Positions 1 to 64,000 of a stretch of 64,000 nucleotides of DNA are shown piece after piece (positions within the stretch are counted from its first letter, which is position 1; every line of letters begins with the position of its first letter). Position numbers and translations under genes: made by a program. The stretch comes from Ostrea edulis. Lineage: Eukaryota. Location: contig NC_079171.1 in NCBI RefSeq assembly GCF_947568905.1, positions 59,272,001 through 59,336,000 of the forward strand, read 5' to 3'. Under the pieces are notes generated by a model. That model was not told the DNA's origin and ran no database searches. It saw only the letters and a list, made by a program, of their open reading frames with translations.

Positions 1-64
1 CTAATGACGGGCGTGTAATAACTTTCACTAGAAAACCAATTGTATAGATACACGTTTTCCATAC

Positions 65-101
65 CTTGTGCTGCTATGTAGATTTTCTCGCCATTGCAAT
101 C
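65..101 (-). CDS. PTP domain exon (DCNGEKIYIAAQG)
   Basis: tttcag|GAT ... CAA G|GTATGG, 37 nt. YIAAQG motif. An AG at positions 1-2 may be the next acceptor. Confidence 0.9.
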
Positions 102-3100
102 CTGAAATCCCATATACAGACTTTTGTGAGATCAATAATTATAAAAAGAATTTTAAAAAAGTAAATTTAAGAGGTAAAACATTGAATACTCATTACCTTA
201 ATGAAATTTGCATTAATGTAGTCATTCTCGGAATCACTCCACTTTTCTTTGAGTACCACTCTGGAATGTTCGTCTAAAACAGAAATTGCGATCTTCCACT
301 TTATATTCTGTTTCTATGGCTGCACTAAAATTATTTTAAGGTTATTTTAAAGAAAACATGAAAAATACACTTTACATGGAAATGTGGTTTTGAAGCGATT
401 TTTAACGACATTATCCGTCTTCTTTGCAGTTTGACAGATGTTGACGTCTCCAGGTGGAAATTTCTGTCAATTGAAAAAATGTTGTATTGAATATTTATGC
501 ACAATAATCGATTTGACAGCCAAATGCCACCAACCTAATACCCACTCAAAGTCGATGTTTCTTAACATGGGGATTTCATACCAAGAAATATGAAATCATT
601 GTAATAGTAGTTTCTATCTATTTCGTAAAGGATCGAAATAAAGTGTTTTGCCATTCAATACTGCCCATTTAAAATCATGTAGATAATGCATATCATGTTC
701 TTCGTTACATGCTAGAATTGACTAACGCTAGAATAGCCGTAATTCCTACTTTCTTTCTGTATGATAGTGATATACTCATTACCTTGTATTCGTGGAGAAA
801 AGTGTTGTTCTCTCCCTCGCTCTTTCTCAGAATCACGTCCTGTAGATCTTCAATTCGTATGTCTGTGTTGATCTGGACTGTGTTGTAATACCCACCGTCT
901 TCAGTCTCTTTTATTTCCGGTACATTGCATGATGCATCTGATTGAGTTTCTATCAAATAGTTGTATTTAATCAAATAGGTTGAAGATATTTCACAGACAG
1001 GGACTAAGTTCGTTTGGGCTCGAAGTTTATGAGATCATCAATATAGAAAAGGTTCTAACTTTGAACAGATAGAAAAACAAACTACCCTTCGCTTCAAATG
1101 CCTCAACACTCAGAAACTAGGTATGACATGCATAATTCACCGATCTCCTTGCATATATTAATGTTTTAATTACTTGCATGCCAAATTTCAATCCACGGGT
1201 TCTAAAAATAAGATATACCCATCATCGTTTTCTCGATTTCAGCCGTTTAGTTTTACTAGGACAGTTACCGGTCCAGGTCACCGGGTGGTTTTTTACCCTT
1301 GACAACAACAACATTCAGACTACCTGTGATGTTTTGATGCGTACCACTGATGTTTGCATATTGATTGGCTCTGCTCTTGTTTAATCCTTTTCTGAACGTG
1401 AAGTTTTGGACATCACTTCTTTCACTTGCACTATCCGATTTACTCATTCGGCGCCTACAAGCATAAACAACTAGTGCTATAATTGGAATACCTTTAACAA
1501 TTTCTTTACTTTACCTATAACTGCAAATTGAGATCAAATGGATGTTCTGTTGTCATTTTTTTTTTAAAATTTAGAATTATATGCCATCAAAGTACTGCAT
1601 TATGATATACGAGGATAACATATCAGTGAGGTAAACGTGTTAGGCTCAAGGTTACATATTGATTCAAAAGACTGTTTAAAAGATTTATGATACATACGTT
1701 GTCTAAATGATATACCTTAGAATTATAATCAACACAGCTCCAAGTATCAACAAGACAGCAGCAGTGGATACCGTTCCGCCTATTATTGCTTTTTGGGAAT
1801 CCGCAGTACTAACTTTTAGAGAGTGAACTGAAACAGAAAACTGAAAATTCATACCACTATAATTTACACTAGACACGTTGACTTGTAGTATATGGTCACT
1901 CTTTAACAACTATAATCGAATCGTTTCAAAGAACATTGAAACACGTGACTTGTTTTGTAGTTCTGCAGATATAATTAACTAGACCACATGGATAACAATG
2001 ATTAGGGAGTGAATAATTGGTCGCTGACTGCACTTACATAATATATTCGGACCCAAATCGAAAAGATCTAATTGTCATTGATTCATGAGATGAATTAATA
2101 TATGAGTTCGTATAATATTGAATTTAAATATTGAATTGATCAATAATTATCATCTCTTGTTATACGGAATCACCCCTTTCCAATGAAAACAATATCCATT
2201 TTCATAATTTCCGGAACGCAAGTTTTTTTTCCTGGTTCAAACATGCCAATGAAATCAAAAATTTTCATTTCAGCAATCCATGTTTGCCCAACTTTTTATT
2301 TTGCATTGCTTATAGGAATTATGAGATTAATCGCTATTCGTTTTCATTACCTTTCATCTAAATGAACGAGGACGCGATTGATAAGAATTAGGAAATGTCA
2401 TTTTAAGGGCTATGTATTCAATTATTCAATCATTTTGATAGATAAATGCGATTGGAAATAATTGTTGTCTTGTGATCATTTTGAATTCGAAGTTTGTGAA
2501 ATAAATTTGACACAAGCTGTTCCAATAAAATTTCGTATGGGTGTAAAAACACCAAGAAACATAGACTAATACAAACGTCTACATATTGTAGAAAAGGTGG
2601 CTTATTGTTTGTTTTTTTTCATTTATGTTCAATTTTATCCAGTTACCATCGCAGTGTGGTCCCTCCCATTCCTGTTGACAGCCAGCAGAGCAGTTCCCTT
2701 CGGTTTTCTCACACACGGGTTGTATTGTTTTACAATGTCCACATGCATTATCACAGTCACCGCCATAAAATCCGTCAGCACAAACTTAAAGAAAAACCCA
2801 AGAATGATACTTGTGATGAGTTTGCTTTGTAAATATTATAGTATGACTCATTTTTTCTACATATGATCAACATTACGAGTACAACGTTTATATTTTACAC
2901 GATACGGTATGTAACAACGAAACGGTGTAAAACAATTTGTTACACATCACATCATGAATGCTAATGTTATATAACAAAATTGTTTTTGTTTCATAGCGTT
3001 TTCATTCGTGCTACGCTTTGTAACAAATTATAAATACCGTCTCGGTGCAACAGTTTAGAGTTATTTCAGGGGAAAAAAAGCCTTGTAGATTCTTTTGAGT

Positions 3101-6100
3101 GGGTATATGTGCTTGACTTCCATGTTAATTCACACCCAGTATGTCAAGGACGATATGAAAACTACAAAAACATTCATCTCTTGGATATGGAGGTTTTAGG
3201 GTTAATGCTTCAATACAACAGCTGTAGTCAACTCCCCATTGGGTCAAATCCTGTCTGACGTGCTTCATAATGATGATTAGGCCTGTCTTGGCACACTTAT
3301 TTTCACCACGGATAACCCCGTTTACCTGATCAATATACAGGACTCGATGCGGATGTGGCCGGTCGAGAGGCGATGCTTACTCCTCCTAGGCACCTGATTC
3401 CACCACCTGTATATCCAGGGGTCCATGTTTGCCCGATTTTCTATATTGTATTGCTTATAGAAGTTATGAGATTGATCGTTGTTCTTTTATTTGCCTTTGT
3501 ATAATAGGCATCATGCCTATCACAAAATACTCCTCAGATTTATCTCTCTATATCATTATATCCCCCTCTCTCTGTAGGATATATTCAACATATTGCGCAT
3601 GAAAGCATTTTCTAAACATTGTGTGGGGGTAATGTGCTGTGATAATGTTGATGTAGCGAGCGAAGCATGGCATAGTGATTACATTAAAAACAACTATTGA
3701 ACTTAGTCGAATTGAAATTGAAAATGGTTGCGGGACACAGACAGAAAAATATATATTCTACTTCCATTGCTGATATGCTCTCTTTCAATCAATCAACCTT
3801 CCTATCTCAATCTATATATCAACCAATTAGACTAATCAATGGATTGATGAATATATCACAATGTATTTCTTTTTGTATTCTAATACATGGTTTCAGGAAA
3901 TATGTTGACATTATCAAAAAAGGACTGTCAGATATCATGCGATTTTATTGTTCGTTTGTTCCTATTTGCCTCGAGTTAAAATGTATGAAACTGATTAAAG
4001 TGTTCCAGAAGTTTGTTTGTATTTTCCCGCGTTGCAACTACCCATATTGCCCGAGAAATCCAACTCATGTCTTAAAATCGCAAGTACATAGCGGGCGAAT
4101 ATAGCACTACTTTGCCATATTTGTGTGTACGACGGTCAATCAATTAAATTACAATTTACTGGTTGCTAGTCTCGATGCAAGGTGTTTGTTGCAGGATTAT
4201 CCGGAGAATGAAGTCATCTGCAAGATTGATTGTTATTCTCAAAACCTCACATGTAGATCGTTATAACAATCTAGTTCGTGAATGCAGCCTATCACTGGGT
4301 CAAATGTTGTCTGACATGTTTCATGCCGATTGTTAGGCCGTTCATGTGACATTGATTTTGACAACGGATAACTCCGTTTACCTGATCATGACATAGAGCT
4401 CAAGGCGAATGTGTCCAGTCGAGAGTGGATAATTGCTCATTAATCTCTGGTGTGGATAGAGGTCCGTGCTTGCTCAATTATTATGTGTTGCTTACAGGAG
4501 TTATGAGATTGGTCACTGCCATTACCATAACCTTTCATCTTTCTATGTCTAAGATGATAACTACGTTTTGGCGCATTAGCACCCGGCTTCGTTGTTCTTT
4601 AAGTTTTTGAGAAATTGCGGTTTGACTCAAGGATGTTGAAAGACGGAGATTTTGAACACATGTGAAATGATGAAGGTGGAACAGTTTCATAGACACCTAT
4701 TTCTATAAGTTTGTACATGCCAACAAAACAACAGCAACAGTAGCGACGACAATATCACCACATAAATTCTCCTTTTCTGATCTATGTAAATCAGAACTAG
4801 TAGAACAAAAACTTCACAAACATGACAAAATACGGACATACAGATACATATTGACAGACATAAGATAGACAGAAAAACAGAGAAACATATCGTAACCCAA
4901 ATATACGTATCCGAGAATAACTGCAGATTGATCTCTTCATCAAATATGTTAAAATGAAACAAATATTAAATGTTGATTTACATACACTGATGCAAATGAA
5001 TCTATAAGACTATTTTCCTCGGAACCACATCCAAAATGGTACAGTTTTCACACCGTAATTAACAATTTGCTGTATATCGTTGTCATCCGCAGAACGGTGT
5101 GTAGCAATTTGTTACAAAGATCAGCATGAATTATGTTATTTAGCAGAAAACAAAGGCCTTAATTGCCTCCGAGTCGATTCGTCCACGATTTGCAGCAAGG
5201 GAGCATATATACAGCACGATCTCATGAACTTTAATTTTGAATGTTTAAACTATAGTGAAACAAAATGTACCTGCATAAGTATTAGGTTAAAATAAGTATT
5301 TGCTGAATTTAAAGGTCACCAACTAGGGATATGACAAATCAGTTGGAGGAATTAATCCATAAAACTCCCAGACGACAAGCTCTATGTACACTACGAAGCT
5401 TTCCTTTTTAGTGAAGTTGAGTTAAAGTTATCTAGCTAATTAGCACAAACTCATAAAAATCACCACGGGGGTGTGCATTTCATTTCTAATCAAGTAACCA
5501 AGTGTACATGTATTTTTTCCGTTGTAGAAAAATTGATAATCAGCATTGTGAATTGAATCATTAATGTTTAGTGGAAATAATTGGAATACCTCATAGAAAT
5601 GAATAAGAACAGCATTATTAGTATATTTGATTTTCTATAGATTTTTTCCACCATTACACGCACAATCTTATTTTGCTTTCTGTTGTTGAGAGATTGATTC
5701 TTTCAATTCGGGGTTTAGAGTGACAAATAAAAAACCCAAAGATTGAACGTTTAATAAACTCCAATTGAATGGTGAACAATAGATACACTTTTTTGAACTG
5801 TGAACGAAAACCCTTTAAAGGGAAATGCATGGAAAACGAGCGCAGAATGCTTGGTTTACGAATAATGATCAAATAAAATGTAACGGAGAAGTAGAACTCG
5901 GGTAATAGTGATTTGATTATAGTCATGTTTACCCTCAGTTTATGAAGTAACATTAACATGATCAAACAGTGAGGTTTACTTTGTAGTATAGGATTCAGAT
6001 GTAAGTTAATTTTTTACCATCGCATTTTGTTCCATTCCAGTGATCCTTACATCCTTTTGGACAAATCCCTGTCGATTTGTCACAGAACGTTCCTGTCTCA

Positions 6101-9100
6101 CAGTGTCCGCATGATTCAGAGCAGTTCAGTCCATGAAATCCGCCTTTACACACTGAATTATTGTGATATTCTTACTAATATTAATAATAACATGCGTCAT
6201 TTATTGCATTATCATAGTCTACAGGTTTTATTTGCCTCAACTATTTATTACTGAACATGTTTATAAACAAGTAAAGGTATATCTTCATATATAATGTTTA
6301 TTGTATGATAAGATGCAGATAAACAAACTTTGAATTTAACTTAGTCGATAATTAATGCTAAAACGAATAAATCCACTTCATAAACATGGACTAAAACATA
6401 TACTTTAGAATAACCAAAGTTATGATTATATATAATGCTATATACTCCATATTATTACCGTCACATTTGGATCCACTCCAGTGATCTTCACATTTATTTG
6501 GACACGTCCCCGTCATGTTATCACAGAACGTCCCTGTCGTACAGTGTCCACATGCTTTGGAACAATTCATGTCGTAGAAACCATCTTTACACACTGAATT
6601 ATACCAATCATTGAACTTTAAAATCATGGCATTTGTCATTTCATATCAAAACATGGTTAAAATGTTTTCACTTGACCCACTGCATGTTATTACAGGACGT
6701 CTCTCCCTTATTACATCCGCATGATTAAGACGAATTCATTTCGTAGTATCCTCCTTCGCAACTAGGTTAAGGGCTTCCATAGTAAAATGCACAATACTCA
6801 TGGCGTGAATTTGCACCTCAAATTCACAGGTATCATTGCACTTGTTACGGTTAAAAATCGAAACAATACATCCCATATGCTGACCGTGACTGAGCTACCG
6901 TAAATCCCCCTCATGGTAATTCCCCGTGACGTCAGTTGAATATCACGTAACACTTTGTTTTTGGAAAACAGCAAGAGGCCCTATTTGTGAACAAAAGTTC
7001 AAGTTCATGCGGGTAACCAGCTGAATTGTTATTGATGTACTCAGAAAAAAATCCTTAACATGAAAAGTGTTGAGAACAAATGCATACTCAAACTAAACAT
7101 GCTATAATTTAACAACATATCAACATTCATCAGCGAATTACCGGGGTTGTCCACATTCTTATACACATCATACCGTTAATATACAAGGCAGAAATTGGTC
7201 CCCGCATTTTTCAAACGCATAAATATATTTAAATCATAAATCAGAAAAATTCATATTATTTTTTATAGCAGATGAACCTGGACTTCGCCACTGTTTCTGT
7301 AGTATGGTATTATTTATGTACATGAGGGGATTTTTAAACGCATCAGTCATTCAGATTAGGGACGATTTCAAGGTTGCAATATAATATGAATATCACCTTT
7401 GTGCATACTATACATTAAAAATGGAGAATGATTTGATATCATAAAGGAATAATGTATATATTATATATATATTCATTTGACAAGATATATTTTCACGTAT
7501 ACAGCTTATGAATTGATAACAGTAGTAAATAACGACAACATATTATGAAACTTTCCCCGCGATGCAACTATCAGAACATGTACGCTGTGACGTACTTTTT
7601 CCATGAGACGTCATATGGTACGAAGTGCAGAGATGTACATTTATAACAGCACTGTGATTTTTCTAGAATAGCCTTATCTGAGCTGCGTTCACAAACTAAA
7701 TTATAGTAGTAGATAAAATGTCGAAAGGATTCTCTTCAATTCGTTCAGCTTCATTCGATGGAAATTTAAGGTAGCGAACAATGGTCAATCCCGTAACTCC
7801 TATAAGGAATGTTAAGTACAGTTGCTGTTGATGAAATAACTGCTCATATTGTCAAAACAGTCAAGGTTTTAAAGTTATTTTCGGGAAATATCGTGCAATG
7901 TGTTGAAATATCATAAGCTTTGATGTTGTTAGTTGGAGGAAGTGTTTCAAATTCATAAAAAGTTCTTTAGAATAGTTTAGAATCTACATTTGATTTGCAC
8001 AACTTTAAGCATATGTTGTAGCGAAATATGTTTGGGGTATCACAACTTTAATGGTATCAAACATAGTTCAGAAAGTATTTGTTTGAATGGAATCTGGAGC
8101 GCCCATTCAACGCATACTGTGAAAACGAACCTGGATAAATTTTGTTCAAATACATTTTTTAAGCAACGTTGACCAAATTTGTTGCAACTCAGTTATTACG
8201 TGGTCCGCTGGATGATGCATGCAATAGATTGTGAAATGATTTTATTATATGAAACGTTGCAACAATTCATTTTCGGGCCATATCACTTACATTAAGGGAA
8301 GGTTAAGTGTCGTTTTGCATTTCTTGAATGATGACAGGTGAAGATCACGAACATTGATCAATCTCGTAACTCCTATAAACAAAACAAAATAGCAAGTTGG
8401 GCAAACACGCTTTCCTGGACACGCAAGAGTGGGATCATGTGCCTAGGAGGAATAATCATCCCCTGTCGACCGGTTACATTCGCCATGTGGCCTAAATCTT
8501 GATCAGGTAAACGGAAACAATAATAATACTAATAATAATAGTCTGATTTACCACAATTTCACACTCAGTTTATGAAGCTTGCTGTAAAAGGAGGTAACAT
8601 AAATCAACGTATTTAGATGTGACGTGTGTTAAATGACGTGGAACGAAGTGGACTTTAAACACATACTGATTAAATTTCCACGTATAAAGGTAATTGATGA
8701 TGAACTTCGATTTGCTTGAAGGAGTTATGACATTGATCGTTGTTCGCTGTATCCACCTGTCATTGCTTATATTGATGAGTTACAATGTTACTTAAAAGTG
8801 TATGGGTAGTATAAAATTGAAATTTTCAGATACGTTTATAGCAGTATACTTTGATCAAACACTCAATGAGACAAAGTTAACGAAATTAAAGTTATAATAT
8901 TTTAGAAAACTTTTAATTGTCATACCGTTACATTTAGATTCATCCCAGTGATATTGACATCCCTCTAGACACGCCCCAGTCATGTTGTTACAATGCGTTC
9001 CTGTTTTACAATGTCCACATGTTTTAGAACAATTCTGGCTATAAAACCCGCCTTCACATACTGAAATATAGTAATCATTGAAAACAAGTTGAATTTCTAT

Positions 9101-12100
9101 TATTAGAAAAGGCAAATGGAATTAGATATGTTATTTTAATGGATTTATTGGCATCTATATTTATCACTTAACATTATCTTAGACTATATTTGTTGATGGG
9201 CATCATATAACAACGAGTGAAATGTGGATGTTTGAATGCAACACGAAATCCTCAACCAACTTAAAATTAATGATGTACAGGCTCAAAACAAAGAATTCAA
9301 CTTATTTGAAGTAAACTAACTAAAAGTTAATTACATAAACACATGTGATGGTCTTACCGTCACATTTAGTTCCGTTCCAATGATCCTGACATCCGCTTGG
9401 ACACGCCCCCGTCATGTTATTACATAATGTCCCTGTCTTACAACTGCCGCATGACTCAGAACAATTCAGTCCATAAAACCCGCCTTTACACACTAAAGCA
9501 AAGTCCATATTACTTTTAAAAAATGGCCTTCATTTTGTTCACACACATTTTATATAATTCTGAGGGGAAAAAATGCAACATATATATGCGCATGTGGTAA
9601 AGGAAAGGGAAAATGTGTTTTATATAATTTGCAGGTCCTGTCCAGTGTTTACTGTTAAACTAAACCTAGTTCAAGTATTCAACGAACACTCAATTAAAGT
9701 AAACTGTACCTAATCGAAATCAACGAATTCGTTATATATACTACTCAAAATTTGATAAGGATCACTAGGTTATATGTTTGTAATTTACCACTAACATAAC
9801 AAAAGACATACATTTGACTCAGAAACGTGTTTACTCAGGTTATGAATGAGAATTCATGAACGGCATGAACTTTTATCAATACGGAATGCTTGAAATATGA
9901 TAACAACACCAAAAGGCATTTCATTACAAAAATTTAGCAGAAAACCAAAGAAAGAATTACGCAGTTTTTGGGGGTAGTCCATCATTACACTTAGTCGATG
10001 AAGTGTCAATACCGGGTATGGCCTTCCCTTGCATCAATGACGGCTTGACAACGTCGAGCCATGCTGTCAATAAGCACTCGGATGTTTCCAATGGGAAGGC
10101 TGTTCCACTCTTCCACGGGGGCGTTTCCGAGCTCTGCCAGAGTCGTGGGTTGTGCTCTACGGCGTGAAAGGGCAATCTGCAGCATGTTCCATACATGCTC
10201 AATCGGGTTCAAGTCCGGTGAGTGCGCTGGCCAGTCCATACGGACAATTGTATCCTGCTAAAGGTACTGCTCCACCACCCTGGCGCGATGAGGACGAACT
10301 CAGGGCCAAGAGCACCAGCGTATGGTCTGACGTAAACATCGATGATCTCATCCCGGTACCGCACCCCCGTCATTGTTCCTCTCTCCAGGACATGAAGATC
10401 TGTTTTTCCATCCCTGCTGATTCCACCTCAGACCATGATGGAACCACCACCATAACGGTCATGTTCACTGATGTTGGCATCATGGAAACGTTCACGTTGT
10501 CATCACCACACTCGGTGCCTCCTGTCTGTAAAGTCCAAACAATACCTGGACTCATTGGTGAACAGAACTTGAACCCAATCGTTTTGTGTCCAGGTGACAT
10601 GATCTTCAGCCCAGTTCAATCGCTCCTGCCGGTGTCGAACAGTCAGAGGGACTCAAACACATGCCCTTCTCGAGTTGAAACCTGCATTGTGAAACCGATT
10701 CCGTATCGTCTGAGTGGACACATTCACCCCGAGGCGTTCAGGAGGTCGTTACGTAGGCTAGTTGCTGTCCAGAAGGGATGGCGTCGTGCCTGAAGAGCCT
10801 CAAAAAGGTATTGGCGTTGGGTTGTCGACCTCTGACGACCACCCCTATGTCGGTGTGCTGCTGTACGAAAAGTTTGCTGTCGGTTCCAGGCCCTGTTTAT
10901 AACACTCTGGCTGACGTTTAGTGCATTTGCAACGTCACGTTGTGAATAGCCAGCGTCAAGCATTTCAATACATCTGACCAGCTGTTCTGTCGGCAGGCGA
11001 CGCCTTACACGCTGAGGGGGCATTGTGTTGATAAACGTAGTGTAAACACTCAAGTGAGTTTGAAATTTTAGAAAGAATCAGACACCGCTGCCTGAGTGAA
11101 AATCGTGCAATGGTAGCAAAAGCAGAAACTTTGATGAGAAACGCATCTCCCATGGCATGAAATGCACGTGCAAGTTTGTTGAAGACGTTTTTGATTGTAC
11201 TTAGACACAATATTGCCAGTTATGCAGTTATTAATTTTTAAACAAAAACATCTATGATCCTTATAAAATTTTGAGTAGTATATTATATGCTGGCTTAAAA
11301 ATATCATGGTAGTACACAATGTACCAATTCATTACCCATATTCTTCCATGTGTAAACAGGGCGACATTGTTAGTGTCGTTTCGATGTACAATCTGGATAT
11401 TTTGTTCAAGTATCAACGATGTTATATGCAGTTAACAATTGTACATAAAGTACAACACTGAATGTTATATAAATATTGTGGCTTGTCAAGCACTGAACGA
11501 GAGTTTTCGTATATGCAAGTAATCATATACCAATGCAAAATAAAGGTAATCGATCATTTTTGGATCAAAATTCATTATCTAACCGTCACATTTGGATCCG
11601 TTCCAATGATCTTGACATCCATTTGGACACGCCCCTGTCACTTTATTGCAGAATATCCCCGTTTTACAGTGTCCACAAGGTTTGGAACAATTCGAGTCGT
11701 AGAACCCGTCTTTACACACTGGATTATATCAATCATTGAACATTAAAGTAATCGATTTTGTTATCACATGTGTAATTATATCAAAAGGTTTCATTTAGTT
11801 CCTATATGCATCATTTAAATATTTAATTAGTTCACGAATATCACATCATAGACAAGTAAATATGATAATATCTACTATATGGATCCAAAAAAAGTATTAA
11901 CAAAATAATTAAAGAAATTGAATATAGTTGACAGAAATAATATGTGTACATGTTGGTTAGTTATTTGAATTAGTGCTCGACTTCTTTGAACCAAAACTCT
12001 TAATATTTTAAAATTATTTGCTTGATAGTCATACCGTTACATTTCGGTCCGCTCCAGTGTTCTTGACATCCATTTGGACACGCTCCTGTCATATTATTAC

Positions 12101-15100
12101 AGAAGGTCCCTAACTTACAGTGTCCGCATGTTTCAGAACAACCCGCTCCATAAAACCCGTCTCTACACACTAAATTATACAAATGATTAAAATTAAGCAG
12201 TTTCTATTTATAGCTAAGAACATCAACATATAAAAATATGTAATAAATATATGCGTGTGTTTAAAGAAACCGAGCGTGCTTCCGCCATACAATATATAAC
12301 ACCTTCACAATGCTTAATTTTGAGCATAATCAACGCTAGTTCAAGCATTCTGTCGATTACTCTTTTGCAGCAAACTAGAGCTAATCAAATTCAACAGATT
12401 TGTTGGATGAGTGTTAACAGGTTGCATCATATCAATATTTTCAGTATGACAGCCATATCTATTGTGCTTGTAATTCTATGACATTTAAGTTATCTACGAT
12501 GCTTAAAATTACATTTTCCACAATGATCTACTGTACAGTAACATATACTCTTTGCCCTCAATTAACTAATGTCTCAAAGTTTGGAATAATACATGTAAAA
12601 CCAACATGGAAGGATTCCTTAAAGTCCAGAAATGGGCTGTAAGAAATATTCATGACGCAACAACGGATAATCTATCAAACCCTCGTTTGAAAAGTTAGGA
12701 TGATTAAATGTATTTGAATCAATTATATTACATCAGTGTATCATATTGTACAAAATTGGTAGTGTATGAGGCCCGGACATTTACTGAATGTGTTTTGTTT
12801 TACAAACTCACGATTCCCTGCGTTCAGAATTAAATTGTAATCTTCATTTACCAAAACATCGAACAATCTTATTCGAAAACGGAACATTACTCGTGCTTCA
12901 TGGGGGGAAATGTAACCCATTTGGCTTCATTTTTCTAATATTTTAAAATCAGATTAAGGTTCATATCCCAATGCAATTGTAACAATAAAGGCGTGAATTG
13001 ACTTTATGAAATCATCTTTAGTTAATTAAAAATATGTTAAATGAAAGAGTGTAGATTTGATATGTGCTAAATTGACTCGGATGACGTAGATGAAACATAT
13101 GAAGTAGAATCAAACTGATTGAATATTTATATGGACACATCAACGATATTAATTATGAAATGTGATTACTCCTACAGAAAGTTAACTGTCTTACCGTTAC
13201 ATTTAGATCCGCTCCATTGATCTTGACATCCATTTGGACATTCCCCTGTCATGTTGTTACAGAACGTCCCTGTCTTACAGTGTCCGCATGGTGTGGAACA
13301 ACTCGAGTCGTAGAACCCTCCTTTACACACTGCATTATACCATTGATTGAATTAAAAACATTACTTTTTATGAGATAATACATATAAAAACATATTTTTC
13401 AAGTTTTCATTCGTCTCTTTTATTTCATTTTTTTTAAAAGATGAAAGGTGAAGATAACGAACAATGATCAATCTTATAATTCCTATAAGCAATACAAAAT
13501 AAATTGTTGGACAAACAAGGACTCCTGGACACACCAGCTATGGGATCAGGTGCCTAGGAGGAGTAAGCATCCCCTCTCGACCGGTCACACTTGACGTGAG
13601 ACCTATATCCTGATCAGGTAAACGGAGTTATCCGTAGTCAAAATCAGTGTGCCAAGAACGACCTGACAATTCGTATGAAACACGTAACACAACATTTGAC
13701 TGAATGATATGTTGTATTGACGAATTAGATCGTTATAACGACTATAACATTTGCGAAATGTTGATTTCCGTCGAGACTGTTGAAACCCCTGTACCATCAA
13801 CTTCTGTGCCAGTAGCGTGCCTCGATTTAAAAACTGACAATACGCAGTACAAGCTCGTGCGTATCGAATTAGTTGATCTCAAAAATCATAATCAAAATGC
13901 CTCATACATTTCGTTGAAAGTAATTTCCCTAAAATACAAAAAGTTCATAATAGCAAGTTTCAAAACTCCCATAGGGAATACAGAGATAAGGGTTTAGCAA
14001 ACATATACCAGAGGTGAGATCAGGGACGTAGAAAGAGTTGAAAAGTCATATGTCTTAATGTCGATTTAAGAATTTTTGGGATTTCAAAATTAAAGGTTCT
14101 TTAATACATTTTTAGAAAGAATATTTGATTAGCATCGCCTTTGATACTATTCATTTCATCCCAACGGATGATAATAATAATAATATTGATAACATTACTA
14201 CTTTTGGAAGCATTACTGGTCTGTTCTAAAAATAAATGTGCACGACTTTCGGTAAATTTAAATTCACACAAGTGTTTACAAGTCAATAGCGTTAAAACGT
14301 AAGAGTCTTCAGGATTTTACCAGACTATTCCTCACTATAAATGAAAGGCTGGGGATTTTCATTATGTAGATAGCTATCTCTTTAATGCAATAGGAAGTGC
14401 GGATATTTCATATCATGTAATCAGTCAAGTAAAACATGAATTTCTACGCACAAAGACTCCTAAATTGATATTGAAAAGATGTTGTAGTTCCTCACTGACA
14501 ATATATTTAATGTCTTTGGTGACAAAGTATTCCAACAATCTGTTGGATTTTCCATGGGCGCAAATTATTATACAGTTATTGACTGAGTTCGACGACAACA
14601 GCTGTTTTGTTTGACCCGAGAACGGGTCTGTTGCCCGAAGCCGTAGGCTGAGGACAACAGATCCGTTCAAGGGTCAAACAAAACAGCTGTTGTCCGAGGA
14701 CACAGTCTATAACTGTTTTGTTATACACTTTCAATTTTTAGGATGTTTTACTAGATGCATACGCCATGTGACATGGTTTGTTGACTTCGAACTTTTAACA
14801 TGACAGAGGAATTGTATTCATTTATCAACACTTCCACTAGTTTAAAAGAAAACCTGCGTAATATCCTAATTAAAAATCAATAATTACATTTTTGTGTCTA
14901 TGTGCTGCGTTCCTTCTACTAAATCTGTATCTTCATCAGTCAAATCGGTGAACCTCGCCATAACAACAGACAGAGAACCACGTGACTTATACAGCCAATA
15001 GAAATAAAGCAGACTATAGTCCGGCCAATAGTTCGTAAACTGTTGACTGGTCAATAGACCACGAGCGTGATAATTGGTTTAACAGTAAACATGTTACTTC

Positions 15101-17937
15101 TAAATCGTATTAGCTTTATATAAGACATATTTTAAGGTGTATAACAAGATGCTTTATTAGCTGTCCTGTTTTGAATTCCTAAAACTCTGAAATTATTCAA
15201 AATGTGTGTTGAAAGAAACGTATTTTGCTTCGATCTTCAAATCGACACTGCTATATACCCACGATGTTTCATTTATTAGCAAAATTCAGTTTCATCAATG
15301 TGTCAGTTCGGTATATATCAGTGAACTCGTAATAAAAAACACACCAGAGTCTTCCACATAGGTCGACAGGGGAAACTTACTCCTCCTGGGCACCTGGTCC
15401 CACCTCTGGTGTGTCCAGGGGACCGTGTTTGCCAAACTATCTATTTTGTATTGCTTGTAGGAGTTATGAGATTGATCACTGTTCGTTATCTTCACATTTC
15501 ATCGGATTCATACGTTGATATCTTATTTGATATTTGATTTAACGATAAGGATCATTTGATGATAAAAGCCTCAATGAAGGCTATATGTATCAAATGTTTT
15601 TGGGCGTTACCTCCATGCTGGACTTATGGAATTAACTTTGCAGAGACGCATGTTCAGTTAACGCATTTGAAAGCGACGTGCTTTGAATTGAATAAAGTGG
15701 CTAGTGGACACATAATACTTAGAGTGGCACCTCAAACTATAAAGCAGATTGCGACTGAATTTTGATCAGAGTTTTCAAAATGTGGAAGATTTTAAGATTA
15801 TCAATAGTAGAACTAAGATATTAAAATTGCTAAAATTATAGTTAGTAATGTTGGGACAAATTATTTTTACTTCAGTTTACCGCTGCTGATCACTAAAACA
15901 GGGTCATTATGTATGTTTAAATGGAGTACAAATCAAACATGATTGGGTTAATTCATAATTGGTGGTAAACTGTTTGAAATAAACATAACTAACTCACCGT
16001 CACAATTAGGCCTACTCCATTGACCTTGACATCCTCTTGGACATTCCCCGTTCACTTTATCACAGACATCTCCTGACTTACAATGCCCGCATGATTTGGA
16101 ACAATTCGAATCGTAGAACCCGTCTTTACACCCTGAATCAGATCAATTACTGAAGTTGAAAACTATTGCATTTATCATCATCATATTTTACTCACCTAAC
16201 ATATTTTTACTTATCATTCATCTAGTTTATTTAATGATTATGGAAATCAAACATTATAGACAAGCGTATGCAAATTATCATATAGAAAATAAGATTGACG
16301 CATTAGTATTTCAATGCAAAGAATCTAACACAGGGATTATACCATAATATAGTTTGAAATTAAATGATTTAGATATCGATGAATGATTTGAATCAATGCC
16401 AAATGTCTTCAAAATCATATTCTAAAACTGCATGTTACTCTTACTGTCACAGTTAGATCCGCTCCAGTTATCTTGACATCCATTAGGACATGCCCCTGCA
16501 CTTTTATTACAGACCGTCCCTGGCGTACAGTGCCCGCATGGTTTAGCACATTTCAGTCCGTAAAACCCGTCTTTACACACTAAATCAAAAGGATATTCAA
16601 CTTCAAAAGAATTCCTTTCAATTTTAAAGGCTTTGTATTCTCTATACATTACATTGATAACGATGATATCCTTAGTCATCGTAGAAATCAAACCCTCAAC
16701 ATTTCACAGCACGAAAACAATAGTTTCCATATTGCAGAAAATGCAGAAACTATATGGAAAAGTAAGAAAGGACATAATTTCAGTAATTTTTCAGTTTAAA
16801 TCTTTTGCAGAGTGTGTAGACCTAGGTTGTCCCAAATTTCAGGTGGTTTACGCGGTGGAAACTTGCAGCATTTTTTCTGAACTGCTGAAACTCATCGCCA
16901 ACCTAGGTTAACGTAAAGTTGATATACGGTTATGTTAAGGAATATAGACAGTATAAAAGTACATGCTGATTAAACATGCTGTTTAAAGTTTTAGATACAA
17001 ATAAAACCGATGCCAGACATCAGCTTTAAAATAGTCACCAGAATAAACTAATACCAAGAAAAACCAATTATTAATTTGGTGCAGGATCTCACAAATATAT
17101 GTAATATGTAATTGAAATGGCAAATACTGTACAGGAGAAAATAAATCGCGGTTGAAATCTTCCCTATATTCACAGTCTAGATAAATCCACAAATTTAAGA
17201 AACGGTGAATGTTTGTATTTTTAATATTGTTCGTTAATACACAATGTGTTTTTAAAAAAAGTGGGGATTGGGGCTTACAGTAATTCCAATCCGCGAATTT
17301 GTGAACCAGCGACTATGTCTAAAATTAAGGAAAACCCGCAAAAATTACATCTCGTGAAATTATTTCCCTATACTGTATTTGATAGTCTTACTGTCACACT
17401 TAGATCCGTTCCAATGATCTTGACATCCATTTGGACACTCCCCTTTCAGTTTATTGCATGTCCCTGTTTTACAGTGTCCACAAGGTTTGGAACAATTAAG
17501 TCCATAAAAGCCGTCTTCACACACTGAATTGATAAAGGCAATAATTGATCTTCTTTGGTTATGAAGGATGACACAGTCGATATTGAAAACTGATTTCCCT
17601 TCCTTCGTTATGGGATTTATTGGATATTTTCGATTGTCATTGTCTTGAAATCATAATTAGAGACATGCTCTTAATTGTGTATCTGTAAGCGAGCCATGGG
17701 ATTGATCATTGTTTGCTACGTTTCCAAACTGAACTGCCTTGTGTATAGCACATGTGTTTATGATTTTCTACCTTTTTGTGGAAAGCCCTATCTTTATTCT
17801 TCTGTTGATTGTTATTATTATTATTATTATTAGTAGTAGTAGTTGTTGTAGTAAAAATAGTAGTAGTAGTAGCAGCAGCAGTAGTAGTAGTAGTAGAAGT
17901 GGTAGTAGTAGTTGTTGTTGTTGTGGTAGTAGAAGTG

Positions 17938-17980
<43 letters not shown>

Positions 17981-20529
17981 AAATAGTAGTAGTAGAAGTA
18001 GTAGAAGTTATGATAGTAGTAGTAATGTAGTAGTAGTAGTAGTATTAGTTTCCACCTTTCGGGGGAAAGCCCTAATGTTATTCTTCTGTTTCTTATTGTT
18101 ATTTTTCCTGCCGTCAAAATTATTTGAAAAAAAATATTGAAAAATTGTCTAACTCATCATGTATCTCTCTAGATACGATCACCTATGTCCCGACGTGATT
18201 GAATTTAGACCCTTTGCGGAGTTATAGGACTTTATAGTTCATCATCTACTTCTCAAGAAACAATCACATATCACCCTGCGTGATTGAAATTTCACTCCTT
18301 ACGGAGTTATTGGACCTTATGTAAAAATTCCTGTTAGCACTACTCCTCTTTAACCGTAAATGCGATGAACATCACATTTTTACTGAAGTATAGAGGACAT
18401 TAAGTAGCATTGATAGGTGTATCAAAAGAAGGATCTAATGTCCCTTTCTGAGAAATATCGCCCGATATGTTTTACAATTATCTGTAAAACATGTAAAACA
18501 AGAGAATGATTGGTCGTATGGCATTGGACCAACTGAAATGAGAGTCGTGACCTTTAGCCTTGGAAATCAAGTCTGGTTCAAAGGTCAATGTAATCCAAAA
18601 TACTACAAAATAGCATTTTATACTATTTTCCTGCCAGTTACAACATGATTTGCATAAATATTGACAGCTCAATTGATTTCAATACAATTAATGATAATTC
18701 TGAACCTTGATCTTAATGTGGATGACAATGATTTGCATCAAGAAGTATGTGAACCTACTCTTACTAAGTCAAAGGTCATATGCACATGGAATATTCGGTA
18801 ATGAATTGACATTAAAACAGCTTGGCATTTAACTGTTAACTGCAGAGGAACCAATTCGTTAACTAAACGCACGTAAGTTTTGGGTGCACTGTTTACTATA
18901 GCGCGAATTATAACTTAGCACACTAGATCAGCATCACTTGATACAGACTTCACAACAAGTCACATTGGCAAAACATTTCGGGAAAGTTCTTTATCGCAAA
19001 CTAACACCAAATCAGCAGGTGACATATTTCTTTGTGGTAGATTCCATTTTCGACGCATCTGTAGAGTGTACAAATATTCAGTTTCCCAGCGCTTCCAAAA
19101 TATGGATGACAGGTGTTGAACTCTCCCTCTCCTCCACTGTCTACTCAACAGTTCATTCGGGTTTATATGATGTAGGATTGACATTGTATCCTTAATATTG
19201 GATTTTGGGTAGGTAAAGTTAAAGGGGATAACATATGTGCATTTTCAGGATCAGTAAAAACCGACACTAGTGGTAACGAGTTGATTATGGAGGCTTCTGC
19301 CAGAAATGTTGTGAGCACCTACGCAGCTGAGTTAAGGCTATCCGAGAAAAATCATAGTGCTGTTCTAAATGTACCTCTGTGCAGTGCGTACCATATGACG
19401 TTATATTTCTTTATATTATATCTGCACTACACAAAAGGTAACACACGCCTTGATTTATGATTTGTCGCGCATATACGTAACCTTAGTATCAAATGTGTGT
19501 GATGCGTATTTTTTTCCGGAAATGTCAGCTTTTATAATTTCACCATGAGCACAGGGAAGGCGATTGATATAAAATAAAAAAAAACCAAACAAACTAAGAT
19601 GTTTTGTCCGATGTTCAAAGTCCTAATGTGGGGGTGAAGGGTTAAAGAGTCTTTTACTTTTGACTGCATCAATAATTCCCCATTACACTTCATTTTCTTC
19701 AATAGTTAGGGGTGTGATGGGGTGGTTAGAGTCCTCTAGCTACTATGAGTGTCTCATAATATATTCATTTCTTAGTTGGTGATGGTGTGTGTCTTCTACT
19801 ATTATATCAGAACTTTCAAGCTAAGGTCAAGAGGGGGGGGGGGGGTCACCCCATATATATATTTTATTTGCATTACAAAATAACAAAAAAATGGATATTG
19901 TTATTAAAGGTGGGAGATATACACTGTTGTCCCCTCCCTTTGATTCTATGTACTTGATAACGACGCATAATATGATAAACTCAATTATTACATTTTGCAT
20001 TAGTACAATTTGCATCGAGTTCAACGCAGAATGTAATAACGCAAAATGGCATAGATATATAAGATCTATTTTGACTGCGAATAACTCCGTTTGCCTGATC
20101 GGGATATGGGGCTCACGGCGGGTGTGATCGGTCGACAGGGAATGCTTACTCCTCCTAGGCATCTGATCCCACCTCTGGTGTGTCCAGGGGTCCGTGTTTG
20201 CCCAACTATCTATTTTGTATTGCTTGTAGGAGTTATGAGATTGATCAATGTTCGTTATCTTCACCTTGCATTGAATGCCAAATTAGCATAAAATGAAGTA
20301 ATTGAAAATAACATTATTTAAAGATATGTTTCATTTTCAATTATTGCGTGCTTTAAATGAATCAAATAAATCTGTATTATCAATTAATCAGAGCAATATT
20401 GAATTACTGTTCTCTTTTATTGAATTAACGATATCATTTGTCTTAATAAGAGCACGATTATCACAAGATCATGACAAGATTATCGTTTGAATCCCCCTCT
20501 CCTGTCAAGTTCATTTATTTTCACTCACA

Positions 20530-20590
<61 letters not shown>

Positions 20591-22530
20591 ACGTTGCTTC
20601 TTCTATCAGAATCTGATGACGTTTTCTCAATCCTTATATAGAAAAAAATAGTATCAACAAATTCTTTAAAATTATTCGAAGGATTTTAATTAACAAAGTA
20701 TATTTAAGTATTTTTTTTCTGCATAAGAATTCGGAAAATGTCATCAGACACAGGTTAAAGACGCAACGTTAAATCTTGCACTCACAAAACATGTCAACTT
20801 TGCTACTTCATATCACAAAACAATTACGTAATACATGGCTATAATTACTATATATAGAAGTACACACCCTATATAGTATTAGGGCATAAAATTACCAACT
20901 TCTGAAAATAGGCCAAAATTGACCCTTTGTGTACCTTCTCCTTACACTCAAGCCAGAAAGTAATCATTATGGCATGTTACAGAAATGTTAAAACACACAT
21001 ATGATATAGTCCTGCAATGCATGCATGCGATTTTTCTGAATACGTGTATTTATGTATTCGTGAATGAAGTTCCTATGCTTAAAAATATCTTGGTCTTCGT
21101 GCATTTTGTTTTATGATTTTGGTTTACCATTCCTTACACTGTGCAAATGAAGGAAAATTTGGTAAAGGGTGCAATTTTACACCATGCAATTAGTATATAT
21201 GCATGTGTTGCAAAGCAAAATGTACATGTGATAACCAGACATGTATCATATTTTTTCATGGGGGGGGGGGGGGGTTACAACAGGAAGAAGAAATGGAAAA
21301 TTGGATTCTTCAAAATGTCTTGCCATTCAAAATAATAATTTTAAAAAAAGACGAAAGACCCTTTTTATTATTAATCGAAATAGTTCGTTTATCACACGCA
21401 AATATCATCCATCGCCTTGGATGTGCTCATATCATAATATTGACAAATGTAAGTAAAATTTTGAAGTTTTGGCTAAGAAATAGCCACCCATGTAAATTTT
21501 GGAGCGTACTATTCTGCTATGTGACGATTTGGCGCCATTTCGTTTGTATATTTGAACAGAGGGTGTTGCCCCAAAATGACTTCGGTAGGTAAAAGTGTGT
21601 TATCTTCTACTTTATTTTTCTTGATTTTACTAGGCCAAATTCATATGCTAAGCGTACCTTCTCATAAATATTTTCATTTCGTAGATCTGGCGCAATGGAT
21701 ATATACTGAATATAGACATACCTCTGTACGTCGAAATTTCAAATTCGGATGTATTCGATTAGATGTTAGTATTCATAAATCAGTAAAATTCGTGTTGAAG
21801 TTTCATTTGATACGATACAGTGTCAATATACTGTGATGCATTAATAGGATATGCAAAAGGTAAGAGTATAAACATTTTCCTTTTTCATTATTAGTATCAA
21901 TATCTATATGATCACGAAAAAACAATTTATAATTTATATATCCGGATTCATATACCGATTTAGATATCAATGGAAACAAAGCTGCATAGTTGGGGGGTGG
22001 GGTGGGGTTAATGAGTATGATGAAATTAATAGAAGGCACCCCATAGTTGCATTCAAGCTAGATGTACTTCAAAATGAATTCATTTCTGCTGACTGAAAGC
22101 ATGATTCTAAATTCGGGAACGAGTCTTCCATACAGAATCATTAATAGGGGACACACATAAATTCGAGCTCCATTGGAATTTTATAAAATGCAGATATGCA
22201 CCTTTCTTTCAACACAAATTGATATATTGTTTCGGGTATGTATACAGGGGGTTGGAGTGGGCAGGGAGGCTAGCTGGTCTGCTCTCCCCCTTTTTGACAA
22301 TTTACTTTTTTCTCTTATTCTAACATACGAAGTCAGTATTTTCTACATGCACAGTTCAAAATAATATTTCTTTTAAAATTTGTAATGAATACAATTATAA
22401 GCATCGACTTCTGTATTGTCAATCAGAAATTTTTAAATAGCTGGGAATTTTTAATGCTTGTAAGCTTACATATTTATCAGTGATCAATTTTCTTTGCTTC
22501 TGTGAAATGATATATTGTACATCGAAGTAG

Positions 22531-22606
<76 letters not shown>

Positions 22607-25600
22607 CTCTCTCTCCTGTTCAATCTATGATTATGGACATACAGAGACCGTAAATAATTATATTGTCCCCAAAGAGACAATAAAACTATATGTTCGTTTA
22701 TATATGTCCTTTTATATGTGTCTTTGTGTAATCAACTGTTTAATATGGAGTGCAAATGTAATACCCGCATATTTCGAGCATTGTTCCCTCATTTGTATAT
22801 ACAAGTTTGTATATGATCATCGATACATTTTGAATTGTGCACGCAATATATCCAACCAGATGCTCAGTGTATATGATTAGATTCCCGATTTCTATAAACT
22901 GCGAAACCTTGACCAGACAAGCATTTAATACAGGAGAAATGTTCGACTCTGACATCTCCCCTGGGTGAAGACACCCTATTTGACATGGGTGAAGTGTGTC
23001 GCAGTCTGTATAATGGAATGACAATGTGTTGTAAAGTTCTAACGACATACAAATGGAGTTTATCATTTTGTTTCGTGGATTTATCAGAATAAAAAAAATC
23101 TAATATTTTCGATAAGTACACATCTCCGATACCTGTTGAATAGACGTCCGTATTTGATACGTTTGTTTTTGGCGAATATGCCATGTGCATTACATATTAT
23201 GCATATGGCATGCACCTGTATTTTGCAAGAATTGATATAAATAATAGATTGTTATGTTCTTTGCTTATTCCATTCTATCAGTAAATAATTGGCAACTGAT
23301 TTCTCCGTATTTAGTTCATAAGAAACCCCAAATACTTGCATGCACTTGCAAGTATGCAAGACCATTTGGTTTTTTGTTGTTACATTTTTGTCTAAATTAT
23401 CTAAACTTTCAGAATGTTGCATTAGTATACAATACATATTTTGTAATTCAAGCAAAGTATAATGTTATAAAATGTGATTTTATTTGTTTCGCATTCCCTA
23501 TGTATTACTATCGGAGATGTGCACTGGTCGAGTTCACCTAGAAAAATCACTCAGGTGTGACAATCACATTTGGGGTATATAAGAGTAGAGTAAATTAAGC
23601 TACATGAGAGAAATATGGCGGATAAGATGAGAAAGATGTACATATTTATTAACTCATGTGAGCCTTAAGGAATGACTTTAGTTTTGACAAAATTTACCCT
23701 TCTGTCATGCCACGAAAACTAACATAATCGTGCTGTTGGGATGTTTCAAGCTAGAATGGCACAACATATCGTAGCAAGATACGTTGGACTTTATTGGAAC
23801 ACCATCCATTCATTATGGAGACATTTCTAACAATCTGGTAAACACTCGGGATCGATCACGTTCTGGGCGTCCTCGTGTGACGTCGCGTTGACAAGAACGT
23901 CACACTAGACTTGTGCATATGGGAAAATCGTTTCCAGACAGCAGGTTTGACTGCTCATACCATTCCTGCACTTTGACCAATCAGTCCAAGAACTGTGCGC
24001 AATCGTCTGCACGAGCACAACATCAGACCAAGACGTCCAGCGGTGCGCCCAATACTGTTTCAACGTTATCGTATCGCTATACTAGCATGGTGCAGGCGAC
24101 ATCTGCGATTCAGAACACACGACTGGGACAATATTCTGTTCACTGAAGAATCCAGATTTCATTTGGATAAGAGTGACGGCTGTTTTAGAGTGTATCGTCG
24201 CTTTGGGGAGCGGTACCAGGAAGCTTGTGTTGTGCAACGTCGATAATTCGGTGGAGGTAGTGTTATGGTGTGGAGTGGAATAACAGCACGTGGAAGGACC
24301 CCTCTACAAAGTGTCAATGGAAATCTAACCGGCGTACGCTATTGAAAGGAAATTATTCAGCGACATGTGATACCCTTCATACAGAGAAAGCAAAATCACT
24401 GTTCAACAGAATTTCAATGTCTTGCTTTGGCCAGCTGTTTTCCCCGATTTATCGCCGATCGAGCACGTATGGGCTGATATCGACATTTGCATTGTTTCAA
24501 TATCGGTGATATTGGCTGATTTAGGCCAGGTTTTAACCAACATCTTGAACAACATCCCCTAAGCATTTCTGAACATTTTAGTAGCATCAATGAGGAGACA
24601 TTGTCAAGCATACGTTAATGCAAATGGCAGTCACACGCGTTATTGACTTTGTTAATTCAAGTTCGAATACCAGTGTCTTTCGAGTGTGCTGAACTAGACG
24701 TTATTCGACGTTAGTGTTTGTGGATTATGAAATGTTTTAACGAATACATTTGTTAACAGTATTACAAAAAAAATGTGTTCATTGTTAATTCTTATCATTT
24801 TTTTTCATATATTAAACAATGCAACGTTTCTTTTTTTTTCACTAGCATATGTGTGCATGCATATAAGCATTTATATGCACAATGTATGTATATTGGAGCC
24901 GATGAATGTATCGATATACGTACCTGTATATCTCTCTATATATATGTGTGTATGTTTACATGCATTAATAACAATAAACATATTTTAAAGTAGATATTCA
25001 TACATAAATATGTACAGGTGTATCTATGTCTATGGAAGTACAATATGTTTCATAAGACATGCATCCAGTTTGTTTCGTTATGTTTTCAGAAAAGTTTGCC
25101 GATTCTTAAAAGAAAAAAATATATCATCTACATGGAAATTGGATGGTTTCAGGAATTACCCATACATATTTTTAATCATATTGGGCTGCTCACTAAATTG
25201 ACAACGAGGAATGAAAAACATTACATTTTTTTTTCTAATTGAAGATCTAATGATGTTGAAATTGAAAGTAAAAAGCATGCTACAGCGTGGCAATTTCCAA
25301 TGTTGTTTGCATTTCTGACATTCACCGGTATTCTTATCACGTGCAGCTTGATTGAAGCAGCTACCACATTTTCTACACAGGGTGCCAAAATAGCCATCTT
25401 GACAATCTGGAACTATGTTTAACCGATATTTCAGATATCAGGGATTCAAGTTATATATATGAATTCATTGCAAGATGTATGGTTAAGTTCAATCAAGCCA
25501 AACAGTTTGAGCTCGTTAAAAACAAAGTAAATCCATTGTGGACTGTTTCGCAGCATTTATACTGTTGAATGATGTCGTTGTTTTGATGTCCTTCTCTCTA

Positions 25601-28600
25601 CTGTAAAGTTACTGCCATAAACAGCGATCAACCTCGCAAATACTGTCTGAGATCAAATCCTACTAAGCAGGATATTTTAGTAGAATGGCACGATTTCCAG
25701 GATTTGAAAACCTCTAAGGCAGGGTGACATTAACATCTTATAATTGTGCTGCATGAGACATGTAAAACTTACCGTTGCAAAGTGGTGCTTTCATGGCCGA
25801 ATTTTTACAACCATAAATGCATGTACCGTTGAAAACATCGCATTGTTTATCGAAACATTTCTCCTCACAAGAGTCGCAGTTTGGTCCGTAGTGTTTGGCT
25901 TGACATCCTTGGAGAATAAAAATGATTGCATTTAGCTAACGTATAATCGGCAAATTACCGTAGAAACACAAAAGCAAGACAACTATATAGAAAGCAATTT
26001 TCGAATACACAGTTACGGCTTGCATCTGTTATTGAAATAGCATACAGATAACATCTAGAATATGTAATGGATAATCATATCTCATCATATTTTATGTTTC
26101 TATATCAGCAAACGAGATATATTTGTTTCAGTTTCGAACATAATTAAAAATGTTGTATGTAAATTGTATGTAATCGTTTCAAGTCTTAAGGTGGACCATT
26201 GTTTGGCGAAATGTACAGACCCTGGAACATGCTACCACACCCTCAAAGCGTTTCGTTTTGTTCCGTGCAAACCGTTCAGCGTTCCGTGTAAACCGTTCAC
26301 CGTTCCGTGCAAACCTATCACCATTCCGTGCAAACCGTTCACTGTTCCGTACAAATCGTCCAACGTTTCGTGCAGACCGTTCAGCGTACCGTGCAAATCG
26401 TTTCGTGCAAGAATCGTTCCGTGTATGATCAAGCCACGCCCATAGAAACGTGCAGATTGTTCAAACCACGCCCATAGAAACGTACATATTCTGCAAGTCA
26501 TTTCGACATAGGATGTTGCACAGGTAAACATTTTTGGGGATTTTGAGCAATTATTTAAAAATGTCTCTAAAACGTATTTTCAACAGCTAAAATCTGTAAA
26601 TAATCGAAAGAAAGCAGTTTGTTATAGAATCATCAAGCAGAGCAAAATCCGATACCATTTTCTCACCCTTGATAGTTTCTAGCAAATTCAGAGACATGTA
26701 TAGCTTCGGCCTCCGTATTTCTTTTTTGTCTTGTTACGATTTTATGATAAAGTTTCTCTTTTAAAATAAAAATACTTTCCTCAAAATTGTTTATGAGAAC
26801 TATCTGCATAATGCAAAGACCGACCTGTGTAATATTCGTATACTCTACGTAAATTCCAAGGTGTTTTTTCTTTACTACAGTGGAGGTCAGCTAATCCAGG
26901 TATTTTAATTAACAATCGCACAGAAGGTGTGAAAATCGGCTGGGACAATTGGAATATGAAATCAGAGGTGTATCTTTTGTGTCTCAAAAAGAAATGAAGT
27001 TTTCTATAGGTTTAAAATTGAGGCAATTGCAACAACCTAGTTAAAAATTGGATGTTAAATCCGCCCGCATATATTTTCATTATTACTGTATTTAGTCATT
27101 ATTTGTTTTATTTCTTCATTTACAATTGTGTATGTTTGATTTATTTCTCAATCTATTTCAATCATATTTTGATTGTTTCTTTTTGTTTTATGCAAGGTAA
27201 AGATAACGAACATTCATCGATCTCATAACTCCTATAAGCAATGCAAACTAGATTGTTGAGCAAACACGGACCCCTGGACACACCAGAGGTGGGATCATGT
27301 GCCTAGGAGGAGTAAGCATCCCCTGTTGACCGGTCACACCCGCCGTGATCCATATATCCTGATTGGGTAAACGGAGTTATCCGCAGTCACAATTAGTGTG
27401 CCAAGAACGGCTTAACAATCGGTATGAAACACGTCAGACAGCATTTGACTCAATGATAGGTTGTATTGACGAACTAGATCGTTATAACGACCATAGTATT
27501 TGCGAAATGCTGACTTCAATCGAGACTGTTGAAACACCTGTACCATCAACTTGTTTGTCAGTAGCTTACGTCGATTTAAAAACTGACTATACTCAGAACA
27601 AGCTCTTGCATATCGAATCAGTTGAGATATATAGACACCATATGTAGTTGATAATGGAATATTGCTACATAAATATCGGAAGTTGACGATGGAAAAGCTG
27701 AAATCATCCCGTTTGTCATACAGTTGAGTTGTCAGTTTGCCGTTAATGTCTACTTTGAATAAAATATCTAAGTATGAAGCACAAATCGGCGACTCTGTGG
27801 TGTCCTTTATTTCGAGCTCACATGGATATATCAAATCGACATATGAATGAAAGTTATTATTGTTAATAGACAAAACGTCATCGATATATCGAAATGTCGA
27901 ATTGAAGGCCACAGCGAGAAATTTTTTCGTCTCACATAGAAGTTTTTGAATAAATTCTTCTTCATATAGAAACAGATCAGCTAACAAAAGAGCACAATTC
28001 GTGCCCATGGGAATTCCAACAGACTGCAGGAAGACTTGATCACCAAAGACCACGAAGATATTGTCAAAGAGGAACTCTAGCAAATTTTTTTATTTCAACT
28101 TCAGAGTACTTGTGCGTGGAATCAGAGTGGTATTTAACAAAGTAAATTTTTGAATGACTGATCACTAGATATGAATATTTCCGTTTTCCATTTTTGTTGA
28201 AGAAGCAACTGTCTATGATATCAAAAAGTCTAGTCTTTAATTTATCGTGCGGAATGGTTGTGTATAGTGTTGGAAAGTCATAGGTTTTAATGCTATTGAT
28301 TTGGGAAAAATTCTGCGATTTCAAGTTTACTAAAAGTACTTTAGAATTTTTTTAGAATTCACATTTGATTAACACCACTTCTAGCATATGTAGTCACACA
28401 GTAAGTTTGAAGTTTCTCCTTCACAGTTGTTAATATTTTCGTGAGGAGCAAACATATGGGCTTGGTAGAGCAGTTACTGGATCCAGCAATGTATCTCTGT
28501 TTGTAAGGGGTTTTATGTAGTTGAGGAATCCAGTATAGGTACGGTAACTCATATTCATTCGACCCATTGACTGGGATATTAAATGTGTCTAAAACTGAAG

Positions 28601-31600
28601 CATGGTTTTGAAAAATTTCATTGTTTGAAAGGGCAGTTGGAGCATAAGTACGATTACCAAAAATGGAATTAATGCCAAGTTCGTTGAAAATACAGTTGTA
28701 ATAATGAGCCTTACAAACAAAGACAATGTTGTCACTTACTTTGTCAGCTGGAACCAAAACATATTCCTCATGTAACCTATCTAATTCTTTTATCACTTCT
28801 GGTTTACTATGCACAGAAGGATAGATGGTACGTACTTGTGTTTTCATGTCTCGAATGCGGGATTTTAATATTCCTCTTATGCTTTTAACCCATTCTGACA
28901 ATGTATCAAGTTCTTTTTCATATTTAGCCCATCGTCTGGCATAATCTTCAACAGAATTCATAATAGAGATGAAGTTCTGTCGCCAATTAAAAGAACGATG
29001 TTCTCTGTATTTAGGACCTTTTCGAATAAGCGATTTGAGTTCCTCATTTTTAACTATATAAACATCACCAATATATATATATATATATATGTTCTTATCA
29101 ACTGGCTAATGCGATGTCTAGATGAAGCCCCGCCCGAGAATATGTTCCAGTATTGGTGAAGAGAAGTTTTTTAAATCATTTTATCTGTTGTCATACACAT
29201 GTGTAAAGATGTGTAGATTTTATTTGAGTGTCTTAATGACACTCGGATTGATTATTCAAAAATAGTGAAACAAACGCGAGTTTACTCAATGGTTTTGATA
29301 GAGCAATGGATAAATAAAGCTGAATAATTAATATTCCATAACGATACAATTTATGATTTTTTTCCTTTATTAATTTCCTTTTATTCCAACGTTTCCATAC
29401 GTCATTAAACTATTCTTTGTTGAAACTAACCCTGGGATCAAACAAATAATTCTGCAAAAATCACAGCATGCAAGGCAAGCTTACCATTTCGTGCAGACTG
29501 TTCACCAGCGTGCAAGCCATGCCTATACAGTGGTCTGCTTTTCGTGCAAAGCGTTTCGTGCAAACTGTTCACCGTTCCGTGCAGACCGTTTAGCATTTCG
29601 TACAAATCGTTCACCGTTCCGTGCAAATCGTTCAGCGTTTCGTGCAAACCGTTCACCGTTCCGTGCAAGAATCGTTTCGTATCGTTCCGTGCAGGTGGTG
29701 TAATTGTACGATTCAGGGTCTGTACTTGATCGCTACATGTATGTATATTATTATCGTAAATTACAAATTCGTTTCTAAATAAAACTATAACAACATCAAC
29801 ATACAACATGGTTTTCTATTACCATCACTTAAAAATCGCATTTGTTTTAATAGTTTGCTTTACATCAGGTTGAGAATGTTTCACTCATATTGAGATCGTG
29901 AGCTGCAGGTGAAGCACCGATTTTAAATTGTGCTGAGTTCGTTTCGCCATAGTAGTACACGTTCTTTAGCGTGAAAGATGAAAATAGCGAACAGTGATCA
30001 ATCTCATAATTCCTATAAAAATAAAGAGTTGGACAAACATGGACCCTTAAATACAACATAGGTGGGATCACGCGCCTAGGAGAAGTAAATATAAAGTAAA
30101 CCCTGTCGACCGGTCAACGCATGAACAGATACGTAACACCCGTTTCCTGGACCATATCGAAAAGACCTGTGATTTCCACCTCTAAATATCGAGCAATTCA
30201 CTAAGGAGCTATCACTACCCGCGTGAACGTTTATAGTGGGCTCCATGGCACGAGCGGATCTCCACATTAAGAACACTTACGAAGTAAACGCGATACACTT
30301 GACCTACCACGATTGAAGAAAATTATTTATGATTAAAAATAGCATGAATTTTTAACAAATATGTTGCTGTTCAAAATCAATGAATTGTATTGGGTGATAT
30401 GCGTATACCTCAGTTGTGCCGTTCAATTGAATCGACAAATACATGGAAACTGTCAACCTAGTATTATAATGGAGTCTATTGATATTTTCTCTCATTATTT
30501 TTATGTAAAATGAATTTTAAAAAGAAAACCAGTTTCATATCAAATTAAATAGAATGAAAGACCATTAAGTAGAATGTACCAAGTTGAGGGTAATGGGTCA
30601 CAATTACCAAAAGAGCAACATTTTCTAGACATATAAAATAAAACAGCTGCAATAAAAAATCATTGAAAATATTTCTAGCATTACCCTAATGTATCATCCA
30701 ATGTAGATATGAAAGTACAACCGCACGCAGATTATATAACATACATATACCGAACATCTTCTGCAGTGAAATATACCTTACCTATGACGCGAACTTCACA
30801 AATTTCAATGGTTGCATAAAACCTGCTGTGATTCGCACCTCTGGTCTGTAGAGGGACATTTCTGGAGTTGTATAGCGCTATGCCTTTGGTTTCTCTATTG
30901 ACGGTAACATTCATCAGTTGATTAGGACATGTCGCTGGATCATGTGAAAATACAAGTTCATCAGTCGAAGGTGGAGTGTACGACGTGTCGTTAAACACAT
31001 ACACAGAAAAACCGGTCTGCCGGGGAACAGCTGCAATGGAAAGTGAAATGTTTATTATGTAATCGAAAAACGAATTATAATAAATGTCTCCATAGTGGCT
31101 ACCAAATTCATGTTTGCCCAGCTCTTTATTTTGCATTCTATTCACCTTTCATATTATTAGGAAAAAATAATTAGTTCATATACGTGATGATACAGTTACA
31201 TGTTTATGTAAATGTTGAGTACTATTACATATACATGTACAAAATCAATACCAACATCATAATTCCCGAAACAAGCAGCGACAGAACACGATGAACGAAC
31301 TATGCAACATGATACACGATAGACGACACGCGAGCTAAACGATAAACCGGTCACACACAAAAATAAAACATTTTGATTGTGTAACTTCATTGTTTCAAAC
31401 GACTTCGACATTGTTGCTCTGACGGAAACATGGCTTGGATCCTTAGTAGATAAAGCATGCATGAATGAGCTTGTTCCATCTGGCTACAAGATTAAGCAGG
31501 TTCCTCGATCTGGAGGTAACCGTGACGGGTGAGTTGGAATCATCTGCAAGTTAGGCAGCGATCTGCACGTAACTGCAACCAGTAGAGACAACCGTTTTTC

Positions 31601-34600
31601 TACCTATGATTTGCTAGATTGCATTGGAATTATAAATAGTTATTCATTACGTATAACGGTTGTGTTTAAACCAACACCTACGCAAAGAAATTGGATTAAC
31701 CACTGGTGCATTCCTGGATCAAGAATGACCGAAGTTTTTAGCAGATTAAACTGCAACAGATAGGAGCATCATAATAATTGGAGACTTGAACCTGCATCTT
31801 AACATTCCAACACATAGAGACACAATGGGGTTCAATAGTCTCCTACAGTCTTGCGGCATGTAGCAACATGTGAATGAACCAGCGCATGTTAGTGGTCATA
31901 CACTGGATATCGTCATAACCAGAGATACTGATAAGATTATCTCCATGGTGGATGTGATCGATCCTGGTTTATCAGACGGTTCTGGCAATGTCTTGCGTGA
32001 TCATTTCGCAGTAATCTTCAACGCATGTGTCTCCAAGCCTGCTCTTTTGAGGAAAACAGTGACTTACAGAAAACTCAGATCCATCAATGTGGCATCTTTC
32101 CGGAAGGATATTGAAGTGTCAAAAGATCTGCAGGACTCTCTGAAATATGTGTACATTGATGAGCTAGTTGCTGCACACAACAATGAACTTCCATTGCTTG
32201 TTGAAAAGCATGTCCCGTCACGTACAAAAACAATTATAATTATACCTACCTGTCCCTGGAACCCTAAATAACTCCATGAGGCAAAACATCCGAGGCGTAA
32301 ATTGGAACGCAAATGGCACAGGATAAGACTCACAATCATTCATGACATGTATAAAAATCAGTGTGGTAATGTGAAAAAAATACTCAGACAGGATAGACTG
32401 AATTACTACACAGAAAAATCTATCATCAGGTCAGTAAGACCCAAAGACTCAATTTAAACTGACAACGTATTTGTTGGAAGGTTACAGTGGAGCTGTACTC
32501 ACAGCTGGCAAAGCATCGTGTGAGCTTATCCAAGACCTCAGCGACTTTTTCATCAATAAAATAGAGGTTTCAGCCTAAAAAATATACGGACAATCTCGAG
32601 GCAGAAGTAGACATAACCTGGAGGAGTTCACTTATGTTACAGAGGAGGAGGTAAAGAGAATAATGAAGCATTCACCTAATAAATCGTACGAGCTACACCC
32701 AATACGAACATGGCTTTTTAAATCTTGTTTGCAAGAACTTTTACCAATTCTGACAACATTATAAACCTATCGCTTAAATTTGCAAGTCTGCCAGCAGCAT
32801 TCAAAGAAGCACATATAAGGGGAAAAAAGGCAAATATTGAATCATATACTCCTAAGAACTATAGACCTATGTCGAATTTGCCTTTTGTTTCGAAGGTTCT
32901 GAAAAAGATAATGAACTCCCGTCTTGAAGACCATTTGACAAAAACAACTTTCATGAAGACCACCAGTCAGCATATAGGCAGTTCCATTTCATGGAATCTG
33001 CACTACCGAAGGTACAGACTGATATACTACAATCTTTAGACCAAAATGATGTCACAATACTTCTGATGCTGGATATTTCAACTGCATTTGACACTATCGA
33101 ACACACTACACTGTAGCACCGACTTGAACATCTGTTCGGAATAACAGGCAAATCACTAGGCTGGGTATCATCTTACGTCAGTGACCATCAACAAACGGTC
33201 TGCCTAGATGGTGCCAAGTCAAGGCCAGTAAACATGAATTTCAGTGTGCCGCATGTATCAGTGCTGTGTCCCAAATTATATACAATGTACAAGAAACGAA
33301 CTGGTTTCATCTGTAGATATCATGGACTTAATCACCTTTTTACGCCGATGACTCTCAGCTTATCTGTCTTTTAACCCTAGGGGCATAGTTACACAGGCAG
33401 AGTTATTACATCGTAAATGAACATTGCCTATACGACATCGTGTTTTGGACGCATGGCAATATGTTAAAACTCAACACGGATAAAACCGAGGGCATTGTGT
33501 TTGCATCTTGTCGTAATGCAAATCTCATTAGAAACATGTCAGTGACAGTAGGTGACTCACAAATTAATCCTTCAACCTGCGTTCGAAATATTGATGTCAT
33601 GTTTGACTCCAAGATGGACACGGAGAAACAAGTGTACTCTGTCAGAAAATCTTGTCATGTACAGTTGCGGCAGATAGGCCACATCAGAAAATATTTAACA
33701 ACAGAAGCAATTGAATATATTGTGAACTCCCGAGTTACATCACGGTTAGATTACTGTAATAGACTACTTTTTAGTTTTCGAGTACCATTTTGTGATGTTT
33801 TATAAAAATAAATTCTGTGTTTTAATGTATTATAACTGAGACATTATATGCTGTGTGTGCGTGTGTGCATTTCATTATTATTATTAATTCAATGCACCCT
33901 GAAGCTGATGTTTATTCTTATCTAGCATATTTGTGGTATCTTGTGTTTCCGTGTTTTATATGTAGATTCAGGATAGGTACAACTACGGACTGTTTACATG
34001 TGATAATGCCTTTTATATAATTGGTTTTTAATGCTTTATTTAGTTTCTATTTATTATGTGCATACCATTCTGTTGTAAGACATATATGTATTGTAAAGCA
34101 CCTTTGAGCATACATAGTGTATACAAATTGTGCTATATAAATATGGTATTAGTATTGTTGTTATTTAAACACGACGAACGCAAAGCCACAAAAGAAGTGA
34201 TCAAAACAAAACACGATAAACAATCACTACCATCAGGAGAAACTCGGAAATTGATTAAATTTTGAAGCAATTTACCCATAACTAAATAGCTGCGATAAGG
34301 ATTTCACATAACAATGCTTTAAACCTATTGATATTAAAGTTGACTTTGGGTTATACATAATACCTATATCTAAAAAGGAAAACCCTGATTTGAAGGTGAT
34401 AGTCACATAAAGACACACAATATATTTATGTAATTGCTATATTTTGCAATACATTGTAAACGGTTCCTTTTTTTTTTCTTCCGTCAAAAATGAGAAATCC
34501 AGTCTGTTTTTAGATGTTATTTTCCCTTGACTAAAATGTCGCATTTTCATTGATTTAACTCTGTCACATGACTGAAGTCTATATAACTGTCCTTCCGTTA

Positions 34601-37600
34601 ATAGTCGGGGAAATCATAACCAAATTATTTACCTTTTACATCAGCCTGATACCTGATGAAAATCTTCTCAAAGGTAAGCTAGTAGCGGTTCTTTGTGTGA
34701 CGTCAGATTTGTTATGTCTGCTCGAAGCAATGACTCGCTCGAAGAAAAAAAAATGAATAGCAAGAAACAATTTAAAGTGAACATTGATGCAGCGAAGATG
34801 TTTTCCAAAAAATAGGAATGCAAATTTTGAAGGAATATAGACTCTGTGAAATGTTGGCACCCTGTGTCTTTTATAAATACAGATTGACGTCAAGGGGAAC
34901 CGAGACAACAAAATGTGCTGGTGCCAATCAATTCGCTCGGAAAAATTCGTCTTGCATTAACATATATTTAAAGCCACGTCCTTTCAACAGAACATTGATA
35001 TCGGGAAAGAGTTGATTGGTTGATTCTATATTGTTAAACATCCAACTCGAGAATATTCCACTCATGTAGAGGCGTAAACATTACCGGTGAGGGGCTATAA
35101 AATTTAGGCCTATGTTCGACGTTTACGACCTTTGAGCAGGGAGGGATCTTTAACATGCCACACCTGCTGCGACACGGGACCTCGGTTTTTACAGTCCCCT
35201 CCGACGGATCGCCCCATTTAGTCGTCTCGAGCTAACGAAAAGGCAACATAATTCAGGTGTCCCCGGTATTTTGTGCTAGGCTGTTTTTGGCATCCAACAT
35301 GATATTTGCCGTTAGTTGTGAATGAAAAATTCAACTTTATGACAAACGGATGTTTTCAACTTCTCCATCGTCAACTTTCCATATTTATGTAACAATATTC
35401 CATTATCACCTGCATATGGAGTTTATATCACTCAACTGACTCGAAAGGGCCTATGTGACCGAACGGTTATAGCATCACACTCAAGCTCACACGCCCTCTC
35501 GCCTCTGCTCGGCGCGGGCTCATATCCCGATCGCGCCGGTAATGCTTTCGGAAGATCGGTTGTCTCTTCAAAGGTACAATGCATCTGAGTTCTCTCTTCC
35601 ACCAATAAAAGCTGGGCACTACCAGATGACTTAAAAAAATGTTGAACGTGGCGGAAAACAGCGAAAAAATAAAAAAAACCAAGAAGAAACCTCACAAAAA
35701 CAATCAACTGAATCGATTCACACGAGCTTGTTCTGCGTATGATCAGTTTGTGGGCAAGATACGGACATGCAAGTTGATGGTAATGGGGTTTTAACAATCT
35801 CGTTTAAAGTAACCATTTCGCGAATTATATGGTTGTTATTATTGTGCCCATTCCGGAAACATTCGTTCCGTTTTAGCCCGGTTATGTCTCTACATGTATT
35901 TTGTCATCAGCCTTTTTTTTTTACGTTTTAGTTTCATCGTTCATACTCATGATACTCATCATTTTTTTAAATGGCCATTTTCTCGTGTCACCACCTTGTG
36001 AATTCATATATATGTAATAATATGTTTGTGTATCATAATATTTGATTCGTGTCTCAGTGTTTTCAAATGTTTTCCTTCTTGATTTGATCATTTATGTCAT
36101 TGTTTACATTTTTCATATTTCAGTCCTAACTATCAATGTTCCATCTACATCGACTATTGTGTTTTTTTTTATTTCCTGGACTATTGTGGTTAAACTAGCT
36201 GCATAGTAAGAAATGGTGAATTACGGAAACGAATGGCAGAACTTACCCGTGAGTGGATTCTCCAATCATCAACATAGCTGAACTGAAGGAACCCAGTAGG
36301 CAAAATGAACACTCGATCAATTCACCATAAATATTTCTTTTATATATGAAAAAAAATACATTATTAGCTATACCTTGCAAGACATTTAGAAATTATCATG
36401 TCTCATCATCAAATGGTAAGAGAGTCAAGACAAAGGTAACTTACATAAAAAGGTGAATAGCATTTGAATCATTATCTAACCAGTACTATAAAATGTACGG
36501 AGCTTCGAATGTGAAATTACAGAAACTTATAGCTCAACTAGTCGACATTCCTAAAGATGATGAACATTTGGTGTATAATTTTGGGAGAGACCTGTTTGTG
36601 TTATTTGTAAGCTATAAGGAAAAACTTGGGAACTTGTGTAAATTATTGTCACATTACAATATACCACAGAGTGTCAGTTTACAAAGATACATTGATAAGG
36701 AAGCTAAGGAAGTACAAGCCAAAGTAAACCAGTGTTATAAGAATGTGAAACATCTCATACCAGCAAAGGTAGTGTCAGATACTCATGAAGGAGATCCAAA
36801 TAAAATGAGACTGTATCTCGTGCACCAACTCAACCAAATTCAGTAAGAGGTTTGCGTAGTTCATCCGTCGGTTCATCGTTCAGATATGTCCAAGCCCAAA
36901 AGTGACCGAAGGCCGAAGCAGCTAAAGCAACATTGGCGTTCAGTGAAAAAGAAAAGGAACTTCGTGAACATAAGTTCTTCTTATTGAACAGAACCAAGTG
37001 TACAGTATTAAAACATAAAAACATAAATAATTTATTTACTGAAATGTTTGGAAGATTAAAAAAAGCAACATCTGCTATTACTGAGGCAGACATTCTTGAT
37101 GTTGCTGTCCAACATTTAGGAAATTCTTCATTAACTCGACATTAACTTTGCGGAACATAAAATCAATCAGCCCTAAGGACCGTGTGGATTATTATGTGTC
37201 TGAACAAAATGAACTAAATACAGCCATGCTGGCTTATGCTCCACTTCCAAAGTTGGGGATAAAAAAGAATTTTGGATTCCGCCAATCAGGTTTAATAATG
37301 GATATTCTGCAACGAGAACACCAGTTCCATCTGCAAGAAAACCAAAGATAGTGAAACAGGATGATTCATTGGATTTGAGTTTTGGAATCGGACGAAAAAC
37401 AAGCTCACGTTGATTTTCGACAAAAAACAAATCCTATACCTTCTATTGTTCATCCTCATGAAAATTCTACTGTTGCAGAATTGGGACAATTCTTATTGAA
37501 AAAGAAACTATCCATTTCAAGACTGACACAGCTTAATGAAAAACCAGAAACTTACGAATCATGGAAAGTCAGTTTTAAAAGACTGGTTACTGAACTACGC

Positions 37601-40600
37601 ATGAGTGAAATAGACGAGCTTGACATGCTTTTTAAGTGGCTTGGCCCAATATCTACAAAGTACGCTGAGAGTACTAAAAACTCAAACATGACTGATCATG
37701 CAAGAGGAGTTAGGTTACTTTTGGAACGATTAGATCAGTGTTATAGTACCCCAGAGGAAATTGAGGCATACCTCCTACAAAGACTGAATTAGTTCAAACC
37801 AATTACTTGGGACGAACCAAGACGATATTATGATCTTGTTGACTTGCTGTCCGAGATAGAATCTCTTCAAAACAATGAATGTTATAGAACTCAACTTTCC
37901 GTGTTTAACACATCATCCGGAGTCACTCCAGTCGCTCGAAGATTTTTGCCCCGTGCTATTTATGATAAATGTATGTCAAGAGCTACCAATTACAAATCAG
38001 AACACAATGTGATTTTCCCACCCTTTTCTAAATATGTAACATCCATCACATATACCTGTGTGATGCCCAATAATCCAAGATTTTCACATGAATCAAGCAA
38101 AAATACTTCAAACACAAACTCAGGGAAACAGAAACAAAGTAAGCCAAAGCTCAATGTTAAAAAAGACATCTGTTGTGAATGTAGATCAGAAAACATTAGA
38201 TGCATATCCAGTTCATCTAGCGAATCATTCTCTGAATGAATGCCAGACATTTAGAAACAAACCAATACATGTGCGTCACAAGTTTCTGAAAGAAAACAAT
38301 ATTTGCTTCCAATACTGTAAATACAAGGACCATTATAAACAGAACTGTTCATTAAAGACAGAATGTAGTGAATACAAGAGCAAAGATTATCCCAAAGCGT
38401 TACACATTCAGTTCAAACCAACAGATAGTGATGCGAAACTAGAACACTCTAACACAAAATTAAGTGTTCAGGTCGGGGAGAGAACATCGAAGGATCACAA
38501 AGTGACTGTAGATTCAAAGTGCACCGCAATTTGTGGACAGAATGTCCAAGTGAAGTCCTGTGCAAATATTGCATTCGTGCAAGTGTACCACAAAGACAAT
38601 CACAAAAATCAATACTGACTTAGGCAATTTTAGATGAACAAAGTAACCAATCACTTGCTAAGACAGAGTTATTCTCACTACTCGATATTGTCAGCGCAGA
38701 GATAGAATACTCAGTCACAACATTCGTCGGCTCGTTAGAATATTCTGGTAGAATAGCTGACAATTATGTAGTAGAGTCTTACGATGGCACAGAGGAGCTT
38801 GCTTTACCGACTTTGATTGAATGTGAAAACATCCCAACAAATAGAGACGAGATACCGACGCCTGATGTGACCGTGTCATATACGCATATTAAAGATATTG
38901 AACCCTACATACCTCCCCTTCATGATGTGAAAACCCTTCTTCTGATTGGATGGGACTTAAATGCAGCATATCGTGTTCAGGACCAGAGACTAGGTGACAA
39001 ATCTCAGAATTTACCTGTTGCTCGGAAACTTAGTCTGGGATGGATAATTGTTGGAAAATTATGTCTTGACAAAGTCCATAGACCCAACATTACTGTGCAA
39101 AAGATTCATCTCCATATGTTACCAAATGGAAGAGGTACGGTATTTCCTGTTTGTGAGAATGACATAAAAATCCAAATTGAAAAGAAAGAAATCAGTGCAA
39201 ATGTATTTGTTAAAACGCCGAACGACAACAAAGTTGGAATGTCAATCGAGGAGAAGGAATTCCTCATTATTATGGACAAGAGTTTCAGTAAAACTGAATC
39301 TGGCAACTGGCAATCATTATTGCCATTCTGTCAAGACCGTACAGTCTTGCCTAATATCCGTTCTTATACACTTCGGCGTGCATTGAACCTTCACATAAGT
39401 CTTGTGAAAGATGAAGAGAAGCTTCGGCACATGATTTTGTTTGTTAGAAAGATGCTTGATCAAGGTCATGCGGGAGTCGCATCCCCCTCTATTGCAAGAT
39501 AAGGAATCGTGGTATATCCCGTTAGTTGGTGTCTACAATCCCCACAAACCTGGAAAAATTCGAGTCGTATTTGACTCCTCGGCTTATTATCAAGGTGTAT
39601 CCTTGAACAGTATACTACTGAAAGGACCAGACCTCAACAACAGTTTCTTGGATGTTCTGTTGCGTTTCCGCATGGATGCGGTTGCGGTCATGACAGACAT
39701 TGAACACATGTTCAATAGCTTTGTTTTCAAAGAAGAGCATAGCAATTTCCTTCGCTTCTTTTGGTATGAGGATAACGACTCACAAAAACAGTTGATTGAA
39801 TATCGAATGACAGTTCACTTGTTTGGTAACTCACCATCTCCAGCAGTGGCTTGCTTTTTTTTTTAAAGAAAACTGCCTATGAGAGTGAGTTAAAGTATGG
39901 ATCAGATGTCAAGACATTTATCAATTATCATTTCTATGTCGACGATGGTCTTATTTCTTTACCATCCTCAGATGAAATCATCGACTTAGTTAGCAAAACA
40001 AAGGGGGCATTAAAAAAGAGGGAAATCTAAATCTCCACAAGTTTTCATCAAACAGTGTTGATATCATGCGTGTTTTTTCGTCTGAGCAACTTGCAAAGGG
40101 ATTAAAAGGCTTGAACTTTTATAATGATTACTTTTCAGCCCAGCACAGCTTAGAGATCACCTCGAAACTCCAGTCAGATAATTTAGGGTTTCGTCTAGCT
40201 GAAACTGACAAACCATTTACCAGAAGAGAAGTACTCTCAGTCACCAATAGTTTATTTAACCCGCTAGGCCTCGCAGCTCCAGTCATTCTTGCCGGGAAAC
40301 TCTTTCTGCGTAAAGTGATACAAGGAAAAGTCAGCTGGGATGAACCCATTCCTGCTGAACTTAAATCTCAATGGATCACATGGACATACTCATTACATCA
40401 TCTCCAGAAAATTAACACTCCAAGATGCTACACTGATGGAACTTCACCATTTTTTTTGGTTCTACGATAAAATGACCTTATATTTTTTTGTGATTGCCTC
40501 AGAGGACGCCATAGCTGCTGTCGCATGCATACAGTGTAATTCATTCAACAATGAAATGACCACAATATATGTCATGGGAAAGGGAAAGATACCTCCATAT

Positions 40601-43600
40601 CATAGACAGTATATGCCTCGTCTAGAGTTTTGTGCGGCAGTCCTTTACGTCGAACTCCATGACATTATTTTCAGTGCTTCAAAAACGCAGTTTGATAATG
40701 CGTGGTTCCATACAGATGACAAAGTAGTACTTGGTTATATAAGCAATTGTACCTGGATATTTTACATGTATGTCTCCAACCGTGTGGAACGTATTCGTCA
40801 GAGTTCGAAACCTCATCAGTGGTTCTACATTGGATCGAAACACAGCAGATTGTGTGACACGTTCTGTTCCAGCTGCTAATATGCAAACATCGTTATGGTT
40901 GCGATGACTATCAGCCAAAAATAATCTTGAGTTGCCAGAGGACTATCCATTAGTAGAACCAGAGCAAGACAAGGAATTGAAAGCCGAAGTTTCCGTATTG
41001 ACAACCAAAGTATCTACAAACATTGTTTAATTGTTTATCTGACAGATTTGCTAGGTTCAATACCTGGACTTCCTTATTTAGAGCAGTCTCACACCTTATC
41101 CACGTTTTACGCTCATTCAAATTTCCCAGATACGAGTGTCGTGGTTGACACCTGTGTAGTTTTTCAGAACTTCCAGAAAATAGTTACTTCTTTGATCAGG
41201 TACAGATATTAGGAACATTGTTTCACGCCACAGCTTGTTATATCAGTTAGATTCTTATGCTGATGATGACGTACTTATTCGAGTGGGAGGACGTCTTCGT
41301 CATTCAAAACTTTCAAATAATGAGAAATTTCCGATCTTGCTGCCGAAAAATCATTCTGTTTCTTTCCTCCTTGCATCTCATTATCTTCAAGAAGTTTATC
41401 ACCAAGGGAGACAAATTAGCAAAGGAGCCTTAAGATCACTAGGCTAGAATAGACTGATATCGAGAATTATTCATCATTGTATCACCTGCAGAAAACTCCG
41501 AGCTAACTCCTTAGAGCAAAATATGACAAATATTCTTGATGGTCGTCTGACTCCTGTCCCACCTTTTACAGAGTGAATGTGTTTTGCCCCTGGAAAATTG
41601 TATACAGACGTACTGGAGGAAGAAGCGTTTGGCCGTCCTCTTTACGTGTTTAGCTACCCGAGCCATCCATATTGAAGTGATAGAGGAATCACCATGTTTC
41701 ATCAATGCTCTGAGAAGATTCACAAGTATACGTGGTCCAATCAAGGAACTTCGATCAGATCGTGGATCAGATTTTATTAGTTAGGCAGATGGTGGAAGAT
41801 ACCAGGACCTCGTCATACCTAAATTCCCAAGGAATCACCTGGACGTTTAATTCTCCCCATTCCTCACACATGGGAGGAGTGTTGGAGAGGATAATAGGAG
41901 TCTCCAGAAGAATGTTAGATTCTCTGCTTTCTGATACTCCTGGCAATTCATTGACTCGCAAAGTTCTTGTAACGTTCATGTGTGAAGTTATGGCTATCGT
42001 GAACGCCAGATCGTTGGTACCTGTTTCTAATGACCCGGATAACCCTCTTGTCCTCAGTCCATCAGTCATGGTGACGCAGATGACCAAATCATATGCTCAG
42101 ACATTCAACCAGATCAATCAATCGGATGTGTATAAAGCTCAATGGACAAGAGTGCAGACTTTGACTGAAACATTCTGGAAACGTTGGTCTAGAGAATTCC
42201 TTCAGACTCTACAGAAGCAAGGAAACAGACTTTCAAAATCTACAGAACGGAGATGTCATTCTAATGAAAGACAGTAACCTTCCAAGGAATATCCTGCATG
42301 CCATAAAAAGTGACGATGACTATGTTTGCAAACCTATATATGTAATACTATGTTTGTGTATCATGATATTTGATTCGTAAGTGTTTTCATTTTCTTTCCT
42401 TCTTGATTTGATCATTTGTCATTGTTTACATTTTTCATATCCCAATTCTTGCCATCAATGTTACATCTACATCGCCTATTATATTTGTTTTTTATTTCCT
42501 GGAAATTGTGGTTAAACTAGCTGAATGTCAGCATAGTTATAGCGATATAGTTTGCCAATATAACCTATCACTGGGTCAAATGTTCTCTGACATGTTCCAT
42601 ACCGATTGTTAGAACGTTTGTGGCACATTGATTTTGACTACAGATAACTCCGTTTACCTGATCAAGATATGGTGTTTGCGGTGGGTGTAACCGGTTCACA
42701 GGGGTTGCTTTCTCCTCTTAGGTACGTGACCCCACCTCTGGGGGATCCAGGGGTTCGTGTTTATCCAACTATTTACTTTGTATTGTTTATGCAGTTTCAG
42801 ATATTGATCATTGTTCGTTATCTTCACATTTCATTTAGAAAGACGAAAACCTGAAAGGTGAAGATAACGGACGGTGGTCAATATCAGAACTTTTATACAC
42901 AATACATATTAGAAAGTAGGACATTTAAAATCTAAATATAGTTCTCAGATACCTATATTCCACTGATGGAATCGTTTTTGTAAATGCTATACCTGGTCTG
43001 TCCTCTTTTTAAAATTTACTTTTTCCGTTATCCAACATCTTCTACATCCAAACCTGGATTGATTTTTCCCTCTTAATTTCATTTTTTGTGGTAGCAGTGA
43101 AAGGCAGTTGATGTTTGAAGTGTTGAATTGAAGAGTTGTCTACTTATAACCATTACAAATTGTATTTATAATTCTAATGATTATGACAGGAAAAGAAGCT
43201 TTGATACAGATATATTAAATATGTACTTACTTCCTTGTCTAAACTGAATCTCCAAGTAAGCCACGTTGGAAGGGATTTTTAAAGGTAATTTCCACCATGC
43301 TACTCGAGACACTCCATCCTTTGTAAAACTACACGTACTCTCATCTTTGTTAACTTCCAGACGGTTGTCCACCGCTTTATCTGCAGTCCATGGTTGATTG
43401 TCGTATGTTGAGCTTTGTGATGGGGTGCCCTTGTATGCCGTTAAATTGGCTAGATTTTCTAAAATAGATACGTGTAACTGTACGATTGAAAACATGAGCA
43501 GCACATTTTATGACGAGTATTCAAATTATATAATGCCATATATATATGCAAGGTGAAGATAACGAACAGTGATCAATCTCATAACTCCTACAAGCAATAC

Positions 43601-43750
43601 AAAATAGATAGTTGGGCAAACACGGACACCTGGACACACCAGAGGTGGGATCAGGTGCCTAGGAGGAGTAAGCATCCCCTGTTGACCGGTCACACCCGCC
43701 GTGAGCCCCATATCCTGATCAGGTAAACGGAGTTATCCGCAGTCAAATCA

Positions 43751-43800
<50 letters not shown>

Positions 43801-46800
43801 CAGTAGACGATATCTGACGATGCAAGCATAATACAATGGTGTATATGTTGCTAGACCGTAGTGGTCTATTTATTGATATACGATATCTGACGATGCAAGC
43901 ATAAGACAATGGTATATATGTTGTTAGACCGTAGTCGTCTATTTATTGGGTCAACTCGAAATTTTCGCCGAAAAATTCAAGCGGCTCAGCTGATTAAAGT
44001 TGAGTTTACAGTGAAACACATTGTATTATATATATTCAAAACAAGCATGTGCGGTTTAAAAGTAACTTGCAGCTAAAATATATATTTAAATAACGATAAC
44101 ATTTTCAATTTTCAATTTTTCATATTTTATTGTTTTAATGAACACACAAGTCATACTCTTTGCAGAAATGTGGAAGTTTAAGTGTTCTTTTCAAAGCTTA
44201 GAGCCCCGGGTTCGATTTTCAATCACGTCGTCAAGTCAAACATAATAATTTAAAAAAAGGTAGCGACGGATTATTCGTTGATTGTACGGTATTATAAGTA
44301 GAATTTAGATGTTTTTTTTTTCGAATATAATCTTAAAAATAGAGCACCCATAAAATGATGCACATTAGCACGACTACTAATTATCTTTAATGAAAGATTG
44401 AACCCAACTTTTACCTACATCATTTTCATTTATTTAATTTATTTAAACACGGTTCATTTCTCATGTTTGAAGCATTTTAATACAACACACCTTTCTCACT
44501 TCATGAGGATGTCAGCACAATTAATGAATTAATAGTGACCATGAATTTGAAAACTATGTTTACAACTTCTATTTCAATCATCAATTTATTTCATATTTAC
44601 ACGCAGGTTTAAAAGTAACGGATGGAAAGTGTTTCATTCTTAGTAACATATATACCACCCAAGAAGCGTACAATTTCCACAGTGGATATCTGGGGCAAGA
44701 TCAATATATAGCAGAGAACACTAGTCCTTTTCCGTAACATGTCTCCATTGGTGCAACGATTGCATCAACGCAATGCATTTATTTTCCGGAAGCGCTCATA
44801 AGCATAGAGTCGAAAGGCTAGAACTGAATCCCTGAATACTGTTATGTAGATGTTATGTAGATGATATGTAGATGAACTTTCAGATTTCATCACTGATTCA
44901 ACTTTGGTATCATTAAAGCCTTATTCACTTTGATACATGAAAATGAACGTGAAAATTGATATTTGAAGAATGCCTTAGATATGTATATTTTATTCAGTTC
45001 AGGTAAAGCTTCTCGAGAATAATTACAGTGTTGTATATAAATGTACATCAGTGCACTTCGCAACATATGACGTCACAATAAAAACTTAAGTCACAACGTA
45101 CAAGCTCTTACAGTTATATCGCGGGGAGAATGGCATAATAATATGTCGTTATTTACTACCGTTATTAAGTGATAAGCAGTATACATGAACACTGTTCTTG
45201 TCAAATGCTTATCATGTAATTATATATTATTTCTTTTTCATATTAAATCACTCTGCATTTATCATATCTAATTCGCGCGAAGTTGATATTTTATATTGTT
45301 AATTTGAAATCGCCCTATATAGTATCCTGATTCCGATTAGCACTGCGTTTAATTTACATAATTATTGCGGTTAGCTGCAGTAAATGTGAAAGTGCAACAA
45401 TGTACAGTGCATGATGGTCTTTGAAGGTGATTTATTAATATTCTTATTACATTGCTATATCAGAAAAGTGTTGAGGTCAACCTCTTACACAAAAAGGAAA
45501 CCCCTTTCCGCATCTGATAACATTATCGATGATTTCGAAAATCAAGAAGTATGCTGCATTGTTGGTTCTAAATATATATTGTCATGTGAAAGTCTCGTGA
45601 TGATAAGCATATGCTTCGATGAAAATATATGGAAACCTACTGGGTATCAGTTAAAACGTCGTCTCGTTCTCGGATATTTTTCATTAAACATTATCCATAT
45701 AAAACATTAAATACCATTTTATGCAACTATTTTACTTTATTTTCGTATGGGGCGCGTTAATTCAATTGAGTAGATGTATTACTTTAATCCCAAAGCTCGT
45801 GTTTCTTACTGCAACGTATATTTGTAACGTCATAATTACAGTTGTATATACATAGCACCATACTTTGATGGCGTCGATCTATATACGGGATTTAGTTGGT
45901 GATTACGTAAAATAGCCGAACATCTACGACTGTATCAGTTGGTGCATCGTTCGCAATGTAGCGTGAGTTATTATACAACACATTGCGGCCCTGCGATACA
46001 AGGTATAAATAGAAGAAGAAAATAGTAACCGCAGAGTTCAATCTATAGATACCAATTCGACATTTAGATATGTCGATGACGTTTTGTGTATTAACAATAA
46101 TAGCTTTCATTCATATGTCGATTTGATATATCCCTGTAAGCTCGAAATAAAAGACACCACAGAGTCGTCCACTTCTGCTTCCTACTTAGATATTTTATTG
46201 AAAGTAGACATTAACGGCAAACTGACAACTCAACTGTATGAAAAACGGGATGATTCCAGCTTCCCCATCGTCAACTTCCCATATTTATGTAGCAATATTC
46301 CATTATCACCTGTAAAAAAGGTGTTTAAATAGCTCAGCTGATTTGCTATGCAAACGCTTGTTCTGCGTATTATCAGTTTTTAAATCGAGTTAAGCGACTG
46401 GCAAACAAGTTGATGGTACAGGTGTTTCAACAGTCACGATTGAAGTCAGCATTTTGCAAATTCTATGCTCGCTATAACGATCTAATTCGTCAATACAACC
46501 TCGCATTGGGTCATATGCTGTCTGACGTGTTTCATGCCTATTATTAAGCCGTTCTTGGCACATTGATTTTGAATGCGGATAACTACGTTTACCTGATCAA
46601 GATACAGGGTTCACGGTGGGCGTGGTCGGTCAACAGGGGATACTTACACATCCTAGGCACCTGATCCCACCTCCGGTGTGTCCAGGGGTCCGTGTTTGCC
46701 CAACTATATATTTTGTATTGCTTATAGGAGTTATGAGATTGATCGCTGATCGTTATCCTCACCTTGCATACCACCATTGAATATGCATTGCACCATTGAA

Positions 46801-49800
46801 TCATATAAGCCATATAAAAATTACTCGACTGATCCGACATTGCGATTAAGGACTTAGAGGTTTGGGTTTGTTTTATATTGTTTGTCAATAAGTTTCCAAC
46901 AATATTATGAAGTCATCTAAGAAAGATTCTTCGTGCCTGCTTAGATCACAAGCTTTTTTCGTATTTTATACCCTGGTGTTTGTCGTTTTTATACATAACT
47001 CCTGAAATGTTCTGTATTAACCCCCTTCCCAACAATTTTGTACTTTAACGCATATACCTTTGCCCCACAATCACGCACGTTAACGTACTTTCAATGCGCA
47101 TTTGTTTTTACTGCGTTTTCTCGTTGATACAACGAAAATTATTTTAAAAAAAATAATATCTTAGGTTGGAAGACAAAATAGTTATAAAAATAAACGATTT
47201 GCCAGATTTAGTTGATAGTTCCAGCAGTAGCGAAGAGATAGATTAGGGAATATACAACTGCAACGCAGCTCAATTGTTTACCAACAGAAAAATCTAACGC
47301 GGTGTTGTAGAGGAATTATTCGTGCTTTGTTTTGATTATTTTATTTGATTATTGAATTCATATATCTACAGAGTTATCAAGATTACTGAGTGTCAGGAAG
47401 ATTATCATTTTATTTTAAAGTGGCATCAGAAAGGGATGTCTGTGTTAAAAAGCCATCACGAATTACATCATGAATGTCATGGTATGCATAAGTTATATAT
47501 ACTACTCACAATTTGATAAGGATCATAGCTATTTTTATGTTTAAAGAATTAATAACTGCATAACTGACAATATTGTGTGCAAGTGAAATCAAAAACGTCT
47601 TCAACAAACTTACACGTGCATTTCATGTCATGGGAAATGCGTTTCTCATCACAGTTTATGTTTTTGCTACCATTGCACGATTTTCACTCAGGCATTCGTG
47701 TCTGATTCTTTCTAAAATTTCAAATTCACTTGAGGGTTTACACTACGTTTATCAACACAATGCCCCCTCAACGTGTAAGGCGTCGCCTGACGGCAGAACA
47801 AATGGGCAGATGTATTGGAATGCTTGACGCTGGCTATTCACAACGTGACGCTGGAAATGCACTAAACGTCAGCCAGAGCGTTGTAAACAAGGCCTGAAAC
47901 CGACAGAAAAATTTTGGGACAGCAGCACACCATAATTGGGGTGGTCGTCAGAGGTCGACAACACGCCAAGACAATTTTGCGGCTCTTCAGACACGACGCT
48001 ATCCCTTCTGGACAGCAACAAGCCTACGTAACGACCTCCTGAACGCCTCGGGGGTGAATTTGTCCACTCAAACGATACGGAATCGCTTTACAATACACGT
48101 CTCAACTCGAGAAGGGCATGTGTTCGAGTACCTATGACTGTTCGACACCGGTGGGAGCGATTGGACTGGGCTGAATAGCATGTCACTTGGACAAAGAACG
48201 ATTGGTTTCAAGTTCTGTTCACCGATGAGTCCAGGTATTGTTTGGACTTTACAGACAGGAGGCACCGAGTGTGGTGACGACAACAAGAACGTTTCCATGA
48301 TGCGAACATCAGTGAATATTACCATTATGGTGGTGGTTCCATTATGGTCTGGGGTGGAATCAGCAGGGGTGGAAGAACAGATGTTCATGTCATGGAGAGA
48401 GGAACAATGACAGGGGTGCGGTACCGGGATGAGATCCTCGATGTTTACGTCAGACCGTACGCTGGTGTTGTTGGCCCTGAGTTCATCCTGATGGATGATA
48501 ACGCCCGTCCTCATCGCGCCAGGGTGGTGGAGCAGTACCTTCAGCAGGAGACAATTGTCTGTATGGACTGGCCAGCGCGCTCGCCGGACTTGAACCCGAT
48601 TGATCATGTATGGAGCATGCTCCAGGTTGCCCTTTCACACCGTAGAGCACAACCCACGAATTTGGCAGAGCTCGGAAACGCCCTCGTGGAGGAGTGGGAC
48701 AACCTTCCCATTGGAAACACCCGGTTGCTTATTGACAGCATGGCTCGAAAAGTATTAAAGATTTGGAAAAAGATATTTTAAAAACATATTATGTATATGT
48801 ATTATCTCTTGCAAGGTTAACACAACACCATTCTTATTTTAAAAGAGAGAGGAAGTGTGTGTACTACATCTTCAATTTGGTCATTCGTAGTGTTGATAAA
48901 GATACCCTGGTCAAAACCATGCCTTTCAAAACTCGACCGCACAGATTACAGACCTTAAAAATCATACTGCATGGAAATTTACCGAAACAAATGAAGTCAG
49001 TCACATTTACGAAATCTAACATTTTATTAGATTTTAAATGAAACGAGTGGCAAATTGAATTATGTAAATCATTTTTTATCATTATTTTTCGCAAGTGAAT
49101 TCATTGATTTATCGAAGGCTGAGTTTCATTGGATCTATGCAATTTTTATCTTATCTCTATTTTTTTTTACTTTGCAAGAAATGAAAGAGAAAGAATAAGT
49201 AACAAGTCTTAATATGATGGGGGGGGGGGGGGGGGGGGCTTCATTTGGCCAAGTGTCCTCATCATAAAACTCATGCATTTCAAAACTCGGATCGGACACA
49301 CGTTGAGACAGGAAGTATTAAGCAACCATAAAACCACACTGCTTACAAAACACAAGCTCTCGAAGTTTTTTAATGATATGTAGGCTATGTAATAATAATT
49401 AAATGTAACGAGGAGAGTAAAGCCAAACATGATTTTTAAAAAAAATCACATTTACCATTGTCAGAACATCTTCCAAAGAAGAAAACTATATATATGCAAC
49501 ACGAATATGTTATAAGAAATACGAGAAGAGTCAGACGAAAGCTTGAGTTTACTTATAATGTCATTGATTCATCAATTTTTTTAAAGATTGGTCGATCTTT
49601 TAAAAAGATATATGTAATTATTATTTAGTACGTGTAAGTACTAACTATACTATCTAGCTAACATAAATAAACAAACACCTACGTACATAGCGAACAGCCA
49701 GCTGGCGAACAGCCAGCCGTGTACACTGGAGGACGTACAAATTTATTCAGACTCATATACAAATATGAATGAAAATACATAATACTGTTCCATATAAATG

Positions 49801-52800
49801 CAATAGTGCAATTGTATATGATAGTACATTAACCCCCTTTGTGAACACCAGAGCCGGCCAGAAAAAAAAAAATAGAAGTAAAACGAAAATAATAGCGAAA
49901 AACTCTAGAAAACCTGTATCCGATGTCATTGCTCCATGACGCATTGAGAGTGTGACGGGCCTCACACTTTACAAATATATGAAATGCTAGATAAAAACTG
50001 AAAATAGCAAATTTGTCCTATCTACATGAACGTCGGCTAGAAAGTGACCAGCCTAAAAAACCTGCTTACTCACCATGACAGTATACTAACTACCCCCACC
50101 CCCTATTGGTAAAAGATTGACAGCAGCTATTATTTCCCCGCTTTTACTACCGAACCGCAGGATATATAATTATCAAGACTCGGGCGCACTGGTAGACGGG
50201 GAATATTACGCATTTATACATAGACACATTGTAACAATGCAAATACACATATGATAGAATTACCATTTCCCAACGTATAATATGCTATTCATCGAGTATT
50301 TCAATTTTCTTTCTCATAAGTCACTCAGTTATGATGACTCATTTATCAACTATTTAAAGACTGGGTTTTTGTTCCGATTTATGTAATCATTAATTTTAAC
50401 CAATTCTAAAGAGTGGGTACACTGATGTGTAGAGACAATATACTTGTCTATAATATTTAGTGTTTTACTGGATCAGTTGTTAAGTACCTCTAAATATTTC
50501 TCAAATAATTATTATATCATGAATTTTATATTTTCTTTTATCACATTTTGACTGCTTGACGTGGGCCATTTCACCCGAATTTTAGAATAGAAGGAAAATA
50601 ATTGTATTGGATATCTAAGTTTCAGAATTTGGGTTGTACATTCATTTTAATAGAAGTGCAAATGTTATGATAAGTTAAGACATGTTCTTATTTCTGTTCA
50701 GACCAATGATTTTTCGAGACGTTGAAATGTTTGACTCGTTATAATCTAAGTATTGATCGGCCTAGCAAAAATGGAAGAAATATGCCATACACTTTCTGAT
50801 TGATACAGTGGCCATTGCTACATTTCTTATGATGAAGGAAGGCGCAGATCTGCATAGGAGGAGGATGTGATAGCGGTATTTTCCGTTATCTTGATATGCA
50901 AATAAATGTATATGTTTAGTATAATGGTAACACCCCCTACTGTTTCTGATAGTAGTACTGAACGAGAAGAACGTAAGCTTGAAGTTATGAATTGAATTCA
51001 TACAGTGAAGGACGACAAACACACACACACACTATCTAATTAATCGCAGTCGGTCATTGAGGGATTGAGGCAGTGTTAGTTGATGAACACTCCTCCCGTT
51101 CAACGAATTAGGACTTGAACTTCGGGCAACCTCCCCACATTTTTATTTCCTTGTCAATAATTTTAGACAAGCCATCTCCCCATCCCTCCTCCATTTTATA
51201 TTGTTGAAAAAACGATGCCACCTGCCTATAAGAGGGAATATAGACAGCACGACACTTAGGCCTCGCACTGACATAATTCATAATCGGAACACGCAGTACA
51301 CCACAACAGACAGCTGGAAGGTACCTACAGAACATTTTTGTAATTCCTGTTCTAAAGCACACACACACACCCCGCCAAGTTGGTACACGGCACACGGATG
51401 TGGACTGTTTAATGTACATTCGTGTGGAAAGCAGTGCTTTGCCTAATTCACATCTTGTTTTGAACATTGAAGGAATTTATGCATGCGTCAAATTGTTTTC
51501 AAATACATAGGGCAATTCTTATTTACAAAACATGATGTAGATATTCGTTTATTTTTACTAGATGCAGTTTGAATCAGTCGTCAATATAAATGAATATCTT
51601 AAACTTTGTCTAAAACTAAATTGATTACGTTTTTGTCTTTGAAATCAAGATGAAATTTTATGATAAGATTGTTTGATTTAAACAAATAATGTGTAGAAGA
51701 CAGAGTCACTCGAAGTTTTAAATACCTATATAAAATTGTCTTCTGTAAACTATTATAGATATTTAAAACGTCGAGTGCCTGTGGTAGAAAATATCGAAGG
51801 GAAAAAATCTATTGGAAATGTAGATGTAAATCTTATACGGTACCAATTTTGATGCACCAGATGTGCATTTCGACAAATAATGTCTCTTCAGTGATGCTCA
51901 ACCAAAATGTTTGAAATCCGAAATAACTATGAAGTTTTAGAGCTAAATATAGCCAAGAACAGCGTGCCAAAAAAGTGGAGCCAAATTCGTCCAAGGATAA
52001 GAGCTATGCATGAGGGAGATAATCCTTAATTTTGAAATGAATTTCTAAATTTTATAACAGCAATTAAATATACATCCGTATTTTCAAGCTAGTAACGAAG
52101 TACTTAGCTACTGGGCTGTAGAGACCCTCGGGGACTAACAGTCCACCAGCAGAGGCCTCGACCCAGGGGTCATAATGTAAAACTTATACGGTACCAATTT
52201 TGATGCACCAGATGCGCATTTCGACAAATAATGTCTCTTCAGTGATGCTCAACCGAAATGTTTGAAATCCGAAATAACTATGAAGTTTTTGAGCTAAATA
52301 TAGCCAAGAACAGCGTGCCAAAAAAGTGGAGCCAAATTCGTCCAAGGATAAGAGCTATGCATGAGGGAGATAATCCTTAATTTTGAAATGAATTTCTAAA
52401 TTTTATAACAGCAATTAAATATACATCCGTATTTTGATAAGTATTTCAACAATACTAATAGATAAGGATATATTGATTCGTGGTATTTCTTTTTATACAT
52501 ACACACATGCACAAGAATTAATTTTAAAAAAAAGAAGCGAATTTTGGATTATAAATATTTTCAAAAGAAAATATTTTACCCCTTATTTATCATAACTTTC
52601 CACTTGCTTCAAGTCCCGATTCGACAATCTTAAAGTATCAGCTTTTATCAGAACTATCAGCGATAAACTAACAGAATATATAACGATGGGAAATGTTGTG
52701 AAGAATTGTGTTAAAATTTCCCAACTTTCACAAATCAACCCCAAAGCGCTGGAGGGAGGGGGGGGGACGCCATCATTCAGCGACAAAAGCAAATACTACT

Positions 52801-55800
52801 GTTACATCATAGGCGGAGTGATAGACAAAGAGTTAATCGCATCAAACTTGGACATGAATAAACATGATTTACGAGTGTGACAACCCCCCCTCCATTTTGA
52901 CCAAATGTACCTTTATAAAGAAAGTAAATATGGTATCATAGGTAAAAAACAGTTTTCAAAACTCAGTATAATAAAAATACGGTACCGTTATCTTGGGTAT
53001 GCATTGTTTGTTATTAACCTATGGACAGCAATGACAAGCATGCCCTTAACTTCCAATATAAGAAGTGCAAAAATGTAGACCATTGCGAGCTTGACGACGT
53101 GTTATCGATTCGATTTGCAAATCAATAGGGGTCACATCTGAAAAATAAAACCGTATAAGAAGTTGCAGATGAGAAGAATTCTGATATATTGGTATATATC
53201 TCTAAGCGGAGCTCCATACTGCGATGTTAACACATATATGAAAGGTGAAGATGACGAGCAGTGATCAATCTCATAACTCCTACAAGCAATACAAAATAGA
53301 CAGTTCGGCAAACACGGACCCCTGGGCACACCAGTGGTGGGATCAGGTGCCTTGGCGGAGTAAGCATCCTCTGTCGACCGGTCACATCCGCCGTGAGCTA
53401 TATATCCTGATCATATTAATGAATATGTTTGTAAATTATTTTGATTTCATTCATAAGCGTGCTTCTTGATGAGAACTATATAAATGATAGTTTGTTACAA
53501 GGGTTTCATTGGGGGAAAATATAATAATGTTTGATACAAACTATTAAAAAGACTTTAAAATGTGAAATAAAAAAATAAAGAAGGTAAAAGTGAGCTACTT
53601 TCGAATCATGACAAAAAGAACTTGCATACAACGATGACAGTGATGGAGTTTACTCAGCTCCACTAACTTTAATAACTTGAGGTGTAAATATGAACAAAGT
53701 TGTGAAAGAAAAAGGTCAATGCGTTCCATTGTTCACCTGAGTGATATTGACGATTGTGACATTTCAAAAAAAATTCTGTATTCCTATGGAAAGTTTTGAC
53801 CACATATTATGTGATATAATAACTATGATACAAATCAAAATCCAAGGCATAGATATATAAACCCATTAAAAAATCAGCTCAAGACCTATTTCTTAAAAGG
53901 AGATCAAAATCAAAGGTCATGGTTACATAGTCAAAACACTACTACCAAAAAAAGCGTCTTATCATAATGAATACATGCAAGGTTACTTTTAACCTCGACG
54001 TTTTATCTCTCGAAAATATCTCGAAAGTTAAGTCTAACTCCAAGGTAAAGGTCCCAAGGTTAAACATTCAGGCATAAAATGACATTTCTTGTTATACATT
54101 CATTATTTTTACTTTGCCTTACGGGATGTATATGCAATATATCAAAGTCGTAGATAAACGTATGCATATTTTAAGTTTAAGTAGACCGAGATTGAAGGTC
54201 ACCAAGTTTAAAGATTTATAATTTATTCCCATAAGGGATCTATGTGCAAAATATGCAAGTCATAACTCAACTATAACAGGACATATCACCGACAAAATCG
54301 TAGGCTACTTTTTTATAACTTTATGAAATCAAAAGCATATATGCAAATAAACTTCCAGAAATACTTGGTGAATTGATGTACACATATGCTTATAGTCATT
54401 CAAATGCTGATATGTCCCTATGGTTAATGGAAGACATTCCCTTATATTCAATATTAGATGAAGAAGAAAAAAACACATTCTGAGATTGATCACTGTTCGG
54501 TATCTTAACCTTGCATTGATCACCATTATCAGAAAACTGAAAGTTCACAACTTTTGATGATTACAAGTACCTAAGCATTTCTCTTTCTATTAAAATTGTA
54601 ATACTTTTAATATAAATTTCCTGTTTTAAATCATAGTAATTTTACATATCTCAACAAATTCAATACGCAAGAGCTTGTTCTGCGTATACTCAGTTTTTTT
54701 TTAAAAATCGAAGCAGGCTACTGACAAACAAATTGATGGTACTGGGATTTCAACAGTATACAGTTATTAACTGGGCTCGAGGACAATAGCTGATTGGTTG
54801 ACCCGATAACGGATCTGTTGTCCGAAGCTGTAGGCTATCTAATTTCGCAATACAACCTATCATTGGGTCAAATGCAATCTGACGTGTTTCATGCCGATTG
54901 TTAGGCCGTTCGTGGTACACTTATTTTGACTACGGATATATCCGTTTTCGAACAAGATATATAGCCCATGACGGCTTTTGACCGGCCGACATTCGATGTT
55001 TACTCATTCAAGGCACCTGGTCCCACCTCTTGTATGTCCAGGGGTCCGTGTTTGCCCATCTTCTATCTTCTATGTTCGTTATCTTCACTTTTCATCAACC
55101 TCCAATGTCAATGTAACGGGTTTAATTGTTAGTACCACCCGAAGATAAACATCCAAACACCACTGTGAAGGCTAAAGTTTGTGGATATGATTTTGAAATT
55201 TGGGTCAAACTACAAAGTTACAAGCTGAAACATAATGATATAATATAGGACCTTGGCAAAAGCAACTTATCCGTGAAATATGACAGTACCATCTAAACTG
55301 TTTCAAGATATGTGTTAGGTTTTTTGAAAATAGTTCAAACTCCATAGTGAAGTTCAGGAGATTAAAACGTTTGATACCTAAAGAAATACCTTGTTACAAG
55401 GAATGTACACATGAAACATAACAGCCATATACATGTAACTCATCATTCAAAAGTTATTAGCAATGGTAAAGTGTCTTATAGACAGACGGACAGGGCAAAG
55501 AGAAACTTTGTCACACGGAATCTATATTCAAAATATGAAAATCTTAGATACACATACATCGTCTAGATTAGGCTGCCTTCTGTTGTCAAGGGGACAAAAA
55601 GAAAAAAAAAACACCTTTTAAACATACCATTTGGGAACATTTGCATTTTGAATTGATTTAATATTACTCCTCTACTCTTGATTGCATTTCTTTTGCATGC
55701 TTTGATATCCTGCTGTGGCCCCATCCTACCCCCGCGACCCCTGACTTGAACATGCTTGACTTTGCACTACCTGAATATGCTGATCAGGGCAGTATTCCAA

Positions 55801-58800
55801 TGTAAAACTCCCATTCCCTATTGTGGTTGTAACCTTTCACAGAGGACTGTGATTTGAACAACTTTTAATGTAACCTAGAGGACGGTTGCTTGTTAATATA
55901 AGTAAGCATGGTTCTCCTGTTATATAGAAGATATTTAAATAGTTTCCGCTCAGGGGATACCTAATTTGAAGATACTTCAATCTCTTCTTGATTGATTTTG
56001 CATTATTTAACATTCCGCTCGGGATTGTTTATGCACACAACTGGAGACCAGAGATGGGGTAATCGTAATCAGTAATCGTAATTGATTACAATCGATTACA
56101 TATTTTTAAGTAATCGTAATTGTAATTGATTACATTTGTTTTTAAAGCAAAGTAATCGTAATCATAATCAATTACTTTGGCAAAGTAATCGTAATTTATG
56201 ATTACAATAATGATTACAATGATTACTTTATATTTATATTAAAATAATTATTTAATAGATAACAGTTAGAGCTTATGTATGTTATGTGGGCCATCATAAG
56301 ATTTATCCATATCTATATATTATACTTACAGTATTTGCATGTATTCAATAGCAACTAAGGTCTAAATCTGTTTAAATTATTTTAATGTTGTTTTTCTTGT
56401 TCAAAAGCATGTAATCATGATTACTTTTCACAGTAATCGTAATTGTAATCAATTACTTTCAAAATATGTGTAATCGTAATCGTAATCATAGCTTTTCAAA
56501 GTAATCATAATCGTAATCAATTACATTTACAATGTAATCGCCCCATCTCTGCTGGAGACATCATCATAGTCTGTGAAGAGCTGTACAATAGACATATGCT
56601 TGTTGCGTACGGTCGTTGAGCAAGGAGGGGACTTTATCTTACATGTACCACACCTGCTGTGGAAAGGGACCTCAGTTTTCGCAATCTCCTTCGAAGGACC
56701 GCCCCATTTAGTTGCCTTTTAAGAGAAGGACGGAGTACAGATGACCCACGTTAACCCTGGTCGCCACGACCGTATAATGGTAAGGAGATTAGAATTTAAT
56801 AGGTTAACTTTCGTGACTAATTTCACCATCACAATCAATATATTTTTGATTGAATCTGTAAAAACATATATGCCGGATTTACAATTCACTAATCATATGA
56901 ATATCATAGATATACAAATCATATTTCTTCCTCACTTTCTTATTGGTGTAAACCTAATTTTCAATTGTTTTTTACTACTAGGGTATTTTCTTTAAAAAAA
57001 AATCACTAAATACCAATAAACGCGTCCACAAAGTCTTAGAAGACTTCTGTTAAGAAGGATAATGGTTGGCTAAAATAAAGCATCCGTGTGAAAATACGTT
57101 TATGATAATTATATATTTGAGAAGTCATTTGTTACATGCATTTTTACTTAATGTATATATACCATGCCCTATATTACGTTTAATATTCAATTTGAAGCAA
57201 CTGTTTTGTCACAAAAATATAAGAGACTACAAATATGATGCATTATCAGCAATTCCTTATTGTATGTTAAGGTAATATGATTGTGATTTTTTGAAGTCAC
57301 TGCGCTACTCGAACTAACGTACGTAGGCCATGATTGTCGTGACAAATATTGATTTTGACTTTGACTGAAGTCATATTTTGGAAATACAAGAGCATAAATC
57401 AAAACAGTTGTATAGATGCCGTTATAAACGTGTTTTAGCAAATATTACGTAAAATACATAAGCGCGTGATTTTCGACGCAATGTTTACGTTGTTTGCGTT
57501 GACAGCAGGCAGTGTTTGACAGATATGGTGGTACCGCATGCTATTCTATATTTCTAGACCTGTATATTCTGTTTGAAATTGATTCAAAATAGAAATGAAA
57601 GACGGAGTCGCAACACATCGAACAGAATCTTTGCATAATTTAAAAAATACCTTTAGCCAAATTGAACGACAATAAACGTTGGGCTAAAAATTCTGCAAAA
57701 TTTGTATCATGCCAGAGTAATAATAAATATTTTGTATTATATTCCGAGATTTCGTAAATAGTAAAAATAATTGAAAAATATATTTACCCGAAGACTAAAC
57801 ATTTTGTCGGCACATAGGTACATGTGGTACCGCTTGCGTATATACCTGTACATGTATATACTGTCTGCGTCTTGTGAATTAGTTAACGCAATTCATAGGT
57901 TCATCTTTGATACATATAACCTCATGTACCATAATAAGTGGATATATACAAAGCAGACTACGAATTATTTAGCACTGATTTCTGCATATGCACAGCGGAA
58001 TTTAATTACCGATCGATTTACTCATCAGAGATAATGGAGTCCAAATTATGAGGTGTACATGCATGTATTTTTCGCAAAAATAATTGAAATATACGTAAGT
58101 TTAATTGCTAATTTGAATCAAAATTATATATTGTCAGATGTTTGAATTTGAAATCATATAATGACTGTATGCTTCAACTCTAACATAGTACATGTATTTG
58201 ACCCCATGTAATTTTCATTTGCAGATCATGGGGAGAGGGTTGACTTGAACGCGTGTTCTAGACTGCCTCTCATTTACTTTGAAACAGGCATATTTGTTAC
58301 TCAAATTCCATATTGAAATAGACCCGATCCCACCCTAACCCAGATTGCGCAGAAAGATAACCAAGCCAGACATTTGATTATAATTCTTGTTTAAATTTTT
58401 AAATTAATAAAGTAGGGGATCTAGAAGAGATAAAGCACTGAACCCCCCAATCCGCCTAAGCATCCGACCTCACCTCCGGTATGTCCAGGGATTCATGTTT
58501 GATCAACTCTTATTTTGTATTCCTTATAGGAGTTATGAGATTGATCACTGTTCGTTTTCTTCAACTTTCATTAATAGTTTTATGAAAATGTTTAGTGCGA
58601 CATCTTGTTACACCCCTCCCTTTTCGAAACATTGATATATATTTCCAGAATATCAGATGAAACTTTAGAAGAGTTAGAATAAATAGCAATCACATGATTT
58701 ACACATTTGGCATATTTGCAGTTTAGAGGGGTACATAATGTAGATCTACGATACGTAATTTCTTTACGTCAGTATCTAGTTAAATCATTAATAATCTAAT

Positions 58801-61315
58801 TAGTATTTGTCCATAGTCCGTTGATTCATGTCAATTATAATACTATTTTTTCACAGTTTACACTATAATGAATTATATTGATTCAATACGCAACTTTGGA
58901 GATATCAGCTCTTCCGTGATGGATGTATGTTCAGTATTCTGTTGAACGCTTGGGTGGGTACAGGATTTATACATGTGTTATAGACTTGTTATATAGATAA
59001 GGATATAAGTTATGAAAGTGCAAATTTTGTTTATATCAACCGTTGGTATACATTAAGCTGACCATATCAAGGATAATATTTGTTTGAATTAGGTCATTAA
59101 ATTTAAAATGAAATTATTTTTTTTTTATATCCTCTTTTGCACGAGTGATACTTTTATTAAAGAAAGATGCATTTGGTTATCGATTTTTGTTTGACCTATA
59201 CTCATTACTTATTAAAATTGTGTGTCCCAACAGTTTGGGTGGTTGTATGGTGTCTGATAATCATTCTTTGGGCAATATATGAAGACACCGATACGCATTT
59301 GTACCCACCGTGTGTGGACGAAAGTATGTTTTACGTCTTACTGTGCGTAAGAGTTCCAGAAAGGAAAAGAAGTATTGAGCAACCCGGAGATTGTGTATTT
59401 CAATTAATGGCACAAGACTATCTTAGATTATTAAATACTAAGGCTCAATTACGGTATCAATATCGGATGTCAGATTGTTACTTGTTTGAATTATTTTTCA
59501 AAGCAAAATGAGGCTGTGTTCAAAACAATTCGAGCCAAACATTTGATTATTGTTGTTAAAGATTTTCTAAAGTATTGAAGTTTTAATGAGATCAGAACAT
59601 CTAAGTTGGTCGGTAATATGATTTTAAGTGGTATTTTTTTCCTTTTTTTTTTTGTTTGATACCTTTATGCATTCTTTATATGCAATTTCAAAAATTCTAT
59701 ATACATTCATACTCGATATGATTTTTAGCGTTTATCTGAACAATTTGCGCTCGAAATGGAAAAAAAAACAAAACAAAGGAAATTCAGACTATTTTGTTTC
59801 CAAATTGAGTTCGTTTTCATATGAACTAAAATACTTTCATAAATTAACCACTTTTAAGAGCATGTTAGCTAAAACATTATGTTGATGTTTAAAAAAAAAT
59901 GTGTCTTAGAGAAAGAAAAAAAATGGTCCGATTTATTGGTAGCAATTTTCAATGACCTTAGATGACCTTCAGCTTATCATATCTTTTTATCCAATTCATT
60001 GACATACCAATATTTTTGGTTAGTACCGTAGGTATGGTTGCAATCTTTAAATCCTAGAAAAATAATTAAATTCGAATTACATTCAGTAAATGTTTTTGAC
60101 CATTTTTCTAGAAAACTCTATCCTCAAAAAGATATTTTTAGAGGCGCTGAGGGAATTCGGACTAAATTTTAGGTAATTTGTTTCTGTGTTGCGTGGGAAA
60201 TATTTTCACATCATAATGTCTGCACATAGACTGTTTGTTTCATTGCAATAAAATGTAGTTATATTACAACCTGTTTGTTTGTTGTACATATTTTTGGATT
60301 TACAACTGCTAAAGCTTGGTCATTTGTGTTTTTTCAACATTGTTAGGTTCAGGGGTTGTTTCCATGGAAACGAACTCATTAACATATGTAAAAATTGTCA
60401 TTTTTCGAAGAGGAGGGACTTCTTGTCTATGATAAAATGATTTGCAGAAAATTTTGATTAATTTCATCTCAACAGCATATCCCCTTAAAAACAGAAGAGG
60501 TCACACATCGAGACAGTTTAGTTTATTATTATATATAAATACACAAATCATGTTTTTATTGTTGTGAATGCAAATATCATGTTTTTTAAAAAAAAACACT
60601 ATTTAAGTTTTATTCTTTCTTGTGATAATACTGAATACATTGTATCAGCAACGACAGATGCGCGGTTCAACTTTATTGAAGAAAAATGCCATATTTGGAT
60701 TTCTGACTTCTTCATGCGGCACTCTATCGTCATCTTTTATTTTTTGTTTATCTGTCTTTGCACTTGAATGGCGAGTCGAATGCCTTCTAGATTAATCACA
60801 CAAATAATTCGCCATAATTATGTAACGTAGAAACAATAATATAAATAACATATTAAAAGCGTGCATAGTGAATTATATCAATTTTTATTTTATATCCATT
60901 GTTTTGTTGGTAGTCATTAAATTTACAATGGTATTTAAATTATTGAATTGTTGAAATGACACCCCCCTCCCCGAAAAAACACCCCATCCAACATAAAACA
61001 TTTGATAACATTTGATCTAAAATACAGTACCTCTCTACATGTACTACTCTTTACGACTGGAATTCTTCGTAATCAAATTATGTTACTAAACAACAGATTG
61101 ATATCAATAACAAAAGTATCTTAACTTTATCTGAGGGGTGATTCCCCATAAATGAAAGATATACCTTGATATATAGATAGAAAGACATATAAGTGTAGCA
61201 AATACTTGCATGATTAACATCGGTAGCTTAAACATCAAATTATCATTAACTTACCTAAACCCTCAGTCTTGAGAACGAGGAGTCCAAAACACAGTAGCCG
61301 TGTGAACGACATCAT
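65..61315 (-). CDS. Multi-exon receptor-type protein tyrosine phosphatase: signal peptide, F-type lectin-like domain, 12 EGF-like repeats, TM, PTP domain (3' part lies beyond the left edge)
   Basis: 21 exons with GT/AG boundaries join in one open frame (2770 nt, 923 codons plus 1 nt). Motifs: CSFT...WW (lectin), C-x-x-GFYG-x-x-C repeats, hydrophobic TM, KNRF..FPYEHSRVVL, DYINANFI, YIAAQG. Confidence 0.9.
197..273 (-). CDS. PTP domain exon (YEHSRVVLKEKWSDSENDYINANFIK)
   Basis: ttttag|AC GAA ... AAG|GTAATG, 77 nt. HSRVVL and DYINANFI motifs. Confidence 0.92.
376..463 (-). CDS. PTP domain exon (KFPPGDVNICQTAKKTDNVVKNRFKTTFP)
   Basis: tgacag|AAA ... CCA T|GTAAAG, 88 nt, phase 0-1. KNRF motif. 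Confidence 0.9.
783..949 (-). CDS. Juxtamembrane/wedge exon (ETQSDASC...GGYYNTVQI...FLHEYK)
   Basis: tgatag|AA ACT ... AAG|GTAATG, 167 nt, phase 1-0. The F..EY pattern is typical just before RPTP D1. Confidence 0.85.
1324..1454 (-). CDS. Juxtamembrane cytoplasmic exon (RRMSKSD...NQYANISGTHQNIT)
   Basis: ttgtag|G CGC CGA ... ACA G|GTAGTC, 131 nt, phase 2-1. ORF 1265..1447. Confidence 0.82.
1716..1827 (-). CDS. Transmembrane exon (HSLKVSTADSQKAIIGGTVSTAAVLLILGAVLIIILR)
   Basis: tttcag|TT CAC ... CTA AG|GTATAT, phase 1-2. About 23 hydrophobic residues followed by basic RRR across the junction. Confidence 0.9.
2647..2784 (-). CDS. EGF-like exon 12 (VCADGFYGGDCDNACGHCKTIQPVCEKTEGNCSAGCQQEWEGPHCD)
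   Basis: ctttaag|TT TGT ... GAT G|GTAACT, 138 nt. More divergent, membrane-proximal repeat. Confidence 0.9.
3211..3500 (+). mobile_element. Short 3'-end copy of the Penelope-like family
   Basis: Shares gatgcttactcctcctaggcacctgat...ttatgagattgatc with 27191-27420. Confidence 0.8.
4190..4540 (+). mobile_element. Diverged 3'-end copy of the Penelope-like family
   Basis: gatcgttataac..atctagttcgt, gggtcaaatg, ggataactccgtttacctgatc, ggagttatgagattg. Confidence 0.75.
6018..6152 (-). CDS. EGF-like exon 11 (VCKGGFHGLNCSESCGHCETGTFCDKSTGICPKGCKDHWNGTKCD)
   Basis: attcag|TG ... GAT G|GTAAAA, 135 nt. Confidence 0.9.
6459..6593 (-). CDS. EGF-like exon 10 (VCKDGFYDMNCSKACGHCTTGTFCDNMTGTCPNKCEDHWSGSKCD)
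   Basis: attcag|TG ... G|GTAATA, 135 nt. ORF 6391..6639. Confidence 0.9.
6665..6761 (-). pseudogene. Degenerate EGF pseudo-exon
   Basis: ctag|T TGC GAA GGA GGA TAC TAC GAA ATG AAT TCG TCT TAA TCA TGC GGA ... TGT AAT AAC ATG CAG TGG GTC AAG TG. Homologous to sister exons but with a 1-nt loss at the acceptor, an in-frame TAA, an internal deletion and no donor. Confidence 0.75.
8336..8514 (-). mobile_element. Short 3'-end copy of the Penelope-like family
   Basis: ggtgaagatcacgaacattgatcaatctc...cctaggagga...gatcaggtaaacgga. Confidence 0.8.
8926..9060 (-). CDS. EGF-like exon 9 (VCEGGFYSQNCSKTCGHCKTGTHCNNMTGACLEGCQYHWDESKCN)
   Basis: tttcag|TA TGT ... G|GTATGA, 135 nt. ORF 8855..9115. Confidence 0.9.
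9358..9492 (-). CDS. EGF-like exon 8 (VCKGGFYGLNCSESCGSCKTGTLCNNMTGACPSGCQDHWNGTKCD)
   Basis: ctttag|TG ... G|GTAAGA, 135 nt. ORF 9320..9508. Confidence 0.9.
9739..11280 (-). mobile_element. Tc1/mariner DNA transposon, full length, defective DD34E transposase
   Basis: TIRs tactactcaaaatt..ataaggatca at both ends with flanking TA. Peptides MPPQRVRRRL..., FTDES, VWGGIS, WPAHSPDLNPIEHVW. Frameshifts present and a 22-nt deletion at 10295/10296. Confidence 0.93.
11584..11718 (-). CDS. EGF-like exon 7 (VCKDGFYDSNCSKPCGHCKTGIFCNKVTGACPNGCQDHWNGSKCD)
   Basis: atccag|TG ... GAC G|GTTAGA, 135 nt. The donor is weaker than in sister exons. Confidence 0.87.
12035..12169 (-). CDS. EGF-like exon 6 (VCRDGFYGAGCSETCGHCKLGTFCNNMTGACPNGCQEHWSGPKCN)
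   Basis: atttag|TG ... G|GTATGA, 135 nt. ORF 12000..12182. Confidence 0.9.
13195..13329 (-). CDS. EGF-like exon 5 (VCKGGFYDSSCSTPCGHCKTGTFCNNMTGECPNGCQDQWSGSKCN)
   Basis: atgcag|TG ... AAC G|GTAAGA, 135 nt. Confidence 0.9.
13441..13880 (-). mobile_element. 3'-end copy of the Penelope-like family
   Basis: ORF 13603..13800 (MVQGFQQSR...FHTNC) plus the 3' UTR. Confidence 0.85.
14573..14715. repeat. 143-bp imperfect palindrome with GTA triloop apex
   Basis: gacaacagctgttttgtttgaccc pairs with gggtcaaacaaaacagctgttgtc. Apex agcc-gta-ggct, centre 14644. Confidence 0.88.
15361..15500 (+). mobile_element. Short 3'-end copy of the Penelope-like family
   Basis: ggtcgacagggg...gttcgttatcttcac. Confidence 0.82.
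15998..16132 (-). CDS. EGF-like exon 4 (CKDGFYDSNCSKSCGHCKSGDVCDKVNGECPRGCQGQWSRPNCD)
   Basis: attcag|GG TGT ... GAC G|GTGAGT, 135 nt. Confidence 0.9.
16445..16579 (-). CDS. EGF-like exon 3 (CKDGFYGLKCAKPCGHCTPGTVCNKSAGACPNGCQDNWSGSNCD)
   Basis: atttag|TG ... A|GTAAAG, 135 nt. Lies within ORF 16422..16691. Confidence 0.9.
17392..17523 (-). CDS. EGF-like exon 2 (VCEDGFYGLNCSKPCGHCKTGTCNKLKGECPNGCQDHWNGSKCD)
   Basis: attcag|TG TGT ... GAC A|GTAAGA, 132 nt, phase 1-1. Confidence 0.9.
17812..18045. repeat. Compound (ATT)n/(AGT)n trinucleotide microsatellite
   Basis: Direct inspection. Produces the poly-S/V/Y pseudo-ORFs. Confidence 0.95.
18930..19400 (-). mobile_element. BEL/Pao integrase C-terminal fragment
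   Basis: LTTFLAEA..INSLPL, SPLTL, RQWRR..VQHLSSIFWKRWETEYLYTLQMRRKW. Confidence 0.82.
20068..20270 (+). mobile_element. Short 3'-end copy of the Penelope-like family
   Basis: Very close match to 43547-43753 (reverse complement). Confidence 0.85.
20534..20589. repeat. (CT)n microsatellite
   Basis: Direct inspection. Confidence 0.95.
22534..22616. repeat. (CT)n microsatellite
   Basis: Direct inspection. Confidence 0.95.
23707..24646 (+). mobile_element. Decayed Tc1-family transposase (second family)
   Basis: RSGRPRVTS, TVRNRLHEHNIRPRRPAVRP, ILFTEESRF, GGGSVMVW, GSHTRY*. Multiple stops and frameshifts. TIRs not confidently located. Confidence 0.85.
25773..25907 (-). CDS. EGF-like exon 1 (GCQAKHYGPNCDSCEEKCFDKQCDVFNGTCIYGCKNSAMKAPLCN)
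   Basis: ctccaag|GA TGT ... AAC G|GTAAGT, 135 nt, phase 1-1, 8 Cys. Not in the ORF track. Confidence 0.88.
26258..26420 (+). repeat. 21-bp minisatellite (gttccgtgcaaaccgttcacc)n
   Basis: About 7 degenerate units. Source of the pseudo-ORF VPCKPFT repeats. Confidence 0.9.
27191..29070 (-). mobile_element. Penelope-like retroelement (RT), 5'-truncated, no C-terminal GIY-YIG
   Basis: KGPKYRE, VPADK, YWIPQLHK, YDFPTLYT, GIPMGTNC, FRYIDDVL, SQLIRYARACS, then a stop at 27412 and an ~220-bp 3' UTR. Two frameshifts. Abuts (TA)n at 29071. Confidence 0.88.
29550..29692 (+). repeat. Second array of the same 21-bp minisatellite
   Basis: About 6 units, same orientation, same terminal gtgcaagaatcgtt. Confidence 0.9.
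29972..30160 (-). mobile_element. Diverged 3'-end copy of the Penelope-like family
   Basis: aacagtgatcaatctcataattcc...cctaggagaagtaa...gtcgaccggtca. Confidence 0.75.
30782..31030 (-). CDS. Exon 3: C-half of F-type lectin-like domain
   Basis: ttgcag|CT GTT CCC ... ATA G|GTAAGG, 249 nt, phase 1-1. PRQTGFSVYV...CP...NVTVN...ATIEICEVRVIG. Confidence 0.88.
31290..33790 (+). mobile_element. Non-LTR retrotransposon (CR1/L2-type APE plus RT), decayed
   Basis: IVALTETWLG, GHTLDIVI, NYRPMSNLPFVSK, LDISTAFDTI, YADD, LKLNTDKTE. Multiple stops and frameshifts. Confidence 0.88.
35016..35232 (-). mobile_element. SINE with Deu/Nin-like central domain
   Basis: Minus strand aaaccgaggtcccgtgtcgcagcaggtgtggcatgttaaagatccctccctgctcaaagg, with a (TCAA)-type tail. 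Family label is from recalled resemblance. Confidence 0.65.
35331..35795 (+). mobile_element. Penelope-like RT fragment interrupted by a SINE
   Basis: YDKR..FSIVNFPYLCNNIPLSPAYGVYI, insertion, then ...RACSAYDQF. Confidence 0.75.
35440..35703 (+). mobile_element. tRNA-derived SINE (Meta-domain-like) with 8-bp TSD
   Basis: TSD tcaactga at 35432-35439 and 35704-35711. A-box-like gaccgaacggtta, B-box-like gggctcatatccc, ccaccaataaaagctgg core, A-rich tail. Confidence 0.72.
35985..42525 (+). mobile_element. BEL/Pao LTR retrotransposon, heavily decayed
   Basis: Diverged direct repeats (LTRs) at about 36007-36203 and 42335-42525. Gag (KPETYESWK), Cys/His knuckles, AILDEQSN protease, KIRVVFD/KGPDL/YVDDGL RT, FTCLATRAIHIE integrase, FWKRWSREF C-terminal domain. 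Many stops. 5' boundary approximate. Confidence 0.92.
42555..42900. mobile_element. Penelope-like 3' copy (+, 42555-42835) followed tail-to-tail by an inverted short copy (-, 42852-42900)
   Basis: ...gttcgttatcttcacatttcat ... tgaaaggtgaagataacgga. Confidence 0.75.
43231..43458 (-). CDS. Exon 2: N-half of F-type lectin (FTP/F5-8C-like) domain
   Basis: ttttag|AA AAT CTA ... GGA A|GTAAGT, 228 nt, phase 1-1. NLA..KGTPSQSSTY...ADKAVD...CSFT...AWWKLPL...LEIQFR fits the fucolectin fold pattern. Confidence 0.88.
43547..43753 (-). mobile_element. Short 3'-end Penelope-like copy embedded in (TA)n
   Basis: Flanked by catatatata on the left and about (TA)23 on the right. Confidence 0.85.
43807..43948. 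repeat. 73-bp tandem duplication
   Basis: acgatatctgacgatgcaagcataa at 43807 and 43880. Confidence 0.85.
46053..46769 (+). mobile_element. Penelope-like element 3' fragment (RT C-terminus plus 3' UTR)
   Basis: ORF 46084..46332 is near-identical to the C-part of ORF 27412..28083. Ends ...cttcaccttgcata. Confidence 0.88.
47500..48748 (+). mobile_element. Tc1/mariner copy of the same family, 3'-truncated
   Basis: Same left TIR after TA. ORF 48344..48781 has MDDNARPH-x-SPDLNPIDH with 34-residue spacing. Homology stops at DSMAR and no right TIR is present. Confidence 0.92.
51854..51897 (-). ncRNA. Minimal type I hammerhead ribozyme (3' copy, stem III variant UGCACA)
   Basis: Same fold and core as the other copy, with one substitution in the stem III palindrome. 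Confidence 0.82.
52205..52248 (-). ncRNA. Minimal type I hammerhead ribozyme (5' copy, palindromic stem III)
   Basis: Minus strand: GCAUCA-CUGAAGA-GACA(UUAUU)UGUC-GAAA-UGCGCA-UC^UGGUGC. Intact core, 4-bp stem II, stem I GCAUCA/UGGUGC, AUC cleavage triplet. Confidence 0.88.
53238..53413 (-). mobile_element. Short 3'-end copy of the Penelope-like family
   Basis: atgaaaggtgaagatgacgagcagtgatcaatctc...ctgtcgaccggtcaca. Confidence 0.85.
54645..55095 (+). mobile_element. Penelope-like 3' copy containing a half-palindrome insertion
   Basis: ...YARACSAY..NRSRLLTNKLMVLGFQQ, then foreign 54759-54836, then the 3' UTR. Confidence 0.78.
55715..55900. repeat. Degenerate Cg170-like (oyster ~166-bp satellite) remnant
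   Basis: tgtggccccatcctaccccc...ttgaaca..ttga...cactacctga. Recalled resemblance, not a search result. Confidence 0.5.
55990..56770 (-). mobile_element. Second Deu/Nin-like SINE copy, split by a hAT MITE
   Basis: ccacacctgctg...gggacctc.gtttt...ccccatttagt shared with 35016-35232. Confidence 0.6.
56049..56551. mobile_element. hAT-type MITE (503 bp)
   Basis: TIR CAGAGATGGGG / CCCCATCTCTG, exact 8-bp TSD ctggagac (56041-56048, 56552-56559), many internal GTAATC/GATTAC motifs. Confidence 0.88.
58460..58572 (+). mobile_element. Short 3'-end copy of the Penelope-like family
   Basis: atgtccagggattcatgtttg...ggagttatgagattgatcactgttcg. Confidence 0.78.
61255..61315 (-). CDS. Exon 1: signal peptide MMSFTRLLCFGLLVLKTEGL
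   Basis: ATG ATG ... TTA G|GTAAGT. Phase 1 matches the next exon (G+AA = Glu). Hydrophobic core. Missed by the ORF track. Linkage across a 17.8-kb intron is inferred. Confidence 0.8.
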
Positions 61316-61333
61316 CTGGACTGTTTTGATGTT

Positions 61334-61342
61334 CACTTCCGC
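61334..61342 (-). promoter_or_regulatory. ETS-type GGAAGT motif just upstream of the start codon
   Basis: GCGGAAGTG on the minus strand, 19-27 nt upstream of the ATG. Function inferred only. Confidence 0.35.
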
Positions 61343-61799
61343 GTTGCACAATTGTCAAGGGATACTTGAGCTGCCCTGATAAAAACAAGATAACCTTGGA
61401 TGCATTGGTATAAAAAGTTATGACTTGTAACGCCATTATTGATTTTTGTAGAATGACTATCTCGAATTACACCCTCCCCAACAATTGTATTGTAATAATT
61501 TTTGTTCATACCTAACCCACTGCTACCCTTATACACATTGTATGGCATTGTGTGAACATGATTCGACAGACTCATATACCATGTTTTTTATTTCTTGTAC
61601 GATTTACTGATTTGAAAATGTTAGCAGATGAAACCTGGCTGTTCCAGATTTACTTCATTATAGCATTCGACTAGCTTTTGTATATCGTGTATATTGTATT
61701 TGCTTTACTTTAACAATATAGTTGTTCTACGAATAATTGGAATACTTACTAATGAATCATCATCTAATTAAAAAGATGTCCTGTACGGGTATATTTTAT

Positions 61800-63300
61800 C
61801 GGATAAGTTGTGTATATTGATTTGTTAGTATCTTTTGCGGAGTTTGTGTATGTTTTGATGATTTGTTATTTGTTATCTGTGGTGCCTCATTGAGATTACA
61901 ATAAAGGTTTTCCAGCAGGTGTCATTTTAATGTTCGCCGAAAGAAGTAACCTTATTAAATTAAATTATAAACCACGTGTCAAAATTCAACACAGCATGAA
62001 CATCTATCTTAGGTCTTACGGACTGGAATGATAGAACTTTAATTGATACAAGTATTAAATACTGAAACATTAATTTTATTTTCATTCTAACGTTATCAAG
62101 AATTGGTCATTAAAGATGTATTTCAATAAGCATTTCGTATATAATATGCTTGTCATCGGGGGGCGGCAGTGTCGCTTAATCTCTCATCTATTTACAAACA
62201 TTTCAATGTAGAGATAACCGTAATGCACAGACGGTACGTTTTGAGAAGGACTTAGATAAAGGATATATTACCGGGCCATTGAAGATAATATGCAAAGTTT
62301 CCGCGAATGTTTTTTCATACTATCTGTCATCTCTTCGAAATGAAGAGTTATTGTATAATTTCCTTAATAAGTTTGAATACTGTGCTGTAGGAATATCCCT
62401 ACACTTCGTATATCACCATGGTTACCTCAGTATAGTCACATCACCTAACTTGTAATGCCAGGGTTCCGAAGTTTGATCTCCAATTGATTGACTTCTTCCC
62501 TACAATATCTTAGTGAGAGTCAAATACATATATGTGTAACTCATCGGATAAACTGTGTATATTACTTTATCAGTATCTTGTGCGAGTTATGTGTCAAGGA
62601 TTTATTTGCTCTGTGGTTGTTCATTGAGATTACAATAAAGGTTTTCCAGCAGGTGTTAATTTAAAGTTCACCGAATGAAGCCACTTTATTAAATAAGAAT
62701 TCAATTCACGTGTCAAAATTCAACAAAGCAGGATGATTTATCTTAGGTCTTACGGCTATAATCCAAAAACATTAGTTTATGCAAGTATCAGATACTGAAA
62801 CATCGATTATATTTTGATTCTAACGTTAGCAAGAATTAGTCATGACAGATGCGTTTCAATATACATTTCGTATACAGTATGCCTGTCATCGGGCGACATC
62901 GGAATCGCTAAATCCTCATTTGTTTACTAACATTTCAATGTATAGATAACTCTAATACAGGGTCGGTATATTTTGAGAAGGATTTAGATAAGTTACCGGG
63001 TCATTGGAGATTATATGCGAAATTCCCACCCATGTTTCCTCATACTATCTTTTTTCTTCTCGACACGAAGATATATTATATGTTTTCCTTGATATGATGG
63101 ACTGATTATGGTTTTACGCCTTTTTGGCAATGTTTAAGCCATTTTACGGCGGTATTTTTCTTAATATGTTGAAATACTGTGTTGTAGTAATCCCACTATA
63201 CTCCATATATCGCCCTGGTTGCCTCAGTATAGCAATGTCATCTAACTAGTAATGTCAGGGTTCCGGGGTTTAATCTCCAATTAGTGATGCCTACATATAT
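61800..63300. repeat. Old tandem duplication (about 730-800 bp unit) upstream of exon 1
   Basis: gagattacaataaaggttttccagcaggtg at 61892 and 62626. Collinear shared blocks continue to gggttccg...atctccaatt. Confidence 0.85.
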
Positions 63301-64000
63301 ATGTGCAACTTTCTGTAATAACAATTCAAATATGAAATTGACTTTACATACTTTACATTTTTGCCACAACCAGAAATTATCAGAACAACAATAACTCCAA
63401 AACATATCCGGTAATAAGCCCCAATAATGTACTAAGAGGGATTTATTTATTTGCTTGTTTGATTGGTTGTGCGCTGGTGTTTTTTTTTGGGGGGGGGGGG
63501 GATGTTTCCATATGTAGAGAACGTAAAAATAGGTCCCGTGACGAACTTTCGATATATCGAACTTAAATATATGTGTTACCTTAAGAAATGCCATCAAGAC
63601 TAGAGACAGTGATTATTTCTGCGACTCGAAATTAATTTCGATAAATCAAACAGATAAATGTTTGTTGATCGCATTACTGAAAGAGAACGTAAATAAAGTA
63701 ATATCAAAATCTTGCTCCTGAAAGTGAAAACATTCAATGGCTTCCGAGCGTTTTAAACTTCACAGGTAGATACTACAACGTTGCCCCTATCAATTCCTTA
63801 TCAGCATATCAGAAGTACAAAATGCTAAAGCAGATTTATCCGTACACGTATAAACAGATTTTGTTTGATACAATTGATGGCAACATTTATTTCACCATAT
63901 ACGGTTTGTTTAATAATAACGGTAGTAGAACTTTATCCGTCGTTATGCTTCCCCATGGAATGTTTTGATACATATTTGAAGTGTGCCAAATTTATTTTTA

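What the first reader, a model, noticed from the sequence alone, without database searches (positions are those of the whole stretch)
65..61315. Lectin-tipped, EGF-stalked receptor tyrosine phosphatase: candidate glycan-sensing immune or self/non-self receptor
Seen: one open reading frame joins a signal peptide, F-type-lectin-like domain, 12 MEGF/SREC-type 8-Cys repeats, a TM and a classical PTP domain. Established: vertebrate RPTP ectodomains use Ig/FN3/MAM/CA modules, F-type lectin domains bind fucosylated glycans, and MEGF10/Draper/SREC repeats occur in scavenger and engulfment receptors. Inference: a pattern-recognition head on a long stalk wired directly to a phosphatase could act as an inhibitory glycan sensor. 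Similar proteins probably exist as an expanded, auto-annotated family in bivalves, but I know of no functional description.
Basis: partly seen in the sequence, partly recalled or inferred. Interest (0 to 1): 0.75.

Follow-up and report, generated by a model that had tools for sequence, protein, structure and literature searches.

The report
Oyster lectin-headed EGF-stalk receptor phosphatase
This is a real but ordinary member of a large mollusc family of cell-surface tyrosine phosphatases with a fucose-lectin-type head on an EGF stalk; the family is already in databases and was recently linked to parasite resistance in snails.

Summary
The spliced gene is there, on the minus strand. It has 21 exons with canonical splice sites and matching phases: signal peptide, a two-exon head, 12 one-exon 8-Cys EGF repeats, a TM segment, a juxtamembrane exon and four short PTP exons. 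A 13th EGF exon has lost its donor.

- Only about the first 50 residues of the phosphatase domain lie in the window. The WPD loop and the catalytic HCx5R are beyond position 1.
- It is a splice model, not one continuous ORF.

The head family is truly homologous to F-type lectins (PDB 3cqo, E 8e-73; 1k12, E 9e-32). In this gene the fucose-binding His is Phe and the vicinal Cys pair is gone, so fucose binding is doubtful.

At least 45 proteins from oysters, mussel, scallop and abalone share the architecture, and one is a spliced mRNA contig. Two papers (2025, 2026) describe fucolectin/GBD–MEGF–tandem-PTP receptors at snail schistosome-resistance loci and propose glycan sensing.

This scan already noted the family elsewhere in this genome. 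The closest paralog, on Ostrea edulis chromosome OX387711.1, gives dN/dS of 0.3–0.6, which points to constraint.

Verdict: new member of a known kind.

The parts
61255..61315 (-). Exon 1: start codon and signal peptide (MMSFTRLLCFGLLVLKTEGL), phase-1 donor
   Evidence: The junction reads G-L-E-N-L-A, the same as in P0028. It is 89% identical to the N-terminus of paralog P0142.
43231..43458 (-). Exon 2: N-terminal half of the F-type-lectin-fold head. It carries CSFT where canonical F-lectins have CSHT.
   Evidence: Pfam F5_F8_type_C E 0.0034. 67 relatives found. 73% identical to P0142. Motif columns.
30782..31030 (-). Exon 3: C-terminal half of the head (…ATIEICEVRVIG)
   Evidence: 58% identical to P0069 and 79% to P0142. 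It abuts exon 2 and exon 4 in the alignments to P0028, P0069 and P0129.
25773..25907 (-). Exon 4: EGF1, a divergent 8-Cys repeat next to the head
25278..25412 (-). Doubtful exon 5 (EGF2x). It has 7 Cys (the 5th Cys is now Arg) and no GT donor at the conserved position. It is probably skipped or dying.
   Evidence: The paralog L004 keeps 8 Cys and a G|GTATGT donor.
17392..17523 (-). EGF3 exon (132 nt, phase 1-1)
16445..16579 (-). EGF4 exon (135 nt)
15998..16132 (-). EGF5 exon (135 nt)
13195..13329 (-). EGF6 exon (135 nt)
12035..12169 (-). EGF7 exon (135 nt)
11584..11718 (-). EGF8 exon (135 nt)
9358..9492 (-). EGF9 exon (135 nt)
8926..9060 (-). EGF10 exon (135 nt)
6683..6760 (-). Dead EGF exon remnant with in-frame stops
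6459..6593 (-). EGF11 exon (135 nt)
6018..6152 (-). EGF12 exon (135 nt)
2647..2784 (-). EGF13 exon (138 nt), the membrane-proximal repeat
1716..1827 (-). Transmembrane exon (…AIIGGTVSTAAVLLILGAVLIIIL), phase 1 in and phase 2 out
1324..1454 (-). Juxtamembrane exon (RRMSKSD…), with the basic stop-transfer residues
783..937 (-). Pre-PTP exon (…GGYYNTVQINTDIRIEDLQDVILRKSEGENNTFLHEYK)
   Evidence: 57-69% identical to the same position in P0028, P0091 and P0129
376..463 (-). PTP exon b, with the NVVKNRF motif (PTP motif 1)
197..273 (-). PTP exon c: (Y)EHSRVVL…DYINANFIK
   Evidence: Pfam Y_phosphatase E 0.0015
65..101 (-). PTP exon d: DCNGEKIYIAAQG. This is the last coding piece in the window; the gene runs on beyond position 1.

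Best explanation
The window holds the 5' two thirds of one minus-strand gene. The genome is Ostrea edulis according to earlier scan notes, and interspersed repeats shared with O. edulis loci agree with that.

The gene encodes a type-I membrane protein. In order, it has a signal peptide, an F-type-lectin-fold head, a stalk of 12 (perhaps 13) laminin/SREC-type 8-Cys EGF repeats, one TM helix, a juxtamembrane segment, and the start of a classical PTP domain. Its relatives continue with an active D1 (WPD loop, VHCSAGVGRTG) and a catalytically dead D2. Their PTP region is closest to vertebrate RPTP-alpha and RPTP-epsilon.

This copy is a fairly young duplicate within a clustered, mollusc-wide family that annotation pipelines name 'RPTP kappa/alpha/epsilon/T-like'.

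Likely working (inferred, not shown): the head binds a ligand on a cell or microbe surface. Because the fucose site is degenerate, that ligand need not be fucose and need not even be a sugar. Binding clusters or displaces the receptor and so changes which phosphotyrosine substrates D1 can reach. This would set the threshold for tyrosine-kinase signalling, plausibly from sister receptors that carry the same head on tails with paired YxxL/I motifs.

I put identity as a family member and a single gene at about 0.8, and an immune or glycan-sensing role at about 0.35.
For: Gene structure:
- The exon chain has correct phases and no stop.
- Exon ends abut when aligned to P0028, P0069 and the mRNA-derived P0129.

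Relatives:
- P0028 (Saccostrea 'RPTP kappa-like', 1064 aa) has the head, EGF repeats, a TM segment and two PTP domains.
- At least 45 proteins combine the head, a TM segment and a PTP. Nearly all have a single Cx5R, which means D2 is inactive.
- The Logan contig L001 (3914 bp) carries one 1200-aa ORF with head, EGF, TM and PTP, so the parts are co-transcribed in a relative.

Head and PTP homology:
- The head profile matches F-lectins: 3cqo at E 8e-73 and 1k12 at E 9e-32.
- The AF2 model has pLDDT 91.9, and its top Foldseek hits are F-lectins.
- The PTP part of P0028 is closest to RPTP-alpha 6uzt, E 8e-111.

Constraint:
- Against paralog L004, dN/dS is 0.32 for the EGF exons and 0.56 for the head, while introns are 80-85% identical.
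- EGF3-12 exons are 66-87% identical to each other, whereas their flanking introns are 45-67% identical.

Sister receptors:
- Short-tailed sisters carry paired YxxL/I motifs.
- One of them lies inside the span of an RPTP gene.

Published parallels: PMC12297450 and PMC13712769.
Against: - The catalytic core of this particular gene is outside the window, so I could not check whether it is intact.
- No database protein matching this locus was returned. The best exon identities were 73-89%, to paralog P0142.
- GenBank/RefSeq models of the O. edulis paralogs are split into an ectodomain gene and a PTP gene.
- The head lacks the His and the vicinal Cys pair of the fucose site.
- One EGF exon has lost its donor, and another is a dead remnant.
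- The pairwise dN/dS averages over both copies and cannot show that this copy is the constrained one.
Confidence: 0.75

Rival explanations
1. The locus is a decaying or silent duplicate (a pseudogene in the making). It looks intact only because the duplication is recent.
For: - E5 lost one Cys and its GT donor.
- A dead EGF remnant lies at 6683-6760.
- Introns are full of transposons.
- No matching annotated protein was returned.
- The sister copy L004 has a frameshifted EGF exon.
Against: - The 919 codons spread over 21 exons contain no stop or frameshift.
- All other splice sites are canonical.
- dN/dS is 0.3-0.6, not about 1.
- Skipping a phase 1-1 exon keeps the reading frame, so the loss of E5 is tolerable.
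Confidence: 0.15
2. The lectin/EGF part and the PTP part are separate transcription units, or the main product is a truncated head-EGF-TM isoform without a phosphatase. This is how the O. edulis paralogs are annotated.
For: - P0006 (485 aa, 'MEGF10') ends by reading into the intron after the pre-PTP exon, and a 484-aa PTP-only model follows 1.5 kb downstream.
- P0003 and P0142 are likewise head-only models.
Against: - In L002, intact KNRF and DHSRV/DYINA exons with good splice sites lie unannotated between the two models, and the downstream model starts at an ATG inside an intron.
- The split points differ between paralogs, which looks like prediction artefact.
- Full-length single models exist in six other species, and one is a spliced mRNA contig.
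Confidence: 0.1
3. It is a genuine RPTP, but it acts in cell adhesion or development rather than in glycan sensing or immunity. On this reading the lectin-fold head has been re-used as a protein-binding module.
For: - In this subfamily His is replaced by Phe, the Asp is lost and the vicinal CC is lost, while the fold is kept.
- Vertebrate RPTPs mostly work in adhesion and axon guidance (established knowledge).
- MEGF10, Draper and SREC EGF stalks bind proteins (established knowledge).
Against: - Both Arg residues of the triad are kept in at least 90% of family heads.
- Other RPTP subfamilies keep CSHT.
- The snail relatives sit at parasite-resistance loci (PMC12297450, PMC13712769).
- More than 40 RPTP transcripts are enriched in oyster agranulocytes, although it was not verified that they belong to this family (PMC13070813).
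- The N-terminal half of the head evolves fast: dN/dS is 1.4 on few sites.
Confidence: 0.3

Closest known systems
MEGF/GBD-containing receptor-like PTPs of Biomphalaria (SudRes1 in B. sudanica, PMC12297450; 'subgroup 1C' scavenger-class-F-like receptors of B. glabrata LG5R, PMC13712769)
   Same: The domain order is the same: galactose-binding/fucolectin-type head, MEGF/SREC-type EGF repeats, a single TM segment and tandem PTP domains. They are also clustered paralogs that vary in EGF content, with head-EGF sisters that lack the PTP. The authors already propose glycan recognition.
   Different: They are gastropod genes, not bivalve. I did not test sequence homology between the snail heads and this one because no snail sequence was in hand. 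No resistance association is known for oysters.
Auto-annotated oyster proteins such as Saccostrea cucullata 'RPTP kappa-like isoform X3' (P0028) and Crassostrea virginica LOC111112824 (P0069)
   Same: They are collinear over every exon and 44-69% identical per exon. They share the CSFT head subfamily and the KNRFKTTFPYEHSRV motif.
   Different: They have only 4-5 EGF repeats, against 12-13 here. Their names ('kappa', 'alpha', 'epsilon') come from the PTP domain alone; their ectodomains have nothing in common with the vertebrate namesakes.
Vertebrate RPTP-alpha/epsilon (R4) and CD45
   Same: They have a tandem PTP with an active D1 and a weak or dead D2. The PTP region of relative P0028 scores best against RPTP-alpha 6uzt (E 8e-111) and then RPTP-epsilon.
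   Different: Vertebrate R4 ectodomains are short glycosylated stubs, and CD45 uses FN3 modules. None has a lectin head or an EGF stalk. RPTP-sigma and LAR score nearly as well, so subtype orthology is not established.
F-type lectins (eel agglutinin 1k12, striped bass FBP32 3cqo, Streptococcus SpX and lectinolysin)
   Same: The fold and sequence family are shared. The A-x-D-G motif, both Arg of the sugar triad and the C-terminal CEVxV strand are conserved.
   Different: In this gene and its nearest subfamily the triad His is Phe, the Asp between the two Arg is lost, and the vicinal Cys-Cys is lost. The R-to-R spacing is one residue shorter. The domain here is membrane-anchored rather than secreted.
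SREC-I/II (SCARF1/2), MEGF10, Draper, CED-1, PEAR1
   Same: The stalk is built from the same 8-Cys EGF repeats. Vertebrate SCARF1 proteins are hit through the stalk at E 3e-16. Short-tailed family members are annotated with these names.
   Different: Those proteins lack a lectin head and a PTP. They signal through NPxY or ITAM-type tails.

Membership tests
Classical receptor-type protein tyrosine phosphatase (Pfam PF00102) | N-terminal PTP motifs (NxxKNRY/F, DxSRV, DYINA, IAxQGP) | tested here: met
   The window has NVVKNRF, (Y)EHSRV, DYINANFIK and YIAAQG in consecutive exons. Y_phosphatase E 0.0015 on the 25-aa exon.
Classical receptor-type protein tyrosine phosphatase (Pfam PF00102) | WPD loop and catalytic HCx5R(S/T) | not testable with these tools
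   They are absent from the window because the gene runs off position 1. They are present in the relatives P0028, P0069 and P0129 as VHCSAGVGRTG.
Classical receptor-type protein tyrosine phosphatase (Pfam PF00102) | Signal peptide and a single TM helix upstream of the PTP domain | tested here: met
   MMSFTRLLCFGLLVLKTEG and AIIGGTVSTAAVLLILGAVLIIIL followed by RRRM
F-type lectin domain | Sequence and fold homology to solved F-lectins | tested here: met
   The family profile A1 hits 3cqo at E 8e-73 and 1k12 at E 9e-32. Foldseek's top hits are 3cqo, 2j22 and 1k12. The window's two head exons fall inside the family clade, support 95*. The joined window head itself was not searched.
F-type lectin domain | Fucose-binding triad His…Arg…Arg | tested here: not met
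   The window reads C-S-F-T (Phe at the His position). Both Arg are present (FRQG-T-VPRQ). See the column counts.
F-type lectin domain | Vicinal Cys-Cys and Asp in the NRxDCC…ER loop | tested here: not met
   This subfamily has FR-x-ST…NR without CC or D.
F-type lectin domain | Demonstrated fucose/glycan binding | not testable with these tools
   This needs a recombinant head and a glycan array.
MEGF10/SREC-type EGF stalk | Tandem 8-Cys laminin-type EGF repeats, one per phase 1-1 exon | tested here: met
   There are 12 exons with 8 Cys each and the pattern CxDGFYGxxCxxxCGHCxxGxxCxxxxGxCxxGCxxxWxGxxC. EGF_laminin scores per exon are weak, but reach E 1.4e-20 on a relative's stalk. SCARF1 proteins are hit.
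Mollusc GBD/fucolectin-MEGF-RPTP family (Pennance et al. 2025 type) | Head, EGF stalk, TM segment and tandem PTP on one polypeptide | tested here: inconclusive
   Head, stalk, TM and the start of D1 are joined in the splice model. The tandem PTP is seen only in relatives. There are no transcript data for this locus.
Paired activating/inhibitory receptor system | Closely related ectodomains on opposing signalling tails, genetically linked | tested here: inconclusive
   PTP and non-PTP members interleave on the head tree, with at least 7 changes forced. Tails with paired YxxL/I motifs exist, and one such gene lies within an RPTP gene's span. However, many non-PTP rows are truncated gene models, and there are no functional data.

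The most novel reading that the evidence does not exclude
Molluscs may run a paired-receptor system built from one diversifying F-lectin-fold head. In this system, sister genes put the same head on ITAM-like double-tyrosine tails (activating) or directly on a tandem phosphatase (inhibiting). The degenerate sugar site of this CSFT subfamily would then mark a shift to a new ligand class, self or pathogen protein. That would be an invertebrate counterpart of the vertebrate KIR/Ly49/Siglec logic, with the phosphatase fused to the receptor rather than recruited to it.
Probability: 0.25. Interest if true: 0.7.

Novelty: new member of a known kind. Interest (0 to 1): 0.35.

Why it matters
On its own this gene is one more copy of a family that is already in the databases, already described for snails, and already noted twice elsewhere in this genome by this scan.

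It has some value as a clean, hand-checked gene model in a species where the public annotation breaks these receptors into 'MEGF10', 'laminin gamma-1-like' and PTP-only pieces. Such breaks would distort family counts and expression studies in flat oyster, a species whose stocks collapsed after the parasites Bonamia and Marteilia appeared (PMC9679248 abstract).

The family is also a reasonable candidate set for oyster resistance mapping, because the snail counterparts lie at schistosome-resistance loci. The loss of the fucose-site His in one subfamily gives a concrete, testable split between likely fucose binders (CSHT heads) and heads with some other ligand.

Tried and rejected
- **Whole-window motif scan for WPD/HCx5R:** none found, because the gene is cut by the window edge.
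- **Joined spliced protein:** Only exon-by-exon references were searched. The joined chain was checked locally for phase, stops and length, without being printed.
- **Search for the window's own annotated protein:** three word searches and the exhaustive search returned only paralogs of 89% identity or less.
- **Head-only region search with P0028:** found just 2 proteins because few 5-residue words are shared.
- **Pre-PTP exon alone against the PDB:** no significant hit, so I make no claim about an RPTP-alpha-type wedge.
- **Supplement of PMC13070813:** contains none of the LOC ids of my C. virginica hits, so the hemocyte link to this family is unproven.
- **Literature searches for F-type lectin plus PTP architectures in oysters:** nothing specific found.
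- **Alternative in-phase donors for E5:** they exist at 25284, 25206, 25203 and 25194, but none is at the conserved position.
- **Upstream PTP exons:** none at 61.3-64 kb, so no upstream family member ends inside the window.

Full report
**1. What is in the window**

The window is AT-rich (32-39% GC), has no N runs, and is full of broken transposon ORFs. The feature lies on the minus strand.

Stop-free segments carrying 8-Cys repeats, a discoidin-like segment pair, a hydrophobic segment and PTP-type motifs occur in order from 61315 down to 65. I fixed exon ends by eye on the sequence and checked them by script. There are 21 exons with AG acceptors and GT donors. All extracellular module exons are phase 1-1. 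The TM exon goes from phase 1 to phase 2 and the juxtamembrane exon from phase 2 to phase 1.

The chain gives 919 codons with no stop.

A 13th EGF-type exon (25412-25278) fits the phase. It has 7 Cys and reads A|TG where the donor should be.

Only single exons were searched, by reference.

**2.

The window contains only the first four short PTP-related exons: the pre-PTP segment, NVVKNRF, (Y)EHSRV…DYINANFIK, and YIAAQG. Against the relative P0028 these end at residue 592 of 1064. No WPD loop or HCx5R is present anywhere in the window, so the catalytic competence of this copy is unknown.

Per-exon Pfam hits are weak but consistent: F5_F8_type_C E 0.0034, EGF_laminin down to E 0.0013, and Y_phosphatase E 0.0015.

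**3. Relatives and the splice model**

The exhaustive search with exon 2 gave 67 hits. One is P0028, a Saccostrea cucullata protein named 'receptor-type tyrosine-protein phosphatase kappa-like isoform X3'. It has a signal peptide, the same head, five EGF repeats, a TM segment, and two PTP domains with VHCSAGVGRTG in D1 and no Cys in D2.

A word search with its first 560 residues found 62 proteins. They come from Saccostrea, Crassostrea/Magallana, Ostrea edulis, Mytilus, Argopecten, Mercenaria, Mactra, Haliotis and other gastropods. By my own head HMM and motif scan, at least 45 combine the head, a TM segment and a PTP, nearly always with a single Cx5R.

The window's exons align to P0028, P0069 and P0129 in order, and their ends abut. 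In P0028, for example, E2 covers 23-95, E3 100-183, E4 185-227, and the PTP exons cover 490-524, 526-554, 556-580 and 581-592. The codons created at the junctions reproduce the relatives' residues, for example G-L-E-N-L-A at the exon 1/2 join.

P0129 comes from a 3914-bp Logan contig of run SRR334219 with a single 1200-aa ORF. It is therefore a spliced transcript that carries head, stalk, TM and PTP together. This is direct evidence for co-transcription in a relative, not in this locus.

**4. The head is a real F-type lectin domain with a damaged sugar site**

A profile of 66 heads hits striped bass FBP32 (3cqo, E 8e-73 over its two domains), eel agglutinin (1k12, E 9e-32) and the streptococcal F-lectin modules. 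An AlphaFold model of the P0069 head has mean pLDDT 91.9, and F-lectins are its best Foldseek matches.

Column counts show:
- Both Arg of the fucose triad are kept in about 95% of heads.
- The His position is His in only 20 of 66 heads.
- In the window and its nearest subfamily (P0028, P0068, P0069, P0003, P0005, P0006, P0010, P0027) the His position is Phe (C-S-F-T).
- In that subfamily the Asp and the vicinal Cys-Cys of the NRxDCC…ER loop are gone.

Other RPTP subfamilies (P0114, P0115, P0118, P0120, P0121, P0124) keep C-S-H-T. 'F-type-lectin-like' is therefore right for fold and ancestry, but fucose binding by this copy is doubtful.

**5. Genomic context**

Three O. edulis paralog loci were fetched from GCA_947568905.1, chromosome OX387711.1 (77.1 Mb): L002 at 56.31 Mb, L003 at 56.42 Mb and L004 at 59.58-59.62 Mb. 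The window shares interspersed repeats at 85-98% identity with them. This fits earlier scan notes that the genome is flat oyster.

L004 is collinear with the window across exons and introns at 80-85% nucleotide identity. It is a recent duplicate of the whole gene.

Nei-Gojobori estimates on 507 aligned codons give dN/dS of 0.32 for the EGF exons and 0.56 for the head. Within the head, exon 2 gives 1.42 and exon 3 gives 0.27, on few sites. This is constraint with a fast-evolving N-terminal half of the head, not neutral decay.

L004 keeps 8 Cys and a G|GTATGT donor in the exon equivalent to 25412-25278. The window copy has therefore lost both, and the exon is probably skipped. A dead EGF remnant at 6683-6760 and a frameshifted EGF exon in L004 show exon birth and death within the stalk.

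**6. Why no database protein matches this locus**

The public O. edulis models of these genes are fragmented.
- In L002, a 485-aa 'MEGF10' model ends by reading into the intron after the pre-PTP exon, and a 484-aa PTP model starts 1.5 kb later at an intronic ATG. Intact KNRF and DHSRV/DYINA exons with good splice sites lie unannotated between them.
- L003 and L004 are split at other places.

I read this as a prediction artefact rather than evidence for two genes, but only transcripts can settle it.

A 1343-aa head+EGF+PTP model ends just upstream of L004, and its last exon is of the P0028 type. It might be this window's gene; I could not test that.

**7. Function**

Shown: the architecture, the homology of each part, and constraint.

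Inferred: a ligand-binding head on a long rigid stalk that regulates an RPTP-alpha-like tandem phosphatase. The relative's PTP part is closest to 6uzt (E 8e-111), then to RPTP-epsilon, sigma and LAR.

Full-length short-tailed sisters carry paired YxxL/I motifs: YDNL…YEEL in C. virginica, and YDKI-x8-YSKI-x8-YEEI in Saccostrea P0043. PTP and non-PTP members interleave on the head tree. P0043 lies within the span of a P0028-type RPTP gene. This fits a paired-receptor idea, but many non-PTP rows are truncated models, so the evidence is weak.

**8. Comparison with the literature**

- PMC12297450 (Nat Commun 2025) describes RPTPs with an extracellular MEGF stalk, a galactose-binding-like domain and tandem PTPs in Biomphalaria sudanica. 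There are 17 genes, clustered, at the SudRes1 schistosome-resistance locus, and a resistant haplotype has lost EGF domains.
- PMC13712769 (PLoS NTD 2026) describes B. glabrata 'scavenger class F-like' receptors. Subgroup 1B has galactose-binding/fucolectin heads, and subgroup 1C has the same plus two PTP domains. The authors suggest these receptors recognise fucose or galactose glycans.
- PMC13070813 reports more than 40 RPTP transcripts and many Draper/MEGF transcripts enriched in C. virginica agranulocytes. I could not verify that they belong to this family.

For oysters I found only automatic names.

Earlier notes of this scan (s1-279195, s1-311942) found the same family on other DNA of this genome.

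**9. Verdict**

This is a real gene, a new member of a known kind, with a hand-checked model and some local detail: a degenerate sugar site, a dying exon, a young duplicate and fragmented public annotation.

Expression and the catalytic half of this copy remain untested.

Noticed in passing
window 51700-52550: Other first-stage notes (s1-281876, s1-281963) call this a retrozyme with two hammerhead ribozymes. Rfam finds no family at gathering score anywhere in the window, and no hammerhead even at E<=1 in this stretch. The roughly 350-bp unit is a dispersed repeat that also occurs in introns of the paralog loci L002, L003 and L004 at 78-93% identity.
   Followed up: partly
window 36493-42277 (+): A degraded BEL/Pao-type LTR retrotransposon lies in intron 2. 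It has a Pao retrotransposon peptidase (E 6e-18) and DUF5641, and the gag-pol frame is broken into several ORFs.
   Followed up: partly
window 48068-48781 (+) and 10006-11053 (-): Two Tc1/mariner-type transposase remnants (DDE_3 E 2e-10; HTH domains) lie in introns 1 and 11. They are close copies of one another judging by their ORF translations.
   Followed up: partly
window 27190-28145, 46053-46769, 13441-13876, 43539-43754, 20068-20272: One interspersed repeat family occurs at least five times in the window's introns and again in all three paralog loci, at 85-98% identity. ORFs at 27412-28961 (-) look like a reverse-transcriptase element but had no Pfam hit.
   Followed up: no
L002 22682-22982 (O. 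edulis OX387711.1, about 56.33 Mb): The public annotation splits a paralog into a 485-aa 'MEGF10' gene and a 484-aa PTP gene. Two intact PTP exons are left unannotated between them. L003 and L004 show similar fragmentation, with names such as 'laminin subunit gamma-1-like'.
   Followed up: partly
L004 32016-32148: In the closest paralog, the exon equivalent to EGF5 matches in two overlapping frames, which indicates a frameshift.
   Followed up: no
L005 10001-11777 (Saccostrea cucullata JAVVLV010006005.1): A 300-aa gene lies on the same strand inside the span of the 1064-aa RPTP gene model. It encodes a head, a TM segment and a tail reading YDKI-x8-YSKI-x8-YEEI, with no EGF stalk.
   Followed up: partly
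P0001, P0012, P0016, P0025, P0030, P0034, P0056 (database proteins): The exon-2 search also recovered proteins made of 3-13 tandem canonical F-lectin domains (CSHT, NRxDCC…ER) with no TM segment or PTP. Their organisms were not looked up.
   Followed up: no
P0116 (Patella caerulea): A 726-aa protein pairs a similar EGF stalk with a tyrosine kinase domain (PF07714) instead of a phosphatase. My HMM detected no head in it.
   Followed up: no
window 17831-18049: A long TAG/CTA trinucleotide array of about 72 copies lies in the intron between EGF2x and EGF3.
   Followed up: no
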